This document shows positions 1 through 64,000 of a stretch of DNA of 64,000 bases, piece by piece. The translations under genes and the position numbers were made by a program. How positions within the stretch are numbered: the first letter of the stretch is position 1; each line of letters starts with the position of its first letter. The DNA is from a virus (taxonomy: Duplodnaviria; Caudoviricetes): the IMG/VR virus record IMGVR_UViG_3300027891_000004, positions 64,001 to 128,000 of that record; one strand, given 5' to 3'. The notes beneath the pieces were generated by a model that searched no databases, was not told where the DNA came from, and was given only the letters and a program-made list of their open reading frames with translations.

Positions 1-3000
1 AGGCGTTAATTCAGGCGTTTGTTCCTGTTGCCCCTGTTGTCCTTGCGTCTGCTGTTGCGGCGGCTGTTGTGGGACATTCGGGGTATTCGCCCATTGCTGC
101 ACGTCCTCGCGGGCGGCCAATTCGCGCAGTTTTTCAACACGTTTATCGCCCGTCAAACCTCTGACTGCATCGTTAAATTCACTTATTTTCCCCTCTTTTT
201 GGAAAAATGCTTGAAGGCTGCTCTCCAACTTTTGGCTACCTGCAGTAAACCCTTCCATTATTTCCCTTGCCAACGCTCTCTTGTCGTCGTCCGTAAGCTC
301 TGCCTTGACCTTTTTCTCTGCCTCTGCTTCGGACATACCCTTGCCCATAAGGTCTTTTTTCTGCTGCTCCAAACTAGCGATAAACGCCTGATCGCGGCCA
401 CCTCCTAAAGACGCCGATTGTGCTAGTGTTTTTTTCATTTGTTCCCAGCCCATATTTTCTATGGGTTTTGCCCACGTCGTAGGATCGGTCAGCGCGGCCG
501 CTGCTTTCGCCTGTGCTTCTTCCATCTGCTTCCGGTATTCGACTTCTTTCTTGATATACTCCAACTGCATAGCGAACCGGATCGCCATCATTTGAAGTTC
601 CAATTGGTGTTTCATCTCAACCATTTTCATTTCAAATTGGGCTTGATCTTCGTTCTGCTGTTGTTGGAGCGCGTGTTTTTCCTTCATCGCGGCATCGTCT
701 TCCTGATTCTTTTCGGCGGTGTCCAACGTGGCCTGTCTCTCTTCCATTTTCGTGACAATCCGGTCGAATTTTTCGGCGATTTCAATAAGCTGCAAATCAC
801 GCTGAATGTCGAACGGGGATTTGCCGTATGTGTCCATCGTTACGATTTGACGGTCCAGAACGCGGTCGAGCGTCCGTTGGAACAAATCGCGTTCTCGTTT
901 CCGGTTCGCCAACACGGTCTCGAATGTTCGTATTTCGTTGTTCTTTCGCAACTTGTTGTACTCCACGGCCATATCGACCATTTTCTGGTGCAAATCAAGC
1001 GCGATCTTTTGTTCCAGATCGAACCGGGCCTTTTGGTACTCGGCTTCATGCTCAACGCGGGCCTCGAACATTGATTTTTCCGCTTCCAACCGTACCTCCA
1101 TTTCTCTTTTGGCATCTTCTCCCTGTAGAGCGGCGATACGCATCTGCGAGGCTTCGTACGCGACGAATTCCCGCTTCTGTCTACCGGCCCACTGCGAACC
1201 TCCGGACATATCTTTCCAATCGCCTGCCGACGCCGCGGCTTGCTTGGCCAAATCATGCAATTTATTACGGAATTCTTTCTCTGTGTTAATTTCGAGTTCG
1301 ATGCGCGCCTTTTTGGCGGCCTGCAGCTCTTTTTCTTTATCCGCCAATTCATTGGTCATTCTTATTTCTTCATTTTTCCATTTGTCAAATTCATCAAAAG
1401 CCTTCTTTTGATTTTCACGCGCCTTTTCAACTTGTGCTCGCACTTCCACGTACCGTTTGGCTATCCGTTCCTCGGTTTCCACGTACACGTTTCCTTTTTC
1501 ATCTGCGTACGTATACTTATTCCCTTGTTTAACGGCCCGTTTTTTCACGCCCTCAACGCCGCCCTCCCACACAGCTACAAGTTTCGCATCCATCGAGTTT
1601 GCAAGTTTATCAAACTCATTTTTGAACCTTTCATTCATTTGTTCTACACGTTCTTTAAACGAATCGGGGATTTCCCAATCTCCCGCGAGAATTACGTCAA
1701 GCGCGCCTTCATAGCTTTTGAACAACTCCTCGAATTTTGTCTTGACGGATTCCGCTATTTGATTGTCCCAGTTTTCCAAATCCGACTGTAACTTAGCTGC
1801 CTTTGCCTGGTCAATACCGGGCATCCCAAGAAAACCATGCCCCCAACTTCTTACGGACGCGCTTACCTCGTTGCTATACGTGTGGCCCTGCCCCGAGCGC
1901 AATTTGGGCAACAGATCGCCCTTCAAACTGGCGACGGCCAGACCAACAGCGCCACCGGCTACGGCTCCGATGGCCCCGCCAATAACCGCACCGAGGGGCC
2001 CTGCAGAAAGGCCAACGGCGGCTCCCAATTTAGCGGCAAAAGCAGAACTTGCGACTGCGGCAGTCAAACCTGTGGCAGTGGCCGTAATAATACCTGCCCC
2101 AGCGCCGATCCCCACAGCTCCGGGCATAATACCCGAATCTCCGTGCAACCCCTCACGCCGTGCCGCCTGTTGCTGCTTCCAATGCTCCATTTGTTTTTCA
2201 AACCTTTCGCGTACCTGCTGCACGCCTTTCTGCTTAACCTGGGCATCTTCCTGCGATTTTTTACGACGCTCATCAATATCAAGCAGCCGACGTTGGGCAG
2301 CCAAATCTGCCGCCGTCATCGTGAGGCTATCGGCGGCCATTTTCTCACGATTCCTTGCCCTCAATTTTTCCATATTGAACTCGGCCTGCATAGCGGCCAG
2401 CCGCAGTTGCGATTCTTGTTGGACCGCCAGTATACGCATTTCAGAAAGCTGTTTATTGAGCAGCATTTCTCTTTTATACGCCTCGTTTCTACGCTTTTCC
2501 CATAACGACCAAAAAGACGCGATTCCAGCCGCGATTAGCCCTACCCCCACCAAAATGCCTGTAGTGGCGGCAGAACCGCCAATTTTAGCAAACCGGCCGC
2601 CGCCCGACTCTGCCAGGGCTACATTGGCTGCATTTTGCGTCCCTACTCGTTGCGCTCCCGTCTGGAAAGCGTCCTTCGCCGCCTGCGGAGCCTTAGACTG
2701 CGCGAGCACGCTATCCGTATATTTTTTTATATCTTTAGTGTACAAATCCCCCACGATTTTCGTCAAATCGCCGCCCCTCTCGGCAACGATCTTTTTCCCC
2801 TGCGCAAGCGCCGACTGCATTGCCTTTTCGGACGCCGCCTTAAATTGGGTCATATTCACGCCAGCATCTTTGGCAAGCCCGGCAAGACCTGCTATGCCTT
2901 TCTTAGCGTTTCCAAACGCGAGAATGGTATCCAAAGATTTACCGGCGTTCGTCATGGTAGTCATAACGTTCTTCATACCCATCAGGCCCGCGCTTGCCTG

Positions 3001-4794
3001 ATCGACAATTTTTAGAAAACCATCGGGAATAGGAACGCCGAACGCTCGCATATCGCGCATCGTTTGGTTCACCTTGCCCAACGCGCCGTGCAGACGTTCG
3101 ATAGAGCCAACGGCGGATTTGAATTTAGTGATTTCCGTATGCAGTTTTTGGAAATCGCCCCGGATCGAAACGGCCTGTTGCCCCAACTCCTTTTGCTTCT
3201 GGATCAGCGCATCGAACTGTTTGACCTCCTCCGGCGTAATAATGCCCAAAGATTCCTTCTGTTCCATCTTCTTGATTTCATCCCCTATATCTTTGGCTTT
3301 TTCCCTTACCTCATCCATTGAAGACGACAATTCAACGAACTTTTCCTGCATAGCGATAACGGTAGCCGGGTCCAACGTCCGGGAAGGATCGATACCCGCT
3401 ATAGCGCCATCAACTTCCCCCAAAGCATCCGCAACGCCGTCCAACTGACTCTGTATACCATCCGTATCCAACGACAAACGAAGATCGCCGCTGGTTAGCG
3501 CATCAATCTGTTCTTTCGTCATTTTCGCGCCGGTGCCCAATTGCCGGGTAACATCGAGTATTTCCAACAGCGAGGTAGGGGGCGCACCGTCTGATTTAGA
3601 GATAGCCTGTATAGTGGCAATCGCGTCGCCCATATCGAACGCGATGTCGCGGGCCACCCGTTGCGATTCCTCGCCGACCTCAACAATATGCTTTTTCAAA
3701 TTCTCGTATACACCTGCAGTATCAATATCGGAGACGGACACGCCCGCCTTGTTTGCGCTCTCCTCAAACTTAGCCATCGCCGCGTTGACAGTATCAATTC
3801 CCGCCTTCCCATTCTGAAAATCGGCCAGCGCAGCGTTAAGCATCTGGAACGCCGTCGATACCTGTTTGCCACTTTTGGGGATCGCCTTAATCGCCTCGTC
3901 CATTTTCCCGGCTTCGGCGGCGTACTGAGTAAATTCGGACACGGGCAATTTCATGCCGCCGAGTTCTTCCAGTTTCTTCCGGTACTTTTCAACTTTTTCA
4001 ATGTCCGCGTCGCTAACAAGAGCACCCGTCGATTGGATGTCTTTGAACGATTGTTGCAATTGTGGCGGGAGTTCCAATTTTTCCAATTTGCCGCCGATAG
4101 TTTCGACGTACTTGGCGAACGTTTGGGTGGATATACTACCCTGATCTAATTTCTCTTTTGCCCCGTCCAAGATGGTCAGCAGGCGTTCGGCTTCCGCCTT
4201 ATCGCCGAAATCCAATTCAAAACCCTGCAAAGCGTCTTTTGCCGTCTTGAACTTTTGCTCGAATTCAGTCAAATTAGACTTGGCGTTCGAGAGCATCTTT
4301 TCAATCTCGGCGTCGGCCTCTTTCAACTTCTCCGTCAGCCCGCTGGAAGAGATCGCCGTGTTCATACGGCTAAACAACGAACTGACAAGCGTAGTCATCG
4401 ATTCGGCGACTTTTCCGGCCTGCTCCGTCATACCGTTATTCATAAGGAGCATGAACTGTTCGATCTGGCCCTTAATCGCGCCGGTATCCGTCTTGAACTG
4501 CATCGAGAGCGCAGGCTGCGATTTGAGTATCTTGTCGAACATGTTCATCGCCTTCGTAGCAAACGCGGCCAGTTCGCGTTCGTCTACCTTAGAATCCTTC
4601 GTGAAAAGCTGCAACGATTCCTTTTCATTAAAGAATTTCTGGACCTGCGCCACTGTCCTTTTCAAGTCTTTATCGTCCGTAGAGAAACCTACCTTGATAT
4701 TAGAGGCGGCGGTGGCGAGCGCGTTTGTTAGCTGTTTAACCGCGTCTTGAAAAAGCAACTTAACCTGCACATCTACTTCGGGCGTCTTTGGCAT
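1..4794 (-). CDS. Tail tape measure protein, 5' part (runs off the window, about 1600 aa or more)
   Basis: Not in the ORF track. ATG at 4794 gives MPKTPEVDVQVKLLFQDAVKQL, and the frame is still open at base 1 (checked at the ends; the middle is inferred from the long antisense shadow ORFs). Ala/Lys/Glu-rich helical sequence with Gly/Ala/Ile hydrophobic stretches around 2000-2600; near a tail chaperone-like gene. Confidence 0.85.
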   Translation of the reverse strand, partial: MPKTPEVDVQVKLLFQDAVKQLTNALATAASNIKVGFSTDDKDLKRTVAQVQKFFNEKESLQLFTKDSKVDERELAAFATKAMNMFDKILKSQPALSMQFKTDTGAIKGQIEQFMLLMNNGMTEQAGKVAESMTTLVSSLFSRMNTAISSSGLTEKLKEADAEIEKMLSNAKSNLTEFEQKFKTAKDALQGFELDFGDKAEAERLLTILDGAKEKLDQGSISTQTFAKYVETIGGKLEKLELPPQLQQSFKDIQSTGALVSDADIEKVEKYRKKLEELGGMKLPVSEFTQYAAEAGKMDEAIKAIPKSGKQVSTAFQMLNAALADFQNGKAGIDTVNAAMAKFEESANKAGVSVSDIDTAGVYENLKKHIVEVGEESQRVARDIAFDMGDAIATIQAISKSDGAPPTSLLEILDVTRQLGTGAKMTKEQIDALTSGDLRLSLDTDGIQSQLDGVADALGEVDGAIAGIDPSRTLDPATVIAMQEKFVELSSSMDEVREKAKDIGDEIKKMEQKESLGIITPEEVKQFDALIQKQKELGQQAVSIRGDFQKLHTEITKFKSAVGSIERLHGALGKVNQTMRDMRAFGVPIPDGFLKIVDQASAGLMGMKNVMTTMTNAGKSLDTILAFGNAKKGIAGLAGLAKDAGVNMTQFKAASEKAMQSALAQGKKIVAERGGDLTKIVGDLYTKDIKKYTDSVLAQSKAPQAAKDAFQTGAQRVGTQNAANVALAESGGGRFAKIGGSAATTGILVGVGLIAAGIASFWSLWEKRRNEAYKREMLLNKQLSEMRILAVQQESQLRLAAMQAEFNMEKLRARNREKMAADSLTMTAADLAAQRRLLDIDERRKKSQEDAQVKQKGVQQVRERFEKQMEHWKQQQAARREGLHGDSGIMPGAVGIGAGAGIITATATGLTAAVASSAFAAKLGAAVGLSAGPLGAVIGGAIGAVAGGAVGLAVASLKGDLLPKLRSGQGHTYSNEVSASVRSWGHGFLGMPGIDQAKAAKLQSDLENWDNQIAESVKTKFEELFKSYEGALDVILAGDWEIPDSFKERVEQMNERFKNEFDKLANSMDAKLVAVWEGGVEGVKKRAVKQGNKYTYADEKGNVYVETEERIAKRYVEVRAQVEKARENQKKAFDEFDKWKNEEIRMTNELADKEKELQAAKKARIELEINTEKEFRNKLHDLAKQAAASAGDWKDMSGGSQWAGRQKREFVAYEASQMRIAALQGEDAKREMEVRLEAEKSMFEARVEHEAEYQKARFDLEQKIALDLHQKMVDMAVEYNKLRKNNEIRTFETVLANRKRERDLFQRTLDRVLDRQIVTMDTYGKSPFDIQRDLQLIEIAEKFDRIVTKMEERQATLDTAEKNQEDDAAMKEKHALQQQQNEDQAQFEMKMVEMKHQLELQMMAIRFAMQLEYIKKEVEYRKQMEEAQAKAAAALTDPTTWAKPIENMGWEQMKKTLAQSASLGGGRDQAFIASLEQQKKDLMGKGMSEAEAEKKVKAELTDDDKRALAREIMEGFTAGSQKLESSLQAFFQKEGKISEFNDAVRGLTGDKRVEKLRELAAREDVQQWANTPNVPQQPPQQQTQGQQGQQEQTPELTP

Positions 4795-5030
4795 CGTAAT
4801 TCAAAGCGTAAGGGGGCGCTCACCTTCCCAAAACAATCAAGAGTTTTCCGAAAATGCGGAAAACATAAATTTGCATGTAGTATAGCCTAAAACCCTCAAA
4901 AAACAACCACCGGAATTACCAAATATACGGTTTATACGACCACGACGTTTCATTCTTACAATTCGTTTTAAAACAGACGATACAACGCGGTGTCTGCCCG
5001 TTTTAATCAAGCGTACAAAATAATAGAAAC

Positions 5031-6197
5031 ATGCCCACGCAAAAGAAACAAAAAATGACGCCAGAAAACGATTTCCGTGAAATACTCCAAGAGACATTCC
5101 AAAAAATTGCACACGCGGCCACAGAAAATGAAAAACACTTAAAAAAACAAGAGACCAACAGCAGCATGACCGAGACGGAAACGATCTCTATACTGATCGA
5201 GCCGCTTATTACCATACTGGGGTACGACAAGAACGATCTTCGGGAAATCAGACAAGAATACACAGCAAAAAAGCAAACAACAAAAGGGAACAAAAGAGTA
5301 GACATTGCGATTCTCCAACGGCAGGATGGGAAAGCAATAATGGTCTGGGAATGCAAGGCAAGAAGAGTGCCGCTCGGCAACTCAGGGGTTTCGCAGCTTA
5401 GGGGATACTTTAAAACTCATAGGGCTGCCATTGGCGTTCTTACAAACGGCATCCACTACCAGTTCTACACAAACATCGACAACCCCGAAAGTAACGAAAT
5501 GGACAACGAACCTTTTCTGGAATACAACACAGGCAATAGTCTACCTCCCAATCAACTTGATGTTTTTGAGTACCTTAGAAAAGACAAGTTTAATCTGAAA
5601 CAAATACACGAAATAGGAAAAGAACAAAAGGACATCAACAGGATCAAACGGGTACTATACAGCCTTTTTTTGGAAACAGGCCCAGACGAATTTTACCAAA
5701 TAACAGCGGCAATGGCCAAACTCGGGAAAGGACTCGCCGAATCAAAACAGATTATCAAATCCGCCTTCATACGCATGGTAGAAGACGGCGTAATCCCAGC
5801 CGAAAGCACAGGAATTTTATACAAGGAAAAATTCGACGAATGGAAAACCAGTTTGTCAGAAACGACCGTGAAACTTTTTGAAAAATTAGAAAAGTACGTG
5901 TTAAGTCTCGAAAATGTCAAAACAAACCTTTCAAGTGCGTACAAAAGCTACGCGGCCCGCAAACAATTCATGCAAATGATGTACTGCGGCGGAAGAAAGA
6001 AACTAAGAATTCTACTGCTGGGATTGAACGTAGAAGAAATGGGAAAAGCCAAAAAATCATTGGAAAACACAGAGATACAATATCACGGCAAAGAACTTAG
6101 ACTCTTTATAGAGAACGAGGACAATTTGGAGAGAGCCAAACCGATTATTGAAAGAGCATACGAAAAAGCATACGAAAAAACGACAAAAAGAAAATAG
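5031..6197 (+). CDS. Solitary type I restriction enzyme R N-terminal (HsdR_N, PD-(D/E)xK) nuclease with DUF5655-like C-terminus; likely start 5055
   Basis: Motifs ETISILIEPLITILGYD, RVDIAI...WECK, QLRGYF, GVLTNGIHYQFY, MDNEPFL; C-terminal LFEKLEKYVLSL...AKPIIERAYE. A-rich and opposite in strand to its neighbours. Confidence 0.8.
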   Translation: MPTQKKQKMTPENDFREILQETFQKIAHAATENEKHLKKQETNSSMTETETISILIEPLITILGYDKNDLREIRQEYTAKKQTTKGNKRVDIAILQRQDGKAIMVWECKARRVPLGNSGVSQLRGYFKTHRAAIGVLTNGIHYQFYTNIDNPESNEMDNEPFLEYNTGNSLPPNQLDVFEYLRKDKFNLKQIHEIGKEQKDINRIKRVLYSLFLETGPDEFYQITAAMAKLGKGLAESKQIIKSAFIRMVEDGVIPAESTGILYKEKFDEWKTSLSETTVKLFEKLEKYVLSLENVKTNLSSAYKSYAARKQFMQMMYCGGRKKLRILLLGLNVEEMGKAKKSLENTEIQYHGKELRLFIENEDNLERAKPIIERAYEKAYEKTTKRK

Positions 6198-6203
6198 CGC
6201 CAA

Positions 6204-6231
6204 CAATTCCCGGCCACGTGGCCGGGAATTG
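6204..6231. repeat. Perfect 28-bp palindrome, variant of the dispersed CCGCCACGTGGCGG family; probable bidirectional terminator
   Basis: CAATTCCCGGCCACGTGGCCGGGAATTG between convergent stop codons. Confidence 0.8.
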
Positions 6232-6250
6232 CAATTTCTGCTCGTTTCTC

Positions 6251-6925
6251 TTAGCCGTCGAGCGAGGCAATAAAATCTTTAATTTCGTTGACCTTCGCCT
6301 CAAACGCATCCCGGTACTTTGGGTCTACTTTCACGTCCGGGCGGTTCATGTGCATCCGCCCTATAGTGATCCATTGTTGTATCCCTTCGATATTTTGCTT
6401 AAACGACGCATCCATTTTATTCAAAAAGCGTTCTTTTTCCGCCAACTTATCTCCCCATTTGGAAGGATCGGATTTCGCAAAATCGCCCAAAAACTTTTTT
6501 GAAGTAGCGTCAATATCTTTCCACTTCAAATCCGAACGCAAATCTCGCAAATCCCTTGTCATCACATCTAAAACAGAGCCAGGAGTACGCGGCCCAGTCA
6601 ACGTGCTCATATCCGTATACCCGCTGCTCGGATCGTATACGTACTTGATTTCGTTGAACGCGGCCTGGCTCGACCCGGCCGGACGCGATTGCCCGCCGGT
6701 GTTACGCTCGAAAACGCTAAGATCGGCCACCCCGTCGCTACTGTAGTATTCCCTATCGCTCATATCATCCTCATCTTCTTTAACTTCATAAGTGTCGGCT
6801 ACGAGTGCCCTATAGTTCTTCCAATCTTCCCACGTAACGCCGTTCCACAAGGCAACAAGGAAAAAGTAGCCCAGAATCAAAACTGGCGTTAGCACAACAC
6901 CGATTATAACAAAAGGTATAAACAT
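6251..6925 (-). CDS. Leader-family protein with internal leader behind an N-terminal hydrophobic segment (alternative start 6763)
   Basis: Internal VADLSVFERNTGG...SQAAFN matches the family leader. Confidence 0.6.
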   Translation of the reverse strand: MFIPFVIIGVVLTPVLILGYFFLVALWNGVTWEDWKNYRALVADTYEVKEDEDDMSDREYYSSDGVADLSVFERNTGGQSRPAGSSQAAFNEIKYVYDPSSGYTDMSTLTGPRTPGSVLDVMTRDLRDLRSDLKWKDIDATSKKFLGDFAKSDPSKWGDKLAEKERFLNKMDASFKQNIEGIQQWITIGRMHMNRPDVKVDPKYRDAFEAKVNEIKDFIASLDG

Positions 6926-6982
6926 AGCAACATAGTCGGGTGAAAAAGTGTGGGAAAAACGGAAAATAGTCGCCGCTAAAGG

Positions 6983-7633
6983 TTAAATCGAAGCCGGAGA
7001 TTCATTGATTTTTTTGAGTTCTTCGACGCTCTGTTCCATCCGGTCCAAAGCGTTCATTGCTTCTTGGGCCATCGCGGACGAGCCGCCAGCCACTTTTTCT
7101 TTAATGTCTTCTCGCAACAGGTCGGCCATTACTTCGTCGGGTTCGCCGTCCGCGTTTACCGGGGTATTGATTTCTACAATTTTTTCGATGAGCGTATCTA
7201 CATCGGGCTGTATCTCGCCTGTATTGGTAAGCGAGAGCATCTTTCCTAGCAGGTCCATACCTTCCACGTTCACAAAACCTTCGGGGAACAGCATATCACG
7301 GAATTGCTCGAACGTGAACGGCGGATTTTGGATCATCTGATACATCAGACGGGACATCCCGTAGGCACTCCCAAAAAGGATGTCACGCCCGTCCCCGTAT
7401 TGGAACGTTAGTTTTGCACAATAGGCCAGCGCCGCCATAAGCAACTCCTGCTTTTCAACCGCGTTCATACCGTCGGTAGCGAGCGTTACGTTCTTCATAT
7501 ACTGTTGCCGTACCCAAACGTCGAGTTCTTCGTAATCCTTCGCCGTTATATGCTTGAGGATAACGGGGGTCCCGTTCGGCAATGTGAACGGATGTGCAAC
7601 GGTACGCGGGTCAACTTGTTTTTCTTCTGACAT
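6983..7633 (-). CDS. Putative tail assembly chaperone (paralog of 12815..13576)
   Basis: Upstream of the tape measure. Aligns with 12815 (DYEELDVWVRQQY/DLIDFNTWLKYKY; LTFQYGDG/FDFQVGIG; LFPEG/FFPNG). Confidence 0.5.
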   Translation of the reverse strand: MSEEKQVDPRTVAHPFTLPNGTPVILKHITAKDYEELDVWVRQQYMKNVTLATDGMNAVEKQELLMAALAYCAKLTFQYGDGRDILFGSAYGMSRLMYQMIQNPPFTFEQFRDMLFPEGFVNVEGMDLLGKMLSLTNTGEIQPDVDTLIEKIVEINTPVNADGEPDEVMADLLREDIKEKVAGGSSAMAQEAMNALDRMEQSVEELKKINESPASI

Positions 7634-7692
7634 CGTGATAGTTATTGCTAAGGGCTATCGGGGCGACGGTTCCAAATATGGCTGCCATCCTC

Positions 7693-8058
7693 TTAATCTT
7701 TTCCTAAACTGTCATTATCATCCTGGATAATATCGGTTTTAATGTTGTGGATTGCCGTTCTGCCTTCCGGAGCGCATCGAGAACTGAACGCCTGTACAAT
7801 TTCTAAGCGAATGTAGCGGTATGGGCACATCTGTTCCGCTTCAAGTTCCGGCGGCATCAAAACATTTTCAACGTTGAATGCGGCTATGCGGTCGTTGTGT
7901 TTCACAAAATTGCGTATCGTTACCTGCAATTCGTCGATAACCAATTTGTCGCCCCGGACAAACATTTCAACAAACTCATCTATTGACCGGACATCCCAAA
8001 TCGTACAACCGGGTAGCGTCCAACCTCTGGGCGGCCTTATTGTTATTTTAATTTTCAT
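7693..8058 (-). CDS. Hypothetical protein, partner of leader gene 8055
   Basis: 4-bp ATGA overlap with the upstream leader gene. Confidence 0.6.
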   Translation of the reverse strand: MKIKITIRPPRGWTLPGCTIWDVRSIDEFVEMFVRGDKLVIDELQVTIRNFVKHNDRIAAFNVENVLMPPELEAEQMCPYRYIRLEIVQAFSSRCAPEGRTAIHNIKTDIIQDDNDSLGKD

Positions 8059-8462
8059 TGTGATCCGCCATATTTTTCTTTAAAATAATCATCGTATTGG
8101 ACAATATCTGATATTGTATAAACGCCCAATTCCATTAGCTCTTTTTTTCTATCTGCGTAATCATCTTTCCGTTTATCAATCATCGACATCATCGCCTTAT
8201 TAAGGTGCTGTTGAATTCTATCGCCGTCAGTTGGCATCCTTAAACGCCGCGATTCTTCGATAACTTCCTCTTCTAGCCCTAGAATAATATCTTTTTGTTT
8301 TTCCGCATCCCATTCGTTCCACGGTTGTGGTTTGCCTATAAACTCAGCATTATCAACCGTTGCGCCTTCGGTCGTGTTTTCCTCTTGAAACGCTGACATA
8401 TTGCCGCTACCACCGGCTTTGCCCGTTTCAAGCAATTCATTGAAACTACTCGCTACTCTCAT
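8055..8462 (-). CDS. Leader-family protein (MRVxxSFNELL subtype)
   Basis: MRVASSFNELLETGKAGGSGNMSAFQ; 22/26 identical to the 8870 leader, unrelated cargo. Confidence 0.8.
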   Translation of the reverse strand: MRVASSFNELLETGKAGGSGNMSAFQEENTTEGATVDNAEFIGKPQPWNEWDAEKQKDIILGLEEEVIEESRRLRMPTDGDRIQQHLNKAMMSMIDKRKDDYADRKKELMELGVYTISDIVQYDDYFKEKYGGSQ

Positions 8463-8533
8463 TTTATGTTTCATTCAAAAAAGTAACAAACGCAAACATC
8501 CGTAGTATGCCTGTTCCTATTATTTATCTGTTG

Positions 8534-8851
8534 CTAAGGGTTATCGGGGCGACGGTTCCAAATATGGCTCACGTACTGCAACACGTTTTTAATCGAAACT
8601 TCATTATCTGCAGCACAATCGTGGTATGTCCGTAACAAACAAGGAAAACAAGCAACGTGGAAGTAATGGGGGTCTGCGTTAGACGGCGTATAGCTGTAAA
8701 CAACATACACATCTGTTTTTCCGCATTTAGGACATGGCAGCAATTCGCTCTCTGTCTGTCGGATTAAACGCTTTAATTCATAAGCATCCTCCAAATCGTC
8801 CAAAGAGTATCGCAATTTTTCAGGAATATTTTGTTTTATTGTCGTTTTCAT
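8534..8851 (-). CDS. Lar-like (restriction alleviation) zinc-finger protein
   Basis: LLPCPKCG...VACFPC...WNRRP, the Lar_restr_allev family signature. Confidence 0.7.
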   Translation of the reverse strand: MKTTIKQNIPEKLRYSLDDLEDAYELKRLIRQTESELLPCPKCGKTDVYVVYSYTPSNADPHYFHVACFPCLLRTYHDCAADNEVSIKNVLQYVSHIWNRRPDNP

Positions 8852-8869
8852 GTTTTTCTAACAACAGTG

Positions 8870-9199
8870 CTATTCAAACCAGCCGTGCCCGTATTTCCAT
8901 TTGCCAAAACCATGCGTATTCTTAAATTGATCCGCCTGTTCTCTTGTAATTGACCGATAGCCTTCAAGAAAAAACGGATTGCCTTCAGAACCCGGTTCTG
9001 TTACAACAATGTCATACCCATCTCTATCCTGCGCAATATACAGCGAAATATCATAAAAAGATACGGGAGATAAATCCTCAACGGGCTTTTCTCCGGTCGG
9101 CATATTCTCCACTGAAACAGATTGAAACGCTGACATATTGCAGCTGCCACCGGCATTGCCCGTTTCAAGCAATTCATTGAAACTACCCACTACTCGCAT
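8870..9199 (-). CDS. Leader-family protein (MRV subtype), cargo type A
   Basis: Leader ...MSAFQSVSVEN; cargo homologous to 18525 (FKNTHGFGKW vs FKNTHKFDKW). Confidence 0.8.
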   Translation of the reverse strand: MRVVGSFNELLETGNAGGSCNMSAFQSVSVENMPTGEKPVEDLSPVSFYDISLYIAQDRDGYDIVVTEPGSEGNPFFLEGYRSITREQADQFKNTHGFGKWKYGHGWFE

Positions 9200-9255
9200 A
9201 ATATGTCCCTTTCAAAAAGAGTAACAAACGCAAACGTCTACGGTATGCCGGATTT

Positions 9256-10365
9256 TCATTCATTTCCCGCCTTGAAATTATACAACGGTTTTATTATTTT
9301 GACAACTTCCATCGTATCGCGGCTGTTCTCGATAATCTCGTTCATCGGCTTGTACGCCTGCGGTGCCTCGTCAATAGTCGCCCGGTTCACGGTGGACGAA
9401 CAGATTCCTTTCATCGATTTCTCGTATTCGATTAGCGTGATCTTTTCCTTCGCCTCTTTGCGGCTCATTACACGCCCGGCACCGTGCGGAGCCGAAAAGT
9501 TCCAATTGGCGTTCCCCTTCCCTACGCAAAGGAGGCTACCGTCCCGCATATTCATAGGCACCAATATACAGTCGCCGCTTCGGGCCGATACCGCACCTTT
9601 TCGTAAGATCATCGCATCCAAATCAATGTAATTGTGTACGACGGAAAACGTATCGACGATCTTGAACTTCGCCTGTTTTGATATGTCGCGGGCAATGGCC
9701 CGTCGGTTTAAGTCGGCGTATTGTTGGACGATGCCCATATCATGTAAATAATCGGACATCGGGGAGCCTTCCAAGTAGGCCAGTGCCCTATCGTCGCCTT
9801 CCTTTGTCCGACCCAACGTGTCGGCGGCCACGTTCTGATAATAGTCGCAAACCTGTTTGCCCAGATTGCGACTTCCGGAATGGACAATCAAATAGAGCTG
9901 TCCGTCATCGTCTTGCCCCAATTCAATAAAATGGTTCCCTCCGCCGAGCGTGCCCATTGAATGGGACGCACGGTGTAAATCGACGTGTTTTACGCATTTC
10001 AATTCAAATAAATCAATATCCTCGTTGAAATGATGCGGATCGTGTCGGGTGTTAAAACCAGCGGGTATGTTTTTTATAATCGCCTTGTCGAGTTGGTTTG
10101 GATCGACCCGTTTCTCCTTTATCAACGCGACGAACATCCCGCAACAACCGTCCGTCCCCACTAAATTGGGGACAATCTTATCCGTAATCGTCATGGTCAT
10201 TCCGACCGTACCGACCTGCCCGCTGTGGACATCGGGCATTACGCGGATTTGGCTTCCTTCGACAAATGGCTGGTTCAGGATATGCCGAATCTGCGCAATT
10301 GCGCCGGGTTCGGTGGTATCCGTGAATATCTTTGCCGTATTGTATGTTCCTTGTAATTCAATCAT
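9256..10365 (-). CDS. rtcB: RtcB-family RNA 3'-phosphate/5'-OH ligase
   Basis: MPDVHSG, VGTDGCCGM, GTLGGGNHFIE, VHSGSRNLG, HNYID, RKGA, SAPHGAGRVMSR, DEAPQAYK. Confidence 0.95.
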   Translation of the reverse strand: MIELQGTYNTAKIFTDTTEPGAIAQIRHILNQPFVEGSQIRVMPDVHSGQVGTVGMTMTITDKIVPNLVGTDGCCGMFVALIKEKRVDPNQLDKAIIKNIPAGFNTRHDPHHFNEDIDLFELKCVKHVDLHRASHSMGTLGGGNHFIELGQDDDGQLYLIVHSGSRNLGKQVCDYYQNVAADTLGRTKEGDDRALAYLEGSPMSDYLHDMGIVQQYADLNRRAIARDISKQAKFKIVDTFSVVHNYIDLDAMILRKGAVSARSGDCILVPMNMRDGSLLCVGKGNANWNFSAPHGAGRVMSRKEAKEKITLIEYEKSMKGICSSTVNRATIDEAPQAYKPMNEIIENSRDTMEVVKIIKPLYNFKAGNE

Positions 10366-10552
10366 TGTTTTTCATTCTGTGCTTGTCGCCTTTCGGTTTT
10401 GGGACGCTCTTGTTCGGTTCCGTTTTGTTCGTTTATCCTCATGCGTGCCTGCACCGCCACATCGTGGCGAATGTCCGGTCCGCTTTTTGACCTTTATAAT
10501 GAGTATGCAAGTTTTCTTCTTCTTCTTTTTCATTTTTATTTTTTTTTCAAAA

Positions 10553-10625
10553 TAGGCGATGCAGGGATCGAACCTGCGACCTACGGATTATGAGTCCGCA
10601 GCTCTAACCGCTGAGCTAATCGCCT
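10553..10625 (-). tRNA. tRNA with CAT anticodon (Ile2 or elongator Met; not initiator), CCA not encoded
   Basis: Minus strand AGGCGATTAGCTCAGCGGTTAGAGCTGCGGACTCATAATCCGTAGGTCGCAGGTTCGATCCCTGCATCGCCTA forms a full cloverleaf with a paired 1:72. Confidence 0.95.
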
Positions 10626-10748
10626 TTTTCCAGTTGCTTCTTTGCTTGTTGTCGTTCGCGTTTCTTCTGCGGACGGTAAACAGACTGTCTCGTTTCTTTT
10701 GACCAACGCTTTTTCCAGTACGATTTAGTAGCGTCATTTCCGTATGGC

Positions 10749-11126
10749 CTAATTTTTGTTCGTAATCTCATTCTTCGCTATCTCGAATTTTTTGAAGTCT
10801 TGCGCGTCAAACAACAATTCCAAGTCCCACCAATAAAATTCAAAAACATACCCGCATTCAAACCGTGATGTTTGCGCCTTATAGTATTCCACATTTTGAA
10901 TGTTTTGTTGATTGGCGTTTTGAAAAAACGGGCAGTAAGAACGCGGTATCCGGTAAGTTGCAAATGATGTACTTATAACAAAATCAGTATCCGTTACTGA
11001 ATGTACTTTTATCAAGGCATTTCGACGGTTGTTTTTCCCTCTGATTTTTTTTCTCGACGGGAAAAGCCTGTCGGGGGCGTTTTTAATCCGCTTCTTTATG
11101 CGCGTTATCTTTCGTCGATTGTTCAT
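10749..11126 (-). CDS. DUF2442-like protein (putative antitoxin)
   Basis: YRIPRSYCPFFQNANQQNIQNVE...FYWWDLELLF resembles the DUF2442 pattern P-x-x-W-F-P-x-L-x-x-A...I-H-W-P-D-L-D. Confidence 0.5.
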   Translation of the reverse strand: MNNRRKITRIKKRIKNAPDRLFPSRKKIRGKNNRRNALIKVHSVTDTDFVISTSFATYRIPRSYCPFFQNANQQNIQNVEYYKAQTSRFECGYVFEFYWWDLELLFDAQDFKKFEIAKNEITNKN

Positions 11127-11131
11127 TTTTA

Positions 11132-11263
11132 CTAAACTAAAGGAAGGGAATGATCTGGGTTGTTTTCGTTCCAATTTTCAATGTATTTATTCGGGTTATT
11201 CGCCATGTCCATTTGAACCGCCTTAATGATGTCTTTATCCACTCTTGTGGGTTCCATCAACAT
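11132..11263 (-). pseudogene. Possible truncated DUF4160 C-terminal remnant
   Basis: Hand translation MLMEPTRVDKDIIKAVQMDMANNPNKYIENWNENNPDHSLPLV resembles the end of 14949 and lies directly upstream of the DUF2442-like gene. Confidence 0.3.
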
Positions 11264-11404
11264 GCGGCTACTTAAAAGCAATCGAGTTAATCATCTTTTA
11301 CGTGCCTGGGATTCGCGGTCCGCCAACGGTCAGCCGCCTTTTCGTACTTTTTAACAAATTTTCGTCAAAACGCAACCGATCAAAACTGCCCGACGCAACA
11401 AAAC

Positions 11405-11420
11405 CCCGCCACGTGGCGGG
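11405..11420. repeat. Dispersed palindrome copy
   Basis: CCCGCCACGTGGCGGG just after the stop of 11425. Confidence 0.9.
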
Positions 11421-11424
11421 ATCG

Positions 11425-11862
11425 TTACGCCCAATAGGTCAAACTTGTTCCAGGTATCCGTCGCAGGTCCCAATTTTTCGTCGGCCGATCAAACAAATCT
11501 TCGACCTTGTTACATTGCGGGCAGGAATCGTCTTCGCAGGGCCAGCAATGCCCGCAAATCTCACAATGGTTATGCAGACATTCCGGGCATGTCAGCCATT
11601 CGTCTTCCGGTTCAAAAGCATATCTACAATTTTTGCACATCATTTTAACGTCGATACACTCGGACGTATGCGGCTTTGGTTTTTCGGCAACTATTACAAT
11701 CATGTCGATTCTCCTTTTATTATTTTGATTTCTTTTCGTATATTCATTGTTTGAAACAATCGGCACAGAGCAGGTAAGGGGGTCGGGGCAACTACAAAGA
11801 CCGGGCAGGGCTTCGCACCAGGCGCACCGGTAAGTATCATCGCATCGAACATATCTAGGCAT
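11425..11862 (-). CDS. Cys-rich zinc-finger protein
   Basis: Multiple CxxC pairs; AAGGAG RBS before MPRY (11862) and before MIVI (11703). Confidence 0.55.
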   Translation of the reverse strand: MPRYVRCDDTYRCAWCEALPGLCSCPDPLTCSVPIVSNNEYTKRNQNNKRRIDMIVIVAEKPKPHTSECIDVKMMCKNCRYAFEPEDEWLTCPECLHNHCEICGHCWPCEDDSCPQCNKVEDLFDRPTKNWDLRRIPGTSLTYWA

Positions 11863-11887
11863 CTGCGTCTCCTTTCTGGTTTTGTAT

Positions 11888-12103
11888 TTATGCAAACAAT
11901 TTCACGCGGGGAACGCAAACAACGCGGCCTTCCGGGCCTGGGACGATCCTCAATTTATCCTTCGATACCCACCCAAATCCGCGTATGTAAATATGAAGGG
12001 TCGTCATATCGTCGATAACGCTAAACGTATCAAACGGTATGTGATTCTTTGTTTTTTCGGTTATGAGTATCTCTTTCCCGATTTCAAACGTTTCTCTTTT
12101 CAT
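11888..12103 (-). CDS. Small hypothetical protein
   Basis: AGGAG RBS before MKRETFEIG. Confidence 0.5.
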   Translation of the reverse strand: MKRETFEIGKEILITEKTKNHIPFDTFSVIDDMTTLHIYIRGFGWVSKDKLRIVPGPEGRVVCVPRVKLFA

Positions 12104-12143
12104 TTCTATTTCTCCTATTTGAAAATGTGCGGTGTAACAACGT

Positions 12144-12374
12144 TCAGTTAAAAACAATAACATCCCATTCCGACGTATTGTATTTATTGGCCTTCTTTTC
12201 AAGCCGGATAACGCCGTCTTCAACAAGTTGCGAAATATGCGTTTTGAACTGGCGCCGCGTCCAACCGAAGTAAGCCATACCCAAGAGGTAAACGTCGTAT
12301 TCAAACAGGGCGAATCCGCCGTTTGAAAGATGTTCGCAAGCCTTTACGAACTGCGTCAAAAGTGTGTTTTGCAT
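12144..12374 (-). CDS. Small hypothetical protein (possible winged helix)
   Basis: AGGAG RBS; ISQLVEDGVIRL. Confidence 0.5.
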   Translation of the reverse strand: MQNTLLTQFVKACEHLSNGGFALFEYDVYLLGMAYFGWTRRQFKTHISQLVEDGVIRLEKKANKYNTSEWDVIVFN

Positions 12375-12444
12375 CGTCCCGATCTCCTATTGAAAAAGGT
12401 CTTGAACTTGCGGGGATCGTTCCCCGCACCTGTTTTTCAATAGA

Positions 12445-12463
12445 TTCGTAGAGCAAGTTTTCA
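12445..12463. promoter_or_regulatory. Repeated 19-bp upstream element, copy 1 of 3 (others 38724..38742 and 54236..54254)
   Basis: Identical TTCGTAGAGCAAGTTTTCA upstream of three minus-strand genes. Confidence 0.7.
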
Positions 12464-12494
12464 GGCAACTATGCAAAACATTACAAAGAAGTTT

Positions 12495-12734
12495 TTAATC
12501 AATAAGCAACTTTATCTTATCAGCAACTTCCTTTCCGTAATGTTCGGCCAACAGCGAATACATTGAATGCCCGGCTTCCTCATAGTTACCGTGTTGTTCA
12601 TGTAGCCATTTATCGAACTTGTACGGGTCTAAAAACGGTCTGCCCGTCAGCCACGAGAGCATACCGTCAAGGAAATTGCATATTTGCATATCGAACGTAT
12701 CCCTAAAAAATTTGATCGCTTCCTGGTGAGACAT
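12495..12734 (-). CDS. Hypothetical phage protein
   Basis: Clean ORF in the gene-dense minus-strand run. Confidence 0.6.
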   Translation of the reverse strand: MSHQEAIKFFRDTFDMQICNFLDGMLSWLTGRPFLDPYKFDKWLHEQHGNYEEAGHSMYSLLAEHYGKEVADKIKLLID

Positions 12735-12814
12735 ACGCCAATTCCCGTTCTAAAAAAAATACAAGTTAAATCAAAAAAAAACTTCCAACTAAGTATGCCG
12801 GATTATAACGCGAA

Positions 12815-13576
12815 TCAATTTGTTTTTTCTTTTTCGGCGTTCTTTTCGGCAAGCCACGCGAAGTATTCATCGGGGCTACTGAACTGTATTTGGCCTGCCT
12901 TCGGGGTGGGGAGCGGGGCCGAGTTTGCGTCTTTCCTGGTCTTGTTCGCCAGCTTATTCAATTCTTCAAGATGCGCTATTTCTTCGGGCAACAAGCGTAG
13001 CATCCAATGTATTTGATAACTCGTCAAATCAAGAATTTGGTCAACCGTCCAACCGTACTTTTCGGCCAACCCTTTGAAGATACGGGCCACGTTTTCGTCA
13101 GGAGTCGATTCGACACGCGGACTATCACTCTCAGGCTGCGGCGGATCGGGCGGGAGCGGGCAAAAAGTAGCTTGTTGCATCTCCGCGAGGAGCAACCGCG
13201 AGGTTTCGGAGATGCCGTTCGGAAAAAACAGCTTTTTTAGCTTTGCATCGGCCCACGCTGGTGCGTCGCGGATAAGCAACTTAATAAAACGAACCAAATA
13301 ATCAATATGAGAATATAAAAACTCATGGCCGATACCTACTTGGAAATCAAAGTCTTCGATTTTATTCAACGCAAGATCAACAAACTCGGCACGTTCGCTT
13401 TCGGGCACCAACTTAATCTGATCGTCAAACTGTTTGGCATACTTGTATTTAAGCCACGTATTGAAATCAATAAGATCGCGTTGTCGCAAAGGGTATACCC
13501 ATAGCGTATGCCGGTCCAATTCGTAGGGGACCGGCGATTGCGACATAGCCGATTTGTGCGTGTACGGTAAGATCAT
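12815..13576 (-). CDS. Putative tail assembly chaperone with C-terminal extension
   Basis: Paralog of 6983; C-terminal LAEKYGWTVDQILDLTSYQI resembles the gpT-like part of tail chaperones. Confidence 0.55.
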   Translation of the reverse strand: MILPYTHKSAMSQSPVPYELDRHTLWVYPLRQRDLIDFNTWLKYKYAKQFDDQIKLVPESERAEFVDLALNKIEDFDFQVGIGHEFLYSHIDYLVRFIKLLIRDAPAWADAKLKKLFFPNGISETSRLLLAEMQQATFCPLPPDPPQPESDSPRVESTPDENVARIFKGLAEKYGWTVDQILDLTSYQIHWMLRLLPEEIAHLEELNKLANKTRKDANSAPLPTPKAGQIQFSSPDEYFAWLAEKNAEKEKTN

Positions 13577-13639
13577 GTGAATTGAAAACGATTCATTTAC
13601 CGTATGTATGCCAGAACGCGCCAGAAATTCAAGAACAAA

Positions 13640-14089
13640 TTAGCATCTTCGCCGGGGGAAACGCGCCGGGACCGCCTGCAGGGTAGGGACAAACGATTGT
13701 CGGCCCTGCAATGCCAATTCCGTATCCGCCATGCGCTGGGCAAGGCAGTTATTCGGATCGAGCAGCATCGCCTGCTGCCCGTGCAAAGAACCTCGAAGGA
13801 ACGCATCGGTAGTCATAGCATACGCCTCGCTGGCCGCGCCGACCGATTTTGAGGTAACAACGCCGGTAGATACCTGGAACTGGTGCGCCGCTAGATAAAG
13901 CGTAATCGCCTCGATCTGCTCAGGCGTATAATTTGCCATACACCCGTTCAAAATACTTGTCTGGACCATAAGCGACGCGGTTTTGATAGCCATATCCAAC
14001 GTCGCGTCGGCGGTCGGCGGTATGTTCGGGTACACCTCCCGTACTTTTCCGTGCGTTGTGTAGGGCGGGGTCATGTCTTTCGGTGCCAT
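13640..14089 (-). CDS. Head-tail adaptor (DUF4054-like)
   Basis: LYLAAH...SKSVGAASEAY...SLHGQQAMLLDP. Confidence 0.7.
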   Translation of the reverse strand: MAPKDMTPPYTTHGKVREVYPNIPPTADATLDMAIKTASLMVQTSILNGCMANYTPEQIEAITLYLAAHQFQVSTGVVTSKSVGAASEAYAMTTDAFLRGSLHGQQAMLLDPNNCLAQRMADTELALQGRQSFVPTLQAVPARFPRRRC

Positions 14090-14119
14090 TGCTGCTATAT
14101 TGTATGATTGGTTATTGTC

Positions 14120-14482
14120 CTATTTTTTCCGTTTCAATGCCTCGCGCACTTGGCTATCCTGTTCGTCGGCGATTTCGTAGGCAACGGTATCGTTCGCGTT
14201 GTGCGCATCCCGCAGCTGAATCCTAAAAAAATTGACGAGTTTATTCAAATCATCAACGCTATAGGCGGCGTACTCTTTGATGTTTTGTTCTCTTTCGCTT
14301 ACCAATTTCTTCAGGTCCTCGGAACCGACGGCACCCTGAAAACTAAGCGTCCAGTCCAATTTTCCTTTTGGTTCCCGCATCGAGGGTAGCGGACCAACCG
14401 GGACGGGCATCGCCGCGTTAAATGAGGCATTAGCGCATTGTTGCAAATGCTCAAACTGTGATATGTCTGCCAATTTTTTCAT
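14120..14482 (-). CDS. Leader-family protein
   Basis: MKKLADISQFEHLQQCANASFN. Confidence 0.8.
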   Translation of the reverse strand: MKKLADISQFEHLQQCANASFNAAMPVPVGPLPSMREPKGKLDWTLSFQGAVGSEDLKKLVSEREQNIKEYAAYSVDDLNKLVNFFRIQLRDAHNANDTVAYEIADEQDSQVREALKRKK

Positions 14483-14512
14483 TGTGATTCCACTAAAAAT
14501 TACGCACGTCCG

Positions 14513-14947
14513 TCATATAACAAATGAATCTTGGCTGTCGTTCCAATGCCGCCTATCAATATAATTTACGGATAATTCCAAACCTGCGATAGTACAAACA
14601 AAGTGGTGTCCGCAATGATCCGTATGCGTATCCCAATGATAACCAAGCGATATTAAATCATCAACCAGGGCCATTTCAAATTCCAACAATTTGTGTTTTG
14701 GTCGTCGCCATAGTTTAGAAAGTAGCACAAAACCTGGATTTCCACGTCGTCCCAACGCGGCATAGTATAGCCCTTTAGTTAGCCAACATATAGGATTTAA
14801 TTTGTTCAAAACATACGGCAATTTGAAATTGAATTCTAAACCGTAGTCTAAAACCACAAATCGAAAAAACAAACCTAAAAACGCCAACTTAATTGCGACG
14901 TTAATCACGCTATGCCTACTGTACCACCATTCTTTTAAACTGTCCAT
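14513..14947 (-). CDS. Hypothetical protein, partner of 14949
   Basis: MDSLKEWW starts 1 bp after the stop of the leader-DUF4160 gene; AT-rich. Confidence 0.55.
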   Translation of the reverse strand: MDSLKEWWYSRHSVINVAIKLAFLGLFFRFVVLDYGLEFNFKLPYVLNKLNPICWLTKGLYYAALGRRGNPGFVLLSKLWRRPKHKLLEFEMALVDDLISLGYHWDTHTDHCGHHFVCTIAGLELSVNYIDRRHWNDSQDSFVI

Positions 14948-14948
14948 T

Positions 14949-15386
14949 CTAATCCTCTCGTAACAGCTGTTGCCTTGCCTGCTCATCTTGCCAATCTTTT
15001 ACAAAACCATTTCTGTTCTTTTTAATGTGTTTTTTGATGTCGCTTACAATAGGGGCAGGTATGCCATTATTTTCGGCCAACTCGACAACGGCCTGACCAT
15101 TGTATTCAAGCCAAAATTTTGCTTTTCCTTCCGGCGTATAGACGTGAACGTGCATAGGTTCTGTTCTGCCGCCATGCTGTTCTTCGTCAACGTAAACAGA
15201 AAATGAAAAACCACGAAATGGCGGCGTATTCTTTGATTTGGGCGACATATTGCCGACAACGGCACTTTGAAATGCACCTGACAACTTGGAAACTGCCGCA
15301 CCATCATTAAACATGGACATTTCGCTTCGAGGCATATCCCAGTTCCCCAACGATTCAAACATTGATATATCAGCCAACCTTTCCAT
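14949..15386 (-). CDS. Leader-family protein carrying a DUF4160 domain
   Basis: Leader MERLADISMFESL...MSMFN...AFQSAVVGN, then MSP...FRGFSFSVYVDEEQH...EPMHVHV...AKFWL...KDW. Confidence 0.8.
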   Translation of the reverse strand: MERLADISMFESLGNWDMPRSEMSMFNDGAAVSKLSGAFQSAVVGNMSPKSKNTPPFRGFSFSVYVDEEQHGGRTEPMHVHVYTPEGKAKFWLEYNGQAVVELAENNGIPAPIVSDIKKHIKKNRNGFVKDWQDEQARQQLLRED

Positions 15387-15418
15387 TATTCTATCTTTCT
15401 TCGTGATTCGGCGAGTTG

Positions 15419-15802
15419 TTACTCTTGGAGATACCTACGATTCCATGATTCGCATATACGTCTTAGAGATTCTTTGAAATCTTCTTCATCGTCTTCCGCA
15501 TACCATGTTACTGTTTGCATACCGCATTCTGGATTGCTGCAACTAGCGTATAATCCATGAGGATTTATTGTAAATTCCACGCCGTAAGTGCCATCTTCTT
15601 TTTTCACGCTTCGTCCACCATTTTTTCCGGGATAAAAGGCGTATTCAATACGAGGCTTTTCCTGCCCACAATTTGCGCACGGTAACAATGAAACCTCAAA
15701 CGGTTCTATTAACGCTAGAATTTCGGCTTCATTTTCCAACATGCAGGCATAAAAACAAGCGGCAGAACCGGGCTTGAATTCTGGGGTCAATTTACTATTC
15801 AC
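15419..15802 (-). CDS. Lar-like zinc-finger protein
   Basis: LLPCANCG...CSNPECG...WNRRY; paralog of 18108 and 8534. Confidence 0.7.
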   Translation of the reverse strand: MNSKLTPEFKPGSAACFYACMLENEAEILALIEPFEVSLLPCANCGQEKPRIEYAFYPGKNGGRSVKKEDGTYGVEFTINPHGLYASCSNPECGMQTVTWYAEDDEEDFKESLRRICESWNRRYLQE

Positions 15803-16199
15803 AGCTCACCTCTTCATTTTCAAATTTTACCAAACCTTCTATACTGTCGCCCCAAGTAGAACCGGAACGAACGCGGTTTATGTATTGTAACGCCTCTGCC
15901 CGGTCCGTAAAAGGCGATCCTTGTACAACAAATGAATCTTCCATCGGGTTATCTGGGTTTGTCGCAATTATATCCAAACCTTTGCCTTCCGGATTTTTTC
16001 GTAACGAAAATTTATACTGTTTTCCGGTCATCTTGCTTTTAGGCTTACTAAAATTTGGCGACATACTATCTACGATGGCATCTTGAAAAATCTCCGACAG
16101 GCGAGCAACCGCACCACTATTAAACATGGACATTTCGCTTCGAGGCATATCCTCGCTCCCCAACGATTCAAACATTGATATATCTGCCAACTTTTCCAT
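15795..16199 (-). CDS. Leader-family protein, divergent cargo type A
   Basis: Leader 24/27 identical to 14949; cargo YKFSL...GLDIIATNP resembles 8870 and 18525. Confidence 0.8.
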   Translation of the reverse strand: MEKLADISMFESLGSEDMPRSEMSMFNSGAVARLSEIFQDAIVDSMSPNFSKPKSKMTGKQYKFSLRKNPEGKGLDIIATNPDNPMEDSFVVQGSPFTDRAEALQYINRVRSGSTWGDSIEGLVKFENEEVSCE

Positions 16200-16237
16200 A
16201 GCAGTATGCAAAAAAAGAAAAAATACTGATCAAAATT

Positions 16238-16768
16238 TTATTTCAATCCGGCCCGCACATTGTTGTCCATATCTTCAATATCGTTTTTGAATGTTTCGTA
16301 TGCCGCATCGAGGTCTTTGTCGCCGTTCTGCAATTGATCGAAAATTCTGTATTGTTTATCCGCCTCTTGCGACAACTTGGTATGCGAGTGCAAAAACGTA
16401 CCCAACGAATCCAACATCCCCTGCTCGCCCTGGGCTACTTTTGCCAGTGTCTGTATCTCTTTTTTCGGTATACTGGGAAACTGTTTGACGACTGATTTAA
16501 GCGTCCGTTTACCCCCGTTCAATTCACGCAGGGCCGAATAGACCTTTTTGAATTCGGGTCCCGTCACGCCCCGGCTCTCAAACTGTCCCATAAACGCCTC
16601 TTTTTGCGCCCGGAAATCATCGCCCGCCTGTGCCGCCTCGTAATGGAACGGCTTTACTTTTTCAACGAACCCGTCCGATAATTGCGAGTTGAAACACGAC
16701 ATGGGCGACATCATGCGTTGATTCGCGTGTGCCTGCAACGATTCAAATTGTGAAATATCTGCCTGCAT
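16238..16768 (-). CDS. Leader-family protein
   Basis: MQADISQFESLQAHANQRMMSPMSCFN. Confidence 0.8.
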   Translation of the reverse strand: MQADISQFESLQAHANQRMMSPMSCFNSQLSDGFVEKVKPFHYEAAQAGDDFRAQKEAFMGQFESRGVTGPEFKKVYSALRELNGGKRTLKSVVKQFPSIPKKEIQTLAKVAQGEQGMLDSLGTFLHSHTKLSQEADKQYRIFDQLQNGDKDLDAAYETFKNDIEDMDNNVRAGLK

Positions 16769-16772
16769 TGTC

Positions 16773-17291
16773 TTACTTTTGTTGTGCGTAGTATTGCATC
16801 GCTTCCTCTTTGGTAGCGAATTTTGGCATTTCTTTTTTCGGTTGCGCCGTCCCGCCGGGCAATTCTACGGGTTTGAAAGCGTCGCCGCCCAACAGGTACG
16901 TATTGCCCAAAAACGACTTGGCTATCGCCGCCTGTTTTTTCATCAAGCGGTCATGCGCTTTCGGATCGTCTTTAACCTGTTCGCCTTCCTGTCGTATCTC
17001 GCGGCTAACTTCGCCGACCCCGGCTTTCATAGTATCGACCGCGTTATCGATTTCCGGGCGGATCGATTTGTATGTTTGCTGCGCCTGCCGCACTTCCTGC
17101 TCGTTTCGGGAATGCCAAATATCCTGCTGCGTTTCGTAGACTCCGCGCAAACCGCCTTTCAATATCTCATAGGCGCGGTCCATCGATTGGAGCGTCTGGT
17201 CCAATTCGGGCGAATTGAAGCATGACATAGCAGATACCCCGCCACGTGGCGGGGTATCCAATAATTCGTTAAATGAATTTACAACTCGCAT
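16773..17291 (-). CDS. Leader-family protein (MRV subtype); start revised from 17483
   Basis: MRVVNSFNELLDTPPRGGVSAMSCFN. Confidence 0.8.
   Translation of the reverse strand: MRVVNSFNELLDTPPRGGVSAMSCFNSPELDQTLQSMDRAYEILKGGLRGVYETQQDIWHSRNEQEVRQAQQTYKSIRPEIDNAVDTMKAGVGEVSREIRQEGEQVKDDPKAHDRLMKKQAAIAKSFLGNTYLLGGDAFKPVELPGGTAQPKKEMPKFATKEEAMQYYAQQK
17233..17258. repeat. Dispersed palindrome copy inside a leader coding region
   Basis: Perfect 26-bp GATACCCCGCCACGTGGCGGGGTATC encoding DTPPRGGVS. Confidence 0.9.
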
Positions 17292-17293
17292 GG

Positions 17294-17641
17294 TTATCTT
17301 TGGGCTATTGCCTGTTCTATCCGATCCAAACGAGTATTTGTATCGCTTTGCAACCGGAGTAGTTTTGCATCTACGTTTGCAAAACCGTTCTTTGTGGTGA
17401 TTTCCAAATTGTCCATTCGGCTTTCTAATTTTCCAAACCGTTCGTCTATTTTTCCAAATCGCTCGTCCACCTGCTTCCTCCACTCAACCAATGGAAGATT
17501 ACTCTGTATAGGCGTAGCTGAACTTATGGGACTTATGCCACTCGGCGCATTTTGCACAGGATTAAACGCCCCCAAACCGGAAACAGGGGCACCCACGGCT
17601 CCCAACGATTCAAACATACCAATATCAGCGAGCTTTTCCAT
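17294..17641 (-). CDS. Leader-family protein, coiled-coil cargo type B
   Basis: MEKLADIGMFESLG...LGAFNPVQN; DNLEITTKNGFANVDAK. Confidence 0.8.
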   Translation of the reverse strand: MEKLADIGMFESLGAVGAPVSGLGAFNPVQNAPSGISPISSATPIQSNLPLVEWRKQVDERFGKIDERFGKLESRMDNLEITTKNGFANVDAKLLRLQSDTNTRLDRIEQAIAQR

Positions 17642-17646
17642 GTTTA

Positions 17647-18069
17647 TCACTTTCGTAAAAGTTGTTCCCGGTACGCTTGGTAGCTTTCGGGCGTTAGGTT
17701 CAGGTAACGGAGCATTTCCTGCGAAGGCGTCTCCGTTTTTCTAATCGCATCCTGTACTTGCAACATCCCCTTTTCGCGTGAGGCTCGTTCGGCGCCCCAA
17801 TCGTCATACGGATCATCCTGCCGGTCCCCGGCGGCGTCGCCCGTAGCGAAATCGGGGTAGACCCGCTTGATCGTTTTGGCTACATCGCGTGGGTGCATCC
17901 GACCCCCGTCGTCCAAATAAGAGAGCATATCGGGCAGGGTAGTGCCCTGGAACGCGGCGTTTACGCTCACGGCGCGCAGGCTACGGTCATCAAACGTAAA
18001 CATAGCGGGTATGCCAAATGCCGCGTTCTGTTGCGTCTGTAGCTGCGAAAATAGTGGGATACTGTCCAT
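17647..18069 (-). CDS. Leader-family protein (MDSIPLFSQL subtype)
   Basis: First 41 aa identical to 18525, then unrelated. Confidence 0.8.
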   Translation of the reverse strand: MDSIPLFSQLQTQQNAAFGIPAMFTFDDRSLRAVSVNAAFQGTTLPDMLSYLDDGGRMHPRDVAKTIKRVYPDFATGDAAGDRQDDPYDDWGAERASREKGMLQVQDAIRKTETPSQEMLRYLNLTPESYQAYREQLLRK

Positions 18070-18107
18070 TTCAATTTATAGGCGTTGACGTTACTACAAC
18101 AGTATGA

Positions 18108-18506
18108 CTACTTACCTGTCCTTTTATTCCATGCGCTGCAGACGCGCCTTAACGCTTCTACAAAATCGTCTTCGGTATCTTCGGCATTCCACACTCTTGT
18201 TTGGATTCGGCAATCTTCAATATCTGAGGGCGGATCAGTAGCAGCATTTCGGCAACACACAACATACAACTCATGCGGGCATTCCTTCATGGGGATTTCG
18301 CCGTTTGGTTGCAGCTGAGTTGGGAACATATTACCGGGGCGGTACATGTAATGTACATGCGGACGATCATTTCCGCAATGCGCACAGGGCAGCAAGGTGG
18401 CATCAGCCTCGTTAATGAGGGTAGCTATTTCGGACTCGTTTTCAAGCTCGTACAAAAAACAACGAGTACGGCCATCACAATTGCCTGTTTTTAGTTTTGT
18501 ATTCAT
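18108..18506 (-). CDS. Lar-like zinc-finger protein
   Basis: LLPCAHCG...WNKRT. Confidence 0.7.
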   Translation of the reverse strand: MNTKLKTGNCDGRTRCFLYELENESEIATLINEADATLLPCAHCGNDRPHVHYMYRPGNMFPTQLQPNGEIPMKECPHELYVVCCRNAATDPPSDIEDCRIQTRVWNAEDTEDDFVEALRRVCSAWNKRTGK

Positions 18507-18524
18507 TATTGCACCTCATAAAAG

Positions 18525-18887
18525 CTAAAATAAGTACCCCCACTTATCAAACTTATGCGTATTTTTGAACGCGATTGCTTCTTGAGCCGTTATATTATCC
18601 ATATCTTCGATATACGCTGTTTGTTTGCCGCCATCGGGGTCTGAAACGGCAATCCCACACCTGTCCGTTCCTTGAACAGGGTGTAGCGAAAAAACGTAAT
18701 GTCTGTCTGGACGCAATTCTGATAAAGAGATTAAGCCGCTCGGAAAGTTTTCTACGGAAACGTCTTGGAACGCGGCGTTTACGCTCACGGCGCGCAGGCT
18801 ACGGTCATCAAACGTAAACATAGCGGGTATGCCAAATGCCGCGTTCTGCTGCGTCTGCAACTGCGAAAAAAGAGGGATAGAATCCAT
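18525..18887 (-). CDS. Leader-family protein (MDSIP subtype), cargo type A
   Basis: ...VNAAFQDVSVEN; cargo homologous to 8870. Confidence 0.8.
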   Translation of the reverse strand: MDSIPLFSQLQTQQNAAFGIPAMFTFDDRSLRAVSVNAAFQDVSVENFPSGLISLSELRPDRHYVFSLHPVQGTDRCGIAVSDPDGGKQTAYIEDMDNITAQEAIAFKNTHKFDKWGYLF

Positions 18888-18898
18888 ACTGATTTCCT

Positions 18899-19258
18899 TT
18901 ACAATCGTCTCAAAATGCCCTTGCGAACTGCGTCGTTTATTTTACTCTTTACTTCACGTTCCAATTGGGCCATACTGATTTCATCGTCTGGCCGACGCGC
19001 CTTCACGCCTTCCAATTTGAACCGCATCTTTTCGCCCACCCGGTTCATCACAAGTGTGCCGATAGTGCGTCGTAGATTCTCCTGTGTCGCGAGCGGTATT
19101 TTACGATTCTGTCGTTCTCTGGGGTCTCGCCGGTCCGTAACGCCCTTCTTGCGAAGTTCGGCAAGCACTTCATTTTTTACAAACTGCTCTACTTTATTCG
19201 TTACTCGTTGTCGGACCGCCTTGTGTATAGCGGCTTCTATCGTCTTTTGTAGACTCAT
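18899..19258 (-). CDS. Possible HK97 gp10-like neck/tail completion protein
   Basis: Basic; IPLATQENLRRTIG resembles PVDTGNLRRSI. Confidence 0.35.
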   Translation of the reverse strand: MSLQKTIEAAIHKAVRQRVTNKVEQFVKNEVLAELRKKGVTDRRDPRERQNRKIPLATQENLRRTIGTLVMNRVGEKMRFKLEGVKARRPDDEISMAQLEREVKSKINDAVRKGILRRL

Positions 19259-19260
19259 AG

Positions 19261-19605
19261 CTATCTTTGCATAAGAGCTTGTTTGATACTTGCCACATCC
19301 TGCTCCAAACGATCAAATCGCGTATTTGTGTCGTTATGCAACCGTTCTATTTTTGCGTCTACGTTTGCGAAACCGTTCTTTGTAGCAATTTCCAAATTAT
19401 CAATTCGGGCTTCAAGGCCATCGACCCGCTTGCTCAAATTCTGGCCCCATTGTGGCATAGGAAGGTTACCCTGGACGGACGCGGGGGAACCGACGGGGTT
19501 CACGCCCGGCGCGTTCTCAATCGTATTGAACGCGCCCAAATTCGACAATCCGACGTTTCCGGTTCCAAGCGATTCAAACATCCCAATATCTGCGAGTTTT
19601 TCCAT
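19261..19605 (-). CDS. Leader-family protein, coiled-coil cargo type B
   Basis: MEKLADIGMFESLG...LGAFNTIEN; DNLEIATKNGFANVDAK. Confidence 0.8.
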   Translation of the reverse strand: MEKLADIGMFESLGTGNVGLSNLGAFNTIENAPGVNPVGSPASVQGNLPMPQWGQNLSKRVDGLEARIDNLEIATKNGFANVDAKIERLHNDTNTRFDRLEQDVASIKQALMQR

Positions 19606-19634
19606 AATTATCACTTCCGTAAAAGTTGTATTTG

Positions 19635-20027
19635 CTATTGTGGCAATTCGTCGGGCGAGCCGCTACCAAAACTAGGCGAGCCGATAAGGGCTGGCGGGCC
19701 GCCTGAGGGGACGCTCGGCGTGTCTGAGGACTGGTCATTCCCCATACCGCCTTTTTGCAGGTCGGCCACGGCGGTCCGCGTACCACGCATACCAGCATCC
19801 AATCTATTATTCAACTCGTCAAGAACCCCCTCAAGTTTCGCTTGTTCGGCCTCGGCCTCGGCGTCCGCCCGGAGCCTGCGAAGCGAATCAATTTGCGTCA
19901 TCCAACTTTCGACGCTTGTTTTAATATCCTCAACAGTCGCGTTAAACACGGACATGGGCGACATCATGCGCCGGTTCGCGCTCGATTGGAGATTCTCAAA
20001 CATTGAAATATCGGCAAGTTTTTCCAT
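19635..20027 (-). CDS. Leader-family protein
   Basis: MEKLADISMFENLQSSANRRMMSPMSVFN. Confidence 0.8.
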   Translation of the reverse strand: MEKLADISMFENLQSSANRRMMSPMSVFNATVEDIKTSVESWMTQIDSLRRLRADAEAEAEQAKLEGVLDELNNRLDAGMRGTRTAVADLQKGGMGNDQSSDTPSVPSGGPPALIGSPSFGSGSPDELPQ

Positions 20028-20039
20028 AGTAAATCCTCA

Positions 20040-20261
20040 TTAAATATCAATGATTTCGTTGACCGCCTCCGCGGCGGTCTTCAAATTAAACTGCGCATTC
20101 GCAATATCGACGGCGGACGGCGGATGACGACGTGCTTCAAGCTGCAACAAATACAACTCATGTCGCAAATCGTCCCGCTTCTTCTCCAAACGCCACAGGG
20201 CAGCTTCAACTTCTTTGAGCCCCTGCTCCACGGCGTATATTCGATCTGAAATAGACATTAT
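20040..20261 (-). CDS. Small coiled-coil protein, downstream partner of 20266
   Basis: MSISDRIYAVEQ starts 4 bp after the 20266 stop. Confidence 0.5.
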   Translation of the reverse strand: MMSISDRIYAVEQGLKEVEAALWRLEKKRDDLRHELYLLQLEARRHPPSAVDIANAQFNLKTAAEAVNEIIDI

Positions 20262-20265
20262 CGGT

Positions 20266-21060
20266 TCAATAGTCGCTGGCCGCCTCGAACCTGGCCTTTT
20301 CTTTTTCAAACTTAGCTTGATATTCTGCTAACTCTTGCCTCGCTTTTTCAATATATTCGGATTCAGAAACAGGGTCTTTTGAATAGGGAAACCGCCGCTC
20401 CAACTGCGCTAATTTCATCTCAGCCTGTTCAAACCGATCTTGGGCATCAAACATCCAACGTCGTAATGCTGGCGTGTTTTGGGAATCTTCCCATTTCTTT
20501 ATCTCGTCAAATTTTGGGATTGTGCGCTTTATATCGTCAAGCTGCTCTTTAATGACAGATGGGCGTTCGTCATAGTCACGTTCGTTTCCTTTTTCATCGT
20601 ATTTATCGGGGTTTCCCGTGGCAATCCTTTTCGCCCGCTCCAATTTGTCGCTTTCGCTTTCTGTTATTTGCCGCTGCGGTCGATCATCCTCTATCGGCAA
20701 CTTTTTTTGGACCGGCTGTTGGTCAATTTCGGCCAACAATTGCTGAGCTTTCGCCTGCGTGTCTTTGCCGACACGACGGCGGGTAGTTGCGACAGCATCA
20801 AAAAACTGACGAGCGACTTCTCTATCTCGTTCGTCCCAGCTACCAATTACGTCCGCCAACGTATCCGGCAACTCCAATTGGTTTTGGTCCAACGGACCAC
20901 TTTCATCTCTTAGCTCGTTTAATTTTTCTTGATAATATGCGGCACGGGCGCCGTTAAACGTATGTTTGTAGTTAAACACGCTCATCTGCGACATGCCCAT
21001 CGCGTTGTGTGCGCCGGATTGAAGGTTCTCAAACACAGAAAGGTCTGCTAGTTTTTGCAT
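20266..21060 (-). CDS. Leader-family protein, long helical cargo
   Basis: MQKLADLSVFENLQSGAHNAMGMSQMSVFN. Confidence 0.8.
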   Translation of the reverse strand: MQKLADLSVFENLQSGAHNAMGMSQMSVFNYKHTFNGARAAYYQEKLNELRDESGPLDQNQLELPDTLADVIGSWDERDREVARQFFDAVATTRRRVGKDTQAKAQQLLAEIDQQPVQKKLPIEDDRPQRQITESESDKLERAKRIATGNPDKYDEKGNERDYDERPSVIKEQLDDIKRTIPKFDEIKKWEDSQNTPALRRWMFDAQDRFEQAEMKLAQLERRFPYSKDPVSESEYIEKARQELAEYQAKFEKEKARFEAASDY

Positions 21061-21183
21061 GGAAAATTCTGCTATTAAAGTTGTGTGTTGTTTTGTTCCG
21101 CCTTATAGGACGACGAAACATGTTTCCTAACTGAAACAAAAAACAAAAGGTTCGTAATGCAAGTTTCCGGGCAAAAAACTGCG

Positions 21184-22878
21184 TTAAGCCGCCATTTTGA
21201 ATTCATCGCCATCTTCTTCCAAACGCGACGCTTCGTCGGCGACGATAAGTTTCTTCAATTCCGGCGACATGTCCAACAAAAACGGGTACCGGGACGCCAG
21301 CGAATGGAGCTGCGCAAGGTAGACACGTTTCATATCGTCCGACGATTCGCCCAGGTACATCGCCATAGCGTTCCGCGTCTCGGCGAATACCTCGTTCATC
21401 GCCTTCGTAAACGCGGTATCTACGCTTTTTCCGCTTATCGCGTCCGCCCCGTCATCGGTAGTTGACTGGGCGATCCGCGTAGCATCGGGCAACGAATCGG
21501 CTTTGGAATCCCCGTACTTTTTAATATGGGACAACACGGCGGCCTGCGCCGCCTTCAATTCCACGTCAAGGTTTTCCAACTCACGCAAGTCGGCGGGATC
21601 GAGCGGTTTCTTAGCCTTGAGCAATTTTGCGTTCTTTTCCTCCAACTCCGCGATCCGTGTCCGAATGTCTACTGCAATAGCACGCAACCGCTTGCGCTCC
21701 GCATTCTTTTTTTCAACCTCTTCACTATCGAACGAACCCTTCGGTCGCCCGGTCGAGGCCGACTCCCACAACCCGTCCTCAGTCTGCCGGAACTTAAACC
21801 CGCCACGCGCGTCGTTCAGAAGGTTCAGAATCAACGCCTCATTGAATGAGGTAACGAGTACCTGTGCCGCGTTTCTTAATTTCTTAACCGTACTTACGAA
21901 CAGGTCTTCACCCTCTTCCAAATCGTCGGAGGCCACGATTTCGGGGTTATCCTGCATCTCCTCACGAGCGGGCACCTCCTCAAGAACAATTTCGGGCGTG
22001 TCCGGCATAGCTTCGGACAAACTTGCCACTTTCGCGGGACCTGTCGGCGGCTCAATTGTGATTTTGTAACCCTCGGCTGTTGTAAACGATTGCACGCCGG
22101 GCATGACCGGGCCCGCGCCCATTGATTCCAAAGGCGGCGCGACGGCTACTTTTATTTCTGTATGCGCCGTGCCGTGCGCATTCGCGTTTTTCGCATCGGT
22201 GTGTCCCTGTTCTTCTCTAAAAAGTCGTGTAGATTCCATAACCGGCGACCCCGCAAGATAATCATTGTTGATGTACGTAGTAATGATATTCAACGTTTCT
22301 CCCGCTTTCATTTCTTTTCGTTCGTTAATGAGCAACCCGGCCCCATCCGATAGGCTACAAGCGCCCTGTTTACGGGGCAGGATAGCGAGATGGTCGGCCC
22401 GGATGTTGATGATACGCCCGATATACGGTTCGCTATTCCATACGCCCTCATCCATGATGAGTTCGGAGAACAGACCGGTCGATATTTCCATCGGGAGCCG
22501 GTGTTTGATATGCTCAAGCAGGGTAGGGCACTTCTCCTCGGCCTTGCGTCTATCGATCCACGCTTCGGCCTTGAGCTTACCGTCCACAAAATGCGTATTC
22601 ATAATCATCCCGACCGCCTGCCGCTTGTAGACTTCGAGATCGGTCGCCGTATCGCCCCGGAACGGATGTTCGATTACGACGGGCTTGAAATTCCACATTT
22701 TGGGCGTTTTTGCCAACTCTTCGGTATCGTAATAAACGGGCCCCTGCGAGCCGGTATGGACCCCTTCGAGGATCATCGTCATCGGGGCGACGACGTATTC
22801 ACGGTCGTCAAGCGTTTCGTACCGAACCGTCGGGTCGATAGTTACGTTCCAAATGGTTTCTATTTTGTTGCGTGGCAT
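21184..22878 (-). CDS. Prohead protease (DUF2213-like) with long C-terminal extension
   Basis: YVVAPMTMILEGVH, WNFKPVVIEHP, LKAEAWID, EISTGL, DHLAILP...GACS..DGAG. Confidence 0.85.
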   Translation of the reverse strand: MPRNKIETIWNVTIDPTVRYETLDDREYVVAPMTMILEGVHTGSQGPVYYDTEELAKTPKMWNFKPVVIEHPFRGDTATDLEVYKRQAVGMIMNTHFVDGKLKAEAWIDRRKAEEKCPTLLEHIKHRLPMEISTGLFSELIMDEGVWNSEPYIGRIINIRADHLAILPRKQGACSLSDGAGLLINERKEMKAGETLNIITTYINNDYLAGSPVMESTRLFREEQGHTDAKNANAHGTAHTEIKVAVAPPLESMGAGPVMPGVQSFTTAEGYKITIEPPTGPAKVASLSEAMPDTPEIVLEEVPAREEMQDNPEIVASDDLEEGEDLFVSTVKKLRNAAQVLVTSFNEALILNLLNDARGGFKFRQTEDGLWESASTGRPKGSFDSEEVEKKNAERKRLRAIAVDIRTRIAELEEKNAKLLKAKKPLDPADLRELENLDVELKAAQAAVLSHIKKYGDSKADSLPDATRIAQSTTDDGADAISGKSVDTAFTKAMNEVFAETRNAMAMYLGESSDDMKRVYLAQLHSLASRYPFLLDMSPELKKLIVADEASRLEEDGDEFKMAA

Positions 22879-22881
22879 AGT

Positions 22882-23232
22882 CTATTCAGTTTCTTGTTCG
22901 GGCACGCCGGGCGGGTAAAGCACATTGGTTTTAGCGATAAAATACGCGCGGACAAACGGGATAGCATCCAAAGTATGTATCGCAAACGACGAGCATATAC
23001 TTACCAACCCGCCGTATAGAAACAACGAGACAAGGCAGGGCCACCCGAAAGATGCCGTCGTTAGGCAAAAGTACAAAACGCCGACCCAGAACCCGACGCA
23101 CATCGGACATTGCGCCCCGTACCGCAAACCATCGGTCGGGAGCGAATCCCGCAGCGACTGAAGTATCGCCGAACGGGTAAGTATATTAACCAAACCGACA
23201 AGCGATATAAGTTCAAGTATTGCTATGTTCAT
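22882..23232 (-). CDS. DUF1360-like membrane protein (possible holin-like)
   Basis: CPMCVGFWVG motif and about 3 hydrophobic segments. Confidence 0.55.
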   Translation of the reverse strand: MNIAILELISLVGLVNILTRSAILQSLRDSLPTDGLRYGAQCPMCVGFWVGVLYFCLTTASFGWPCLVSLFLYGGLVSICSSFAIHTLDAIPFVRAYFIAKTNVLYPPGVPEQETE

Positions 23233-23325
23233 TTTCGTTATAAAAGAAGGGGCGACGGCAGAACCGCCGCCCCAACCACCTTTTTCCCAAACCTTCTCTT
23301 GCGCGGGCAAGAACTCCCGCACCCG

Positions 23326-23380
23326 TAGTATACCAAATTTTCAGCTACCGTGTAAAAAACGCGCACTAGAGAATTTTTTT
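23326..23380 (-). promoter_or_regulatory. Repeated promoter, copy 1 (TTTACA-N18-TATACT plus conserved upstream box)
   Basis: Shares TGTAAAAAACGCGCACTAGAGAATTTTTTT and TAGTATACCA with 33676..33730 and 37362..37417. Confidence 0.75.
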
Positions 23381-23466
23381 AGCACATTTACCAAAAATAT
23401 GCCAAAATACACAAGAACAACCATCGAAGTTTACCAAAAATGCGCCGCTTTTACACGGAACGAATT

Positions 23467-23482
23467 TTTATGATATAATGCG
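23467..23482 (+). promoter_or_regulatory. Extended -10 promoter (TG-A-TATAAT), identical 16-mer at 62844..62859
   Basis: TTTATGATATAATGCG upstream of both plus-strand type C leader genes. Confidence 0.7.
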
Positions 23483-23521
23483 AAGGAATCGAATTTCTAC
23501 TTCTTTCACGGAGACAATAAA

Positions 23522-24055
23522 ATGTTTGCTGATATATCCGTTTTTGAGAATTTACAGCGGGGCGCACACAGCGCTATGGGTCTGTCACATATCGCCGTTT
23601 TCAACGGGTTCGTTGACGACGAGGCGAAGCGAAGAGCCGAATGGTGCGACGCCGAAATCGGTAAAATGAAACAAGAAATAACTGAAATACGCGATGAGCT
23701 GCTAAAAGCGCACAATAGCTACAATTTTCAACAGTATTTAATGGAACGTGGCGAAAGCGATAAATCACGAAAGGAAGAGTTGACAAGAAAAATAGAATAC
23801 CTTGACGAACGAAACAAGCAACTACAGGCGACGGACACAGATGGAAAATTTGTTACCGTATGTGCAGGAATTGAATCGTGCCTTGAGGACTTTCAAACAC
23901 AAATTAGCAGGGCAATAGACAACCCGGCGCGACCAATACCACCAAAAAGACCACCAGGACAATTACCAAAACGCCCTCCTCAAGGATTTCATAATTCTAC
24001 GCATGGCACGCCACTCTGTTTAGGGCTCTCCGTGTTTAATAAACCTTCCGAATAG
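23522..24055 (+). CDS. Leader-family protein, cargo type C
   Basis: MFADISVFENLQRGAHSAMGLSHIAVFN; DTDGKFVTVCAGIE matches DPDGRFAVPCFAIE of 34203 and the equivalent in 62904. Confidence 0.8.
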   Translation: MFADISVFENLQRGAHSAMGLSHIAVFNGFVDDEAKRRAEWCDAEIGKMKQEITEIRDELLKAHNSYNFQQYLMERGESDKSRKEELTRKIEYLDERNKQLQATDTDGKFVTVCAGIESCLEDFQTQISRAIDNPARPIPPKRPPGQLPKRPPQGFHNSTHGTPLCLGLSVFNKPSE

Positions 24056-24333
24056 GCTATACGGTGCATGGAAAAAAATACGCGGCACATACTATCCGAG
24101 TAGCAATTTAATAACTGCTCAGGGGAGAACCACGGATAAAATTCTGAAGCCTCGGCTCTAAAAATATAATTGATAAGCATATCTACCCTATACCCGTTAT
24201 GTATGTCAAGACGCACATTTTCACAATCCAAATCTTCCTGTAGCGCCTTTTTCCATTTGTACCGTTGCTCGGCCCTAGAACGTGGGCCAACCTTTGGAAT
24301 CTCAGCCAATACCTTATCCAGTTGTGAACCCAT
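23989..24333 (-). CDS. Convergent partner of type C leader gene
   Basis: AEQRYKWKKALQEDL...FFSMHRIAYSEGLL; paralog of 33896 and 63460. Confidence 0.75.
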   Translation of the reverse strand: MGSQLDKVLAEIPKVGPRSRAEQRYKWKKALQEDLDCENVRLDIHNGYRVDMLINYIFRAEASEFYPWFSPEQLLNCYSDSMCRVFFSMHRIAYSEGLLNTESPKQSGVPCVEL

Positions 24334-24426
24334 GATACTGCCACGCCTTTCCTGCTTTGAACAATAGCCACAATATGCCAAAAACAAACGAAAAGATCAA
24401 GACGTTCTGAAAACGAAACAGCCGCG

Positions 24427-24446
24427 ATCCCGCCACGTGGCGGGAT
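24427..24446. repeat. Dispersed palindrome copy
   Basis: ATCCCGCCACGTGGCGGGAT after the IbrB stop. Confidence 0.9.
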
Positions 24447-24461
24447 TCTCAACGGGAAGCA

Positions 24462-25016
24462 TCATTTATCTGCGACCGCCTGCGAGTAATCGCGGTCCGC
24501 GAACAGTTCGGCAAGACCCGAAATCTGCGACAACCGCAGTACCTCGTCCGGCTCCATGCCCAACTCACGGCCGATCTTTTTATCCGACCAGTTCCGACGC
24601 TTCAACTCAACCACAATATCGCTCATAGAAGACACCAGATGAACGCCGCGTGCGCGGTTATGCCGTATGGTCGCCGCGATACGATCACAGCGATCCGTGC
24701 GCGATTCGTTGATAACAACAACCGGTAGATGCGATAGTTTCAATTTGTCTTTGCCGATAATATGACGATGGAAACCGTCCACTACCTCAAACAAATCGCC
24801 ATTAAAAAACGTTACGATAGGCTGCGTGAAACCGTCCGCCCTGATCGATAGTTCAAGAAGTTTCAATTCGGGCGTAGCGACCTTATTGGGGTTGTAGTCG
24901 TTCGCAACGACCAACTCGGAGGGCACCCAATAGACCTTTGAAACGGGGTGCTCGCCTGCCCACGCGGGCGCGTGTTCATACGCCGAAAAATCGCGTGTAT
25001 CACCTACAGCCCCCAT
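24462..25016 (-). CDS. ibrB: IbrB-like ParB/Srx-domain protein
   Basis: ANDYNPNKVATPELKLLELSIRADGFTQPIV, VVDGFHR, ATIRHNRARGVH, ELGMEPDEVLRL. Confidence 0.85.
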   Translation of the reverse strand: MGAVGDTRDFSAYEHAPAWAGEHPVSKVYWVPSELVVANDYNPNKVATPELKLLELSIRADGFTQPIVTFFNGDLFEVVDGFHRHIIGKDKLKLSHLPVVVINESRTDRCDRIAATIRHNRARGVHLVSSMSDIVVELKRRNWSDKKIGRELGMEPDEVLRLSQISGLAELFADRDYSQAVADK

Positions 25017-26191
25017 GCGGCCCTCCGCTTTTTCATTAAAATTTTGTACTTTTCGTAGGCGTCCGATTTCGTGGGCGAAAACGAAAGCCCCTTGCACCAA
25101 TAGTCGTTCCGCAACAGCGCCCGGCATATCCGACGCCAGCTGGGTTTACGATCCGAAACGGCATTTTCTTGTTTAAGCGGCAACTCATCGGGTATCTCCG
25201 CGTACCCGCGATCTCGCCACCATTTCAAAAACACAGCAATTTTGTTCTCGTAATGTTCGCAAAGATGGCCCGGCATGGAATCGAGCAGCAACCGTGCGAA
25301 CGCCTGCCACGTGATGCCCGCCGGTTTGGAAACCTTTATATTACCCAATATATTGCCCGACGTTTGCGAATAGAGCGAGCCCGCGTTCGCACCGTTTACG
25401 CGGGCAACGACGCGGGCCCATGTCTCCGGCTCGATCCGGTGGAACAGCCACAAACCTTTCCGCTGATCGTCGCCGTAAGGCTGACAAATCCGCATCTGAT
25501 GTATCGAAAGGCCCGCCTTGTGCATCAGATCGTACAACAGGTTATAGGGCAGCCGCGTCTTACCGAAAAAAGTCCATATATCTTCCGTTTTCCAATCGAA
25601 GATCGGGTACGCATTGTAGACGCCGCCCGGCATACGGGTCGTCCACGCCTTATTTGCGAACCGTTCTTTGCTCTCGCTCCAAATGGTACGCCGCCGGTTC
25701 AAACTCTCCGCCATCCGGATACCGACAAGGCAACACGTAGAAACGCCGCCACCGTACCATACGCCAAACTGCGGCACAAACTCTTCAAACTCCATCCCGT
25801 ACCGGAAAAAGGGGAAGTCGGCACCCGTCTTCACTGGATAATTGGGCAACGGGCGTACCCAATCTTTTTCACGACCCGGCTCCCAACAAATCCAACGCGG
25901 CTCAAACTGTGAAACGGCGTTACGCAAAAGGATAGGAAGCGTACACCAAAAAGGCTCGATATGCTCCGCGTACAAAGAAAACAGCTCGGAAACATGCGCA
26001 ATCGTATGCGCGTACTGGGCCTCCAAATCAATAAAGAACAAGCCGACTTTTCGACCGCGACGGGCCGCTTCTGCCAACGCAAGATGCGTCATCACCGACG
26101 AATCCTTCCCGCCCGAGAAAGATACGCAAACGCGGTCAAAACTATCGAAGCAAAACGCGATCCGCTCTTGGGCGGCTTCAAGCACATTCAT
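25004..26191 (-). CDS. ibrA: IbrA-like PAPS-reductase/PP-loop protein (DUF3440)
   Basis: VSFSGGKDSS, GIRMAESLNR, YPIFDWKTEDIW, MRICQPYGDDQR, PSWRRIC..LLRNDYWCKGLSF. Confidence 0.9.
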   Translation of the reverse strand: MNVLEAAQERIAFCFDSFDRVCVSFSGGKDSSVMTHLALAEAARRGRKVGLFFIDLEAQYAHTIAHVSELFSLYAEHIEPFWCTLPILLRNAVSQFEPRWICWEPGREKDWVRPLPNYPVKTGADFPFFRYGMEFEEFVPQFGVWYGGGVSTCCLVGIRMAESLNRRRTIWSESKERFANKAWTTRMPGGVYNAYPIFDWKTEDIWTFFGKTRLPYNLLYDLMHKAGLSIHQMRICQPYGDDQRKGLWLFHRIEPETWARVVARVNGANAGSLYSQTSGNILGNIKVSKPAGITWQAFARLLLDSMPGHLCEHYENKIAVFLKWWRDRGYAEIPDELPLKQENAVSDRKPSWRRICRALLRNDYWCKGLSFSPTKSDAYEKYKILMKKRRAAWGL

Positions 26192-27729
26192 TTTACAATG
26201 CGGTACAACAGCGGGTCAAATTCGGTGTGTTTCTTCTGTATACGCAAAATATCGTCATCTTCAATCCAAACGGCGGCGTTGAGTTTCTTTTTTGCAGCCG
26301 TCATCCCGTTTTTATCATGCGGGTTCGATCCCGGCTTCACCTCGTACAACGTGCCAGTCCGCTCGTCAAGGAAATCGGGGAACCAACGGCGGCAAACGCC
26401 ATCATCGGTAACGTAGCCGATAAAAACATTGTCCGACCGGTAAAGCCGCTTCAAATGCGGGTTATCGTAATGGAAAAGCAACTCCCACGACGAATCGTAA
26501 TGAACGCCGTCGCGGACGTACTTCGCCGAACACAGCGGGCATTTCGTCTTACTATAGTATAGCTGGCTAGGCTTCACTGTCCAGATTTGGTTATGCCGCC
26601 CGCACAAAAAAGTAGTACGGCGCGTAAAACCGTCCCATTCTCCGTGCAACGAAATCTGCACATCATAGCCCGCCAGCCACTCCAAAAACGCCTCTTTCGG
26701 CCACGGGACCAACCCGGCGCATTTCGGGCATCCGTTGGGTTTGCAACCTTTTTTGCCGATAATAACGCTTCTTGCAGACGTTGTCCATTCGTATCCGTCT
26801 ATTCGGCACCTAAACCGTGCGGGCTTCCTTAAAAACTGAAAATCGCCGACCAGCTCTATATTGGGGTTCACGACGGCCAGTTTCGCCACAAACATCTCTT
26901 CCGTCCAACGCTCTTGACGCGAACAACGCGGACAGCATTTATCACGCGGTCTCGCGGCCACAAAATTACACGGCTTAGCCGACCATCGACCATCCGCCCC
27001 GTACCCGCACACGTTGCACCGAACGGCAATCCGAGTCGTTATATTGACAAACGGGGACATACGGACGATATGCGGGAAACGTTTCGCCATCAGCGCATCA
27101 AACGATTCCTGCGTGTACCGCTCCCGTTTGGAACAACGCGGGCACCCAAACCCATTCAAAACATCGGCAAGATGCGGATGCCATTCATAGCCACAGCCAT
27201 CTACCAAACAACGAAAATGCGTTTTTTCTTTTTTCTTTGTGAAACCGCCGACCATCTCCAACAAACGACCCTGTTCTCGGAGCTGCGCATTCACTTTCTC
27301 AGGCCCCCAATCGTCGCCGAGCATCGTAGCCACCCGCTTCTTTGAACGGCGGGCCGACTCCTCCTTGTCTTTCAACAGATGGGCTACGCCGTACCGCTTC
27401 AAATGGGTAGCTCGGGACGACTCGACAACCGCAGAAACGTCTTTTTCAACGCCCAACTCTAACAACCTCATCCCAACCGCACGACGACAACAGCCATAAA
27501 ATTCGGCAATCTCCTCTTGCGTCTTATTCTCCACCAAATAAAGACGACACAACTCCTCTTTCGTCGCCTGCGCTACCCGGGACGACTCTTTTTTTATGCC
27601 GTATTTCCTGCAATAATTATTGACTGTCTGCAAGCTACACCCAAGACGCCTCGCAACCTCTTCCTTCACAAGGTCCTGGACAATGTATAAATCAACCAGC
27701 TGCTCTTTAGAAAAACCTAACGATCTCAT
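26188..27729 (-). CDS. HTH plus multi-zinc-ribbon protein with C-terminal PD-(D/E)xK nuclease (homing endonuclease-like)
   Basis: Two N-terminal HTHs, four C-x-x-(C/D/H)...W...CPxC repeats, YDSSWE...WFPDF...YEVKP. Confidence 0.7.
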   Translation of the reverse strand: MRSLGFSKEQLVDLYIVQDLVKEEVARRLGCSLQTVNNYCRKYGIKKESSRVAQATKEELCRLYLVENKTQEEIAEFYGCCRRAVGMRLLELGVEKDVSAVVESSRATHLKRYGVAHLLKDKEESARRSKKRVATMLGDDWGPEKVNAQLREQGRLLEMVGGFTKKKEKTHFRCLVDGCGYEWHPHLADVLNGFGCPRCSKRERYTQESFDALMAKRFPHIVRMSPFVNITTRIAVRCNVCGYGADGRWSAKPCNFVAARPRDKCCPRCSRQERWTEEMFVAKLAVVNPNIELVGDFQFLRKPARFRCRIDGYEWTTSARSVIIGKKGCKPNGCPKCAGLVPWPKEAFLEWLAGYDVQISLHGEWDGFTRRTTFLCGRHNQIWTVKPSQLYYSKTKCPLCSAKYVRDGVHYDSSWELLFHYDNPHLKRLYRSDNVFIGYVTDDGVCRRWFPDFLDERTGTLYEVKPGSNPHDKNGMTAAKKKLNAAVWIEDDDILRIQKKHTEFDPLLYRIVK

Positions 27730-27810
27730 AACGATTACATCTCAAAGAAAAACAAAATCGGAGCGCAGACCAAGTATGCCAGAAAGACAAAAGAAATCAA
27801 GAAAGACAAA

Positions 27811-27841
27811 AGAAAGGGGGCTGACAATCCGTCAGCCCCCT
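27811..27841 (-). terminator. Rho-independent terminator after the major capsid gene
   Basis: GGGGGCTGAC-AATCC-GTCAGCCCCC hairpin followed on the minus strand by a T-rich tract. Confidence 0.75.
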
Positions 27842-27872
27842 CAAACTCAGCATAACGTTTCGAGGATTATGC

Positions 27873-29024
27873 CTAAATAACGGGCTTCGGCGCAGACAAT
27901 CTCGCGTGCAAGATACCTGCCCTTCCGTAAAAGTCCGATTTAAGACGAGGCAACAAAATGCAGATTACCTTGAAGTGGATTTCAAATCCTCCTTCTGTTT
28001 GCCACTGGACGGTGGTGATATCCATACCGGTAACGGCTTGGATGGTATTCTGGTCGAGTTCGATCATGACGAAAGTTCCGTAGGGTAGGAACTCGGAGCA
28101 ATTGATCGACTTGATTTCTTTGATCTTTTCCAACCGTTCTCGGAGCGTAATAGTGCTCGTTTGCCCGGCGGTATGATCGTTATAATCATCGTCGAGGATT
28201 TGGTCAAAATCGGGGCTATGGTAGATAGCGAACGGTCCGTAGTGCCGGATGTCGTGCAGGTTCCGTCGAGCGTCGAGGATTTGCCTGTAGAGGATAGCTG
28301 GCGACCAATCGGGATCGCGTGATCCATCGACCCTTGCCCAGTTGGTAAAGACTTTTGTAAGTCTTTGCGGGTAGTTGCACACGCCGTAGACGTTTCCGCC
28401 TCCGAACTGGAAATCGGGTTCGACGCCGAGCGCGAGTCTTTCGACTTTTTCGGCGACCATCCGGGACGCCATACCTGCGGTGGTTACGTCGATGGGCATA
28501 TTGGAGTTCCGGGAGACGGCGATTTGCCGTGCGCTGAAGCTGAAATCCTTGTGGATGATCGGCAACGGCATCTGATCCATGTCGTACATGGGCCGGTCCG
28601 CGTCCCCTTTGCGAAGCCCGTCCATACTGACGGTTGCGCCGGTGATATTGGATTGCCGTTCGTACTGCCACACGGTTTTCCCTAGCGCGTTTGGCAGGTT
28701 GACGTTAAGCCCGGCGGCTCGTAGGTCGTTGAAGAACCGGAGTCGTGGCATTGCTGCGGCGACGACGGTTTCGTCGATCATAACCCAGTCATCCTTTCGG
28801 AGCGTAGCTGCGTTTGTGGTCTGCACGTTTTTGAGAACGGGCTTCCCGTCTTTCCAACCGATTTGTTGCGAGATGAGCGAGGTATGCCCGTCATCGTGCA
28901 GGAACGGTCGGATGCAGCGGGGGTCGAAGTTGTAGGTAAGCAACCGGGTGGCAACGTCGCCGGACCCGCCGATTAGACTTGCGCCGTTCGTAATAGAAAC
29001 GGGCATCGCGTTCAGATTTTGCAT
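27873..29024 (-). CDS. Major capsid protein (HK97 fold, linocin/encapsulin-like family)
   Basis: NAATLRKDDW..IDETVV, PLPIIHKDFSFSARQI, YGPFAIY, ITTVQWQTEGG...FKV, GILH; 383 aa with AAGGA RBS and terminator. Confidence 0.9.
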   Translation of the reverse strand: MQNLNAMPVSITNGASLIGGSGDVATRLLTYNFDPRCIRPFLHDDGHTSLISQQIGWKDGKPVLKNVQTTNAATLRKDDWVMIDETVVAAAMPRLRFFNDLRAAGLNVNLPNALGKTVWQYERQSNITGATVSMDGLRKGDADRPMYDMDQMPLPIIHKDFSFSARQIAVSRNSNMPIDVTTAGMASRMVAEKVERLALGVEPDFQFGGGNVYGVCNYPQRLTKVFTNWARVDGSRDPDWSPAILYRQILDARRNLHDIRHYGPFAIYHSPDFDQILDDDYNDHTAGQTSTITLRERLEKIKEIKSINCSEFLPYGTFVMIELDQNTIQAVTGMDITTVQWQTEGGFEIHFKVICILLPRLKSDFYGRAGILHARLSAPKPVI

Positions 29025-29205
29025 TGTTTATTCCTTTCGTAAAAGGAGTTATTGGCACCCGTACAAGATGCCCGTTTTTTCTATTCCGCACCCGGAAACA
29101 TAGGGTTGGCGTGCGCCAACAGCGTATTAGTGAAACAGGTCTTGATTCCCCGTTAAAACTTTTGTAAAATGGGTTGGTTATTACCCTTAAACTTTTTTCA
29201 AACTA

Positions 29206-29424
29206 GTGGCAATGTACGAAACGATTATTTGCGAGCAGGCCAAAAAAATACTAGAGTATATGGCTCTTGAATCATTAGTGGTTTATTGTTGTGGTCATCC
29301 TGACAGGCTGTACACGGAACTACGTCATTTGGACAACTTGTCGGGTTGCAACCGTCATATTGACGATTACGACATCCCGCAATTGATCGCGGCGTTCAAA
29401 CGAACGGTACGTTCAAGTGCGTAA
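29206..29424 (+). CDS. Small hypothetical protein convergent with 29367
   Basis: ORF only; overlapping convergent arrangement like other cassettes. Confidence 0.35.
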   Translation: MAMYETIICEQAKKILEYMALESLVVYCCGHPDRLYTELRHLDNLSGCNRHIDDYDIPQLIAAFKRTVRSSA

Positions 29425-29621
29425 CTGGCCTGATCGTTGTACAAATCCAATGTTTGTTTGAATTCTTGTTGCAACCTTTCGGCTGCTTGGTACAATTCTT
29501 CGTGGGACAATTCTTTCCCTTTTAGGTCGTCGATTTTCTGTTTGTAATCGTCGAGGAGCGGGATCATCTCGCCCGCGTAATACGGTTGTACGTATTCAAA
29601 AACTGGAGTAGTTGCGGGCAT
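29367..29621 (-). CDS. Small helical hypothetical protein
   Basis: ORF with plausible composition. Confidence 0.5.
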   Translation of the reverse strand: MPATTPVFEYVQPYYAGEMIPLLDDYKQKIDDLKGKELSHEELYQAAERLQQEFKQTLDLYNDQASYALERTVRLNAAINCGMS

Positions 29622-29751
29622 GGGTTTGTTTTCTTGTCGTATACACCAGTTTTTGCGGCATATTTGATAGTAGCCTTTTCCTGCCTGTTTCCCGATTCGA
29701 TTTTTGGTAGAATCAAACGTTGTTTTATTGATTTTCTATTTTGTTTTTCCG

Positions 29752-30117
29752 ATGCGTCCTAAAATACACGAGGCGATGTTTCCCGAAAAAAAACCGGAAA
29801 GGACCGGTCCACGCCGGACACAATCGGAAATCGAGTTTTATAGGCAGCGGCACATGCCCGACAGTATCAAACGCGATATTTCGCATATTGGTTTGATTGA
29901 CAAAGCATTAGTTGATATTAAGCAGGGGACATTCGAGTACCCTGAAAAAAAGTTGTTCGACGACCGCTACAAAACAATTGATTATCTATTTGGACAACTA
30001 TTGGATTTCGATTCTGAACCGCATGGCCATCCCGAATTCGCAGACTACATGGAGTACCTTGAAACGCCCGGATGGACTCCTTACCGACGCCCAAAAAGGA
30101 AACGCAACAAAAAGTGA
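29752..30117 (+). CDS. Convergent partner of leader gene 30119
   Basis: Stop abuts the stop of 30119; GGCATATT motif upstream. Confidence 0.55.
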   Translation: MRPKIHEAMFPEKKPERTGPRRTQSEIEFYRQRHMPDSIKRDISHIGLIDKALVDIKQGTFEYPEKKLFDDRYKTIDYLFGQLLDFDSEPHGHPEFADYMEYLETPGWTPYRRPKRKRNKK

Positions 30118-30118
30118 A

Positions 30119-30550
30119 CTATTCTTGTATTTCTCTTTTTTTATGGCCTTTTGATTTTTCTTTAGCACCGTACCAAAGTGGCGGTCCGTATGTTAGCGCA
30201 TCTTCAAACGTATCCTCATAGCCCATTTTGTTGCCATCCAAATCTCTTCCCAACGCGATGCGCCCGAGTGCTTCTCCTTGTTTTTGTATATTTCTTTCTA
30301 CGCCTTCCTCTATTTTCTTTTGCAATTCTGCGTTTACATCCTGTGCTTTCGCAAGCAATTTGGTTCTTTCTTTTTGGCTTGTTTCTCTATTAGCCGCCTC
30401 GGACAAACCTTCATATTTTCGTTCTAAAGGCTGTTCGCTTTGCGACCCGAAATTATCTGCGAACACGCTCATGGGCGACCGCGTGGCCATTTGTTGGTTA
30501 GCTGTCGCCTGTAAATTTTCAAAAACTGAAATATCTGCGAGTTTTTGCAT
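30119..30550 (-). CDS. Leader-family protein
   Basis: MQKLADISVFENLQATANQQMATRSPMSVFADN. Confidence 0.8.
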   Translation of the reverse strand: MQKLADISVFENLQATANQQMATRSPMSVFADNFGSQSEQPLERKYEGLSEAANRETSQKERTKLLAKAQDVNAELQKKIEEGVERNIQKQGEALGRIALGRDLDGNKMGYEDTFEDALTYGPPLWYGAKEKSKGHKKREIQE

Positions 30551-30562
30551 CGTTTATTTCGA

Positions 30563-30970
30563 TCAAATCTGGCATTGGATCACGACCCTTTCGGACATGA
30601 AATCTGGCGGGTACTGTTTCTGTTCCCAACCGAGTTCTGCTATTGTCGATTGTGATACGATCCGTTTTGCGTTTTTCAACAAATTCGGATTTGCCTTTTC
30701 ATCGGGCGTTAGCCCCTGTAGCGTCTCTTCGGTTCCCAGCATCACGAAACTCCCGACGACGAGCACGCGGTCGGGGAACACCGTGTTTTGTTTTGCGTTT
30801 GTTTGTACGGTGTCGTCTTTTTGTATCTCTTCGGTTACGGTATCCCACCGGCATTTGATAACGACCGGTTCGGTGAATATATCCTCGAACTGTTCGTCAA
30901 CGCCGGTAAGTTTCCAATAGATACAATCGTCGGTCAGTGTAAGGTAATAAACAAACATCACAATCAACAA
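30563..30970 (-). CDS. Head closure / head-tail joining protein
   Basis: CIYW...D...FTEPVVIKCRWD pattern typical of stopper proteins. Confidence 0.6.
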   Translation of the reverse strand: MLIVMFVYYLTLTDDCIYWKLTGVDEQFEDIFTEPVVIKCRWDTVTEEIQKDDTVQTNAKQNTVFPDRVLVVGSFVMLGTEETLQGLTPDEKANPNLLKNAKRIVSQSTIAELGWEQKQYPPDFMSERVVIQCQI

Positions 30971-30993
30971 CTGCGCCGCTACTTTCTAATTCC

Positions 30994-31266
30994 CTACTTG
31001 AAATACAAATGGTCCTTACGGCTATCTTCGGACACGGTGTACAACCCGTTATCCTCGATCAATTCGTCTTGTCTCTTGGCCAGCGCGTTATAGTCGGGCC
31101 ACCGGGTCGATTCTCGCAACGCGCCCGAAACGGCGTCCAGTTCGCATAAACTACACGAATCGCCCTTGTTTGCGTTGTATACATCCTGGAAGGAACTCAT
31201 GGCATTTACACTGGTCCCTCCCACGAACGTATCGAAAAAATTAGTAATTGGTTGTCTATCGTTCAT
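30994..31266 (-). CDS. Divergent leader-family protein
   Basis: ITNFFDTFVGGTSVNAMSSFQDVYN. Confidence 0.55.
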   Translation of the reverse strand: MNDRQPITNFFDTFVGGTSVNAMSSFQDVYNANKGDSCSLCELDAVSGALRESTRWPDYNALAKRQDELIEDNGLYTVSEDSRKDHLYFK

Positions 31267-31277
31267 GGCTTTACTTG

Positions 31278-32690
31278 TTAGGTCCAGTTAATCATTGCCG
31301 GGTCCAGGTTAAGGAAATCAATCGCGTCCACTTCTGTCCACGTTTGTGGAGAACCCGGTGTGAATTTCCCTCCGGGGTAGAACTGGATATACCCGTAGGT
31401 ACAGGTCCCTTCTTTGCCCGTTTCTGCACTTTTTGGGAATGCGTTGTATTCCATATTACAGGTGAAAGAGATAGGAGCGGTACTTGCCGTATCCACATTC
31501 AAACCGCCGAAAGAACCAAGAAACATTTTCTTAAACTGCCAATAGGCTTTCTGTACCTGGCACGCATAGAATACAGCCTCTCGGTAATCTTCCTCAAGAG
31601 CGTAATGCTCTCTTAATATAGGGTCGCCATCATGGGCCACTTGATCGGTTGAGGAACCGTAGCCTATTACTTTTTCAAGCGTATTAAGATTTCCGCCTTC
31701 TTTGCGTATTAAAGTACCGTGCACAATATCGCCACCGCCAATATAGATACGTGTAAAACGATCTACGCCCGGTAAATGGTTCGTTAGGAACTCATTAAAA
31801 TTACTGCCGTGTACGGTAGTTGCGATAGTGCAGTTTGTCGGCCCCACAACTCCGGATTGCCACCCGCCTGCGGCAGCCGAACACGAGTTTGCAAACGTAG
31901 CGATATCGGTAGAAAACGTGATATTTGCGGTTTGTAAACAAGTGCGAATCATCGAGTCCAGTAATGACGCCGATCCCCCCGCTTCTTCCGGCGATTTTTC
32001 GGATATAATCAACGCGCAATTCTTAGATGGCATGAGCAGATCGCACGGCGGCGTTGTCAAATCCCAAAAACCGGCACCCGGCGGGGAACCTGGAACCACG
32101 GGGTCATTGAACGTATTATCCATCGCATCTGTAGCCTCAAACGGGACCAGTTCATCCCCATCCAACTGATAATCAGATTGCCAACCCACGGACCAACTGA
32201 TAGGTGTGGTCCCTTCGTAGCTGATATTGATAGCCACGTTATTGGCAAGCGCAGCGATCCTATAGACAGTACCGAGCCTACTGCCTACCTGGCTGTTGTT
32301 AGGCCCCACGTAGCCAAAGAATCGGAACCGTTGTCCGGGCGCAATCGGCGGTAAGCCGCCCAGCCCGTTGATAGTCCCGGTCGCCGAATGTAGACCTTTT
32401 ACTTTTCCGGCGTAGCCTCGTGTATTGGACGCTTGGTACGATATGGTATTGATCGTATTTTCCAACGACCAACTGGTCATAGAAGACACCATCGTTCGCT
32501 TTATAGGACTGCCTTGACTGCTGGCGTCCACACCAGTCGGCCATGTTAAAAGCAACTCGGCACCTTTCTCCCAAAACGCGGGTTCATTAGCTATAGGTTC
32601 CCAGGGGTTAGTCTTGTCCTGGTACCCATTCGAATCAAAACGCGGCAACGCTCTTTGCACGGCTCCGTAACGACCTGAAATAACTGCCAT
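31278..32690 (-). CDS. Probable major tail (tube) protein, possibly two tube-like domains
   Basis: MAVISGRYGAV start; SWSLE...YQASNTRGY and a second ANITFST...NSCS..GGWQSGVVG; beta-rich; GGAG RBS. Confidence 0.6.
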   Translation of the reverse strand: MAVISGRYGAVQRALPRFDSNGYQDKTNPWEPIANEPAFWEKGAELLLTWPTGVDASSQGSPIKRTMVSSMTSWSLENTINTISYQASNTRGYAGKVKGLHSATGTINGLGGLPPIAPGQRFRFFGYVGPNNSQVGSRLGTVYRIAALANNVAINISYEGTTPISWSVGWQSDYQLDGDELVPFEATDAMDNTFNDPVVPGSPPGAGFWDLTTPPCDLLMPSKNCALIISEKSPEEAGGSASLLDSMIRTCLQTANITFSTDIATFANSCSAAAGGWQSGVVGPTNCTIATTVHGSNFNEFLTNHLPGVDRFTRIYIGGGDIVHGTLIRKEGGNLNTLEKVIGYGSSTDQVAHDGDPILREHYALEEDYREAVFYACQVQKAYWQFKKMFLGSFGGLNVDTASTAPISFTCNMEYNAFPKSAETGKEGTCTYGYIQFYPGGKFTPGSPQTWTEVDAIDFLNLDPAMINWT

Positions 32691-32737
32691 TTTATATTCT
32701 CCGATATTGTGTTTTTTGAAGTAGAAACGTAGCGCGT

Positions 32738-33046
32738 TTATTTCTGTTTTGCCTTATCTGCCTGACCGTCAGGTTGATCGCTCAGCGGGACGGGGTTGGT
32801 ACTTTGGGGTTCTGGCATAGGGGCAACGGGTTTCGGTTCCGTTTTAGGTTTTCTCGCCTTCAGCCACTTTTCCTTTGTGCTTTTGATGGATTCGCGTTGT
32901 TTTTCAAACAGCGGCCCAAACTCGGCCTTTAACTCCGCCGGAAGTTTATCGGGGCTTGAATACCAAACACCCCTAACGTAATAACAATCCGGAGGTAAGT
33001 TTGTGACCGGCGTTTGTTTACCTTCAAGATTAACCATTCGAGGCAT
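32738..33046 (-). CDS. Hypothetical protein
   Basis: GAGGAG RBS before MPRMVNL. Confidence 0.55.
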   Translation of the reverse strand: MPRMVNLEGKQTPVTNLPPDCYYVRGVWYSSPDKLPAELKAEFGPLFEKQRESIKSTKEKWLKARKPKTEPKPVAPMPEPQSTNPVPLSDQPDGQADKAKQK

Positions 33047-33102
33047 GATATTTGCTCCTCTGTTATAAGTTGCGTACCCGCAGCACATGTTTGTTAGTTG
33101 TT

Positions 33103-33627
33103 TTAGACGTCTTCGACCGGCAGGTCCCCGGCGGTTTCGGCTTCGCCTGCCGCCATCAAATCGCCCATAGGGGTACCGGCCAACGCCGGATCGGAAAAGT
33201 TACGGTCGGGCGGTGCGGACGCGGCTTCGGCGGCCATCTCGCGTGCCCGTTGGAACACGGCGTCGGACGCGATAACGCCTTCCAGATCGGTTTGAGCCGC
33301 TTCGGGCAGCGTAGAGAACACCTCGCGGTCAACGGAATCAAGCCCGCTCTGCTCGGTTTGTTCAACAATCTGCTGTCGCAACGTCAACAATTCGGTATCC
33401 GCCTTCTCCTTCGCTTCGAGCAAAGTGGAAAGCAGCGAAGAGGGCGCGTTTTCGCCGACGGTTTGAAGTTCCGATATAAACTTCTCGGTGAGTTCGGCGG
33501 CGCGTTTGGTACGCCCGTATTCCTGCAACAGCGGCGCGGCGTCCGAATTGAAAACGGACATGCAACTTTGACGTGCGGGCTGGCAGCCCAACGATTCAAA
33601 AAATGATATATCTGCGAGTTTCTGCAT
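33103..33627 (-). CDS. Leader-family protein, acidic helical cargo
   Basis: MQKLADISFFESLGCQPARQSCMSVFN; first gene behind repeated promoter copy 2. Confidence 0.8.
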   Translation of the reverse strand: MQKLADISFFESLGCQPARQSCMSVFNSDAAPLLQEYGRTKRAAELTEKFISELQTVGENAPSSLLSTLLEAKEKADTELLTLRQQIVEQTEQSGLDSVDREVFSTLPEAAQTDLEGVIASDAVFQRAREMAAEAASAPPDRNFSDPALAGTPMGDLMAAGEAETAGDLPVEDV

Positions 33628-33675
33628 GTTTGTTTTTTTGTAGTATGTCTTTACGGTTGTGCAAACATGGAGGCG

Positions 33676-33730
33676 TAGTATACCATATTTCAGCGAATTG
33701 TGTAAAAAACGCGCACTAGAGAATTTTTTT
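33676..33730 (-). promoter_or_regulatory. Repeated promoter, copy 2
   Basis: Same conserved boxes as 23326..23380. Confidence 0.75.
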
Positions 33731-33760
33731 TGTAAAAATCACAAATTGTGGTAGTTCGGA

Positions 33761-33780
33761 ATCCCGCCACGTGGCGGGAT
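33761..33780. repeat. Dispersed palindrome copy
   Basis: ATCCCGCCACGTGGCGGGAT between divergent genes. Confidence 0.9.
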
Positions 33781-33895
33781 CGGGGGCTAGTGAAGCCTAA
33801 TAAAATTGACGCGGGCACTTGAAATTTAACCGAAATTCCGGCATATTTAGAAGAAAGAAACGGCGATTATCCCATCACGTGTGAAAAATATAAGA

Positions 33896-34228
33896 ATGAC
33901 TACCGATTTTATAGAAACAGCGCTGAATACGAAGGCAATCTATAATTGCCACACACGCGCGGAGCAGCGTGAGATATGGCGACGAAAATTGCAAGAAGGC
34001 TTGAAAGACGAACAATGCGACGTTGGTCATTTGAAAAGTCATAACGAACGCACCGTTTTTTGGAAAGACACCATATCGCGATACAACAATTGGGAACTTA
34101 ATCAGGCAAGTCACAAAAGTGACTTAAAATTTTTATTCTTTTCGATGCACTACGTTGCCTATTTTGACGGGCTGCTTGGCGGCACGGGGATTGCAAAAGG
34201 GGCTATTGAAACGCAGACATATTACTGA
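33896..34228 (+). CDS. Convergent partner of type C leader gene 34203
   Basis: AEQREIWRRKLQEGL...FFSMHYVAYFDGLLGGTGI. Confidence 0.75.
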   Translation: MTTDFIETALNTKAIYNCHTRAEQREIWRRKLQEGLKDEQCDVGHLKSHNERTVFWKDTISRYNNWELNQASHKSDLKFLFFSMHYVAYFDGLLGGTGIAKGAIETQTYY

Positions 34229-34754
34229 GCGTTTTTCTTTCAATTGGTTCTTTTTTCATTGTGGATTTTATTTGCATCTCGAATTCATTGAGCTTGTCTT
34301 CTATAGCAAAGCAAGGAACCGCAAAACGGCCATCAGGATCGTTTCCTCGTATCTCTTTTACGCGGCCTCTAAGAGCATCGGCTCTACCCCTCATTTCACT
34401 ATTCGGCCAAAAATAATTACTCTCATGCTCTTGTAACAGTCTTTCATTGTATTTTCGCCAATAATCCTGCTTTTGGTTCTCGTCCCAACCGGCCCGTTGC
34501 GCAACCGCGTCTAATTCGGAGAACGCCGCTTTCTTTTCGGCCTCCATTTGACGGCGGGCTTTTCCGGCCTCGAAGAATAGCGCGTTTGCTTCGCGTTCTA
34601 TCTGTTTTATTTCCTGTTTTATTCTTGCGGTGCGCTCTTGTTTTTCCGCTTCGCTGTAGTCGTTGAAAACAGTCATTTCGCTTGGAATGTTCATTTGTGC
34701 GTGCGCACCACGTTGAAGCCCTTCAAAGACTCTTATGTCTGCTAATTTTTGCAT
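34203..34754 (-). CDS. Leader-family protein, cargo type C; start revised from 34823
   Basis: MQKLADIRVFEGLQRGAHAQM...MTVFN; close paralog of 62904; ends NMSAFQ. Confidence 0.85.
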   Translation of the reverse strand: MQKLADIRVFEGLQRGAHAQMNIPSEMTVFNDYSEAEKQERTARIKQEIKQIEREANALFFEAGKARRQMEAEKKAAFSELDAVAQRAGWDENQKQDYWRKYNERLLQEHESNYFWPNSEMRGRADALRGRVKEIRGNDPDGRFAVPCFAIEDKLNEFEMQIKSTMKKEPIERKTLSNMSAFQ

Positions 34755-34771
34755 GGCTTTCTCCTTTTTCG

Positions 34772-35230
34772 TTATGGCTCCGCCGGTTCTTCTACAATCA
34801 CAAAATCGTATTCGATGCTCCACACGTTGCGTCGGCCGCTTGCGTCGGTACCGTGATACTGGATATTTTGCGTCCGGGTCGCCTGCAAGACGCGGTAGAC
34901 AACCGCGTCTATTTCGGTCGTATACGTCCCGTTCGATATTTCGTCAAGGAACAGGGCGATTTCGCGGACCTTATCCGATGACTTATCATGCCCGACGCCC
35001 CTTACCAGTATTTGGAGATGCGGGTTGACCTGATAACTTGAATTGGCCTGCCACCTCCCGACACTTACGTCCTCCCGGTCAACCACGCCGACCATATTAT
35101 CGTTCGTCCCCGGTCCGTCGGGCACCCCGCCACGGACGCAGCCCCACATATCGGAGGGCGTGGCACTGCAAAAACCCTCTTGGATCAGGATATTGCGGAT
35201 AATTTTAGAACAATTGAGTAAAACAGACAT
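34772..35230 (-). CDS. Tail terminator / minor capsid-type neck protein
   Basis: PHLQILVRG...D..GRRNVWSIEY. Confidence 0.6.
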   Translation of the reverse strand: MSVLLNCSKIIRNILIQEGFCSATPSDMWGCVRGGVPDGPGTNDNMVGVVDREDVSVGRWQANSSYQVNPHLQILVRGVGHDKSSDKVREIALFLDEISNGTYTTEIDAVVYRVLQATRTQNIQYHGTDASGRRNVWSIEYDFVIVEEPAEP

Positions 35231-35314
35231 TTTGATATTGATTCAAACATTGAAAACTTTGTAAAATACGGCGCATTACTATGTGAAATAAAATCACCTA
35301 TTACTTTTAGCAAG

Positions 35315-35548
35315 ATGGACCAAAACAGACAAAGCGACCTTGAAAAACAGTTACTTGAGCAAGACTGTCGTTTTTCTGAACTGATAAAACACATGAAAAA
35401 ACCGGAGGTTATCCAAAAACTCAAAGAGTCAAAAACGTTACTCGACTTTTTCAAAACGGAAGAGGGTAAAACGTCAATAAGCATTTTAGACTGCATTACC
35501 CCGCCAGCGGAACGTAAACGTAGAAATATCTGCAAACATAATCAGTAA
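35315..35548 (+). CDS. Small protein convergent with 35542
   Basis: 7-bp stop overlap. Confidence 0.45.
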   Translation: MDQNRQSDLEKQLLEQDCRFSELIKHMKKPEVIQKLKESKTLLDFFKTEEGKTSISILDCITPPAERKRRNICKHNQ

Positions 35549-35841
35549 TCCTCGAAATAGAGTTCGCCCGCTTTTTCGGCGTAGCCCGGTATATCATCGC
35601 AATACTTGCGCTGCGTGGTCATAAACAGCTCTCGGCTTGCCTGTTCCTGCGGTTCGCTATCGTCCGTCTGGCATAGCTTATTGAACTCTATGGTCATACC
35701 CTCGGCGAGGGTATTGGTTAGCGTCGAAAGGTCGGCGAACAGTTCCGGCGGCAATTCGCCCCGGCTCTGCTGCTCAAAACCCCAGATCACGCTATTACCC
35801 AATTGGGAAAGGTCGGAAACATCATTGAAAATACTGTTCAT
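35542..35841 (-). CDS. Acidic protein with a weakly leader-like N-terminus
   Basis: MNSIFNDVSDLSQLG. Confidence 0.5.
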   Translation of the reverse strand: MNSIFNDVSDLSQLGNSVIWGFEQQSRGELPPELFADLSTLTNTLAEGMTIEFNKLCQTDDSEPQEQASRELFMTTQRKYCDDIPGYAEKAGELYFEDY

Positions 35842-36302
35842 AGTGCCATAAATTGAAAAGAGATTGGAATTGTATGACTCATTGTCTGTTTATCCCCGTC
35901 GAAATCCCACGACGCAACACCGGGAATACAAATAGCAGCCCGCTCAACTTCATCTACAGAGATAGGAATAGTCAGCCATTTGAACAGGTAAAGCAACCGC
36001 CACGCAATTTTGTTACGGAGCGAAGATCGTATATGGAACCCTTCCAAAACAACGTTATACGCCAGGACCAGTTCGCCGCCGCACGAAGATTGGCCCTCGT
36101 ATTGCGCCGATACGGGTATGACCGACAGTTTCGGTTTGTGCATTAGGGCGATAGGCGTCCCGGCGGGCACCAACCCGTCTATCGGTTCGTAATCGAACAC
36201 GACGCCCTCCAACAAAACGGACAATTGCGGATCGCCCTTTATCTTTTCGCATAGCCGAACGTAAACGTCGTTGTATAGACTATCGGTTTCTATTGGTCGC
36301 AT
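35838..36302 (-). CDS. Putative tail completion protein
   Basis: Size and alpha/beta pattern similar to tail terminators; no strong motif. Confidence 0.35.
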   Translation of the reverse strand: MRPIETDSLYNDVYVRLCEKIKGDPQLSVLLEGVVFDYEPIDGLVPAGTPIALMHKPKLSVIPVSAQYEGQSSCGGELVLAYNVVLEGFHIRSSLRNKIAWRLLYLFKWLTIPISVDEVERAAICIPGVASWDFDGDKQTMSHTIPISFQFMAL

Positions 36303-36571
36303 TGGTTATTACCGAGCAATTGTTGAAAATCATTCAAAAAACCGGTATACCGGTACCCGTACATAGATTGCGCAAAATCCCGAACGACATTTTCTACGTA
36401 CACGGTGTCCGAAGCGTTCTTAACGGCTTTGACAATATAATGGAAACTGTCTTTTCCGGGGTTGGCCTTGAAATTATGTAACGCCTTTGCTACTACGCGA
36501 TGGTCGCTTGCGAAAGCATTATCCTCGTTGAATACTCCGTTCAATTGGATCGGTTTTTTTTGTTCCCACAT
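36290..36571 (-). CDS. Hypothetical protein (weak GVFN motif near N-terminus)
   Basis: ORF coupled to its neighbours. Confidence 0.45.
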   Translation of the reverse strand: MWEQKKPIQLNGVFNEDNAFASDHRVVAKALHNFKANPGKDSFHYIVKAVKNASDTVYVENVVRDFAQSMYGYRYTGFLNDFQQLLGNNQCDQ

Positions 36572-36580
36572 AATTTTTGA

Positions 36581-37138
36581 TTAGTTCTTTTTGATGATAA
36601 CCAGTACTCGAGGTAAGACGACCAGAATGAGCTGGATGATGGAAATAATTTCGATCACGCCCATTTCGGCCTTTTCGCCCGCGTCCAGCGAGGCAACCGC
36701 CGTCCGGTCGGTGCTATCGAACGCGGGCGGCGATTCAAGCATTTGAAAATTGGGTCTTGCAAAAGGCAATATCTTACGGAGCCGCTTAATAAAGTTCGTT
36801 ATCCGGGGCCGTTGGATTTGAATGCGCCAATCATCGTGCATAATCTTCCAAGCGGCGTTGAAAATCTCGAAATCGGCCACGAACGCCTTCGCCGTCGTCC
36901 GCCATCCGTCTGCGTTGGAAGCCGCCGCGATTTCGCCAACCGATTCCAGATTGATAATGTCGAGCAGCGTTGCCTGCGCAATATACACGTCCGTGGTCGT
37001 AGTAAACCGTTCGTAATGTTCTGCATACCGGTCCGCGTCGTTGATCGTCGCCGCGATAGGGTTGCGGTACTTCCACGCAAACCCGAACGCGAGCCATACT
37101 CGCCAACCTATTTTCAAAATTTGTTTCCAAGTAGACAT
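36581..37138 (-). CDS. Membrane-associated hypothetical protein
   Basis: Amphipathic N-terminus and hydrophobic C-terminus GVIEIISIIQLILVVL. Confidence 0.55.
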   Translation of the reverse strand: MSTWKQILKIGWRVWLAFGFAWKYRNPIAATINDADRYAEHYERFTTTTDVYIAQATLLDIINLESVGEIAAASNADGWRTTAKAFVADFEIFNAAWKIMHDDWRIQIQRPRITNFIKRLRKILPFARPNFQMLESPPAFDSTDRTAVASLDAGEKAEMGVIEIISIIQLILVVLPRVLVIIKKN

Positions 37139-37207
37139 AATGTGATACTCCGCTCTTTGATTCTAAAACGATAGTTTAACATTTTACTAGCCGTTGCTCG
37201 CTTTCAA

Positions 37208-37227
37208 CCCACCCCTGAAGGGGTGGG
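37208..37227. mobile_element. IS200/IS605-type terminal hairpin remnant
   Basis: CCCACCCCTGAAGGGGTGGG followed by ATTTCCCGC; no transposase nearby. Confidence 0.5.
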
Positions 37228-37361
37228 ATTTCCCGCTCGTTTCTCTTAAGCGAAAGAACTGTAACCACGTTGCATCGCGGCAGGTGAGCAATGCGCAAGC
37301 AACGGGCTACAGTTTTGGGGTTGCCAATAAAAAAACGCCACGAAAGAAACTTCGGGACGTT

Positions 37362-37417
37362 TAGTATACCAAATTTTCATATAAGTTGTAAAAAACGCGC
37401 ACTAGAGAATTTTTTTT
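37362..37417 (-). promoter_or_regulatory. Repeated promoter, copy 3
   Basis: Same conserved boxes as 23326..23380. Confidence 0.75.
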
Positions 37418-37419
37418 TG

Positions 37420-38136
37420 TTATTTTTCAATCAAATCACAGATTTGATCTCGCACGCCAGGTTTCGCGCAGCGACGTACGAATTCGTTGTAAGCTCGGTT
37501 GTAGTAATGCGGTCCATACCCTTTCCGGATACCCATCTCCTGCTCAATTTCCTTAAATTTCAGTCGGTCCCTGATGCGTCGTGTAATAATCCATTCCGCG
37601 TAACTGTCAACGGGTTTCCTATAAAACTCGTCGGATTCACGTGGCCTATCGGGAAACAGGTATTCAATTCCAAGCCCCATCGAGTACTGCCTCGATTCGT
37701 TATACGATTCCTTTTCCTGGGCAGCTTCCGGGAAAACAATATCGCAAATTTCGCCAAACCGCTCCATCAGCCGAACCGAAAGTTGTCGGTCGCCTTCGGG
37801 CGTGTATTCAATTTGTGCTTCAAGCGATTCATGTTCATCATCATCGGCAACAAGGTCGGAAAAGCAGGACGGGTGCATCTTAAACCGTTGAGTTATCTGC
37901 TTCAAAACGAAACCTTGCGCGTAGAAACCGAACGTACCTTCTTTCCCTTTCTCGCCCGCGTTGAAACGTGTATAGGCTTCATAAAGTCCGTCCGTAATAC
38001 TTTCCTCCAAATCCTGGAAGGGCACCCCTTTGTTTAGATACTTTCGATAAAGGTGGGCGGCATTGTAATTGTAATTCGGATTGTTGTTGGGGTCAACATT
38101 TATAGTATACGACGAATAAGTAGCGGTTTGGGACAT
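37420..38136 (-). CDS. Phage sigma70-family sigma factor
   Basis: Region 2 (FQDLEESITDGLYEAYTRFN...TFGFYA) and region 4 HTH (LKFKEIEQEMGI). Confidence 0.7.
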   Translation of the reverse strand: MSQTATYSSYTINVDPNNNPNYNYNAAHLYRKYLNKGVPFQDLEESITDGLYEAYTRFNAGEKGKEGTFGFYAQGFVLKQITQRFKMHPSCFSDLVADDDEHESLEAQIEYTPEGDRQLSVRLMERFGEICDIVFPEAAQEKESYNESRQYSMGLGIEYLFPDRPRESDEFYRKPVDSYAEWIITRRIRDRLKFKEIEQEMGIRKGYGPHYYNRAYNEFVRRCAKPGVRDQICDLIEK

Positions 38137-38247
38137 TGCAAAATCCTTTCAAAAAAGCGGTTTGTAAAAAGTATGGGCAGCAGTATAAACAATTAAAAAA
38201 TAGATGCGAGTATGCCTGGGATACGTTTCAACAAATATATTGAGATT

Positions 38248-38646
38248 TTATTGCCATTCGGCAAGAAGCTCAAAATAGGCATCTTCGTTTTTATCGTTTG
38301 GTAAACATACGGCGATCTGGTTTATAAACGTAGCCAGATCACAAAAAGTATGCGACGCAGATTCCGACAACGCTCGGAGAACCTTTCGCAACCGTCGGGC
38401 GGCCCGTTCTTCCTGTTTTTCAAAAAGTGGACCTTCGGCGATCTTCGGGACGATATAATCCTCGCCATCAAATCGAACGTGCAACGCGGTCCCGTCTTCG
38501 CAAACGCGGACGACCGTATCGTAAAAATCGAATTCATCCCAACTAGGGAAATCCTTTCGTAACGTTTCAACGTTCACTTTGCGGCCTTCCCGCGACAACA
38601 GCGCGCGGATCAAAGATTCTCGTCTCTTTTCGGAATGGCTAGACAT
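38248..38646 (-). CDS. Hypothetical protein
   Basis: AGGAGG RBS before MSSHSEK; 19-bp element upstream. Confidence 0.6.
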   Translation of the reverse strand: MSSHSEKRRESLIRALLSREGRKVNVETLRKDFPSWDEFDFYDTVVRVCEDGTALHVRFDGEDYIVPKIAEGPLFEKQEERAARRLRKVLRALSESASHTFCDLATFINQIAVCLPNDKNEDAYFELLAEWQ

Positions 38647-39123
38647 GGTTTTTCCTCCTTCTTGTAAAAAATAGTCTTGAAATATCATGTAGGCCGTCTG
38701 CCTACACACAAATTCCAAATAGCTTCGTAGAGCAAGTTTTCACGATTTTTAATCGAAAAAAACGTGGACGCGCACAGCTATGAATGTCGGCAATGCGACG
38801 ACATACTTAAAGAGCAGTCGCCATCAATAATAAATTGGCAACTGTTGTGGAAAGATTCGATTTCTCAACGCCGTCATTATTTCGGCGGCGATGGCCGTTA
38901 CGACGGGAACGGCAACGGCGTTACTCGCTTGTGCTCGGATTATCGCTTGCCCATTCCAATTGTCCCGTCGGAAAGCCAAATTGTTCGGCAACAGAGGCCG
39001 CAAACGCTTCCGGCTGCGCGAGAAAAGAAACAATCCTGGATTGTGCAAAACGCATCATTCTACGAAAACAAAAAAAGGCAACCGACCATGTAGAAATCGG
39101 TTGCCGTATGAACAAAAGAAACT

Positions 39124-39996
39124 TTATTTGCAGCAGGGGCGCAGCCAACGCAGCGGGCGTATACAGCCGCCTTCACGCGCTTGGTCTGAAGCACACGTGC
39201 ACGCTTCCGGGGCCGTTGTCTCTGCGCAACCACACGCTTTCGGCACGCGAACCTTTACGCGGGCGCAAGCCTTAGGTTCGGGCGCCTCTACTGGTGCGCA
39301 CGCCTTTGGCGTTTTCACGCGGGCGCAAGCCTTAGGTTCGGGCGCCTCTACCGGTACGCACGCCTTTGGCGTCCTTACCCGTGCGCACGCCTTAGGGGCA
39401 GGCGTTTCGGCGGGTACACAAACTTTTGGCGTCCTTACCCGTGCGCACGCTTCCGGGGCGGGCGTTTCGACCCTGGCGCACGCCTTAGGCACGAAAAGTT
39501 CCTGCACAACCGGTTCGGGCGTGCAGGCCGTAGCGGGCACGCAGGCGGACGGGACGCAGGCGGAAGTGGCAACAGCAACTTCTCGCGTAACGGTCCGCGT
39601 TACCGTTTTCGTAGCACCACGAAACGTCCAATACGCCCCATCCTGCCCGACGCCGCATTTTGCGATCCGGTTAGAAAGCATAAACGCACGATGCGGGGGC
39701 GAATTCATCCACATACGAAACGCGGCATTGGCATCACAAGCACCACGCGCGATATTCTCCATGCCGGAACCGTGCCTGAACCCGGAAGTTCGCATCTTGA
39801 TACTCCACCGTTGCGAACCCGCCATAAGTTCGGGATCGATTTCAAGCGGCGACAACCCGCGTCGTTCCCGCTCCGCGTTGAGTATCTCAACAAACTTCAA
39901 CTCCTGCTCGGACGTAATGGTCAAACCGCTATCCGCCGCAAAAGCAAACGCGTAAAGAAACACAAACAACACGGCAAACATAACTGAAAACCTCAT
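39124..39996 (-). CDS. Secreted CAP/SCP-domain protein with Cys/Pro-rich repeat tail
   Basis: Signal peptide; LNAERERRGLSPL, ENIARG, WMNSPPHRAFML; PKACARV repeats. Confidence 0.85.
   Translation of the reverse strand: MRFSVMFAVLFVFLYAFAFAADSGLTITSEQELKFVEILNAERERRGLSPLEIDPELMAGSQRWSIKMRTSGFRHGSGMENIARGACDANAAFRMWMNSPPHRAFMLSNRIAKCGVGQDGAYWTFRGATKTVTRTVTREVAVATSACVPSACVPATACTPEPVVQELFVPKACARVETPAPEACARVRTPKVCVPAETPAPKACARVRTPKACVPVEAPEPKACARVKTPKACAPVEAPEPKACARVKVRVPKACGCAETTAPEACTCASDQAREGGCIRPLRWLRPCCK
39236..39490. repeat. Imperfect tandem repeat of about 60-bp units encoding PKACARV-x-TPKAC-x-P
   Basis: For example, ACGCGGGCGCAAGCCTTAGGTTCGGGCGCCTCTAC occurs twice, 60 bp apart. Confidence 0.85.
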
Positions 39997-40115
39997 ATTC
40001 TTCTCCTATACTGAGGATTAAAGACGACCGCATAACGCAGTCATCAGAAAGTGAACGCGGTCCAAGCCGACCGCTACAAAAATATATCGTTTTTATGCCG
40101 ACAAACGTGACATAA

Positions 40116-41066
40116 TCAAGAACCAAGTTCGGAAAGGTTCACGTAATACGTACCAAAAGTAAAATTGGTACACATTTTTTTTACATCCGCTTCGGACATC
40201 CAGCACCCTCGTTGTTTCAAGCCGCCAGACAACGAATCAGCGACGTAGTTTTGCAGGTGACTATTCAGAAAATAAACATAACGACGACCGGTCTTTTTCC
40301 CCTTCCGGGCCGCCACAAACGCGGTTGCATGGCTCCCTCGCGCCCAACCGCTTACCTCCCCCAGATCATCCGAATTAAGCGTAGAACTCGACGGATAAAC
40401 GCTAGAACCGACAGCGACACCAAAACCGGCCATACAGGCGGAATAGATGTAATCAAAACCGGTATCGGGCAAATAGATAACAACAGATTGCGTTTTCAAC
40501 GCATTTTTGGTCTGCTGACTGTTCGGCTTGTACTTGCGCGTATAGGCACCCACGTCATAAGGACCAAAATCGTCCGACCAGAAATTGCCGACAGTCGCGG
40601 CCCATTTGCTCATCGGGTTAAGATTCAAACCTGAACCGAAAGCAACCCTGCCATTTCCACGGGCCAGTGAATAGGTCATAGAGTTCGCGATACCTTTCGG
40701 GACCAACCCGGTCCGTCGGGCCATCGTCAACGCCGATGCGTTCAGGGAATTACGATGCGAAAAGCTAACGCAATCGCCGGTACGTTGTTGGAAAGCGTAC
40801 CCGTCAACCCAGTTGACTCCGAGCGTTTTATACAGATTCCACGGGAGATAAGAATCCCGGCCTTCGCTATCAATCAACGCCGCCATGTGAGCAATATACT
40901 TCTCCCATTCGGCGTCCCAATGCATGATTTTTATTTCGTTGTTCGTGTCCATCCAATGCGAGTTAAACGGCACCGCCACGGACATACATTCTTCAAACAA
41001 CGCCAAATCTGCTTCCGTTGTCGGCAAGGCTCCGTTTCGCATCTCATACGTGATTATATCGCTCAT
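40116..41066 (-). CDS. Papain-like (C1-type) cysteine peptidase
   Basis: QQRTGDCVSFS (oxyanion Gln, catalytic Cys), GSHAT (His), FLNSH (Asn). Confidence 0.65.
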   Translation of the reverse strand: MSDIITYEMRNGALPTTEADLALFEECMSVAVPFNSHWMDTNNEIKIMHWDAEWEKYIAHMAALIDSEGRDSYLPWNLYKTLGVNWVDGYAFQQRTGDCVSFSHRNSLNASALTMARRTGLVPKGIANSMTYSLARGNGRVAFGSGLNLNPMSKWAATVGNFWSDDFGPYDVGAYTRKYKPNSQQTKNALKTQSVVIYLPDTGFDYIYSACMAGFGVAVGSSVYPSSSTLNSDDLGEVSGWARGSHATAFVAARKGKKTGRRYVYFLNSHLQNYVADSLSGGLKQRGCWMSEADVKKMCTNFTFGTYYVNLSELGS

Positions 41067-41162
41067 TGCTTTTTCTGCTTGCTGGTTATTTGATTTTACT
41101 CACATTTTTCAAGTCAATTCGCCTGAAAAACAGCGTTTTCCTATTTGCTGGCCATTTGCTGG

Positions 41163-41537
41163 CTATTTGTTTATTCTTGCCGCGAGTTTTTCAAGCTGTT
41201 TGCTCATTTCCTTCAAATCGGGATGCCCCAACTCCTTCAACACCTGCAGACGAACAGCTTCGGGCAACAGCGACGCGAACACGGCGATAGCGTCTTCGGC
41301 TGTTGCGTGCGCATCGGCCTCAACGGAATCGCATGTCAGACGAATAGCTTCCCGAACCAACGCGGCATGTTCGGCGGACATAGAAAGCGTATCGGCAGGC
41401 CGGGTTATTTGCACGAGTCGCCCAATGTCGAACAACCCCTGCATATAGCCAAAAGCAACAAACATGATTGCGGCAATGAAAATCCAACTCAACCAATAAC
41501 GCCGAATCACATTATGTTTTTGTTCTGTACGTCTCAT
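41163..41537 (-). CDS. Membrane-anchored hypothetical protein
   Basis: N-terminal TM segment. Confidence 0.5.
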   Translation of the reverse strand: MRRTEQKHNVIRRYWLSWIFIAAIMFVAFGYMQGLFDIGRLVQITRPADTLSMSAEHAALVREAIRLTCDSVEADAHATAEDAIAVFASLLPEAVRLQVLKELGHPDLKEMSKQLEKLAARINK

Positions 41538-41543
41538 AACATA

Positions 41544-42266
41544 TTATTTGGCAAGAGAAAAACGGACGATACCAAACGGGCCACGGACGGTTCGCACGCT
41601 CGGCGAGGCCATCGCCGATGCGGAGCATTTGCCCGGTTTACTCGAAATCCCGCCATGTGGCGGGATTGTTGGCAACGCCTCGTCGGACGCAAGGGGCATA
41701 TCGGATTCCGTAACGACCGATTCCAAAAACGCCCATGTCTCCCGACACCGCTCGAAAAGGGACTTTTTTTCATGCGGCGTGCCCATTTCAAAAGCAAGCA
41801 GCGCGTTACGCAAATCCAAAACAGCCAAACTAACACGAGCAACTTCAGGAACACCTGCGTCAACGTTAGGGACAGGGGGCATTTCCCATGCAAAATCATC
41901 CAAAGACGCGGCAACCGCTCGTGGCGTCTGCGGCAGTTCCCAAAAGCGACTATCTGCCTTTTGGCCCTTCATCCATGAGACAAGGAACCAGATGACAACG
42001 GCAAGAATAACCAACTGGACAGCATTCTTCCAAACAAAAGTGAGAAGCGGCTCAAAATTTAAAGTAACCGGCTCTCTATTAGTTTGCGAAGAAAACGACA
42101 TCGATTGTACGTCCATCGACGCATTCAACTCTTGCTGCAACGCGGCGATACACTCGTTAAGCGATTTGTAAAGATCGGCAAGGTCTTTGTCAATCTGCTT
42201 TTTCTCTTCGAGCCGCTGCTTTATAGAGGCCCGTAAACCTTCAAGCGAATTTGTAGTTGTTTGCAT
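41544..42266 (-). CDS. Coiled-coil membrane protein
   Basis: N-terminal coiled coil, one TM; contains palindrome copy 41646..41667 (IPPHGGI). Confidence 0.55.
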   Translation of the reverse strand: MQTTTNSLEGLRASIKQRLEEKKQIDKDLADLYKSLNECIAALQQELNASMDVQSMSFSSQTNREPVTLNFEPLLTFVWKNAVQLVILAVVIWFLVSWMKGQKADSRFWELPQTPRAVAASLDDFAWEMPPVPNVDAGVPEVARVSLAVLDLRNALLAFEMGTPHEKKSLFERCRETWAFLESVVTESDMPLASDEALPTIPPHGGISSKPGKCSASAMASPSVRTVRGPFGIVRFSLAK

Positions 42267-42351
42267 TTTTTAGTTTCCTTATGTAGACGGAAAAACAAAC
42301 CAATGAAAGTATAGCAAATTTCAAACGGTTTGCAACACGTAACTACATAAT

Positions 42352-42558
42352 TTATTTTGACTCCAGTTCCAAACCTAGCCGACATCCTTCAAACAAAGAA
42401 TTAGAATAGTTTCCATCTCGCGTGTCCGTTTTATCCATATAGCCGAGAGAACAACAGGCCATATAGCCTCGCTCATTATGGCACTGGTAAGACCTACGAC
42501 TATAAAAAGGGCAATCGCCGCAAGTTTCTGGTTTGTCTATTTCTATAGTTACTTTCAT
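42352..42558 (-). CDS. Small Cys-rich phage protein
   Basis: KPETCGDCPF...CRL. Confidence 0.55.
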   Translation of the reverse strand: MKVTIEIDKPETCGDCPFYSRRSYQCHNERGYMACCSLGYMDKTDTRDGNYSNSLFEGCRLGLELESK

Positions 42559-42561
42559 AAT

Positions 42562-43470
42562 TTACCTCAATTCTGCAAAATAAAGTAATTCATCAATTTG
42601 TTCTTTTGTCGCGTCTGCCGGGTCAGACGCGTCCAAACAAACATTATCCGTCCTACCCGGAAAAGGACTTAACGCGCGAGCCAATTCCCGCGCTTGTTGC
42701 TGCGTACCGCGTTCGCCGTCGAAGCAGATAATCCTGCGTTGGAACTTTGCAATCTCGTCAAACTGCCCCCTTGTTATTTTCTTCCCGAACGTAGCCACCG
42801 CATTCTGTTCCACACGCATCGCATCGAAAACCCCTTCGCACACAATGATCGTATCGTAATACGATACGTACTGCGCCCCATACAAAAGCGATTTCAAAGG
42901 CCGCAACTCTCGCGACGGCGGGGCGGCAAGGTACGCTGGTAAAACGTCGTCAGCCGTCGTCCGCGTAAGCCACGAAACAACGACACCGTTCCGATCCGGT
43001 ACAGGGAAAAACAACCTTCGACGATACGCCCATTCCGGACTGGTATGTATCGCCATTACGCCCCATTTGTCTCGAACAGTAAACGGGTCCAATCCGCGTT
43101 CAACAATGTACTGACACAAATAACCGACATCAAAAAGGGGACGCACGCCACCAGGCGGGCTATACGTGCCGGTCGGTTTTTCAACGGGCACATTATAATG
43201 CGACGGGAGTTCAAGCTGCGAAATAAGGTTCCCGGTATTCTCGCCGGGAAACAGCACTCTAAATACTTGAGGAATTGATTTCCATCCGCAGTTCCAACAT
43301 GTAAAAAAACCCTTTTGTATATGCCAACCCAGCCAGTTCTTATCGCCACCGCAAAAAGGGCAGGGGAACCCCAAAAAATTGTCGGTAATATGCTTATCTC
43401 GAAGACCTTCGTCCCCCTTCCTTTTTACTGGGACGCCGCGACTCCGAAGAAAATGTTCCATTGTCGGCAT
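42562..43470 (-). CDS. DNA primase (Zn finger + TOPRIM)
   Basis: CPFCG...CWNCG, RLFFPV, VCEGVFDA, AVATFG, ICFDGE, DPAD. Confidence 0.9.
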   Translation of the reverse strand: MPTMEHFLRSRGVPVKRKGDEGLRDKHITDNFLGFPCPFCGGDKNWLGWHIQKGFFTCWNCGWKSIPQVFRVLFPGENTGNLISQLELPSHYNVPVEKPTGTYSPPGGVRPLFDVGYLCQYIVERGLDPFTVRDKWGVMAIHTSPEWAYRRRLFFPVPDRNGVVVSWLTRTTADDVLPAYLAAPPSRELRPLKSLLYGAQYVSYYDTIIVCEGVFDAMRVEQNAVATFGKKITRGQFDEIAKFQRRIICFDGERGTQQQARELARALSPFPGRTDNVCLDASDPADATKEQIDELLYFAELR

Positions 43471-43500
43471 AGGCTACTGGCTTTACTCAGCGGATGTTTT

Positions 43501-44001
43501 TCATTTATTTACAGCGGTGATTCGTCCAATTATTTTTTTGATATCCTTACGAGGGAAATTCCAAGCAACTTCGTCAGGCGGCAACGAAGAGCGATATACA
43601 GGATTTCGCAGTTTGCAATACTTTTCAACCAACTGCTTTGCCTCGTCTTCACAGGCGGCGAAAACATGAAATGTTCCTGAACGGTCGTAGCGCACCTCTA
43701 CCTCGTAGCAATATTTATCTTTGGTTCTATCTGTTCCTATTTTCATCGCTGGCAAAATGCGGTCAGACAAAGTGACATTTTTGATGACGTTACGGCGCCC
43801 GCTAACCGCAGGGAAAACCCATCCAACAATTGCGAACTGCCCGTTAAGTTTATTCTGCGGCAATGTTGTACAGGCCCTTGATTGATATTTCCAACATTTC
43901 TCAGCAACCAACTTTCGCGCTTCATCCTCATTCTTCGCGCATACAAAGAACTTACCAGGGAAGGTAAACGTGATTTCTACTTCATATTCTCTTTTTTCCA
44001 T
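43501..44001 (-). CDS. Protein of two internal repeats, downstream partner of the HigB-like gene
   Basis: YEVEITF...AKNEDEARKLVAEKC and YEVEVRY...ACEDEAKQLVEKYC. Confidence 0.6.
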   Translation of the reverse strand: MEKREYEVEITFTFPGKFFVCAKNEDEARKLVAEKCWKYQSRACTTLPQNKLNGQFAIVGWVFPAVSGRRNVIKNVTLSDRILPAMKIGTDRTKDKYCYEVEVRYDRSGTFHVFAACEDEAKQLVEKYCKLRNPVYRSSLPPDEVAWNFPRKDIKKIIGRITAVNK

Positions 44002-44489
44002 AGCAGATACTCCGGGTCATTATGGTAGTCCCAAATTTCCTGTATTTCAACCGCAGTAACCTTTGACCAATCTAAATTCCCGTTAGCATCAACGGGTGTA
44101 GGATCGTGTTTTGGCACAAAAACCAAACGCCACCCACCATGTAAAGCGCCAGCAAGTTGCCCAGCCCTATTACCCTCAAGACTATGAAAGTTACCGCTTT
44201 TGTCTCTCAGCCCCCGCAACTCCTTTTTATCCTTCAATTCTGCAAGGGTAATGGCCTTTTCTAGCCGTTGCAACTGCTTTATAAGGACTTTTCGGTTTTC
44301 TGGCACCACGCCAAATTCTGAACTTTCTGGATTACAGTGTTCAGCAACTTCTGGATTTTTATAGTGGATATCCACCATATTATCCACCGATTCGCACAGG
44401 ACGCCGCAGGCAACTTGATCGCCCCAGATATTCACGCCTTTTCCCAAATCGCTTACTGACCCACCGTATAGCCTTTCAAATTCGCTCAT
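43977..44489 (-). CDS. higB: HigB/RelE-like toxin domain with a 38-aa N-terminal extension
   Basis: RLEKAITLAEL...GNFHSLEGNRAGQLA..LHGGWRLVFVP...VTAVEIQEIWDYH; domain begins at SVDN|MVDIHY. Confidence 0.75.
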   Translation of the reverse strand: MSEFERLYGGSVSDLGKGVNIWGDQVACGVLCESVDNMVDIHYKNPEVAEHCNPESSEFGVVPENRKVLIKQLQRLEKAITLAELKDKKELRGLRDKSGNFHSLEGNRAGQLAGALHGGWRLVFVPKHDPTPVDANGNLDWSKVTAVEIQEIWDYHNDPEYLLWKKENMK

Positions 44490-44651
44490 AATTCTTTATT
44501 GCATATATTTTACAAAAAAAAACATCAAAAACAAAGGGTGCCGCGTTCTCGTTCCGGTATAATGTGCGGGGACGCCGATCAGATATGCGATTTTTTCGGA
44601 AAGAATCCATGTTTTTATTGACAACTCGTTGTCTATGATCAGCTCAAAAAG

Positions 44652-44676
44652 AAAAGCCCGCCTGTGTGGCGGGCTT
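44652..44676 (-). terminator. Terminator built from a palindrome variant
   Basis: AAGCCCGCC-TGTGT-GGCGGGCTT followed by a T-rich tract on the minus strand. Confidence 0.7.
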
Positions 44677-44687
44677 CAATGCGGCTT

Positions 44688-45212
44688 TTAGTATTCGCCG
44701 TCTTCCGTCTCCGATTCGGGCGGCGATATTTCGGCCAAGAATTGGTTCACCGCCTTTTTAGAGCCGAGCGGACCACCGGCCAAATTCGTTTTGACAAGCG
44801 CATTGGCTTCCGCCACAGCATAGGCTCCGAGCGAATCTTTGTAAACATCAACTTTCGCATCCTTAGCAAGCGGAAAGTTTCGAGATACGTTGGCGGCCGA
44901 CGCAAAATCGAACGGCATCATATCTTTCGGCGTCCCGGATGGGGTCTTGTGAACGTGTTCTTCCAAACCCGGCGGCACTTTGTTCTTATCCGGCCCGTCT
45001 TCGCCGTCTATCGGGATGTTCCCTATGTCCAGCGGCTCGCGTTGAAACTTGCCGTGAAACATCAGGTCAAGTTCATCGGGGCATAGAAACGATTCGCCTT
45101 TGGAATACTTCCGGTGCTTACCCTGATGTTCGCCTTCGATTACGCGAAACTTATAAAGGGGGCGACCGTCTTTTGTGGTGCGCGGCATCGCCGCTACTGT
45201 ACTTACAGACAT
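44688..45212 (-). CDS. Hypothetical protein, probably virion-associated
   Basis: Follows the decoration-like gene; GAGGA RBS. Confidence 0.55.
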   Translation of the reverse strand: MSVSTVAAMPRTTKDGRPLYKFRVIEGEHQGKHRKYSKGESFLCPDELDLMFHGKFQREPLDIGNIPIDGEDGPDKNKVPPGLEEHVHKTPSGTPKDMMPFDFASAANVSRNFPLAKDAKVDVYKDSLGAYAVAEANALVKTNLAGGPLGSKKAVNQFLAEISPPESETEDGEY

Positions 45213-45367
45213 TTTTATCTCCTATAGGGTTCAAATTGAAAGAGGCTCACCAACCTCGAGGGTCCGTTGCGCAACGGACAGCAAAAAGTATGAAAATCGG
45301 CAGAGCGCACATGGAAACGCTCTGCCGTGTAACTGTGGAACAGAAATCCACAGTTACAGGGGCACGG

Positions 45368-45988
45368 TTAGGCGATCCTGACCCTAAGCAGGTTCACAAG
45401 CGCACCGTTCAGGTTCGGGTCGCGCATCGGACGCTCGCTAGTGGACGTATCAACCGCGTCGAAAAAGAACGGCGGCTGGTTCGCAGGCATATCGGTTGCC
45501 GGGCAAACGAATTGTTCGATAGCATGTGCCTTAACCTCGCTCCCGCCCGCTCCGGATTCGTTAGTAACGTACATACCGTTCGGGGTTTGGATGAGGAAGA
45601 GCGGGTCGCCGTTTTTATACGATCCCTCGACGCACCGCATAAGCAACCGGTCGCCGGAATTCGGGCGGTGCAACAGCGTAACTTCGCCGGGGATGGCCTT
45701 ATGGTTGAGACCCTTGCCAACAAGTGCGTTTTCGATGACGACGAACATTTCGACGTCATCGATCTCCATATCGGTGGGCACCTGCGATTGAACGCCGACA
45801 AGGTTCTGTCGAACAACCTGGGTGCCGGGCACTCCGGGTAGTTCGGCCAACTCGGGGTCTTCATCAAACGGGACGACGGTAACAACCGCTCCGGGGAGCA
45901 CGTTGCCTTCCTCATCCTTACTCAAAATATATTCTTCGTAAAAACCGTTCGAGGGTTCAAGACGAATAGTGTTTTGGTCAACGATCAT
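45368..45988 (-). CDS. Putative capsid decoration/cement protein
   Basis: NTIRL...VLPGAVV...VVIENALVGKG...SGDRL...GDPL, C-terminal LLRVRIA; AAGGAG RBS. Confidence 0.6.
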   Translation of the reverse strand: MIVDQNTIRLEPSNGFYEEYILSKDEEGNVLPGAVVTVVPFDEDPELAELPGVPGTQVVRQNLVGVQSQVPTDMEIDDVEMFVVIENALVGKGLNHKAIPGEVTLLHRPNSGDRLLMRCVEGSYKNGDPLFLIQTPNGMYVTNESGAGGSEVKAHAIEQFVCPATDMPANQPPFFFDAVDTSTSERPMRDPNLNGALVNLLRVRIA

Positions 45989-46000
45989 TGGGTTTTCTCC

Positions 46001-46696
46001 TTAATAGTAGTTTTGGTTCATACCGTTAGATGGGTTTGTCGAAGGCAATTCTAGCGGGGCACCCATCTGATACGCACCCGAATTGAAAACTGCTCTATCC
46101 GCCATCCCGGCCCCCTCGAAATTCCATTCGTTCATAGAGACGCGAGATTTTTGGTTGGACATCAGAGACGCCCATTTCTTCAGGTCGGGCGTCGGCATCC
46201 TTCGCAGGTCGGATTCCGTCCATGCTCCGTTGCAATTGGTAACGATAACATCGATAGACTCCTGCCGCATCATATCGCGGGCCGCCTTACCTTCTCTCAA
46301 TATCGCCGCCGTCGGTGTCGTGGACGTTTCGATAAATTCCTGCACGTCCTTCTCCGTAACGGGGCCGCTTTTTGCCACGTTCGCAACGGCGACCTGCGGC
46401 AAGAAGCGGTTCAATACAGACACTTCCTCTACATCAAACTCGGTTTCCAAAGCATCGCGTAGTTTCTTTTCAATACCGACCAATTCTACGATATCCTTTT
46501 GACAATCCGACAATCCTTCCTGCAACTCGTGCAGACGTGCTTCATTATGGACAGGGACGGTTTTTGAGCCGAGACCGGAAACCATACGTTGTAACACATC
46601 TTCGGGTATCCTTGTCAAATGTTTTGCATCGTCCCCACAGAACGATGAATTCGGATCGTTAATGATCTGCTTGATTAAACTATTCTTGCTGCTCAC
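46001..46696 (-). CDS. Putative scaffold protein
   Basis: Two repeats of I-x-x-I-x-x-N...(F/W)-x-x-x-D-x-x-x; V-x-N motifs; C-terminal PLELPST. Confidence 0.5.
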   Translation of the reverse strand: MSSKNSLIKQIINDPNSSFCGDDAKHLTRIPEDVLQRMVSGLGSKTVPVHNEARLHELQEGLSDCQKDIVELVGIEKKLRDALETEFDVEEVSVLNRFLPQVAVANVAKSGPVTEKDVQEFIETSTTPTAAILREGKAARDMMRQESIDVIVTNCNGAWTESDLRRMPTPDLKKWASLMSNQKSRVSMNEWNFEGAGMADRAVFNSGAYQMGAPLELPSTNPSNGMNQNYY

Positions 46697-46702
46697 CGGA
46701 AA

Positions 46703-47791
46703 CTATTGGTTGTTAGAGGGAAACGTGGAGGGAATATCCATAGCTTCTCCGAAATCGGAGTTTTCAACGCTAATGCTGGCGGCGTTATGGACAGCTTTTT
46801 CATTCTTTGCGGTTTTGCCACGTTTGGGACCGCAGCCGCTATTGGCAACACGTCCGTTACGGACCACTTCTACCTGCGGCGAAGTAGCCGAAGACGGGGA
46901 ATTACCATCGAGTTCGGATTCTTCTTCGACAACGGGCGCATCGACGGTCGGCGGATCGGCGACTTCATTGTCTTGGACGGCAATATCGGGGCGTGGAGAA
47001 GACGGGTTAATATCCGCATTTTTCACAACCATACCGCTATCGATATTATCCACTTCGATCTCTTCCGTACCGTCGGCGTTGATGATCCGTCGGTAGTTTT
47101 TGAACCGTCGGCATTTGCCGCTTTCGTTCATCAAACCGCCGCTACTTGCGTTCTTTTTCTTCAACGCTTCCTCAACGGCGTCGTCAATAGCCTGATCGAT
47201 GGTATTCGCAATCGCGCGTGCTTTCGCGTTCCGGACCAGCGCGTCGTATTTGGCGGCCTTCTCTCGCATGTTTTTGACAGACATGGATTCCATCGTGGTC
47301 GTTTCCGTAGTTGCGTAATCTTTCGACGGCATGACAGGGGCGTATTTCACGCCGTTGGCAACCGTTTTGCGGGCGTTTTTAACCTGGGCCACCGGGACAA
47401 CTGCGCTAAGTGTACCGTCGGCGTTTTTGACGATCTTCGCATTGGCGACTCGCCGGTACTTGGCACGGGAAGCCAACACGGGAACCTCGTCAACGATAGA
47501 ACCATCGCCTTCCGTGTCGTCGATAATTTCGATAATATCGCCTTCAACGGGTTCGGCTTCGGGATCATCAACCGGCTGGACAACGACAGGATCGCCGACT
47601 TCGGCGATCTGGTCGGTTTCGTCCACGTTCAAATCATCTTCGATAGTTATATCGTCCTCGTTCTTGACGACCCTGGCTTTGGATTTGTTCTTAACGGGCT
47701 TCCGGACGGTTTTTTGGGCGTTATGAATCGCCTGCAAGTTCACATCCGTCGCGCCGAGAGATTCCAAAATCGCTTGCATACTCATTGGCAT
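46703..47791 (-). CDS. Low-complexity head protein (scaffold/internal core) rich in V-x-N motifs
   Basis: About 19 [VILFA]-x-N motifs; acidic; C-terminal AMDIPST; AGGAG RBS. Confidence 0.6.
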   Translation of the reverse strand: MPMSMQAILESLGATDVNLQAIHNAQKTVRKPVKNKSKARVVKNEDDITIEDDLNVDETDQIAEVGDPVVVQPVDDPEAEPVEGDIIEIIDDTEGDGSIVDEVPVLASRAKYRRVANAKIVKNADGTLSAVVPVAQVKNARKTVANGVKYAPVMPSKDYATTETTTMESMSVKNMREKAAKYDALVRNAKARAIANTIDQAIDDAVEEALKKKNASSGGLMNESGKCRRFKNYRRIINADGTEEIEVDNIDSGMVVKNADINPSSPRPDIAVQDNEVADPPTVDAPVVEEESELDGNSPSSATSPQVEVVRNGRVANSGCGPKRGKTAKNEKAVHNAASISVENSDFGEAMDIPSTFPSNNQ

Positions 47792-48087
47792 TGTTTTATT
47801 CTCCTTTACTTGGTGAGGTCGGCAACAGAAACGTTAGGCAACGACCGGTAAATTGACTGCAAAATGCTACGCTAAGCTCGCGTATGAAAACAGGCATAGC
47901 GCATCTTTTGTGCAAAATTCGCACCAAGTATTGTACCAGGTTTTTCGCTACTTTGGAAAAACTAAAAAAAAATTACCAAACGTTCAAAAAGCAAACTTGC
48001 TCAGGCCCCTGTTTTACCGAGTTATTACAGTTTTTTAAACGCTTAAATTTCCTCGCGCAATAGAGAATTTTTTTCGGCAAGTTTGTC

Positions 48088-48351
48088 CTATTTCTTGCGT
48101 TTTGCCTGAATTTTTCCAACTTTATCTTCTGGTTTGGCTTGTTTATTATACTTCTCTATCAACTGAACAACACGTGTAATAGATATACCATGCTCTTTTG
48201 CTATACTTTCCAAAGATTTCCCATCCTTGCGCAATTTGATAATGGTATCCAAACGTTCATCATAACGGGAGCCCTCCTGTGCGAGGGGCAACACAGGCGC
48301 CTGTAGCGGCATCAATGCCAGATTCGTATGCAAGTTCCAAATGTTTACCAT
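48088..48351 (-). CDS. Small HTH protein
   Basis: GKSLESIAKEHGISITRVVQL. Confidence 0.65.
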   Translation of the reverse strand: MVNIWNLHTNLALMPLQAPVLPLAQEGSRYDERLDTIIKLRKDGKSLESIAKEHGISITRVVQLIEKYNKQAKPEDKVGKIQAKRKK

Positions 48352-48358
48352 TTACCGT

Positions 48359-48928
48359 TCACCAGGGTTGCAAAACGTCCAACGCGCCCTCCATTTCGGC
48401 GACTGTATCCACACGAAAACCCGGCTTGTCTTTATTGTAGCCGTGTCCGACGATAATTAGTTTGTTAGATTCTGGAAATTTAGGATGATCGTCAAAGATA
48501 CGGTCGTTCTTTTCCAATATCATATTCTTGCTATTATAGCTCCCTTCTCCGACAAATATCGCGTGTGGGCTAGCAAACCGCCGGGCGAGCCACCGCATGG
48601 TTGCATCCTGCGCCGGCAGTTCTATCTGCGTCGAAAGAATATATGGGGAATCGGTAAACTGTTGCACCGACGGCACAAACACAGTATCGGGCATCTCCTC
48701 CAGCTGTGAAAAATCCTCGGTAATCAATTCGTATATCGATTTACCGGCGACGAGCGACCCCCAACTATCGTCGTCAGTGTCGTAATAGGCCACAATATCT
48801 CGCAAAACGCCGTCCACGTCAAAATACACGCGACGGTCAGGGTCTTTCAATTTTTCAACAATGTACAGCGCAAGCGCGTATATAAAATCAAGCTGCTTAC
48901 GCGTCATTATCCAGCGTTTACCAGGCAT
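48359..48928 (-). CDS. HAD-family 5'(3')-deoxyribonucleotidase-like protein
   Basis: FDVDGVLRD, K...IFDDHP, YN. Confidence 0.7.
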   Translation of the reverse strand: MPGKRWIMTRKQLDFIYALALYIVEKLKDPDRRVYFDVDGVLRDIVAYYDTDDDSWGSLVAGKSIYELITEDFSQLEEMPDTVFVPSVQQFTDSPYILSTQIELPAQDATMRWLARRFASPHAIFVGEGSYNSKNMILEKNDRIFDDHPKFPESNKLIIVGHGYNKDKPGFRVDTVAEMEGALDVLQPW

Positions 48929-48949
48929 ATACCGTTTTTCAAAACTTAC

Positions 48950-49140
48950 GCATTCCTACGCGGTCGTAGCCGATGCCGTTTGATTCCTGCTTCGTCGAGG
49001 TACTTGCGTTTTACGGTGCGAAGCAGCGTAAAACCAGCGGTAAGAACTCTCCACAGGCTGCCGCCGGTAAACTCTCGGCGGTTTGTTAGTTGTGGTAATG
49101 ATTGGTCGTGGGAGTGCCTAACAAACTCTTACCAACCATA
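48950..49140. ncRNA. Candidate structured RNA with two pseudoknots (class unknown)
   Basis: Five perfect 6-9 bp helices plus one bulged helix in about 150 intergenic nt; see finding. Confidence 0.5.
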
Positions 49141-49168
49141 ACTTTAATAAACATTTTGTTTATTAAAG

Positions 49169-49699
49169 TTAGAACAGGTATACCATTTTGAAATCAGTTG
49201 TCAACCCCACGCTCTTCTCGAACCAATCAAAAACCTTGTCGGGGTCTTTGTCACGCATAATCGACATCGACAAACAATCGCATACGAATTCTGACAAGGC
49301 ATCTTCGTCCATGCCGGTCGCGTCGATATTTGTCTTCGGGTCTTTACGGGCGAACGGTTCATCAGGGGCCAATCTGTTATCCCAATGTTCGGGGTGATGC
49401 GGATTCCGCAAAATATGCGTCCAAGTATCTGCGTCGATCCGTCTGTTGATTTCGTCAATATCTCCCGGCAACTCATCCAATGCGTGTTCGGTTTCCCGCC
49501 ACTGGAGCAGATAATAGTAGGGCAGGTCGAATTTATCTTCGTCATGCTTCGGGAAATACCGACCTATGAAAGAAGCGAGCGTATTGACGCGGGCGATATG
49601 CCGTTGCGTAAAATCCACGAAATTCCGCCTGATTTCTTCGCACAAGGGCAGGTACTCCGCGCCCCATCCAAACGCTTGGCATAATTCGTTTTTATTCAT
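49169..49699 (-). CDS. Hypothetical protein
   Basis: Coupled to the upstream gene by an ATGA overlap. Confidence 0.6.
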   Translation of the reverse strand: MNKNELCQAFGWGAEYLPLCEEIRRNFVDFTQRHIARVNTLASFIGRYFPKHDEDKFDLPYYYLLQWRETEHALDELPGDIDEINRRIDADTWTHILRNPHHPEHWDNRLAPDEPFARKDPKTNIDATGMDEDALSEFVCDCLSMSIMRDKDPDKVFDWFEKSVGLTTDFKMVYLF

Positions 49700-50181
49700 G
49701 GTACAAAAGTATATTGGCAATGGGGGCACCGACAATGACCGGGCAGGATCGGGTCGATCTTGGTCTCGAAATCGATCCCGGCAAAATGCAAGTTAGAGGC
49801 ATCAATCTGGTACTCGTTGATATAATCGAGCAACACGTTTTTATTGATTTCACCGTTTTGGTTATTCAGTTCCAAAACCTTGGCGCGCGCTTCCCGTTCG
49901 TTTTCGGCTTCGATGAAAACGGTGGGTATTTCCGGGATCGTATAGCCCCGGTCCTTCAAATCTTTCAATGCGAGGTACCGCCCGTTCCCGTCCATGAGCC
50001 AATTCCGGCCGTCGTTTTGCCATATAAAAACGGGGAACGAGAACCCTACTTTGAGGATCAGGTTGGACAAATCCATGATATCCTTCTGCCGACGGTCCTT
50101 CAGACGGTGTTGGAACGGCGTAAGTTTATCGAACGGGAGGCTATCCTGCGTTTGGCACGTGATCTGTATTTCTTTTGACAT
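49696..50181 (-). CDS. ParB/Srx-like domain protein
   Basis: GFSFPVFIW, LMDGNGR, IEAENEREA; C-terminal CPHC. Confidence 0.75.
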   Translation of the reverse strand: MSKEIQITCQTQDSLPFDKLTPFQHRLKDRRQKDIMDLSNLILKVGFSFPVFIWQNDGRNWLMDGNGRYLALKDLKDRGYTIPEIPTVFIEAENEREARAKVLELNNQNGEINKNVLLDYINEYQIDASNLHFAGIDFETKIDPILPGHCRCPHCQYTFVP

Positions 50182-50184
50182 AGA

Positions 50185-50526
50185 TTATCTTTGTTCCAAT
50201 CGTGTGATAGCCTGCTGCATTTGTCCAAGCGTTTGTTCTGTTTTCGCGAACCCGTCCGTTACTACCGTTTTTAGCGTGTCAACGTCAGAACGCAACGATT
50301 TAAGTTGACCATTGACCGAGTTCTTCCATTCGGGCGTGAACTCGTCATCCTGCGTCGCCGCGGATTTTGCGGCGGGCTGCACATTGCCGCTACTTATAGT
50401 CCCGTTAGGATTCGATGTCATATCAAACCCGTCATTCTCTATCGTATTGAACGCCCCGAGATTCGACAAACCGCCGTTTCCGGCTCCGAGCGATTCAAAC
50501 ATACCAATATCAGCCAGCTTTTCCAT
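50185..50526 (-). CDS. Leader-family protein, coiled-coil cargo type B
   Basis: MEKLADIGMFESLGAGNGGLSNLGAFNTIEN. Confidence 0.8.
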   Translation of the reverse strand: MEKLADIGMFESLGAGNGGLSNLGAFNTIENDGFDMTSNPNGTISSGNVQPAAKSAATQDDEFTPEWKNSVNGQLKSLRSDVDTLKTVVTDGFAKTEQTLGQMQQAITRLEQR

Positions 50527-50539
50527 TGTATTTTATAGG

Positions 50540-51229
50540 CTAGTGTGGTTCAAAATGAATGAACGATTTTTTACATTTCGGGCAATGGACCACCATCTCA
50601 TCGTCCGGCTCCTGATCTTCCGGTAAATCGTCGGGCGCAGGCGTTTCTGGCAGGTTTTGCGACAGCGTATGCGTCCGTTCGCCACGTTCGGATGGTTTTT
50701 CGCCCTTCGGCGGCTTCGCTTCAGGCTCGTCCATTATCGGATTGTACTCCGCCGTAGAATCAAGCACAATATCCGCCTTCAGCAACAGCCGCATCTCTTC
50801 GGTAATCGAATCCATGTCCAACGTCGGAAACTTATATTGGGACAGATCAATCAGCGGCAAATCCCGAACCAAATCTTTGAAGCCCGACACGGTATAATCG
50901 CCCGATATTGTATTGATATACACCAATTTTTCCCGCGCCTCGGCCTCGTCTTTCGCATCTATATAGACAACGGGCAACGGGGGAATTTCGTAGCCTTCGC
51001 TATGCAGTATTTGAAGCGCAAGTTGACGACCGTGCCCATCAAGGCAGGAACATACGCCGTCGGGCTGTCTCCAAATGAAAAACGGGGCGAAAAAACCATG
51101 CCTCAAGATGCTTTCGGCGATATGGTCCACGTCATACTGCTCGCGTGATTTAAAAGCACCCTGAAAAGCAACGATATTGGAAAGGGGTAGGTGATCTTTC
51201 GACCGACAAGTAATTTGTATGGTTTTCAT
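50540..51229 (-). CDS. ParB/Srx-like domain protein (paralog of 49696)
   Basis: GFFAPFFIW, LDGHGR, IDAKDEAEA; C-terminal CPKC. Confidence 0.75.
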   Translation of the reverse strand: MKTIQITCRSKDHLPLSNIVAFQGAFKSREQYDVDHIAESILRHGFFAPFFIWRQPDGVCSCLDGHGRQLALQILHSEGYEIPPLPVVYIDAKDEAEAREKLVYINTISGDYTVSGFKDLVRDLPLIDLSQYKFPTLDMDSITEEMRLLLKADIVLDSTAEYNPIMDEPEAKPPKGEKPSERGERTHTLSQNLPETPAPDDLPEDQEPDDEMVVHCPKCKKSFIHFEPH

Positions 51230-51286
51230 TGAAGATATAGGTGAAGTTGCTTTGCAAAGTATAGCAACTCGCGGCTCGTATGTCAA

Positions 51287-52372
51287 CTATGCCATGCTAA
51301 ATTTCGACTTCCATTCGGCAATAAACAAAGGAAGCGCGTTCCTAAACTCTTGATATTTAAGCAAGTCTGCAAGTTGATAAAACGTATCCTGCTCGGTTTC
51401 TTTTCTTTGCAGATCGAGCCATTTTGATAGTGCTGTATCAAACGCAGCTGACAATTCGCTTACGACCTGTTTCAAATCATGGCGTTCTGTGGTATTGCAT
51501 GGGCGAGCCGTCTCGCTAGCAGGCGATTCGACCGCGATCTCGCCACATGGCGGGATTTCACATTCGGAAGCCTCGCTAAGCATCGCGTTTATTTTGTCGA
51601 TTTCGACACCTTCGGCACCTTTGTCCACGGGTGGACAAAGGTCCTGCCTATTTTGATTTTCTTCTACGACAGAAAGATCGGGCACCGTGGGCATGTGAGT
51701 TTTACGCAAAAAAACATTGAGGATTGGCGGGTTCCCGCCAATCTTTATGACCTCGATTATTTTATTTATTGCGCCAGACATTATCCCGGCGTACTGATGC
51801 GTACGCGCGACCCAATTCATCATATTGTTTCCTGGGACTGATTCTCGATTGATAACATTCGATTCGTACAATTCAATAATCGCTTGGTACGCCTCGGCAA
51901 GAAAACCACGGGGCATAGGGGCTGGAATGCCTTGTTGCAACTGGTCGTAAACCCCCTTCGATTTTGCGTAAAACATCCAGGCATCGTAGATATTACGATC
52001 ATGCACGGTAGGCCCCACATGAAAAAAGAATCTGATAACAGCGTGGTGTATAGCAGCATAGGGCGATGACAACAGGGTAGTACGGGATATGAACGGCGCC
52101 CCGAACAACGTTTTCAAATCGCACCCAAAAGCATTCTTTCGTGGTGCTGGCGGCGGGCACTTGAACGGTATCTCCCCGCATTCACAATAGACGCCCACTT
52201 CGGTAGGCTCGGTGCCCAACATTAAATACGATTCGCGTTCTTCCGGCGTACCGCTATTGTAGTCGTCCGAAACCACGCCGATTTTATCAAAAATCTTTTC
52301 AAAATCAGCGTCGGTTAGGTGTTCCAAAGGGGTAGATTCAGTCATATTCGTAATCAAATGGAGGTCCAACAA
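51287..52372 (-). CDS. Hypothetical protein
   Basis: Long ORF; contains degenerate palindrome 51537..51556 (IPPCGEI). Confidence 0.6.
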   Translation of the reverse strand: MLDLHLITNMTESTPLEHLTDADFEKIFDKIGVVSDDYNSGTPEERESYLMLGTEPTEVGVYCECGEIPFKCPPPAPRKNAFGCDLKTLFGAPFISRTTLLSSPYAAIHHAVIRFFFHVGPTVHDRNIYDAWMFYAKSKGVYDQLQQGIPAPMPRGFLAEAYQAIIELYESNVINRESVPGNNMMNWVARTHQYAGIMSGAINKIIEVIKIGGNPPILNVFLRKTHMPTVPDLSVVEENQNRQDLCPPVDKGAEGVEIDKINAMLSEASECEIPPCGEIAVESPASETARPCNTTERHDLKQVVSELSAAFDTALSKWLDLQRKETEQDTFYQLADLLKYQEFRNALPLFIAEWKSKFSMA

Positions 52373-52380
52373 CCGGTTTC

Positions 52381-52770
52381 TTACAGTTCGTAGCCTGCTT
52401 CGGTCATCGCGGTTTCAAACGCATCATTAAACTCCAAAAAAGTATCGTCATCGAGTTCCCAGTATCCGGGACTCGCTTCCGAAGGTTCTGTTACAAATTT
52501 CAAATTACCATGCGAACCTTCAACTTCACCGAGGTACGCAGCATAACAATCGGCTATATAATCAGAAAGCCCTTCCGACCCGCCAGCTATTGAACAATAA
52601 TAGGGCCTACAATTGAAAAGGAAAATCCAACCAGATATAAAGCCGCAATTCTCATCGGGAACGGTAAACACAAAAATACGATCAACGCCGAAGGAAAAAC
52701 TACAAATAGCTTTTCCGTATTCCAAGTTATGGTTATTTTGCATGGAGGCTTCAAGTTGCTGTGGTGACAA
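52381..52770 (-). CDS. Acidic hypothetical protein
   Basis: ORF only. Confidence 0.5.
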   Translation of the reverse strand: MSPQQLEASMQNNHNLEYGKAICSFSFGVDRIFVFTVPDENCGFISGWIFLFNCRPYYCSIAGGSEGLSDYIADCYAAYLGEVEGSHGNLKFVTEPSEASPGYWELDDDTFLEFNDAFETAMTEAGYEL

Positions 52771-52911
52771 ACTACGCGATTACGTTTATACAGTATGCCA
52801 AACTAGCGCAAAAAAGCAATAAACTTATTGTGTAAACTTGTGAAATTCGTTATAATTCCGTTTTCGTTTACACTTACGCTCACGCTCACGCTCACGCCAG
52901 GGGAATTAGCT

Positions 52912-53324
52912 ATGGACCAATTCGCCGATATTTCACGATTTGAAAATTTGCAGTAAATATACGGTTTGCCAACGAAAGTAAGATGGCTGCGTTTAATGAA
53001 AATATAGCGGTAGAAAACGACATTTTCAAAAAGAACGGGATTTTCATAGACGAAAACAAATTGCCGCCAGAAGAAAAACAAGAGTGTGAACTCATCAATA
53101 AATTTGAATCGATATATTTCACTGACATAGGCCGTCTAGCAGCACTAAGGTCCAACCCCAAAACGCAAGCACAAATTGAAGATGAATTTAACGGCGTCTA
53201 CCAAGAAAACGAAATTGAAAAAGAGCTAGAAGAAACAAAAGATAATTTTCAAATCAGGCGTGAGGTAGCAAAAGAAAACTACGGCATTGAAACTATTTCA
53301 AGGTGCCCGCCGTTAAACCGCTAA
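52912..53324 (+). pseudogene. Leader-family gene with a frameshift inside the leader
   Basis: MDQFADISRFENLQ* (52912..52956) continues in another frame as VNIRFANESK-MAAFNENIAVEN. Confidence 0.65.
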
Positions 53325-53665
53325 CTTTCATTGTCAAGGATACCGTCCAGTTTGGAAAGCAATCTAATCATATAATCTATGCTGCATTTTTTATTACTCA
53401 AAACTAACGGACGCATATATGGTACGTCGAGATGAGACATACGAATAGAAAACTTTAACCCGTCAAGTTCTCGTTGCACATCCTCAGGTAAGTCCAGACG
53501 TTTATCTCCAGTGCTCTCTCTCTTTGGGGCGGCTCTATCCGTTTTTGGTTTCTTATCGTACTCTTCCATCCATTTTGCCATAGCCTCAATATCCTCTTGC
53601 GGCATTTCGATTCCTTTTTCGGTGGCAAAAGCTGCAACTGACTTTATGTAATCGTGGTGATCCAT
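53321..53665 (-). CDS. Convergent partner of 52912
   Basis: 4-bp stop overlap. Confidence 0.55.
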   Translation of the reverse strand: MDHHDYIKSVAAFATEKGIEMPQEDIEAMAKWMEEYDKKPKTDRAAPKRESTGDKRLDLPEDVQRELDGLKFSIRMSHLDVPYMRPLVLSNKKCSIDYMIRLLSKLDGILDNES

Positions 53666-53712
53666 TACTTTTTAGGTGTCTACAAAAAATGTCAATTCAG
53701 GTCGGCATTCCT

Positions 53713-53732
53713 CCCACCCCTAAAGGGGTGGG
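53713..53732. mobile_element. IS200/IS605-type terminal hairpin remnant
   Basis: Context GCATTCCTCCCACCCCTAAAGGGGTGGGCTTCCTGCC. Confidence 0.55.
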
Positions 53733-53796
53733 CTTCCTGCCTCTGGGATCGTGAAAAAGTTCCTTTTCAATACTATGCCACAAAGACAAACGAAAA

Positions 53797-54171
53797 TCAA
53801 GAGCAATTGGCGATTTTCGCCAACTGCCAGGTATATTTTAGCATAATAGGCCGGGCGACGGCCGCCTGTTTGTCGGTCAGCCGTCGGCCGTCGGTCAGCC
53901 ATTCGGCAAGACTGGAAAGGTAGGGCGCATCGAAGGCGTTAAAGCCTACGCCGTTATCTTCAACGGTCGCCTCACGATCCTTTTCTTCCCGCGTTTGGAA
54001 ATTATAGACTGCCAAAATCGCGCGTTCCAACCAACGCTGGTCGGAGATAATTTTTTCGTTGATTTCGGCCTTTGTCCACTTTTTCTGGACGACTGGGACT
54101 TCTTCCTGCTCGAATTTAAGCAGAGCGGTCGCGGGCATTTTCGGCTTGGGTCTCTTCAAAAAACAAATCAT
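53797..54171 (-). CDS. Phage hypothetical protein
   Basis: LERAILAVYNFQTREEK...NGVGFNAFDA; AAGGAGG RBS. Confidence 0.7.
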   Translation of the reverse strand: MICFLKRPKPKMPATALLKFEQEEVPVVQKKWTKAEINEKIISDQRWLERAILAVYNFQTREEKDREATVEDNGVGFNAFDAPYLSSLAEWLTDGRRLTDKQAAVARPIMLKYTWQLAKIANCS

Positions 54172-54251
54172 GGCCTTACCTCCTTAAAATAAAGTTGTTT
54201 GTGGGCAACAAACGCTACACTTATTTTTCAATGGATTCGTAGAGCAAGTTT

Positions 54252-55697
54252 TCAACAAAAAGTCAAATCCAATTTGATACTTTTTTCAAGAAGTCGTTCA
54301 AAATCAATAGACGGCGTTTGAACGCCATCCACGTCAAAATAACCACGTCGTTCATTCAAAAGGATCGCGGAAATAACGCCGTTGGTTGCAAGCCGATACG
54401 GGTAATCCCCCAACTCTTCGGGCGACAGCGGAATCGTAACGGACGACGTAGAACAAAATTCCTTCTCCCAATCTGCCCGATGCTTGTCGGCGACCATGTT
54501 CGCAACGGCCACAAACCGCATCTCTTCGGTACGCGGGTTATGGTAATCGAGCCGGACAACCGTACCGGGCAAAAGCCGAACCGAATTCCCCGACCGGGAC
54601 GCGCCCCATTCGCAGCCGAAATATGGCGGGATAGATATTCGGGATTTTGCACGTTTCAAAGAAGCGGGGACCGGCTGTAGCAAAACATGATAAGAACCGA
54701 TCTCGGCGTTCCATACTGGCAACGACACGTACCCGTTAAATGGTTTGGCAATATCGGGCGGCAACGAATCGGGCACGAGCTGTTCCGGCTGTAGTTCGGC
54801 GTCCAACTGGTTCCACACGCAAACTTCGCAGCCGCAAACGGAGTTATGGACGGGCGTAAGGGAGCCGAGTTTAAGTTTGTAGCGTCGGTCCAAGCGTTGC
54901 CGTAGTTTCTTTACCTTGAACTCCTGTTCTTTTTGCTCGGACTGCGTCTTTTTACCGCCGCCGCGTACCAAACGCCACAAGCAGCGGCAATTCGGATGGC
55001 GGGGTAACAGGGAACGCGCCTGTTCAATAGTCATACGTTTGCCTTCGAGTTCTTCGCATTTCTTGCACCGTCGGTGATCTTTGACGGTCTCTATCTGCGC
55101 TATCACCTCTTTGATATTTGCAGCTTGGTAGGCGTCTAATTTTGCTTCTGCTTCGGCTTTGGTTATTTCGTCCTGCACCGTTGTCTTGACTTTTTGTTTG
55201 TACTTATCAATCGCCTTCTCGGCGGCTTCGGTAAGCAATTCGATTTCACGCGGCGACAGGGGTTCCGACGACTCCTGCTTCTTTTTCGGGACAACGCGGT
55301 CGTATACTTTTTTCACGGCGTCCGTAACGATCTTCCCGAACCCCGTGAAAAGCCCGGCTACTTTCTTCCCGGCTGCTTTTACAAGTTCGCCGATAGCCGA
55401 GTTCTCAACGGCGATCATTTCCAATAGTTTTTCGTCGTTGTACGCCGAGTTTCTAATTTCAACGATCCCGGTCCGGTGCGATGCTCGGTACGCCTTATTG
55501 ATAACGTCTGTTATGAACTTTTCGGAATAGAACGCGGGCAGCCGTTCCTCAGCGGCGGCAAGAAAGCCCGCCACGTGGCGGGATCGGAACAGTTCCCGGA
55601 CGTTATTTTTTAACTTCGCAAAATGTATTTCGATAGCGAGGTCCGTCTCGTTGCGAAGGAAAACAATATCGGAAGGTTCGCTATGCGTGATATTCAT
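54252..55697 (-). CDS. Head morphogenesis protein (SPP1 gp7 / Mu gpF family) with C-terminal extension
   Basis: DHRRCKKC..LEG...LPRHPNCRC; contains palindrome 55567..55582. Confidence 0.8.
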   Translation of the reverse strand: MNITHSEPSDIVFLRNETDLAIEIHFAKLKNNVRELFRSRHVAGFLAAAEERLPAFYSEKFITDVINKAYRASHRTGIVEIRNSAYNDEKLLEMIAVENSAIGELVKAAGKKVAGLFTGFGKIVTDAVKKVYDRVVPKKKQESSEPLSPREIELLTEAAEKAIDKYKQKVKTTVQDEITKAEAEAKLDAYQAANIKEVIAQIETVKDHRRCKKCEELEGKRMTIEQARSLLPRHPNCRCLWRLVRGGGKKTQSEQKEQEFKVKKLRQRLDRRYKLKLGSLTPVHNSVCGCEVCVWNQLDAELQPEQLVPDSLPPDIAKPFNGYVSLPVWNAEIGSYHVLLQPVPASLKRAKSRISIPPYFGCEWGASRSGNSVRLLPGTVVRLDYHNPRTEEMRFVAVANMVADKHRADWEKEFCSTSSVTIPLSPEELGDYPYRLATNGVISAILLNERRGYFDVDGVQTPSIDFERLLEKSIKLDLTFC

Positions 55698-56422
55698 TTG
55701 TGCGTGAGGAAGAGTTCCAACAGATGCTTTGATTTGTTAATGAACCGTTGCATATTTGAAAAATGTTTCAGTAGTATCGTCGATTCTTTCTTTATCTCAT
55801 CTACTTTTTCTGGGTTTGCGAGCGCTTCGCCGAACCCGTTAAACAGTGCGTGCCAATCTTCATACAAAGTTTCGGCATTCTTAAAATAAGACAATACGTC
55901 ATTTACGGCTGTCTTGGTTCGCTTCTTTGTTTTAACGGATTCCCGGTCGCAGCTCGCACATTTTTGCAAACGGTGCAATATCAAACTTTTCAACTGCGGC
56001 AAACTATACTGCCTTTTGACGAGTTGCTTTTCAATTTCTTTGCGTATTGACGACAATTCTGGCTTGCCTAGTTTTTCCGTGATTGTGCGTAAATGCCCCC
56101 AAAGGACTGTAACGCCGTGCTTGCTTGCGGCTGCGTCTAGCCGCTCAAATTCATCAAGCGTATACAATCTCGCAACATCCAAAATAGAATAAACAAAAGA
56201 TTTGAAAACGCCTGCCAATTTCGCCACCTTGAGAATAAAAGACGCCCCATACTCAGGCACACGATCTCTTAGTTTATCCGCAAACAAAAAGTTTTCTCGA
56301 ACTTTGTGCAAAGCAGACGTGCGAGCGCACGTGTACAGAAGCCAGGCAATATCTTTTTCCAATTCGGTCGCCGAGTCCCATAGCCGTTCTCTCTTTTTAT
56401 CCTCTGAAAAAATATAATCCAT
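55694..56422 (-). CDS. Hypothetical protein
   Basis: Lies between the portal and head morphogenesis genes. Confidence 0.6.
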   Translation of the reverse strand: MDYIFSEDKKRERLWDSATELEKDIAWLLYTCARTSALHKVRENFLFADKLRDRVPEYGASFILKVAKLAGVFKSFVYSILDVARLYTLDEFERLDAAASKHGVTVLWGHLRTITEKLGKPELSSIRKEIEKQLVKRQYSLPQLKSLILHRLQKCASCDRESVKTKKRTKTAVNDVLSYFKNAETLYEDWHALFNGFGEALANPEKVDEIKKESTILLKHFSNMQRFINKSKHLLELFLTHK

Positions 56423-56425
56423 AAT

Positions 56426-57958
56426 TTAGAATCCCATGTCGCTTAAGCCTCCCGTACTCGCACCACCTGACATATTAGGCGCGAGACTGGCGGCTTCTTT
56501 TTCTGCTGCTTCTGATTTGTTCTGTTCGGCACGCCGCGTAATCGTTCTAGCTTTCGTTTCCGACATATCGCAAAATTCCATAAGAAACGTAACGGGATCA
56601 TAAAAACGATCCAAATTGGATGCGTAGAACTTTTCAAGGAACTCAATTTGCTTGGCCCTTACCTCGTATATCTCCGTCCGGGTATCTATAGACAAATCGG
56701 GCCATTCAACTGAAAAATCATTGTTAAACGGATTTGGAACAATCCCGAACGTAACAAGACGTTGGACAACTGGCTTAATAAGGAAGGGGGTCAGATACGA
56801 TTCCTGCCGTTCCATGAGTCGTTTCTTCCAAATCACGGCATCCTGCGTAGAGGCCAACTCGCCGCGTTCGGAACCCATCAAAATACGAGCCGGGCACCCA
56901 AGTCCGATAGCAATTTGGTTTATGCAAACTTCGACATGTCCGGTAGGGTCGGCGTATGAAGACGACAACTGGTTTACGGTCGCGTTCTTAAGGGCCATCC
57001 ACCGCTGGAACTGGTTCTCGAACAATTCGACCTGCCGTTGGATTTCCGGGATGTCCAATTGAACGGTGTTGAGCAGGTTATCTGTAGCCTGTATAATGTA
57101 TCCGGGGTACGCGCCTTTGTAAAACATCTCGCCTGACGAACCGAAAATCTTCATCAGATCGAGGCACGCATTGTAAACGAGCTTCAACCGGGGCACGCCG
57201 ATTATCTCCGAAATTTCACGATTATCCGCGATGTGGACCACGCGAGTCCAATGTATCTCTTGCGTGGAAAGATCGACATGCCCGCCAGAAAACTCAACAT
57301 TAGGCGATTGGGCCTGGATACGGTACATTGTCGGATGCCCGTACCTTTGGCTATTCCGACGAATTTCTGATTCTACAATATCCACCTGCGATTCCGGAAA
57401 CGCACGTAAATACCCCAATTCATATTTTACGCCATCTTCGATGGTTACGGGTTCGTTCATCGGCTTGCCATCGTTTATCCCAATAATAAGTATCCCGTAA
57501 CTACCGATCCCGGAAAGTATATCGGCCCGGCGAAGCCAGCCCCATATATTATGTTTGCTAAAAACGGCGTCAATCTCTCTTTTAAAATCGCTATCGGCTG
57601 GCGCGTTAGAATCGAGAATAGTAGGGCGAGTCTGCCAGCATTCAAGCGGGTACAACTGAACCACGCGGTGCGCGATAGGGTTCCGGTCATACATATCTTG
57701 GTAATCAAACTTAGAGATCATTTGCGGATAGCCGAACTGGCTCGCGTAATCTCTATTGAGAGGATTGGTATTTACCTCGCCGCCGAACCCGCCGCCCATA
57801 GCCATACGACGACGGAATAGCTGTTGCATAGCGTCGTTCATAACGGAAACACTTTTTGTTTCCGGTTCTTTGTTTGTACTTACGTAAGGGGCAATCTCCA
57901 ATTCGTGCGAACCTCGCCTAGTGTCCGAATCGATCCCGTGGCTTATAACGTTGTTCAT
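56426..57958 (-). CDS. Portal protein (DUF1073-like)
   Basis: FGYP, YDRNPIAHRVV..YP..CW, YGHPTMY, IHWTRVVH, PARILMGSERGELASTQD, VEWPDL. Confidence 0.9.
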   Translation of the reverse strand: MNNVISHGIDSDTRRGSHELEIAPYVSTNKEPETKSVSVMNDAMQQLFRRRMAMGGGFGGEVNTNPLNRDYASQFGYPQMISKFDYQDMYDRNPIAHRVVQLYPLECWQTRPTILDSNAPADSDFKREIDAVFSKHNIWGWLRRADILSGIGSYGILIIGINDGKPMNEPVTIEDGVKYELGYLRAFPESQVDIVESEIRRNSQRYGHPTMYRIQAQSPNVEFSGGHVDLSTQEIHWTRVVHIADNREISEIIGVPRLKLVYNACLDLMKIFGSSGEMFYKGAYPGYIIQATDNLLNTVQLDIPEIQRQVELFENQFQRWMALKNATVNQLSSSYADPTGHVEVCINQIAIGLGCPARILMGSERGELASTQDAVIWKKRLMERQESYLTPFLIKPVVQRLVTFGIVPNPFNNDFSVEWPDLSIDTRTEIYEVRAKQIEFLEKFYASNLDRFYDPVTFLMEFCDMSETKARTITRRAEQNKSEAAEKEAASLAPNMSGGASTGGLSDMGF

Positions 57959-58469
57959 TTCTTATGTCTGTTGGGCTGCGAGTATCGGGGTCTTGGACGC
58001 CTTTACGTTCGTAAATTCGAGACGCCTCATAATACAAAAGCGGGTTGTCAAAAGCAAACATGACGACAGGAAACATAGCGATCCCCTGGAACATATCATA
58101 TACAAATTCGTCGCCTGAAGTCGTTAAGTAACGAAAAAAAGTATGATAAGTATGTTTCAACGGCAAAATATGCTGTTTCGCAAACGACAAGAAATCAATA
58201 TACCTGATTTTGTCGGGAATGTAAAGATACGGAACATAAGATTCTGGTTCATACCCATCCGATAGCGTAGGAGTTCTCCTATACGTATTGTCCTCAAAAT
58301 AATTATACCACCAATTCCCTGCTTGACGGCGGAACACCACTGGTTGTCGTTGTATAGACCCGCTTCTTCTATACGGCTGGCGAAGTGAAACGCAAGTAAG
58401 CGGATGCCGATCTGCGATCTCATGCGCCTTCTCCCATGTCATGTGTTTTGTCAAAGGTATCCATGCCAT
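57918..58469 (-). CDS. Hypothetical protein
   Basis: ORF only. Confidence 0.5.
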   Translation of the reverse strand: MAWIPLTKHMTWEKAHEIADRHPLTCVSLRQPYRRSGSIQRQPVVFRRQAGNWWYNYFEDNTYRRTPTLSDGYEPESYVPYLYIPDKIRYIDFLSFAKQHILPLKHTYHTFFRYLTTSGDEFVYDMFQGIAMFPVVMFAFDNPLLYYEASRIYERKGVQDPDTRSPTDIRNEQRYKPRDRFGH

Positions 58470-58482
58470 AACTATTCAAAGT

Positions 58483-59382
58483 TCACTTGAAACATTTTAT
58501 ATAATTTCCCATAAGTAATTCCATGCTTTCGATATAATTTAGAATACCCGTTCGGCTATCTGTGATTGTCATGTCTTTCCAACAAAACCGCCCGCCGTCA
58601 ATGGGGCGAATCTTTTTCTTCGCAAGCAAAAACGAAAAAATCGCCTCAACGTTGCTGTACCCGTGATCCGCAAATATGGGGATAGGAATGGTGCGAAACT
58701 TGGGTTCTTTTGGACTTTTCAACACGGTAAGCGTCGTATCCACACCGATCTCGCGGTATTTCTTACCCACTTTTTCCGTTATACTCGACACGTACTCCGT
58801 CCTAAACAAATAATCGGCGTAAAACGGGACCGCGCTGCCCCCGGCGGCAACTTTCCGCTGTTCGGCAATCTTTTCCTGCGAACAAAACACCAAAATAGAA
58901 CCTGTCTCTCGAACCTTATCAAACGTCTCCTTCGCATTTTGATTGTTGACTTTCCAGCCATCGTCACCCTGCAGGCCATCAATCGAATCAAGGACATACA
59001 CAAAAGGGACCGGAATTTTCCGTATCCGGTCCCAAAACGTTGTATGCGTTTTGTCTTCCAAATGAACCACTCGCTTTTCAAGGACACTTCCGAACACGCG
59101 GCCTATCTTATGCCGTGCGCTCTCTGCATCATTAAGATAGAACCTATGCCGCCGAAACGAAGCATTCAAATTCGCCTCGGCAAAGAGCGTAAAAGCAAAA
59201 CAGGTCTTGCCGGAATCGGGCGGCCCGGTAATCCAAACGACGCTGCCCGCAGGAATACCGCATAGAGGTTCGCCGGACAGTGCCACGTTCAAAGTGGTAA
59301 GACCGGTAGAAAGCAAACAATGACCAAACGGGGTCTCCTTTTCGTTTGCCGATTCTTTCAACATCGCGGATACAAGATTCAT
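58483..59382 (-). CDS. RecA/UvsX-like recombinase
   Basis: LSTGLTTLNVALSG...GIP, GPPDSGKT, DAE, VLDSID, GGSAVPFYA. Confidence 0.85.
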   Translation of the reverse strand: MNLVSAMLKESANEKETPFGHCLLSTGLTTLNVALSGEPLCGIPAGSVVWITGPPDSGKTCFAFTLFAEANLNASFRRHRFYLNDAESARHKIGRVFGSVLEKRVVHLEDKTHTTFWDRIRKIPVPFVYVLDSIDGLQGDDGWKVNNQNAKETFDKVRETGSILVFCSQEKIAEQRKVAAGGSAVPFYADYLFRTEYVSSITEKVGKKYREIGVDTTLTVLKSPKEPKFRTIPIPIFADHGYSNVEAIFSFLLAKKKIRPIDGGRFCWKDMTITDSRTGILNYIESMELLMGNYIKCFK

Positions 59383-59837
59383 GTCTGTTCGTTTTGAAAA
59401 GCGTTTTTGAAGTAACTCGACAACAACACTCGCTCGCTCAGCTTTTCGCCACGTTTGTTATGGAACGCCCATTCTTTTTCTTTCGTCCAAACATAAAGGT
59501 ATTCCGTAACCAAAAAAGAGTTTCGGAGCCATTCTAAAAAATCCTGCTCAGACTCCAAATCATAAACAGACAAAGAATCGCCGCGATCACGGTGATAGGC
59601 CACTGTTGTATCTTTCGCGGGATCAACAAAAGAATGCGGAACGCCGGGCTGAGGTTCGATATACCTGCCTAACGACGACAGACATCCGAGGCACAACAAC
59701 CGGTCAATAATTTCGTCGTTTGTGTAAAAATTGAGTAGCGTATGCCCAACGCCTTTTGGGCCTCCGTCCCAATGGCTGTAGATAACCCTATACGAGCCAT
59801 CATTATTTTCCTTACTTATTAAACAACGTGTAGCCAT
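59379..59837 (-). CDS. Phage hypothetical protein (Y-x-HWDG family)
   Basis: MATRCLI...IYSHWDGGP..VG..LL..Y...AYHRDRG. Confidence 0.75.
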   Translation of the reverse strand: MATRCLISKENNDGSYRVIYSHWDGGPKGVGHTLLNFYTNDEIIDRLLCLGCLSSLGRYIEPQPGVPHSFVDPAKDTTVAYHRDRGDSLSVYDLESEQDFLEWLRNSFLVTEYLYVWTKEKEWAFHNKRGEKLSERVLLSSYFKNAFQNEQT

Positions 59838-59946
59838 AATGGTGCGAGTGTGAAAAAGGGCGAAAAATGATCCAAGCTGTTGCCACGATGGACAAGGATG
59901 GCACGGCAACTCACCGCCAGACTGGATCAGGACATTTCGGTGGTAG

Positions 59947-60159
59947 CTATCGTTTGGTCGGCGTTTGTTCTTTTTGCTTAGCCGATTCGAGCGGCCCGTA
60001 AACCTCCTGCATCGCCTCCAACAATGCGGCATTCGATTTCCGATGGTCGCCCAAACGACGGATATCGCCGGACATACCGATCTGGTACATTGTGAACTCT
60101 TGCAAATGATTCAAACAAAGGGCCATCGCCAACAGTAATTTCTTTTCTGATTCGGACAT
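59947..60159 (-). CDS. Small hypothetical protein
   Basis: ORF overlapping the tail of the phosphoesterase ORF. Confidence 0.45.
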   Translation of the reverse strand: MSESEKKLLLAMALCLNHLQEFTMYQIGMSGDIRRLGDHRKSNAALLEAMQEVYGPLESAKQKEQTPTKR

Positions 60160-60451
60160 GGTGGGAAATATGGTTACAAAATATATGCCGATTTATGTTG
60201 AAAAACAAATCATTATCCGGGAAGTATTTGGCTGGACGCAGGCTATCGTGGTTCCCCAGCGTACAAAAAATAGGCGCATTGGCGTGGTGTGCGGCGTAGG
60301 GCAAAAGGTCGCAAAAGCGGTTCAGGACCGAATGGGCCGTAATATCGCCCGCGATCAAAATAACATCGGCCTTCGCCTGCCGCGCCATACCCGACGCCTT
60401 CAGCAGGGCGACCGACGACCCGTGAATATCCGCCACACAAACGCATCTCAT
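59978..60451 (-). pseudogene. Metallophosphoesterase, apparently truncated
   Basis: DIHG, AGDI and GNHD present; later His motifs not recognisable; last third overlaps another ORF. Confidence 0.6.
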
Positions 60452-60529
60452 CCAATTTATCCCGTGTTACTCGCGTTGAAAAAGGGCGCACTCCAAAACG
60501 TTGATTGGAATGCGCCACGAAAACAAAAA

Positions 60530-61480
60530 TTACCATTCGTCGTCATCTGACTCAACAGGCGTACTGTAGGCTGACGGCGGCTCATCGTCATCCTCAGATT
60601 CGGCCATCGGCGGCTCTTCGGGTTCGACGGGCGGGCGAGTGGCGGGCTTAGACGCCGTTTTAACAATTGGGTTATATCCGTTTGCCGGATCGAACGGAGC
60701 CGGTTCTTCCTCGTCCGTTTTTTCGGGTGTTGCGTCGAACATCTTCTTGAGTTCATCGTAGGATAGAACAGTAAACGTCTTAGAAAGATCGGGCAACACG
60801 TCACACATTTCATAGGTAAGCTGGTACGGCTTACCGTCATCGCCGATACGGGTCTTGAAATCAACCTGTTCAACGGCCATATACGGATTCCTACCCGCCA
60901 ATTGTTTCTCTTTCAAAAGCACCTTTACCGTATACCCTTTCAACGGGTCAGCATAAAGATGCCAATTCTTTTCGGACGGGTCTGTTTTGTCGCGTTCTCG
61001 GACTCTCGTTTCCAACTTGCTCCCAAAGCTATAATCAGCCTGCTCCAGGATAGCGACTTTCCCTTTTAATTCGGGGTTCCCGTCGCGTGGGATCACGTAA
61101 TACAACTGCCGCTTCTGCGCCCGCAGTTTCTTCCACTGTTCCGCCTCGCCGCGTGGCAACGCGCGTGCCGCTTCACAAATGGGGCACGGCTTACCGAACT
61201 GGGCCTCCAAACAAATCACCCACGTTTCCATATTATTGTGTATATGGTACGAGAAGTGTGGCACCGCTTCCGGGCCATTCTCGGTTTCCATTATGAACGG
61301 CAAAATATCAAACTTAGCGGATGTTGCGTCTTTCGAGAAGATATACTTTTTATACCCTTCGGGCATCGTATACACGCCCTTGAATCCCCTGTTTGAGGAT
61401 TCCTGCCTTTTTTCGGCTTCCATACGGGCTTCCGCGTTTACGGGCTTGCTCCAACGTCGATTCTGTTCTTGTTTATTCAT
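60530..61480 (-). CDS. Single-stranded DNA-binding protein (T4 gp32-like)
   Basis: FDILPF, H...ICL...GKPCPICE, ADPLKG, acidic tail ESDDDEW. Confidence 0.8.
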   Translation of the reverse strand: MNKQEQNRRWSKPVNAEARMEAEKRQESSNRGFKGVYTMPEGYKKYIFSKDATSAKFDILPFIMETENGPEAVPHFSYHIHNNMETWVICLEAQFGKPCPICEAARALPRGEAEQWKKLRAQKRQLYYVIPRDGNPELKGKVAILEQADYSFGSKLETRVRERDKTDPSEKNWHLYADPLKGYTVKVLLKEKQLAGRNPYMAVEQVDFKTRIGDDGKPYQLTYEMCDVLPDLSKTFTVLSYDELKKMFDATPEKTDEEEPAPFDPANGYNPIVKTASKPATRPPVEPEEPPMAESEDDDEPPSAYSTPVESDDDEW

Positions 61481-61516
61481 TGGTATTTATTGATATAAGT
61501 TGATCTGTGTTGAAAT

Positions 61517-62041
61517 CTAATGGGATGAGGCCCTGCCGTAGTAGGCGATCAAAGCCGCCTCCGCCCGGTCGGGCATGATTATTTTTTTCCCTTTCTTGCA
61601 CGCCCGTTCAAACAGGCTGGCCGAGTCGGGAAATAACTCTTTCGCTTTACAAACGCTTTCCATTTTCTCCCTCCGTTTTTTCGGATGGTATAAATCTGGA
61701 AACGATTTGAGCCATGTACTAGGCTCAACTCCCCGGAACGGGATGTTTGCGGTTTCAAACGCACACCGGAAAACTCCGTATGATTCGTGCGTGGACATCG
61801 TGGTCTGGATATGGAACCCGCGACCGGCAAATATAGGTTTCTCACATACGCATAACGCCACCTCCTTCCGCTTAAGTTTCCAAGCGATCCAATCGTTTAC
61901 CAAACGCGGGTTCGCCGAACATTTCGACGCGCCGGTACTGTCATAAAAAACGCTGATATCGAAGACATCAAGTGAATTGTCGTCGTACAACAGCGCGACA
62001 GCACCCGATTTTCCGGGATCGATACCTACGTATACTGACAT
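61517..62041 (-). CDS. RuvC-like Holliday junction resolvase
   Basis: VGIDPGKSGAVA, CEKP, VEPSTW, DRAEAALIAYY. Confidence 0.85.
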   Translation of the reverse strand: MSVYVGIDPGKSGAVALLYDDNSLDVFDISVFYDSTGASKCSANPRLVNDWIAWKLKRKEVALCVCEKPIFAGRGFHIQTTMSTHESYGVFRCAFETANIPFRGVEPSTWLKSFPDLYHPKKRREKMESVCKAKELFPDSASLFERACKKGKKIIMPDRAEAALIAYYGRASSH

Positions 62042-62068
62042 GGTATATGCCGTTATTGAAAGAGTATT

Positions 62069-62803
62069 TTAAGAAAAAGCAGATAAATAATCGGCAATTA
62101 TTTTAGCAGGTATCCCGTAGTTTGTCAAACGTATACGCACTTCTTTTAAAAGATACTCGTTGTTTATAACGGCGGTATAAACATGCGTACGGTTCCAATC
62201 CCGCCACGCCAGAAAATGCCGGGTCACATACTCTCGCGTATCGCCAAAATACTCACGCACGCGGCGTCGGACGTTTTCAGGAATACCAGATTCGTCCCAT
62301 TTTTTCAAAAATGCTCGCAAATTAAAAAGCGACTGGCTCACGGCAGTTACCAAATCTTCCCAATCGCAAACCCAACGTTCAATCTTTAACGATTTGAGTA
62401 CCGTTTGCAGTTCTTCCTCAGGGATAGGGCGACACGTTCTTTCGTACCTGCTCTCCAAATAGGTAAAATCCTCGAGAAACGAATCGGCTGTGGTATGCGC
62501 CCAACCTTTATTAAGACGCCAGTTTTTAACATAGAAATCAAAAACCGCGTCTACCTTTTCAAGCGGGACATTCGCAGAAAAACGGTCAAAACTACGCGCC
62601 CAATCGTCAAGCATTTGCGGCGGATTTTTCGTGTCCGGCACACGGTTTACAGTGAAGCGCACAAAATCCCATAGTTTTTGTGCAAGCCGTCTTGCAGTGG
62701 CGGTGGGTTCTTTCTTTTTGTATGCAAACATGAAATTTGGTGTGATGGCTTTTGTAGGTATGCCAACTTTCGATGAAAAAACAAGGTAAACGTCAAAACG
62801 CAT
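62069..62803 (-). CDS. Hypothetical protein (possibly replication-related)
   Basis: ORF in the replication cluster. Confidence 0.5.
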   Translation of the reverse strand: MRFDVYLVFSSKVGIPTKAITPNFMFAYKKKEPTATARRLAQKLWDFVRFTVNRVPDTKNPPQMLDDWARSFDRFSANVPLEKVDAVFDFYVKNWRLNKGWAHTTADSFLEDFTYLESRYERTCRPIPEEELQTVLKSLKIERWVCDWEDLVTAVSQSLFNLRAFLKKWDESGIPENVRRRVREYFGDTREYVTRHFLAWRDWNRTHVYTAVINNEYLLKEVRIRLTNYGIPAKIIADYLSAFS

Positions 62804-62903
62804 GGAAAATTCGCTAGTGCGCCCGATTCCCAAAGTTTACGGATTTATGATATAATGCGGTGGAAGCTGTACTTCAACTGCAAACTTTAACTCGCAAGTA
62901 GAC

Positions 62904-63479
62904 ATGCAAAAGCTAGCCGATCTTCACGTTTTCGAGGGACTTCAACGCGATGCGCACGCACAAATGAATCTATCGCATTTCGCTGTTTTCAACGACTACA
63001 GCGACGCGGAAAAGCAAGAGCGTTCCGCAAGAATAAAGCAGGAGATAGAACAGATAAATCAGGAAATAGGTAAATTGGAAACTGAGGCCCCACAGGCATT
63101 GGCAAAAATGAGAGCGGGATACGATGCGGCAATGGAAGCGTTGGGGCCTATCCCGCGCGGGACAGGTTGGGACGGCGCTGAGGAACGACAGTACCGCGAT
63201 AAGATGAAACAAAAGGCACAAGAAAAACACAACGAAATATACGAATGGCCACTACGAGAAATGAGGGATAGGACTGATTCGCTACACGCGCGTATAAAAG
63301 AAATACGCGACAACGATCCAGAGGGACGGTATGCAGTTCCGTGTTTTGCGATAGAGGACAAACTCAACAAATTTGAAACTCAAATAAGAACAGCTGTTGA
63401 AGCAGACGAACGAAAGAAGATGGGTTTCAATGATTTCAAAGGATACCAAAACATGTCCGCTATGGCGGCGTTTCAATAG
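62904..63479 (+). CDS. Leader-family protein, cargo type C
   Basis: MQKLADLHVFEGLQRDAHAQMNLSHFAVFN; ends NMSAMAAFQ. Confidence 0.85.
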   Translation: MQKLADLHVFEGLQRDAHAQMNLSHFAVFNDYSDAEKQERSARIKQEIEQINQEIGKLETEAPQALAKMRAGYDAAMEALGPIPRGTGWDGAEERQYRDKMKQKAQEKHNEIYEWPLREMRDRTDSLHARIKEIRDNDPEGRYAVPCFAIEDKLNKFETQIRTAVEADERKKMGFNDFKGYQNMSAMAAFQ

Positions 63480-63783
63480 CCTCCTTTGAAATGCCTGTCC
63501 CGCCCAATAGATCATCAATATAGGCAACAAGGTGCATTTCAAAAAACATATAGCCTGTAAAATTACTATTGCGTTTCAACGCGTGTTCCCATTCATTATA
63601 CCGCGTTAAAAAATCGTCATGGGCCAACAAATACGAAATATCGCTTTTCAAGCAACGAATATCCATTTTTTCCAAGTCCAACTCTTCCTGTAGCGCTCGC
63701 CTCCATTCTTGCCGTTGTTCTTCAGGCTGGAATGGTCCCTTGTAGGGCGCGCCTCTTATTGCTCGATCTATCTGCGATTTCAT
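63460..63783 (-). CDS. Convergent partner of type C leader gene 62904
   Basis: EEQRQEWRRALQEEL...FFEMHLVAYIDDLLGGTGI. Confidence 0.75.
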   Translation of the reverse strand: MKSQIDRAIRGAPYKGPFQPEEQRQEWRRALQEELDLEKMDIRCLKSDISYLLAHDDFLTRYNEWEHALKRNSNFTGYMFFEMHLVAYIDDLLGGTGISKEAIETPP

Positions 63784-63967
63784 GGCTTATTTCTGTGATG
63801 ACTCAAACAAGTGCAAACAACATTGGATGAAAAACAATATGCCAAAAAAGCGAGAAAAAGCAACATAGTCGCCTCATTTTTATTTTCAACGGTACTTATT
63901 CTTTTTCCGTCTGTACTGACTTTCATAGGTTTCCCGCTCGTACCCGGACGTATCTTCCTTCAAAACT

Positions 63968-63981
63968 CCGCCACGTGGCGG
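63968..63981. repeat. Dispersed palindrome copy
   Basis: CCGCCACGTGGCGG. Confidence 0.85.
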
Positions 63982-64000
63982 GCTTTCTACCGGTGCCGGA

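Follow-up and report, generated by a model that had tools for sequence, protein, structure and literature searches.

A shared N-terminal leader on otherwise unrelated phage proteins: most likely a head-loading tag clipped off by a T4-like head protease

In bacteriophage T4, the proteins IPI, IPII, IPIII and Alt carry a capsid-targeting sequence (CTS; MKTYQEFIAE) that is removed by the prohead protease gp21, which cuts after L/I-x-E. In the giant phages SPN3US, phiKZ and 201phi2-1, propeptides of head and ejection proteins are cut at A/S/G-x-E; numerous inner-head proteins of these phages, partly paralogous, lose N-terminal propeptides to a gp21-type protease, and the propeptides, which have multiple processing sites, are thought to target the prohead (PMC5694885). 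The Dar proteins of phage P1 (DarA, DarB, Hdf, Ddr) are anti-restriction proteins that enter the head while it is being built and reach the host along with the DNA; DarA undergoes processing (PMC9024508, PMC12810830). Transport inside the phage head has likewise been proposed for the MuF toxins of temperate phages (PMC5576092, PMC3482391).

In an uncultured 168-kb phage, about 20 otherwise unrelated proteins open with a common peptide of 26-41 residues whose last residues are Phe-Asn or Phe-Gln. We consider this leader to be most likely a tag for loading into the head and subsequent clipping, read by a T4-like head protease. Like the T4 CTS, it is a short tag at the N-terminus of proteins that otherwise have little in common, is transferable between cargoes and has a putative protease-type motif at its end. 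However, it shows no sequence similarity to MKTYQEFIAE and has no Glu at the junction, the proposed P1 residue being Asn or Gln instead of Glu; it is longer than the 10-20 residues of T4 and built in two parts; protease and scaffold-like part form a single protein (DUF2213); the capsid protein, of the DUF6260 type, is apparently unprocessed; and about 20-30 genes per genome bear the putative tag, against four in T4. Judged by its sequence, the leader is an analogue of the T4 CTS and not a homologue. The principle of tagging and loading is already known from T4, and the leader most likely represents an expanded, sequence-unrelated counterpart. The independence from T4 claimed in the original prediction applies to the leader, whereas the protease appears to belong to the structural superfamily of T4 gp21. 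The giant-phage propeptides mostly exceed 100 residues and have no one common sequence, whereas here a single conserved leader ending in F-N/F-Q is reused on unrelated bodies; loading in phage P1 is governed by a hierarchy among specific proteins and not by a common leader.

The following leader genes were identified in the window, that is, the whole 64-kb stretch of DNA that was analysed.

8055..8462, minus strand: leader gene, class B
8870..9199, minus strand: leader gene, class B; cargo homologous to 18525, then a Lar-like partner
14120..14482, minus strand: leader gene, class A; short leader ending ASFN
14949..15386, minus strand: leader gene, class A; two-site leader (MSMFN, then GAFQ), cargo DUF4160
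15795..16199, minus strand: leader gene, class A; two-site leader, small cargo, then a Lar-like partner gene
16238..16768, minus strand: leader gene, class A
16773..17291, minus strand: leader gene, class B (MRVVNSFNELL...MSCFN)
17294..17641, minus strand: leader gene, class A; coiled-coil cargo family shared with 19261 and 50185
17647..18069, minus strand: leader gene, class C; 41-residue leader ending AAFQ
18525..18887, minus strand: leader gene, class C; cargo homologous to 8870
19261..19605, minus strand: leader gene, class A
19635..20027, minus strand: leader gene, class A
20266..21060, minus strand: leader gene, class A; directly downstream of the protease-scaffold gene
23522..24055, plus strand: leader gene, class A; C-terminal end ...LSVFN-KPSE
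30119..30550, minus strand: leader gene, class A; leader end MSVFA
30994..31266, minus strand: leader gene, divergent class D; leader end MSSFQ
33103..33627, minus strand: leader gene, class A; first gene behind the promoter at 33677-33719
34203..34754, minus strand: leader gene, class A; helical-hairpin cargo, end ...NMSAFQ-stop
50185..50526, minus strand: leader gene, class A; outside the head region
52912..53324, plus strand: broken leader gene; stop after FENLQ, other frame runs through KMAAFN
62904..63479, plus strand: leader gene, class A; own promoter, C-terminal end ...MAAFQ-stop

The class A leader, M-x-K-L-A-D-I-S-x-F-E-x-L...M-S-V-F-N, opens 14 intact genes with HMM E-values of 1e-8 to 1e-17 in a within-genome search, and all 14 are those named in the original prediction. 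The window further contains six genes with divergent leaders and one broken leader gene. Class B (8055, 8870 and 16773; MRVxxSFNELL...MS[AC]F[NQ]) and class C (17647 and 18525; MDSIPLFSQL...AAFQ), which had been grouped with class A beforehand, indeed align with it on one 28-column profile. The predicted frameshift in 52912 was also found, the other frame continuing as ...KMAAFN-ENIAVE. Among the weaker candidates proposed earlier, 30994 proved to be an additional member, class D (HMM E 3e-6), whereas 43977 gave no HMM match and 35542 and 36290 are without a long leader; the supposed internal copy in 6251 has only the word ADLSVFE in common with the family (HMM E about 1) and was not upheld. 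Chance does not explain the shared pattern: pairwise comparison of the first 14 codons gave 377 identical, 305 synonymous but different and 242 non-synonymous codon pairs; the leader codons often differ synonymously, and therefore selection acts on the protein. An export leader of the Sec/Tat or double-glycine type was rejected, for Sec/Tat in agreement with the original prediction: read by sequence against these criteria, the leaders have no hydrophobic stretch, RR motif or terminal GG, and comparison with both the Pfam and NCBIfam libraries gave no family match, signal families included.

Leader and cargo behave as separate modules. Conservation breaks off exactly after F-N/F-Q; genes 17647 and 18525 have near-identical leader DNA up to the Gln codon and are unrelated beyond it; and a single cargo family is found behind class A, B or C leaders. 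Tandem leaders exist, as do the two-site leaders of 14949 and 15795. The many different cargoes noted in the original prediction were recovered: the 20 window genes fall into about 15 unrelated groups (3 small BLAST families and 12 singletons). The description of cargoes as effectors suits a few, namely the DUF4160 toxin domain of 14949 and an ECF sigma factor in a relative; many others are long helical hairpins or coiled coils, which look structural and not effector-like, and the coiled-coil cargoes may be internal or scaffold-like. The arrangement recalls MuF and other polymorphic toxins in its constant N-terminal trafficking part, its variable C-terminal parts swapped by recombination and its adjacent small partner genes. 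However, a 30-residue peptide takes the place of the MuF domain as trafficking part here, most cargoes cannot be recognised as toxins, and conserved partners lie beside only some leader genes. MuF toxins (PF04233) were rejected as an identification, as there is no Pfam domain N-terminal of the cargoes and DUF4160 is the sole toxin-type domain in a window leader gene.

The candidate protease and the capsid protein are encoded among the leader genes.

21184..22878, minus strand: DUF2213 (Pa193_gp24) protein; predicted N-terminal gp21/assemblin-fold protease domain and a variable helical scaffold-like part
27873..29024, minus strand: major capsid protein (DUF6260), without leader and without N-terminal F-N motif

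The first of these matches PF09979, formerly DUF2213, above the cut-off (32.2 bits against 22, residues 48-169), as well as PHROG head-maturation-protease families; the namesake of PF09979 is gp24 of Pseudomonas phage Pa193, and identity between the two proteins is low. Pa193 gp24 is a virion protein whose gene adjoins the capsid gene and whose helix-turn-helix binds the capsid interior; it is described only as a putative scaffold, and neither protease activity nor leader-tagged proteins are reported for it (PMC11456595). The predicted model of residues 1-210 (pLDDT 80) resembles T4 gp21 (5jbl; Z 11.9, 141 residues, rmsd 3.4) and the assemblins, the herpesvirus proteases (Z 7-8.4), as anticipated from the DUF2213 assignment in the original prediction. 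His41, Ser133 and His163 are invariant in 34 homologues of this domain, and no S78 or ClpP protease is present in this genome. We regard it as reasonably probable that the leader is a capsid-targeting propeptide cut after Asn or Gln by this head protease, and infer binding, cleavage, packaging and ejection as follows. The leader would act as a two-part N-terminal address tag, in which an amphipathic helix (L-A-D-I-S-x-F-E-x-L-Q/G) would carry the protein into the assembling prohead, its partner probably being either the capsid interior or the scaffold part of 21184-22878. The M-S-V-F-N or M-S-A-F-Q element that follows would be the cut site of the DUF2213 gp21-like serine protease domain, and cleavage after Asn or Gln would free the cargo within the head. 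The freed cargoes would remain in the virion, some as internal or structural proteins, while others (the toxin domains, and a relative's sigma factor) would pass with the DNA into the next host; recombination at the leader/cargo junction would recruit new cargoes. Counting against this reading, an F-N site is missing from the N-terminal region of the major capsid protein, the leader has no significant similarity to the scaffold part of 21184-22878, and in the candidate internal site VTSFN-EAL the Asn alone is kept in relatives.

The F-N motif also occurs outside the leaders, in two conserved head-region proteins.

35542..35841, minus strand: conserved head-region protein; short N-terminal peptide ending IFN
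36290..36571, minus strand: conserved head-region protein; N-terminal peptide ending GVFN

Both peptides vary in length. The F and N of the 35542 peptide are invariant across 5 orthologues, and in 3 orthologues of 36290 the Asn is invariant and the Phe is replaced by Leu in one. Four relatives, with 122 called genes, show a 3-fold excess of the F-N dipeptide within the first 45 residues of the encoded proteins (p 4e-9). A motif of the F-N/F-Q type is further present at the extreme C-terminus of three paralogues and one relative. The LSVFN-KPSE end of 23522, compared with the MSAFQ-stop of its paralogues, would fit trimming to one common C-terminus; there is, however, nothing cleavable beyond an F-Q at the very C-terminus, and therefore the motif may work by docking, which counts against the cleavage reading. 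In its full form, this explanation holds that the helix and MSxF[NQ] bind the scaffold, protease or capsid interior without any cleavage, and that the proteins stay full length and serve mainly as a structural core. The many hairpin and coiled-coil cargoes agree with it, as does gene 33103, whose position upstream of the capsid gene is kept in relatives as for a core head gene. We nevertheless consider it unlikely: the Asn/Gln at P1, the small or acidic P1' and the abrupt end of conservation resemble a cleavage site, the 3-11 residues that precede F-N in conserved head proteins are too short for docking helices, two-site and tandem leaders fit stepwise removal, and toxin and sigma-factor cargoes are not structural.

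A leader profile search of 1.84 billion proteins placed the leader at or near residue 1 (start residue 1-37) in about 147 of 151 database clusters, with 94 cargo groups. Positions P5-P1 of these database leaders read M-S-V-F-N, followed mostly by D/A/S/G/E/T at P1'. Asn occupies P1 in 130 of 140 and is more strongly conserved than any other residue in the orthologue alignments, persisting where Phe is replaced by Leu or Lys, as would be expected if the F-N bond were broken by asparagine cyclisation after assembly, with no protease involved. Such self-cleavage is known from the capsid proteins of nodaviruses, picornaviruses (VP0) and reoviruses (mu1). Here it seems very improbable, given that Gln, Ser, Asp and Ala also occur at P1, with F-Q in classes B, C and D; that the Asn lyases known so far work only in a folded catalytic environment, something a set of unrelated cargoes cannot provide; and that a gp21-like protease domain with invariant His/Ser/His is present. 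The leader was not found in cultured phages, nor does this phage have a cultured relative. A search of 185,579 species genomes yielded the leader solely on contigs that had been binned in Planctomycetaceae MAGs; one of these contigs (171,649 bases) bears a related protease and capsid gene. In all 6 sampled relatives, with protease N-domains about 56-78% identical, several leader genes lie within 10 kb of the protease; none were found in 80 loci of more distant capsid relatives (capsid proteins 34-47% identical). The leader HMM thus behaved as the original prediction had anticipated, its matches being confined, in high copy number, to the lineage with DUF2213 protease and DUF6260 capsid. In one relative, L138, a radical-SAM gene lies 4 kb away from the protease, which would suit a RiPP-like recognition leader directing a single maturase to many precursors. 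We give this the least credence: no radical-SAM gene was found at the loci of the other relatives, PF04055 is absent from the 167,820-base genome while control genomes gave matches, and the cargoes are folded proteins of 80-500 residues and not peptides.

The leader genes sit in the head-gene region between the protease and head-completion genes, with some outside it, such as 50185 and 62904 in the window and 1912, 144304 and 158709 in genome numbering; that several lie far from this region counts against the head-loading reading, as does the resemblance of their shared promoter class to the host sigma-70 consensus, which is early in many phages. Both would suit an N-terminal module unrelated to the capsid, such as a signal that sends proteins elsewhere (to a phage-made compartment or the membrane, or out of the cell at lysis), a host-factor site or a degradation or regulation tag. 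This is improbable in our judgement, and slightly more so than docking. The leader lacks a hydrophobic core and any library match to a signal or domain, is absent from cellular genomes apart from the Planctomycetaceae-binned contigs and is tied to a single protease/capsid lineage, and the short peptides of conserved head proteins end in the identical F-N. Its genes also have promoters in common with the protease operon.

23327..23369, minus strand: promoter of the shared class (TAGTGCGCG-TTTTTTACA ... TTGGTATACT), ahead of the protease operon
23437..23479, plus strand: divergent promoter of the shared class, ahead of leader gene 23522
33677..33719, minus strand: promoter of the shared class, ahead of leader gene 33103..33627 and the block to the capsid gene
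37363..37405, minus strand: promoter of the shared class, ahead of the block with 36290 and 35542
62814..62856, plus strand: promoter of the shared class, ahead of leader gene 62904

This one specific class precedes five leader genes, four of which stand alone on the plus strand, as well as the protease operon and the blocks of the capsid region.

The source IMG/VR record comprises 167,820 bases (completeness rating 94%), and the genes of the window lie mostly on the minus strand. A megablast search with 20 kb of the window against cultured phages gave no match, and among 50,697 cultured phage records there is no near-identical or protein-level relative of either the region or a leader protein; for the capsid and DUF2213 proteins, the closest matches are distant phages only (25-39% identity). 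Two head genes were assigned by Pfam:

27873-29024, minus strand, capsid gene (DUF6260)
21184-22878, minus strand, DUF2213 protease-scaffold gene (PF09979)

Translation of the listed ORFs revealed the shared N-terminal leader exactly as described in the original prediction. The leader is a peptide of 26-41 residues ending in F-N or F-Q, followed by the body of the protein, termed here the cargo. The 14 class A genes align readily by M-[EQ]-K-L-A-D-I-S-x-F-E-x-L-[GQ], 6-12 variable residues and S-x-M-S-V-F-N; the 28-column alignment also accommodates the three MRV genes (class B), gene 30994 (class D) and one of the two MDSIP genes (class C, 17647 and 18525), whose leaders are identical. The class A profile matched the six frames of the genome 16 times strongly and 4 times more weakly and partially, always at ORF starts, while a broader profile added 30994 (E 3e-6) and the two MDSIP genes (E 3e-3). 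An internal leader copy in 6251 and the weaker candidate 43977, both proposed originally, received no support from the leader profiles. The frameshifted leader proposed at 52912(+) was recovered: a stop follows FENLQ, and another frame resumes with KMAAFN and continues into the cargo. The hexamer CACGCT forms a short tandem run at 52880-52900(+), just upstream of this broken gene. Over the first 14 codons of 12 leader genes, 377 codon pairs are identical versus 305 that differ synonymously, and all codon families of Leu and Ser are in use; the conservation of the leader acts at the protein level. Neither Pfam nor NCBIfam contains a model that matches the leader.

The proposal that this leader precedes unrelated cargoes was confirmed by BLASTP, which sorts the 20 sequences beyond F-N/F-Q into three small families and 12 singletons, unrelated in sequence; the sole Pfam match among the window cargoes is DUF4160 in 14949. 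The two MDSIP leaders share 83 identical bases of DNA, as far as the Gln codon of AAFQ, and similarity is gone from the next codon. Likewise, the 8462/9199 pair (8055/8870 by their other ends) is 89% identical over the first 81 bases and the 15386/16199 pair (14949/15795) 94%, and both are only about 30-35% identical beyond. One small cargo family spans leaders of class B (8870), class C (18525) and, more distantly, class A (15795), thus the leader classes are interchangeable on the same cargo. Each of these three leader genes has a Lar-like (restriction alleviation) zinc-ribbon gene immediately on its 3' side:

8534-8851, minus strand, Lar-like zinc-ribbon gene with a weak Lar match, 3' of leader gene 8870
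15419-15802, minus strand, Lar-like zinc-ribbon gene with a weak Lar match, 3' of leader gene 15795
18108-18506, minus strand, Lar-like zinc-ribbon gene with a weak Lar match, 3' of leader gene 18525

The three Lar-like genes are mutually homologous (E 1e-10 to 1e-27), and a leader gene together with its Lar-like gene may constitute a two-gene cassette for an effector/partner or toxin/antidote pair.

Read along the minus strand, the head-gene region starts with a predicted promoter (33677-33719), leader gene 33627 (33103), genes for 116-aa and 470-aa proteins, leader genes 31266 (30994) and 30550 (30119), and the capsid gene; it continues with genes for an HNH endonuclease and a PAPS-reductase/DUF3440 protein, a promoter at 23327-23369, a small membrane-protein gene and the protease-scaffold gene, and ends with eleven leader genes (21060 to 14120, with others interspersed) and a DUF4054-type head-completion gene at 14089. 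We reached six relatives (L136-L141, contigs of 23-187 kb) via protease homologues, whose N-domains are approximately 56-78% identical to that of the window. All six retain the capsid-then-protease order and carry several leader genes within 10 kb, including a positional orthologue of 33103; one of them, L140, has seven genes with the leader variant MNNNVADIS. Conversely, at 80 IMG/VR loci with more distant capsid proteins (34-47% identity), no leader was found within 10 kb; the distribution follows the expectation that the leader is confined to related DUF2213-protease phages. The leaders form a genuine and modular family on which selection acts at the protein level, and this family is linked to a single head-gene lineage. 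The HNH/treble-clef endonuclease (513 aa) and PAPS-reductase/DUF3440 (395 aa) genes, at 25004-27729(-), separate the capsid gene from the protease operon; in the relatives, small head genes stand here instead, so the pair probably arrived as a mobile insertion. Two distantly related genes (E 7e-6) at 6983-7633(-) and 12815-13576(-), with orthologues in the relatives (L136 18467 and 20887; L137 16140, 20477 and 21633), flank variable leader-gene arrays and resemble conserved anchors.

A highly specific predicted promoter, consisting of TAGTGCGCG, TTTTTTACA and then T-R-TGGTATAMT, with the extended -10 element TGGTATACT or TGATATAAT behind TAGTGCGCG and TTTTTTACA, has the same architecture at the following positions:

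23327-23369, minus strand, predicted promoter of the protease operon
23437-23479, plus strand, predicted promoter of leader gene 23522
33677-33719, minus strand, predicted promoter of the 33627 block
37363-37405, minus strand, predicted promoter of the block holding 36290 and 35542
62814-62856, plus strand, predicted promoter of leader gene 62904
genome 1857 (plus), 25672 (minus) and 25834 (plus), the same architecture elsewhere

Ahead of leader genes 23522 and 62904, and of two more leader genes elsewhere in the genome, the promoter takes a divergent or isolated position; two pairs are divergently arranged. The upstream element alone occurs 3 times in the window versus 0.01 expected. This element, TAGTGCGCG, suggests a phage-specific activator site. 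Because the protease operon, the head blocks and the leader genes have this promoter type in common, the leader genes are predicted to be regulated together with the genes for the protease-scaffold and the head, at whatever time they are expressed. A candidate 'UTR' motif, ACTTTTAC, which precedes the capsid gene as well as a few of the leader genes, failed to hold genome-wide.

When 1.84 billion representative proteins were searched with the leader profile, 151 clusters were retrieved at E <= 1e-3, three of which are spurious repeats; in the remainder, the leader match begins at residue 1-37, mostly at residue 1. The junction in 140 leaders reads M(104/140)-S/A/G-V(121)-F(140)-N(130), and the next residue is in most cases D, A, S, G, E or T; 138 database cargoes form 94 BLAST clusters. 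Pfam and PHROGs identify almost none of these cargoes, the exceptions being a DUF4160/toxin match and one ECF-type sigma factor. The latter is the metagenome representative P0002 (258 aa), in which two tandem leaders precede an entire ECF-type sigma-70 factor with regions 2 and 4; should the tag signify packaging, virions would deliver this sigma factor. The original description of the cargoes as effectors suits these few, but the label is unjustified for the rest. The leader is absent from cultured phages, and a scan of IMG/VR with the leader as a DNA pattern gave a single chance match without HMM support. Two single database matches were traced to contigs of 1-2 kb without gene context. A metagenome pattern scan yielded 51 matches, approximately 12 of them true leaders, and a scan of 185,579 species, one genome each, yielded 27, of which 7 are true. 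All 7 are located on seven contigs binned in four Planctomycetaceae MAGs (L142, L154-L156, L163, L165 and L166), including the 171,649-base contig L163, which also bears the related protease and the capsid gene of L140. This binning may hint at the host of the clade, or it may be an artefact.

The Pa193 protein gp24, whose name Pfam PF09979 now carries, has been described solely as a putative scaffold, bound to the inner side of the capsid vertex (PMC11456595). Among 34 DUF2213 homologues, the first ~200 residues are highly conserved, with invariant His41, Ser133 and His163, while the remainder is highly variable and helical. The AlphaFold model of residues 1-210 (pLDDT 80) has the T4 prohead protease gp21 as its best match (Foldseek E 8e-4; VIA-align Z 11.9 over 141 residues, rmsd 3.4), with the herpesvirus assemblins next (Z 7-8.4); a PDB sequence search had no match, and only the fold search gave any. 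We infer that the three invariant residues constitute a putative Ser-His-His triad typical of the gp21/assemblin fold. The genome encodes no S78 or ClpP protease and no radical SAM protein. The leader profile gave nothing significant against scaffold proteins, and within the scaffold part, an F-N site is not retained as such among homologues, which keep only its Asn.

Four observations from sequence comparison point to F-N as a putative processing site. First, orthologues of 35542 in five genomes (34-56% identical) have 3-11 variable N-terminal residues, then an invariant F-N and S/D-V-x-D, the 36290 family has V-F-N or V-L-N at the equivalent place, and the 35542 orthologue in L141 has V-K-N instead, so that Asn is the constant residue. 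Second, in 122 called genes of four relatives, F-N occurs at 38 of 5368 positions in the first 45 residues (in 35 of the 122 genes) versus 46 of 19868 elsewhere, a 3-fold enrichment (p 4e-9). Third, the leaders of 14949, 15795 and class C contain two sites in a row, and P0002 and P0036/37 have tandem leader copies, an arrangement similar to that of T4 and SPN3US propeptides, in which processing sites are multiple (PMC5694885). Fourth, the motif recurs at the C-terminus in one cargo family with an N-terminal leader:

34203-34754, minus strand, family member
62904-63479, plus strand, family member
23522-24055, plus strand, family member
genome 25879-26448, plus strand, family member
locus L107, family member

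Three paralogues and one relative end exactly in MSAFQ or MAAFQ, and the fourth paralogue (23522) ends in LSVFN-KPSE; such ends are possibly product-like and bind the protease. Counting against the processing-site reading, no F-N-type site is present at the N-terminus of the capsid protein or of its orthologues. Since the terminal F-Q itself is uncuttable, the motif may also, or only, serve as a docking element. In the AlphaFold model of the genome's 34203 paralogue (147-sequence alignment, pLDDT 84), the leader folds into a distinct helix (residues 8-20), then a loop modelled with lower confidence, then a short helix spanning E-M-S-V-F-N; a long helical hairpin comes next, and a last short helix on N-M-S-A-F-Q. 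By this model, the cargo has the appearance of an internal or scaffold-like protein and not of an enzyme; an ESM Atlas search with the 34203 cargo found generic helical look-alikes only. Capsid targeting followed by cleavage is the best-supported reading and somewhat probable, on a wholly comparative basis.

The internal proteins of T-even phages are diverse and have in common only the capsid targeting sequence removed by gp21 (PMC3012670, PMC5694885), and giant phages such as SPN3US and phiKZ possess many processed inner-head proteins (PMC5694885, PMC7411985). The leader follows the same logic as the T4 sequence; however, compared with T4 and the giant phages, the present system has another tag sequence and length, a proposed Asn/Gln cleavage residue, a protease-scaffold fusion, another capsid type, and a scale of some 20 strong, and up to ~30, tagged genes in each genome. 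MuF polymorphic toxins likewise combine a constant carrier, a variable toxin and an adjacent partner (PMC5576092), although their carrier is a whole domain. If capsid targeting is correct, the T4 internal-protein principle was reinvented, with an unrelated tag and another cleavage residue, in a lineage of another capsid type, and tagged genes have grown there to at least a tenth of all genes, in contrast to the few internal proteins of T4. The rule of a helix plus M-S-V-F-N would then predict the virion-delivered proteome of uncultured phages and a catalogue of ~100 unknown cargo families, likely active in the first minutes of infection (defence, counter-defence, host takeover); DUF2213 would gain a tested prohead-protease role, and phage engineering a new portable packaging tag and an Asn/Gln-specific protease. 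More speculatively, this uncultured large-phage clade, binned with Planctomycetaceae MAGs, might have a general delivery system built from a two-part leader and a gp21-like fusion of protease and scaffold with Asn/Gln specificity, whereby any protein with the ~30-residue tag would be head-loaded, cut after F-N and injected. Dozens of interchangeable effectors, among them toxins accompanied by their partners and even a sigma factor, would thereby be delivered ahead of gene expression, and the product-like C-terminal MSAFQ would provide a second, uncleavable hold on the protease.

Two other loci lie among the structural genes of the window. A gene with a type I restriction R-subunit N-terminal/Mrr-like nuclease domain, 5031-6197(+), is located between minus-strand structural genes, and an RtcB RNA ligase gene, 9256-10365(-), adjoins a tRNA-Met gene, 10553-10625(-), within the structural region, a pair that may serve in tRNA-repair counter-defence.

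Follow-up and report, generated by a model that had tools for sequence, protein, structure and literature searches.

The window, the whole stretch of 64,000 nucleotides that was analysed, comes from an uncultivated phage whose genome measures 167.8 kb and was recovered as a metagenomic viral contig. No cultured relative of this phage was found among phage records, and the host of the clade of roughly 170-kb phages is probably Planctomycetaceae. Near the head-assembly genes, in a hyperplastic region, lies an array of small genes (8055–21060; Table 1), each composed of a portable 5′ module followed by an exchangeable payload. The module is an N-terminal leader of 26–46 residues, accompanied in one case by about 50 nt of upstream DNA. 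At least 27 open reading frames of the 167.8-kb genome carry a leader, and the remainders behind it belong mostly to unrelated families. The tagged proteins of this phage are 109–264 aa long, with a leader of about 30 aa, and their payloads include DUF4160, a HigB-like toxin and a domain termed cargo A. Three modules (M1, M2 and M3), all on the minus strand, were compared, and genes are named by their lower coordinate.

Table 1. Leader genes, their neighbours and nearby head genes (window positions).
Feature	Positions	Strand	Evidence or remark
M3 gene 1: MDSIP-type leader (41 aa, 18765–18887) and cargo A	18525..18887	-	
M3 Lar-like zinc-ribbon gene, without leader	18108..18506	-	Homologous to 15419 (1e-22) and 8534 (1e-8); no Pfam match of its own
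M3 gene 3: same MDSIP leader as 18525 (17947–18069) and unrelated cargo	17647..18069	-	Repeat, codon mosaic
M2 gene 1: LADIS-type leader with second FQ motif and distant cargo A	15795..16199	-	
M2 Lar-like zinc-ribbon gene	15419..15802	-	PF14354 0.0033, below cut-off; paralogue matches
M2 gene 3: LADIS leader as in 15795, first cargo-A codons and DUF4160 at native ATGTCGCC start	14949..15386	-	PF13711 1.5e-10
M1 gene 1: MRV-type leader and cargo A	8870..9199	-	Repeat copy 9122–9249 takes in about 50 nt upstream
M1 Lar-like restriction-alleviation-type zinc-ribbon gene	8534..8851	-	PF14354 1.8e-5, below cut-off; phrog_599 1.1e-5
M1 gene 3: MRV leader and upstream block as in 8870 (8385–8511), unrelated acidic cargo	8055..8462	-	
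Non-coding relic: last 10 codons and stop of Lar-like gene	7645..7683	-	97% identical to 8531–8569
LADIS-type leader gene, second motif degenerate	14120..14482	-	
LADIS-type leader gene	16238..16768	-	
MRV-type leader gene, leader ending in FN	16773..17291	-	12 synonymous codon differences from 8870 leader
LADIG-type leader gene	17294..17641	-	Cargo homologous to 19261 and 50185
LADIG-type leader gene, paralogue of 17294	19261..19605	-	
LADIS-type leader gene	19635..20027	-	Orthologues in related phages (P0022; L062 5050–5520)
LADIS-type leader and 234-aa coiled-coil-like cargo	20266..21060	-	First gene after DUF2213 gene
DUF2213 (PF09979) N-domain and C-terminal extension of about 360 aa	21184..22878	-	phrog_530 2.9e-9; PF09979 1.3e-7; orthologue alignment
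Major capsid protein, DUF6260, encapsulin-like	27873..29024	-	

The initial annotation had reported leader agreement at 41 of 41 residues for 17647/18525, 22 of 26 for 8055/8870 and 24 of 27 for 14949/15795; all of these counts are exact, with the true starts of genes 8055 and 15795 at 8462 and 16199, respectively. In a self-blastn comparison of window positions 6000–36000, the three leader pairs ranked first to third among the direct repeats (E 1e-32 to 1e-47), spanning 122 nt at 93% identity in 17647/18525 (17948–18069 versus 18766–18887), 128 nt at 87% in 8055/8870 (8385–8511 versus 9122–9249) and 91 nt at 92% in 14949/15795. The two copies of a pair are about 740–820 nt from each other, follow one another in direct order and have unique sequence on either side. 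The sharp drop of nucleotide identity at the junction, which the annotation had predicted, was recovered in two of the pairs.

The positions of the breaks differ between the pairs. In 17647/18525 the shared residues end in AAFQ and DNA identity starts at the ATG; codons 1–13 contain eight synonymous and no non-synonymous differences, codons 14–40 are 100% identical as DNA, and past the FQ codon the identity is 20/60, which is the chance level. In the leader of this pair, a 5′ third that is old and has diverged synonymously is joined to identical 3′ two-thirds; this mosaic places at least one recombination end within leader DNA. In 8055/8870, DNA identity begins about 45–50 nt before the ATG, extends as far as the FQ codon and then falls to chance; only this pair shares upstream DNA (about 50 nt, with weak promoter-like hexamers), identity starting at the ATG in the others. 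The claim of a break at the FQ/FN junction stands for these two pairs but not for 14949/15795, in which identity is 94% over nt 1–81, weakens after FN to about 65% with indels and continues via the second FQ motif to the MSP codons, ending about 21 codons on. Synonymous sites are saturated in other same-type leaders of this genome, so that the near-identity of neighbouring pairs reflects recent exchange and not peptide selection. Furthermore, leader-limited DNA identity between neighbours recurs in an independent contig of a related phage, L060 (82 nt at 90%, 95 nt at 84% and 67 nt at 88%), and this pattern is also present in the related contigs L003 and L004.

Cargo A, for which no family match was found, had been placed behind three leader types (MRV in 8870, MDSIP in 18525 and LADIS in 15795). 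The cargos of 8870 and 18525, compared alone, are clearly homologous, with 39% identity over 76 aa (E 4e-15; phmmer 1e-12). The homology of the 15795 cargo to cargo A is weakly supported, by hhalign (probability 54%, E 1.3e-4) and by synteny: the cargo-A alignments are collinear, and a homologous Lar-like zinc-ribbon gene follows the cargo-A gene in all three cases. Pairwise BLASTP of 15795 gave 8e-5 against 8870 and 0.03 against 18525, and in a shuffle test 3/2000 and 67/2000 shuffles attained the score. The nearest pairs disagree between adjacent genes, being 8870 and 18525 for cargo A and 15419 and 18108 for the Lar-like genes. In addition, the DUF4160 payload family is found behind two leader types. 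Its native start, ATGTCGCC, is an 8-nt microhomology common to all three DUF4160 copies and to 15795, and the Met-Ser-Pro start is kept in three DUF4160 payloads, right after FN in two of them and 21 codons after FN in 14949. Incongruence of the leader tree was likewise confirmed: an AU test on the leader alignment, which has only 30 columns, rejected one group of the three cargo-A genes (lnL difference 51.5, p about 4e-44). Different histories of leader and cargo, with breaks clustered at the leader/cargo boundary, are supported. The leader subtypes can be called interchangeable, as had been claimed, in the evolutionary sense only; a profile of foreign LADIS leaders matched the MDSIP type at E 0.04 and the MRV type at E 0.9, the latter not being significant.

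Leader and cargo have very probably been shuffled by recombination, and leader homology itself is likely to have been used in some of the events. The earlier proposal that leader DNA acts as the homology arm agrees with the mosaic within the 17647/18525 leader, but it does not cover the move of a cargo between leader types, which needs other events because homologous exchange within the leader cannot accomplish it. Two other events have left traces, namely the Lar-tail relic at 7645–7683 and the microhomology junction at the DUF4160 start. The relic, 39 nt long and located after gene 7693, marks the right end of a duplicated M1 unit with a replaced interior. In the mechanism that we propose, a unit of promoter and leader, with or without cargo A and the Lar-like gene, would be duplicated locally, and its interior would then be replaced by illegitimate or microhomology-mediated joining at or just past the leader end. 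Recurrent homologous exchange or gene conversion between directly repeated leader copies would homogenize neighbours and would open a way for a cassette between two leaders to be lost, acquired or exchanged among co-infecting relatives, with selection keeping only in-frame fusions behind the leader. An event could run in either direction, the leader being copied onto a neighbour or the payload being replaced.

An account by duplication and illegitimate capture only, in which a leader gene is locally tandem-duplicated, its payload is replaced at random and non-homologously, leader DNA never serves as a recombination substrate and the junctions are sharp because only in-frame fusions to a functional tag are selected, is unlikely. 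The relic of a duplicated unit, the DUF4160 junction lying outside the leader proper and the failure of self-blastn to find a right-hand homology arm for M2 or M3 in window positions 6000–36000 are all consistent with it, whereas the old and identical segments of 17647/18525 mean that a second event had its end inside the leader, 14949/15795 shows two layers (94% over the leader proper against about 65% over the next 64 nt), and in L060 leader DNA is shared among several neighbours to an extent that varies from pair to pair. Divergence in situ, with similar leaders being conserved peptides of old paralogues and no recent exchange, is very improbable: the synonymous differences in codons 1–13 of 17647/18525 do indicate purifying selection on the peptide, but 84 nt are identical, all synonymous sites included, beside payloads in which no similarity could be detected; leaders whose peptides are just as well conserved differ at most of their synonymous sites, and a single leader clade for the cargo-A genes is rejected by the AU test. 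This explanation is already contradicted by the codon comparison, the repeat ranking and the AU test. There is equally little probability of an assembly artefact, in which strains or loci would have been misjoined at repeated leaders; although exact 84-nt repeats in a metagenomic contig can confuse short-read assemblers, a swap at a direct repeat would only delete a segment or restore the same order, and the pattern occurs in three different modules and in independent contigs from other samples.

The leader consists of two motifs, LADISxFExLQ followed by MSVFN (FQ in some). A leader profile search of 1.84 billion proteins returned 195 representatives, matched almost always at residues 1–30, and these are small proteins with unrelated remainders; about 190 distinct tagged proteins are present in metagenomes. 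Among the payloads are, in relatives, a sigma-70 factor that carries two leaders in tandem and a GreA/GreB factor, as well as DUF4160, and payload domains measure 60–290 aa. Leader genes flank the DUF6260 capsid gene and the DUF2213 gene in four related contigs, that is, in every relative examined, and in a 5.2-Mb MAG (G001) all 13 leader matches fall on a single phage-like contig of 171.6 kb. The leader is a phage-specific N-terminal tag. Over 154 proteins, its junction has M/L at P5, S/A/G at P4, V at P3, F at P2 (100%) and N (97%) or Q at P1, with a small or acidic residue at P1′ and no conservation beyond. One payload family, including two foreign proteins, has a C-terminus of exactly ...AF(Q/N), like a cut leader, and the DUF2213 domain ends in LL(I/V)N, followed by E/Q, in four of four orthologues; no leader-type motif was found in the N-terminal region of the capsid protein.

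By analogy with known capsid-targeting sequences, the leader may well be a virion-packaging tag (a capsid-targeting propeptide), and there is about an even chance that it is cleaved after N/Q. It would direct the payload to the inside of the procapsid and be cut off behind Asn/Gln; the likeliest agent of this removal is the DUF2213 protease/scaffold protein encoded next to it. The head would afterwards carry the payloads, to be delivered along with the DNA. The 21184 product is a putative prohead protease/scaffold, the protease label being taken from PHROG annotation; Pa193 gp24, the PF09979 archetype, has been described as a putative scaffold and not as a protease (PMC11456595), and the T4-type and phiKZ-type prohead proteases cut after Glu, unlike the Asn/Gln proposed here (PMC9026906). 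From its gene position, the 20266 product is a candidate scaffold/core protein. Leaders of another kind, such as those of RiPP-type precursors, export signals for secretion by the host or address tags for a phage-made intracellular compartment, are rather improbable. A conserved N-terminal leader with a hypervariable remainder and many paralogues would also suit RiPP precursors or polymorphic toxins, and a weak Peptidase_C39_2 match in one related contig and a radical SAM gene in another (within 10 kb) point the same way; however, the payloads are folded domains and not short cores, the junction is FN/FQ and not GG, no leader match lies outside the phage contig of the MAG, and leader genes are grouped with those for the capsid and DUF2213 proteins in every relative examined. 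Membership of a RiPP precursor leader family was rejected on the payload sizes, the sigma-70 and GreA/B domains and the junction. Shuffled cassettes with a capsid-targeting tag are, as a whole, probably the best explanation.

The annotation had compared the locus with polymorphic toxin loci (CdiA-CT, Rhs and orphan modules), a likeness that holds for layout only: a constant N-terminal part, a conserved junction motif, a variable C-terminal domain, a small accompanying downstream gene and recombination through the constant part. However, a 30-residue tag replaces the large delivery domain, the genes are phage-borne and not in a cellular genome, most payloads are not recognizable toxins, and an immunity role of the downstream Lar-like gene would be hypothetical. 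A closer known analogue is the capsid-targeting sequence (CTS) of the T4 internal proteins, which tags injected proteins including the anti-restriction protein IPI*, which blocks a restriction enzyme, and which has been proposed as an evolutionary device for bringing new proteins into the head (PMC9026906). As with the CTS of IPI, IPII, IPIII and Alt, small proteins that are unrelated in the rest of their sequence share a short N-terminal peptide within one phage, their genes are not conserved and differ from relative to relative, and an action of the payloads on the host at entry is plausible. In contrast, the leader has 26–46 aa and two motifs against 10–19 aa in T4, its junction is Phe-Asn/Gln and not Leu/Ile-x-Glu (PMC9026906), the neighbouring gene encodes DUF2213 instead of a protease of the gp21 type, the capsid protein resembles encapsulins, and at least 27 genes per genome are tagged instead of a handful, with packaging and cleavage here predicted from sequence.

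In phage P1, about 30 N-terminal residues of DarB suffice to send a protein into the head, and packaged Dar proteins defend incoming DNA against restriction (PMC9024508). Cargo A always lies beside a Lar-like restriction-alleviation-type gene here, and an anti-restriction activity of cargo A would be putative; unlike the leader, the P1 signal is not a family across dozens of genes. The PeSL promoter/stem-loop cassettes, proposed mediators of modular shuffling in T4-type phages (PMC2839356, PMC4122927), are similar in that repeats of about 100 bp 5′ of small variable genes are proposed sites of cassette excision, insertion or swapping in hyperplastic regions, but here the repeat is mostly coding and not intergenic, with upstream DNA shared in one pair only. 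Finally, by sequence, the nearest solved relatives of the capsid protein are family 1 encapsulin shells (EncA, 2e-10), and the leader recalls encapsulin cargo-loading peptides as a short linear motif at protein ends, including true C-termini, although this phage head has a portal, a Mu-F-like protein and tail genes. To our knowledge, the encapsulin peptides described so far do not resemble the leader motif in sequence.

Taken jointly, and tentatively, at slightly less than even probability, phages of roughly 170 kb with an encapsulin-like capsid would use an undescribed two-motif tag, cut after Asn/Gln, to load dozens of proteins per virion for delivery to the host (sigma factors, transcript-cleavage factors and mRNA-interferase-type toxins), with the tag DNA serving as a recombination handle for recruiting payloads. 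Capsid-packaging tags underlie phage protein-delivery tools, and tagged, capsid-packaged proteins are the first weapons of a phage on entry. If this reading is true, the T4 idea of one address tag with many payloads would have arisen separately and been carried much further, and the payloads, acting before the first phage gene is expressed, would reprogram the host or cripple it. It would also provide a sequence rule for listing the injected effectors of uncultivated phages, a candidate new cleavage specificity (after Asn/Gln) for the DUF2213 head protein, and an example of effector recruitment by tag duplication, capture of whole open reading frames at their own start codon and exchange through tag DNA. 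Such phages would in effect possess a natural, evolvable protein-delivery platform.

The leader/cargo arrangement, in which shared N-terminal leaders of ~26–46 residues ending in FN or FQ precede different payloads, is real and far above chance. The residue counts that had been reported for three leader pairs (genes are named here by window coordinate) were all exact, and these pairs, 17647/18525, 8055/8870 and 14949/15795, are the three strongest direct repeats in a self-comparison of window 6–36 kb. When the leader DNA was compared pairwise, anchored at the start codons, the similarity of 17647 and 18525 extended from the ATG to the FQ codon, with eight differences in the first 38 nt, one in the final Gln codon, all of them synonymous, and none in codons 14–40; past the FQ codon, 20 of the next 60 nt match. 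The block common to 8055 and 8870 runs from ~45–50 nt upstream of the ATG to the FQ codon. The sharp breakpoint at the leader end described in the initial annotation is found in these two pairs, but not in 14949/15795, where 94% identity over the first 81 nt gives way to ~65% similarity with indels that continues across a second FQ motif to ATGTCGCC (Met-Ser-Pro codons), and the breakpoint is therefore layered and not simply at FN.

The further proposal that the same cargo (cargo A) stands behind different leaders is clear for 8870 and 18525, which are homologous with their leaders removed (E 4e-15). For 15795 the support from sequence alone is weak, but the alignment is collinear, its second FQ is aligned with the AFQ of 8870 and 18525, and homologous zinc-ribbon genes (8534, 15419 and 18108) each follow one of the three cargo-A genes. 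The first of these, 8534, matches Lar restriction-alleviation families under the Pfam cut-off. The closest pairs differ, being 8870/18525 for cargo A and 15419/18108 for the Lar-like genes, so the two neighbours may have separate histories. In agreement with the expected conflict between leader and cargo, a clade uniting the leaders of the three cargo-A genes was rejected when an AU test was run on aligned leaders, with only 30 columns. DUF4160 is a further payload that is found with two types of leader, in 14949 and in two copies at genome positions 5936–6418 and 6775–7380 (coordinates of the whole record). A word-index search for relatives of cargo A returned cargo A alone; the Atlas returned phage clusters and a weak structural likeness (TM ~0.5, from a low-confidence model) to the FtsH extracellular domain, from which no conclusion is drawn. 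Neither cargo A nor Lar was found, with the queries used, in a related contig of 171.6 kb.

Shuffling of leaders and payloads by recombination is well supported. Same-type leaders elsewhere in the genome (17294/19261/50185, 8870/16773 and 19635/20266) are saturated at synonymous sites with the peptide conserved, which argues for an old leader family under purifying selection and for a recent origin of the three neighbouring pairs. The leader of 17647/18525 is a mosaic of an old segment and an identical segment, and therefore points to a recombination or conversion tract with one end within the leader, its second end coinciding with the limit of homology. In M1, the module formed by leader genes 8870 and 8055 around the Lar-like gene 8534, a non-coding relic of 39 nt located 13 nt past the stop of gene 7693 shares 97% identity with the final ten codons of 8534 and its stop; the unit from promoter and leader to the Lar tail has therefore been duplicated, with cargo A and most of Lar exchanged in the second copy for the 8055 payload and gene 7693. 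The fusion point of 14949 is ATGTCGCC, the native start in all three DUF4160 copies, which is also present within the 5' part of 15795; the fusion is a microhomology junction at which the captured ORF retained its own Met. In the independent 171.6-kb relative, the DNA similarity of adjacent leader genes is likewise confined to the leader. Divergence in situ was dropped as an explanation of the leader similarity, as was an assembly artefact for the leader repeats. Homologous exchange between leader copies thus explains their homogenization and would permit the loss, gain or swap of cassettes. The presence of one payload on several leader types requires duplication together with illegitimate or microhomology-mediated joining. 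The suggestion that leader DNA acts as a homology arm is supported for some events but does not explain every one.

The leader profile identified at least 27 leader-carrying ORFs in this genome and, among 1.84 billion proteins, 195 cluster representatives at E <= 0.001. Among the 150 matches listed, five are repeat artefacts and nearly all of the others match at residues 1–30, in proteins 50–320 amino acids long whose remainders are unrelated. Pfam contains no family for the leader, and its motifs were not found in the literature searched. The payloads among 133 foreign members include sigma-70, GreA/GreB and DUF4160, the others having no family or marginal matches to coiled-coil families. In one foreign protein (P0012, on a 2.6-kb contig), two tandem leader copies stand before a sigma-70 factor that is complete, with both region 2 and region 4. 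Across 154 proteins the junction consensus is M/L, S/A/G, V, F (100%) and N (97%) or Q, followed by a small or acidic residue and then by no conservation.

In this genome and in two foreign phages, members of a single payload family have a C-terminus of exactly ...AF(Q/N). Three of the four ORFs with an AFQ C-terminus also carry an N-terminal leader, and the same motif closes N-terminal leaders; the foreign homologues P0085 and P0140 have AFQ/AFN C-termini. Such an end could be a mimic of a cut leader end or a C-terminal targeting peptide. A leader-like start (...FADISRFENLQ) with a stop after the first motif, at window 52807–52953 (+), probably represents a leader gene that has decayed or undergone a frameshift. 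At window 43977–44489 (-), a toxin domain of a toxin–antitoxin system (phrog_3066, 8e-6) is preceded by an N-terminus that resembles the leader more loosely and ends in ...SVDN with Met immediately next, and the gene at 43501–44001, with a marginal DpnD/PcfM match, overlaps it downstream.

Most leader genes in window 8000–21100 are without a Shine–Dalgarno-like sequence and have instead A-rich sequence over the 10–15 nt that precede the ATG. A TGATATAATGCG-like element is common to the upstream regions of the plus-strand leader genes 23522 and 62904. A direct repeat of 58 nt (90%; window 23324–23380 and 33674–33730) lies upstream of the minus-strand genes 22882–23322 and 33103–33627 and is possibly their shared promoter.

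Features of the head-gene region, the leader array and the AFQ-ended ORFs (window coordinates unless marked genome)
Feature	Position	Strand	Remarks
HSDR_N gene	5031-6197	+	N-terminal domain of type I restriction R subunits, 3e-12; at array edge
RtcB RNA ligase gene	9256-10365	-	PF01139, 5e-66
tRNA-Met gene	10553-10625	-	adjoins RtcB gene; both between M1 and M2 (module 15795/15419/14949)
564-aa protein	21184-22878		DUF2213/PF09979 N-domain; matches PHROG families annotated head maturation protease
Capsid protein, DUF6260	27873-29024	-	nearest solved relatives by sequence: type 1 encapsulin shells (EncA, 2e-10)
Mu-F-like protein	54252-55697		
Portal, PF06381	56426-57958		
ORF ending ...(M/A)(S/A)AFQ + stop	34203-34823	-	
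ORF ending ...(M/A)(S/A)AFQ + stop	62904-63479	+	
ORF ending ...(M/A)(S/A)AFQ + stop	genome 25879-26448	+	
ORF ending ...(M/A)(S/A)AFQ + stop	genome 161877-162098	-	

The window covers positions 64001–128000 of the source record, which is 167,820 bp long (completeness estimate 94%, IMG/VR); nearly all genes are on the minus strand. No close cultured relative was found, the DNA-level match being one tRNA only, and the protein matches of the portal and the DUF2213 protein are all distant. By sequence, EncA-type encapsulin shells are closer to the capsid protein than any solved phage capsid protein. The archetype of PF09979, Pa193 gp24, has been described as a putative scaffold (PMC11456595). LL(I/V)N ends the DUF2213 domain in 4/4 orthologues; an AlphaFold model of this domain, built from four sequences only, had a mean pLDDT of 48.5, which is insufficient for searching by fold.

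Contigs that carry capsid-protein relatives of 55–74% identity reach 246 kb, and in four of these contigs the capsid and DUF2213 genes are flanked by leader genes in varying number. The interval between capsid and DUF2213 genes here, window 24462–27729 (-), holds ParB_N-like, PAPS-reductase + DUF3440 and 513-aa HNH-endonuclease-like genes; small leader genes occupy this place in the relatives. In genome collections, the three nearest capsid genes (L064, L065 and L066; 68–73% identity) are all in Planctomycetaceae MAGs, a hint to the host phylum but not proof; one of their contigs, of 171.6 kb, is about the size of this phage. In one such MAG (5.2 Mb), 13/13 leader matches fall on its single phage-like contig. 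No relatives were returned when IMG/VR was scanned with a degenerate DNA pattern, with the leader alignment, or with the DUF2213 protein either singly or as an alignment, the sole match to the pattern (L005) being dismissed as chance; of 54 metagenome loci matching the pattern, only ~5 have real leaders.

The leader is best read as a capsid-targeting propeptide that would be cut after Asn/Gln, a reading that draws on the capsid-targeting sequence (CTS) of T4 (PMC9026906) and the P1 DarB signal (PMC9024508). Precursors of RiPPs and secretion signals were both dropped, since the payloads and the phage-only distribution do not fit either. As read from the genes, the system would work like the T4 CTS and internal proteins; however, it lies outside the T4 family because tag length, junction motif and neighbouring head protein differ. 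The analogy with polymorphic toxins made at the outset extends to the layout and to nothing beyond it, and a likeness in shuffling is seen with the PeSL cassettes (PMC2839356). The larger leader/payload system is unusually rich.

Follow-up and report, generated by a model that had tools for sequence, protein, structure and literature searches.

The two overlapping minus-strand genes at positions 43501-44489 of the window form a cassette in which a HigB-family toxin gene with a leader-derived N-terminal extension is followed not by HigA but by a new partner built of two repeats. The explanation that we favour, and that we hold to be quite possible, is that of a two-gene toxin-immunity cassette whose toxin would probably act as a capsid-loaded effector. 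The window, i.e. the whole stretch of 64,000 nucleotides that was analysed, comprises bases 64001-128000 of one 167,820-bp contig, the source of which is a large tailed phage; positions below refer to the window unless the whole contig or all ORFs of the phage are named. Almost all genes are carried by the minus strand, and both reading frames of the cassette were recovered on this strand as placed in the initial annotation, with an overlap of 25 nt. The features of the cassette and its upstream border are as follows:

43977..44489, minus strand: toxin gene (open reading frame), 170 aa, consisting of an N-terminal extension, a HigB-fold domain and a short C-terminal tail
44379..44489, minus strand: leader-derived extension, residues 1-37, acidic (pI 4.05), disordered, ending in S34-V35-D36-N37
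44022..44378, minus strand: predicted HigB/RelE-fold endoribonuclease domain, residues 38-156, with H102 and D154-Y155-H156 (structural match, BLASTP)
43980..44021, minus strand: C-terminal tail, residues 157-170, after the catalytic His (predicted helix H159-168)
43501..44001, minus strand: partner gene (open reading frame), 166 aa, basic (pI 9.4), no HTH, in the HigA position
43810..43998, minus strand: partner repeat 1, approximately residues 2-64 (internal BLASTP E 6e-9; domain HMM i-E 6e-24)
43513..43722, minus strand: partner repeat 2, approximately residues 94-163 (internal BLASTP E 6e-9; domain HMM i-E 7e-28)
44653..44677, minus strand: intrinsic-terminator-like hairpin closing the upstream gene, 10-bp stem with 7 GC pairs, followed by a T run

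Since the hairpin ends the upstream gene, the cassette probably begins its own transcription unit. The gene adjoining the cassette and the head genes of the window are:

42562-43470: primase, adjoining the cassette
21184-22878: DUF2213-domain protein, 564 aa, protease-like
27873-29024: HK97-type capsid protein
54252-55697: MuF-like protein
56426-57958: portal

The toxin was assigned by profile, pairwise and structural comparisons. It matched phrog_3066, 'toxin of TA system', in the PHROGs (E 8e-6), and GraT, a HigB-family toxin (6f8s), by phmmer (E 0.002). Compared with Pfam directly, it gave no family at E <= 0.1 and did not reach the gathering score of PF05015, and the NCBIfam and PADLOC scans gave no match; the closest cellular HigB relative scored 26.1 bits against PF05015, for which the cut-off is 27. 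A profile of the eight closest toxin relatives retrieved 127 proteins at E <= 1e-5, most of which are 110-115 aa long and bear the name HigB or 'killer protein' in their annotation, with PF05015 assigned to many of them. By BLASTP, toxin residues 41-158 aligned to a full-length cellular HigB of 113 aa with 35% identity (E 2e-22). The AF2 model of the toxin is of moderate quality (pLDDT 61, below 50 for residues 1-35), and the top 50 entries of a structural search with this model were all RelE-superfamily toxins. The best match by VIA-align was chain 4mct_D, HigB of P. vulgaris (Z 7.7, rmsd 2.8 A, 86/93 residues), with model residues 39-156 set against chain residues 0-92. The start of the domain right after S34-V35-D36-N37-M38, which had been read from the sequence before, agrees with these alignments, the structural one beginning at residue 39 and the BLASTP one at residue 41; the extension preceding it counts 37 residues instead of the 38 given in the initial annotation.

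[quoted passage not shown] Aligned through the cellular relative, H102 of the phage toxin corresponds to the region of His54 in P. vulgaris HigB, and D154-Y155-H156 form the end of the domain, as do Asp90-Tyr91-His92 in HigB, with model residue 156 opposite chain residue 92. Judged from sequence and model, the domain looks like a catalytically competent member of the HigB family; we consider it likely that the toxin has RNase activity, and it is probably a ribosome-dependent mRNA endonuclease. Compared to HigB of HigBA (Proteus vulgaris 4mct/4w4g; GraT 6f8s; PF05015), the phage toxin thus has the same fold, the catalytic His and the C-terminal Asp-Tyr-His, and the order of a toxin gene overlapped by a second gene is also the same, but the leader-derived extension of 37 residues and a tail of 14 residues past the catalytic His are added. 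The coding DNA of this tail overlaps the start of the partner gene; among the first eight relatives, the tail occurs only in the toxin 43977-44489 and its sister P0002. An insertion in the last hairpin of the phage toxin is absent from standard HigB and common to one cellular subgroup. In addition, the phage cassette differs from HigBA in its occurrence as two copies in a lytic-looking large phage, and in a toxin that is acidic instead of basic. Typical RelE-family toxins are not acidic, and the acidity of the phage toxin may therefore weaken its binding to the ribosome.

Leaders of one family are carried by about 25 small proteins of the phage that are otherwise unrelated to one another and mostly encoded among the head-assembly genes, and the extension of the toxin derives from this family. 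A leader HMM based on 15 tagged window proteins other than toxins recovered about 19 ORFs in the window and 25 in the genome. The initial annotation had described the extension of the toxin as loosely resembling this leader, and this wording is apt in that the core S2-x-F4-E5-x-L7 is kept at residues 2-7, yet neither of two leader HMMs scored the extension. S-x-F-E-x-L is present in 14/25 leader ORFs of the phage and, within the first 15 residues, in 1/1337 non-leader ORFs, which is the toxin 43977-44489 itself. For this toxin and its first eight relatives, the 15-sequence HMM gave no match at E < 10; the HMM of a second leader sub-type scored the toxin of the other copy of the cassette in this genome, hereafter copy B, at E 0.11, and the toxin 43977-44489 was absent among the matches listed (down to E 2.6). 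When compared by hhalign, the extension and the leader alignment were in register (P 0.011), and the hydrophobic anchors of the extension align with those of the relatives. The junction reads S-V-D-N in the toxin, where the relatives show T-F-N, V-F-N or [TV]-[DE]-N. The F-[NQ] end, which nearly every leader has, is missing in the toxin 43977-44489, and its tag may therefore be vestigial. The leader protein sequence shared by copy B and a DUF4160-type gene showed no similarity to the extension of this toxin; its leader DNA likewise showed none to other leader DNA and thus gives no sign of recent recombination. The tag of the toxin 43977-44489 is the most decayed one in the family.

The only [VI]-x-N motif of the toxin lies exactly at the junction. 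The same motif was found 17 times, mostly as V-K-N-A, in a 362-aa scaffold-like protein encoded at 46703-47791 on the minus strand, compared to 4.8 expected occurrences (0/2000 shuffles), and six times in its 231-aa neighbour, compared to 2.0 expected. These sites of the 362-aa and 231-aa proteins, which have the form of the toxin junction, are candidate sites of the head protease.

Long-form relatives of the toxin allow the extension to be traced at the level of the family. In several of them, the first HigB strand is immediately preceded by a canonical leader with T-F-N or V-F-N as its end, and one combines an M-S-M-F-N leader end with a [TV]-[DE]-N junction. A profile of the relatives' N-termini, run against all 1362 ORFs of the phage, matched the leader-tagged genes 5933-6415 (E 3e-7) and 6772-7356 (E 5e-8) as well as the leader cargo at 16773-17483 of the window (E 4e-7). 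Over its first 42 residues, the toxin of copy B shares 50% identity (E 1e-10) with the N-terminus of the DUF4160-type gene, the cargo of which is unrelated. In a tree of HigB domains alone, which was midpoint-rooted only, a single branch (support 100/98) set the 15 long forms apart from 18 short forms taken as a sample, and the toxin 43977-44489 and its sister P0002 were nested among the leader-bearing forms; this tree did not include P0045, which is a fragment, the fusion P0024 or some 100 other short forms. As far as these sequences indicate, the whole long-form HigB clade is leader-tagged and the toxin 43977-44489 descends from a leader-bearing ancestor. The earlier proposal of a toxin captured behind a leader accordingly applies to the family, where the tree, the canonical leaders of the relatives, the reciprocal profile matches and the leader of copy B point to it, and not to the extension of 43977-44489 taken by itself, which fails the leader HMMs and has no F-[NQ] end. 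That the domain had retained its own Met was not borne out, as the ancestral start position is occupied by Leu in basal leader-bearing relatives, and M38 precedes that position by one residue. As the main start of translation, M38 is unlikely: its upstream context is GC-rich coding sequence, the context of M1 is AT-rich, like that of most genes of this phage, and the extension is conserved as protein in the relatives. Use of M38 as a second start beside M1 is conceivable.

The partner takes the place of HigA and is of a kind undescribed so far. Scans of Pfam (E <= 0.1), NCBIfam and PADLOC revealed neither an HTH nor an antitoxin family in it, in line with its initial description as a non-HigA protein, and its tandem two-repeat nature was confirmed by an internal comparison in which the halves were 36% identical (E 6e-9). 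The repeat unit, present in two copies, is a rare alpha/beta domain of about 65 residues. Pfam DpnD/PcfM (PF14207) was matched weakly (19.8 bits, cut-off 25), and a four-repeat relative of the partner, P0014, exceeded this cut-off with 27.5 bits. The AF2 model of the partner is a confident alpha/beta two-repeat protein (pLDDT 85.8), for which Foldseek against the PDB, BFVD and VIA-align wide returned only generic alpha/beta sandwich matches (best Z 5.5). The ESM Atlas gave unnamed Bacteroidota clusters of about 76 aa, apart from one weak row with the automatic name 'RNA polymerase inhibitor family', which was rejected because its value of 0.81 is too low to be trusted. When 1.84 billion representatives were searched exhaustively with a profile, 32 proteins with the partner domain were retrieved, in two-repeat, four-repeat and many free-standing forms of about 70 residues. 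The free-standing relatives are found in arrays of small genes of mobile elements in Bacteroidales, a spirochaete and Breznakia, without HigB. Compared to DpnD/PcfM-like proteins (PF14207), to which the repeat is linked by the weak matches and by the free-standing relatives of about 70 residues in Bacteroidales and spirochaete mobile elements, the domain of the phage partner differs by its tandem arrangement, its basic character and its association with toxin genes. A literature search on DpnD/PcfM and DUF2213 found no usable result.

The linkage between toxin and partner extends beyond the window. The genome carries the cassette twice at different sites, and copy B, located in the tail operon with the tape-measure gene on one side and a tail gene on the other, is 70% identical to the window cassette in the toxin and 50% in the partner. 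Relatives of toxin and partner share contigs of 9389, 35798 and 19157 bp, as judged from equal contig sizes in bp. An HMM of the partner domain matched exactly three proteins in the genome, each encoded directly downstream of a leader-tagged toxin-type gene. The third of these cassettes was observed on the minus strand at 137727-138855 of the whole contig, where a DUF4160-like gene is followed by an overlapping DUF2442-like gene. The first gene encodes a leader-tagged DUF4160-like protein of 194 aa, the leader of which is 50% identical to that of copy B; the second (137727-138386) encodes a DUF2442-like protein of 219 aa with one C-terminal partner domain (HMM E 1e-18), and the metagenome protein P0023 has the same architecture. 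DUF2442 is the usual neighbour of DUF4160. The presence of the domain in these three proteins ties it to leader-tagged cassettes of two unrelated toxin types. A further observation concerns P0024, a metagenome protein from a 2112-bp contig in which a canonical leader is joined to the N-terminal two thirds of a HigB domain and to one partner repeat; its HigB portion is without the Asp-Tyr-His end, and the protein looks as if a deletion had joined a toxin gene to the partner gene next to it.

The proteins of the toxin family have pI values of 5.2-5.9, those of the toxin-linked partners are 8.4-9.9, and the free-standing relatives of the partner domain are mostly acidic. Compared to classical RelE-family pairs, the charges are thus reversed, with acidic to neutral toxins and strongly basic linked partners. 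A predicted complex of the HigB domain and the partner obtained a score of 0.02 and a mark of 0.32, values that do not weigh on either side of the question of binding. On balance, it is somewhat probable that the partner neutralises the toxin. The retention of the pair in two diverged copies, the fusion P0024, the complementary charges and the toxin-first order as in HigBA were counted in favour of a toxin-immunity pair, and the free-standing relatives without a HigB neighbour were counted against the partner as neutraliser.

A two-gene toxin-immunity cassette could operate as follows. The first gene would encode a HigB-family mRNA endonuclease fused behind the disordered leader-derived extension of 37 residues, and the product of the second gene would most likely bind the toxin, which is unusually acidic, and silence it in the cell that makes it. 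Judging from the capsid-targeting sequence of phage T4, the leader would probably serve to bring the toxin inside the procapsid. Inside the procapsid, the head protease, which would be of the DUF2213 type, may cut at V35-x-N37|M38 and thereby free a near-native HigB domain. This domain would be injected together with the DNA and cut host mRNA early in the next infection. Silencing of the toxin by the partner is a likely part of this scheme, whereas loading, cutting and injection of the toxin 43977-44489, which are proposed by analogy, are possible with considerable doubt. The head context provided by the DUF2213 protease-like, HK97-type capsid, portal and MuF genes in the window was counted in favour of this scheme. 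In its widest form, the proposal says that the phage loads HigB via a cleavable N-terminal tag and injects it against host translation or defence, that a new class of basic, repeat-built immunity proteins protects the producer, and that their domain is common to HigB and DUF4160 cassettes; this form we regard as possible, if doubtful.

The capsid targeting sequence of T4 is likewise a short N-terminal tag on unrelated small proteins, namely IPI-III and Alt (PMC9026906, PMC3012670). It is removed from these proteins by the prohead protease, and Alt is an injected enzyme. Both the T4 tag and the phage leader lie near head-assembly genes and have a conserved residue pattern at the end of the tag that suits a protease site. 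In contrast to the T4 tag, with which it has no sequence similarity, the phage leader is longer (about 30-40 residues), its putative cut is after Asn instead of Glu and the protease is of the DUF2213 type and not gp21; furthermore, loading and cutting are putative in the case of the phage leader.

A cytoplasmic cassette of the toxin-antitoxin type accounts for part of the same evidence, and we regard it as possible, if doubtful. The decayed extension would then be a leftover, the toxin 43977-44489 would no longer enter the capsid, and the pair would act in the infected cell, e.g. in host shut-off, competitor exclusion or plasmid-like addiction, with the partner as a new type of antitoxin. The failure of the leader HMMs on this toxin while relatives and copy B still score, as well as the loss of the F-[NQ] end, fit such a leftover, and both were also counted against the favoured reading. 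The same applies to the position of the toxin gene beside the primase, behind its own terminator and apart from the head genes; in addition, the better-tagged copy B in the tail operon could cover the packaged role. On the other hand, the extension has been kept at full length (37-40 residues) with its anchors conserved in the toxin and P0002, although HigB is active in cells without a leader. The toxin also still has the exact S-x-F-E-x-L core and the V-x-N junction, and the partner has no recognisable DNA-binding domain for autoregulation.

A further reading does not take the partner as the neutraliser. Its domain may instead be an accessory of leader-tagged toxin cassettes, such as a nucleic-acid-binding regulator or a loading chaperone to which the tagged toxin would be bound, which we consider unlikely, and it is just as unlikely that the toxin is silenced otherwise, e.g. 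as a zymogen through the uncut extension. An accessory role is suggested by the DUF4160 cassette, which has the domain only as an appendage at the end of a DUF2442-like protein that may itself be able to neutralise, an architecture repeated in P0023 from a metagenome. The strongly basic nature of the linked partners and the free-standing relatives in mobile-element gene arrays without toxins point in the same direction. Against this stand the lack of any other candidate neutraliser encoded near either HigB cassette, the constant linkage to toxins while the number of repeats varies from 2 to 4, and the confinement of charge complementarity to the toxin-linked forms.

The nearest cellular relative found for the toxin raises the question of a role in counter-defence. 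Its gene was observed in a bacterial defence island (L003:5352-9451), in which genes for a Pycsar effector, a Pycsar cyclase and AbiEi come before those for HigB and a PD-Lambda-2_B-like Xre-peptidase; in this island, no third PD-lambda-2 gene was found before a convergent GTPase gene. PD-lambda-2 consists of a HigB-like protein, an Xre-peptidase and a third gene, and the HigB-like component rescues the toxicity of the Xre-peptidase (Vassallo et al. 2022, PMC9519451). The phage toxin resembles this system in that its nearest cellular relative (35% identity) is paired with a PD-Lambda-2_B-like Xre-peptidase, whereas the phage cassette has neither an Xre-peptidase nor a third gene and neither phage protein matches any PADLOC model. 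A decoy reading, according to which the HigB-like protein mimics the first component of PD-lambda-2 and blocks the defence without cutting RNA, is kept alive by the location of the relative directly upstream of the PD-Lambda-2_B match (E 2e-37) and by the rescue of the second component's toxicity by the HigB-like one (PMC9519451), but it is very improbable, as neither the toxin nor the cellular relative matches any PADLOC model, all HigB catalytic residues are kept and a decoy that does no harm would hardly call for a partner of its own that is inherited with it.

With regard to the toxin-immunity reading, the presence on a toxin of the tag that is common to about 25 small phage proteins points to a modular conversion of toxins to virion cargo. 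Toxins of toxin-antitoxin systems are bacterial self-poisons and weapons of abortive infection. Such modular toxin cargo would be comparable to Alt and the internal proteins of T4, yet would be an RNase in need of its own antidote; we know of no T4 cargo that is an RNase toxin with its own immunity partner. The partner domain is rare (32 among 1.84 billion); it stands in for HigA, gives the pair a charge pattern opposite to that usual for toxin and antitoxin and also occurs as a fusion to the protein that accompanies another, unrelated type of toxin. If the partner neutralises HigB, it would represent a new antitoxin fold, and as an accessory in loading or regulation it would provide a handle on the management of tagged toxins.

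No DNA relative of this phage was found in the phage collection and no relative of the toxin in IMG/VR. A Shine-Dalgarno-like motif was observed upstream of only 18/110 long ORFs of the contig, and start contexts are A/T-rich; the sparse motifs fit a host that initiates translation without Shine-Dalgarno pairing, e.g. one of the Bacteroidota. Rfam gave no match above gathering scores at 43200-44900, where all sub-threshold matches lie on or around the terminator hairpin. Upstream of the toxin gene, no Bacteroidetes-type TAnnTTTG promoter motif was found and sigma-70 scans were at chance level. A perfect palindrome, GACAAC-TC-GTTGTC, was observed at 44620-44633 between the upstream terminator and the toxin start, with a single exact copy in the window; it could be an operator or a product of chance. 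Finally, one gene among those of the leader cargo encodes an enzyme of RNA repair:

9256-10365, minus strand: RtcB RNA ligase (Pfam E 5e-66)

RtcB joins RNA ends of the type left by RelE/HigB-type and anticodon nucleases, and the same phage thus encodes both RNA cutters and an RNA repair enzyme.
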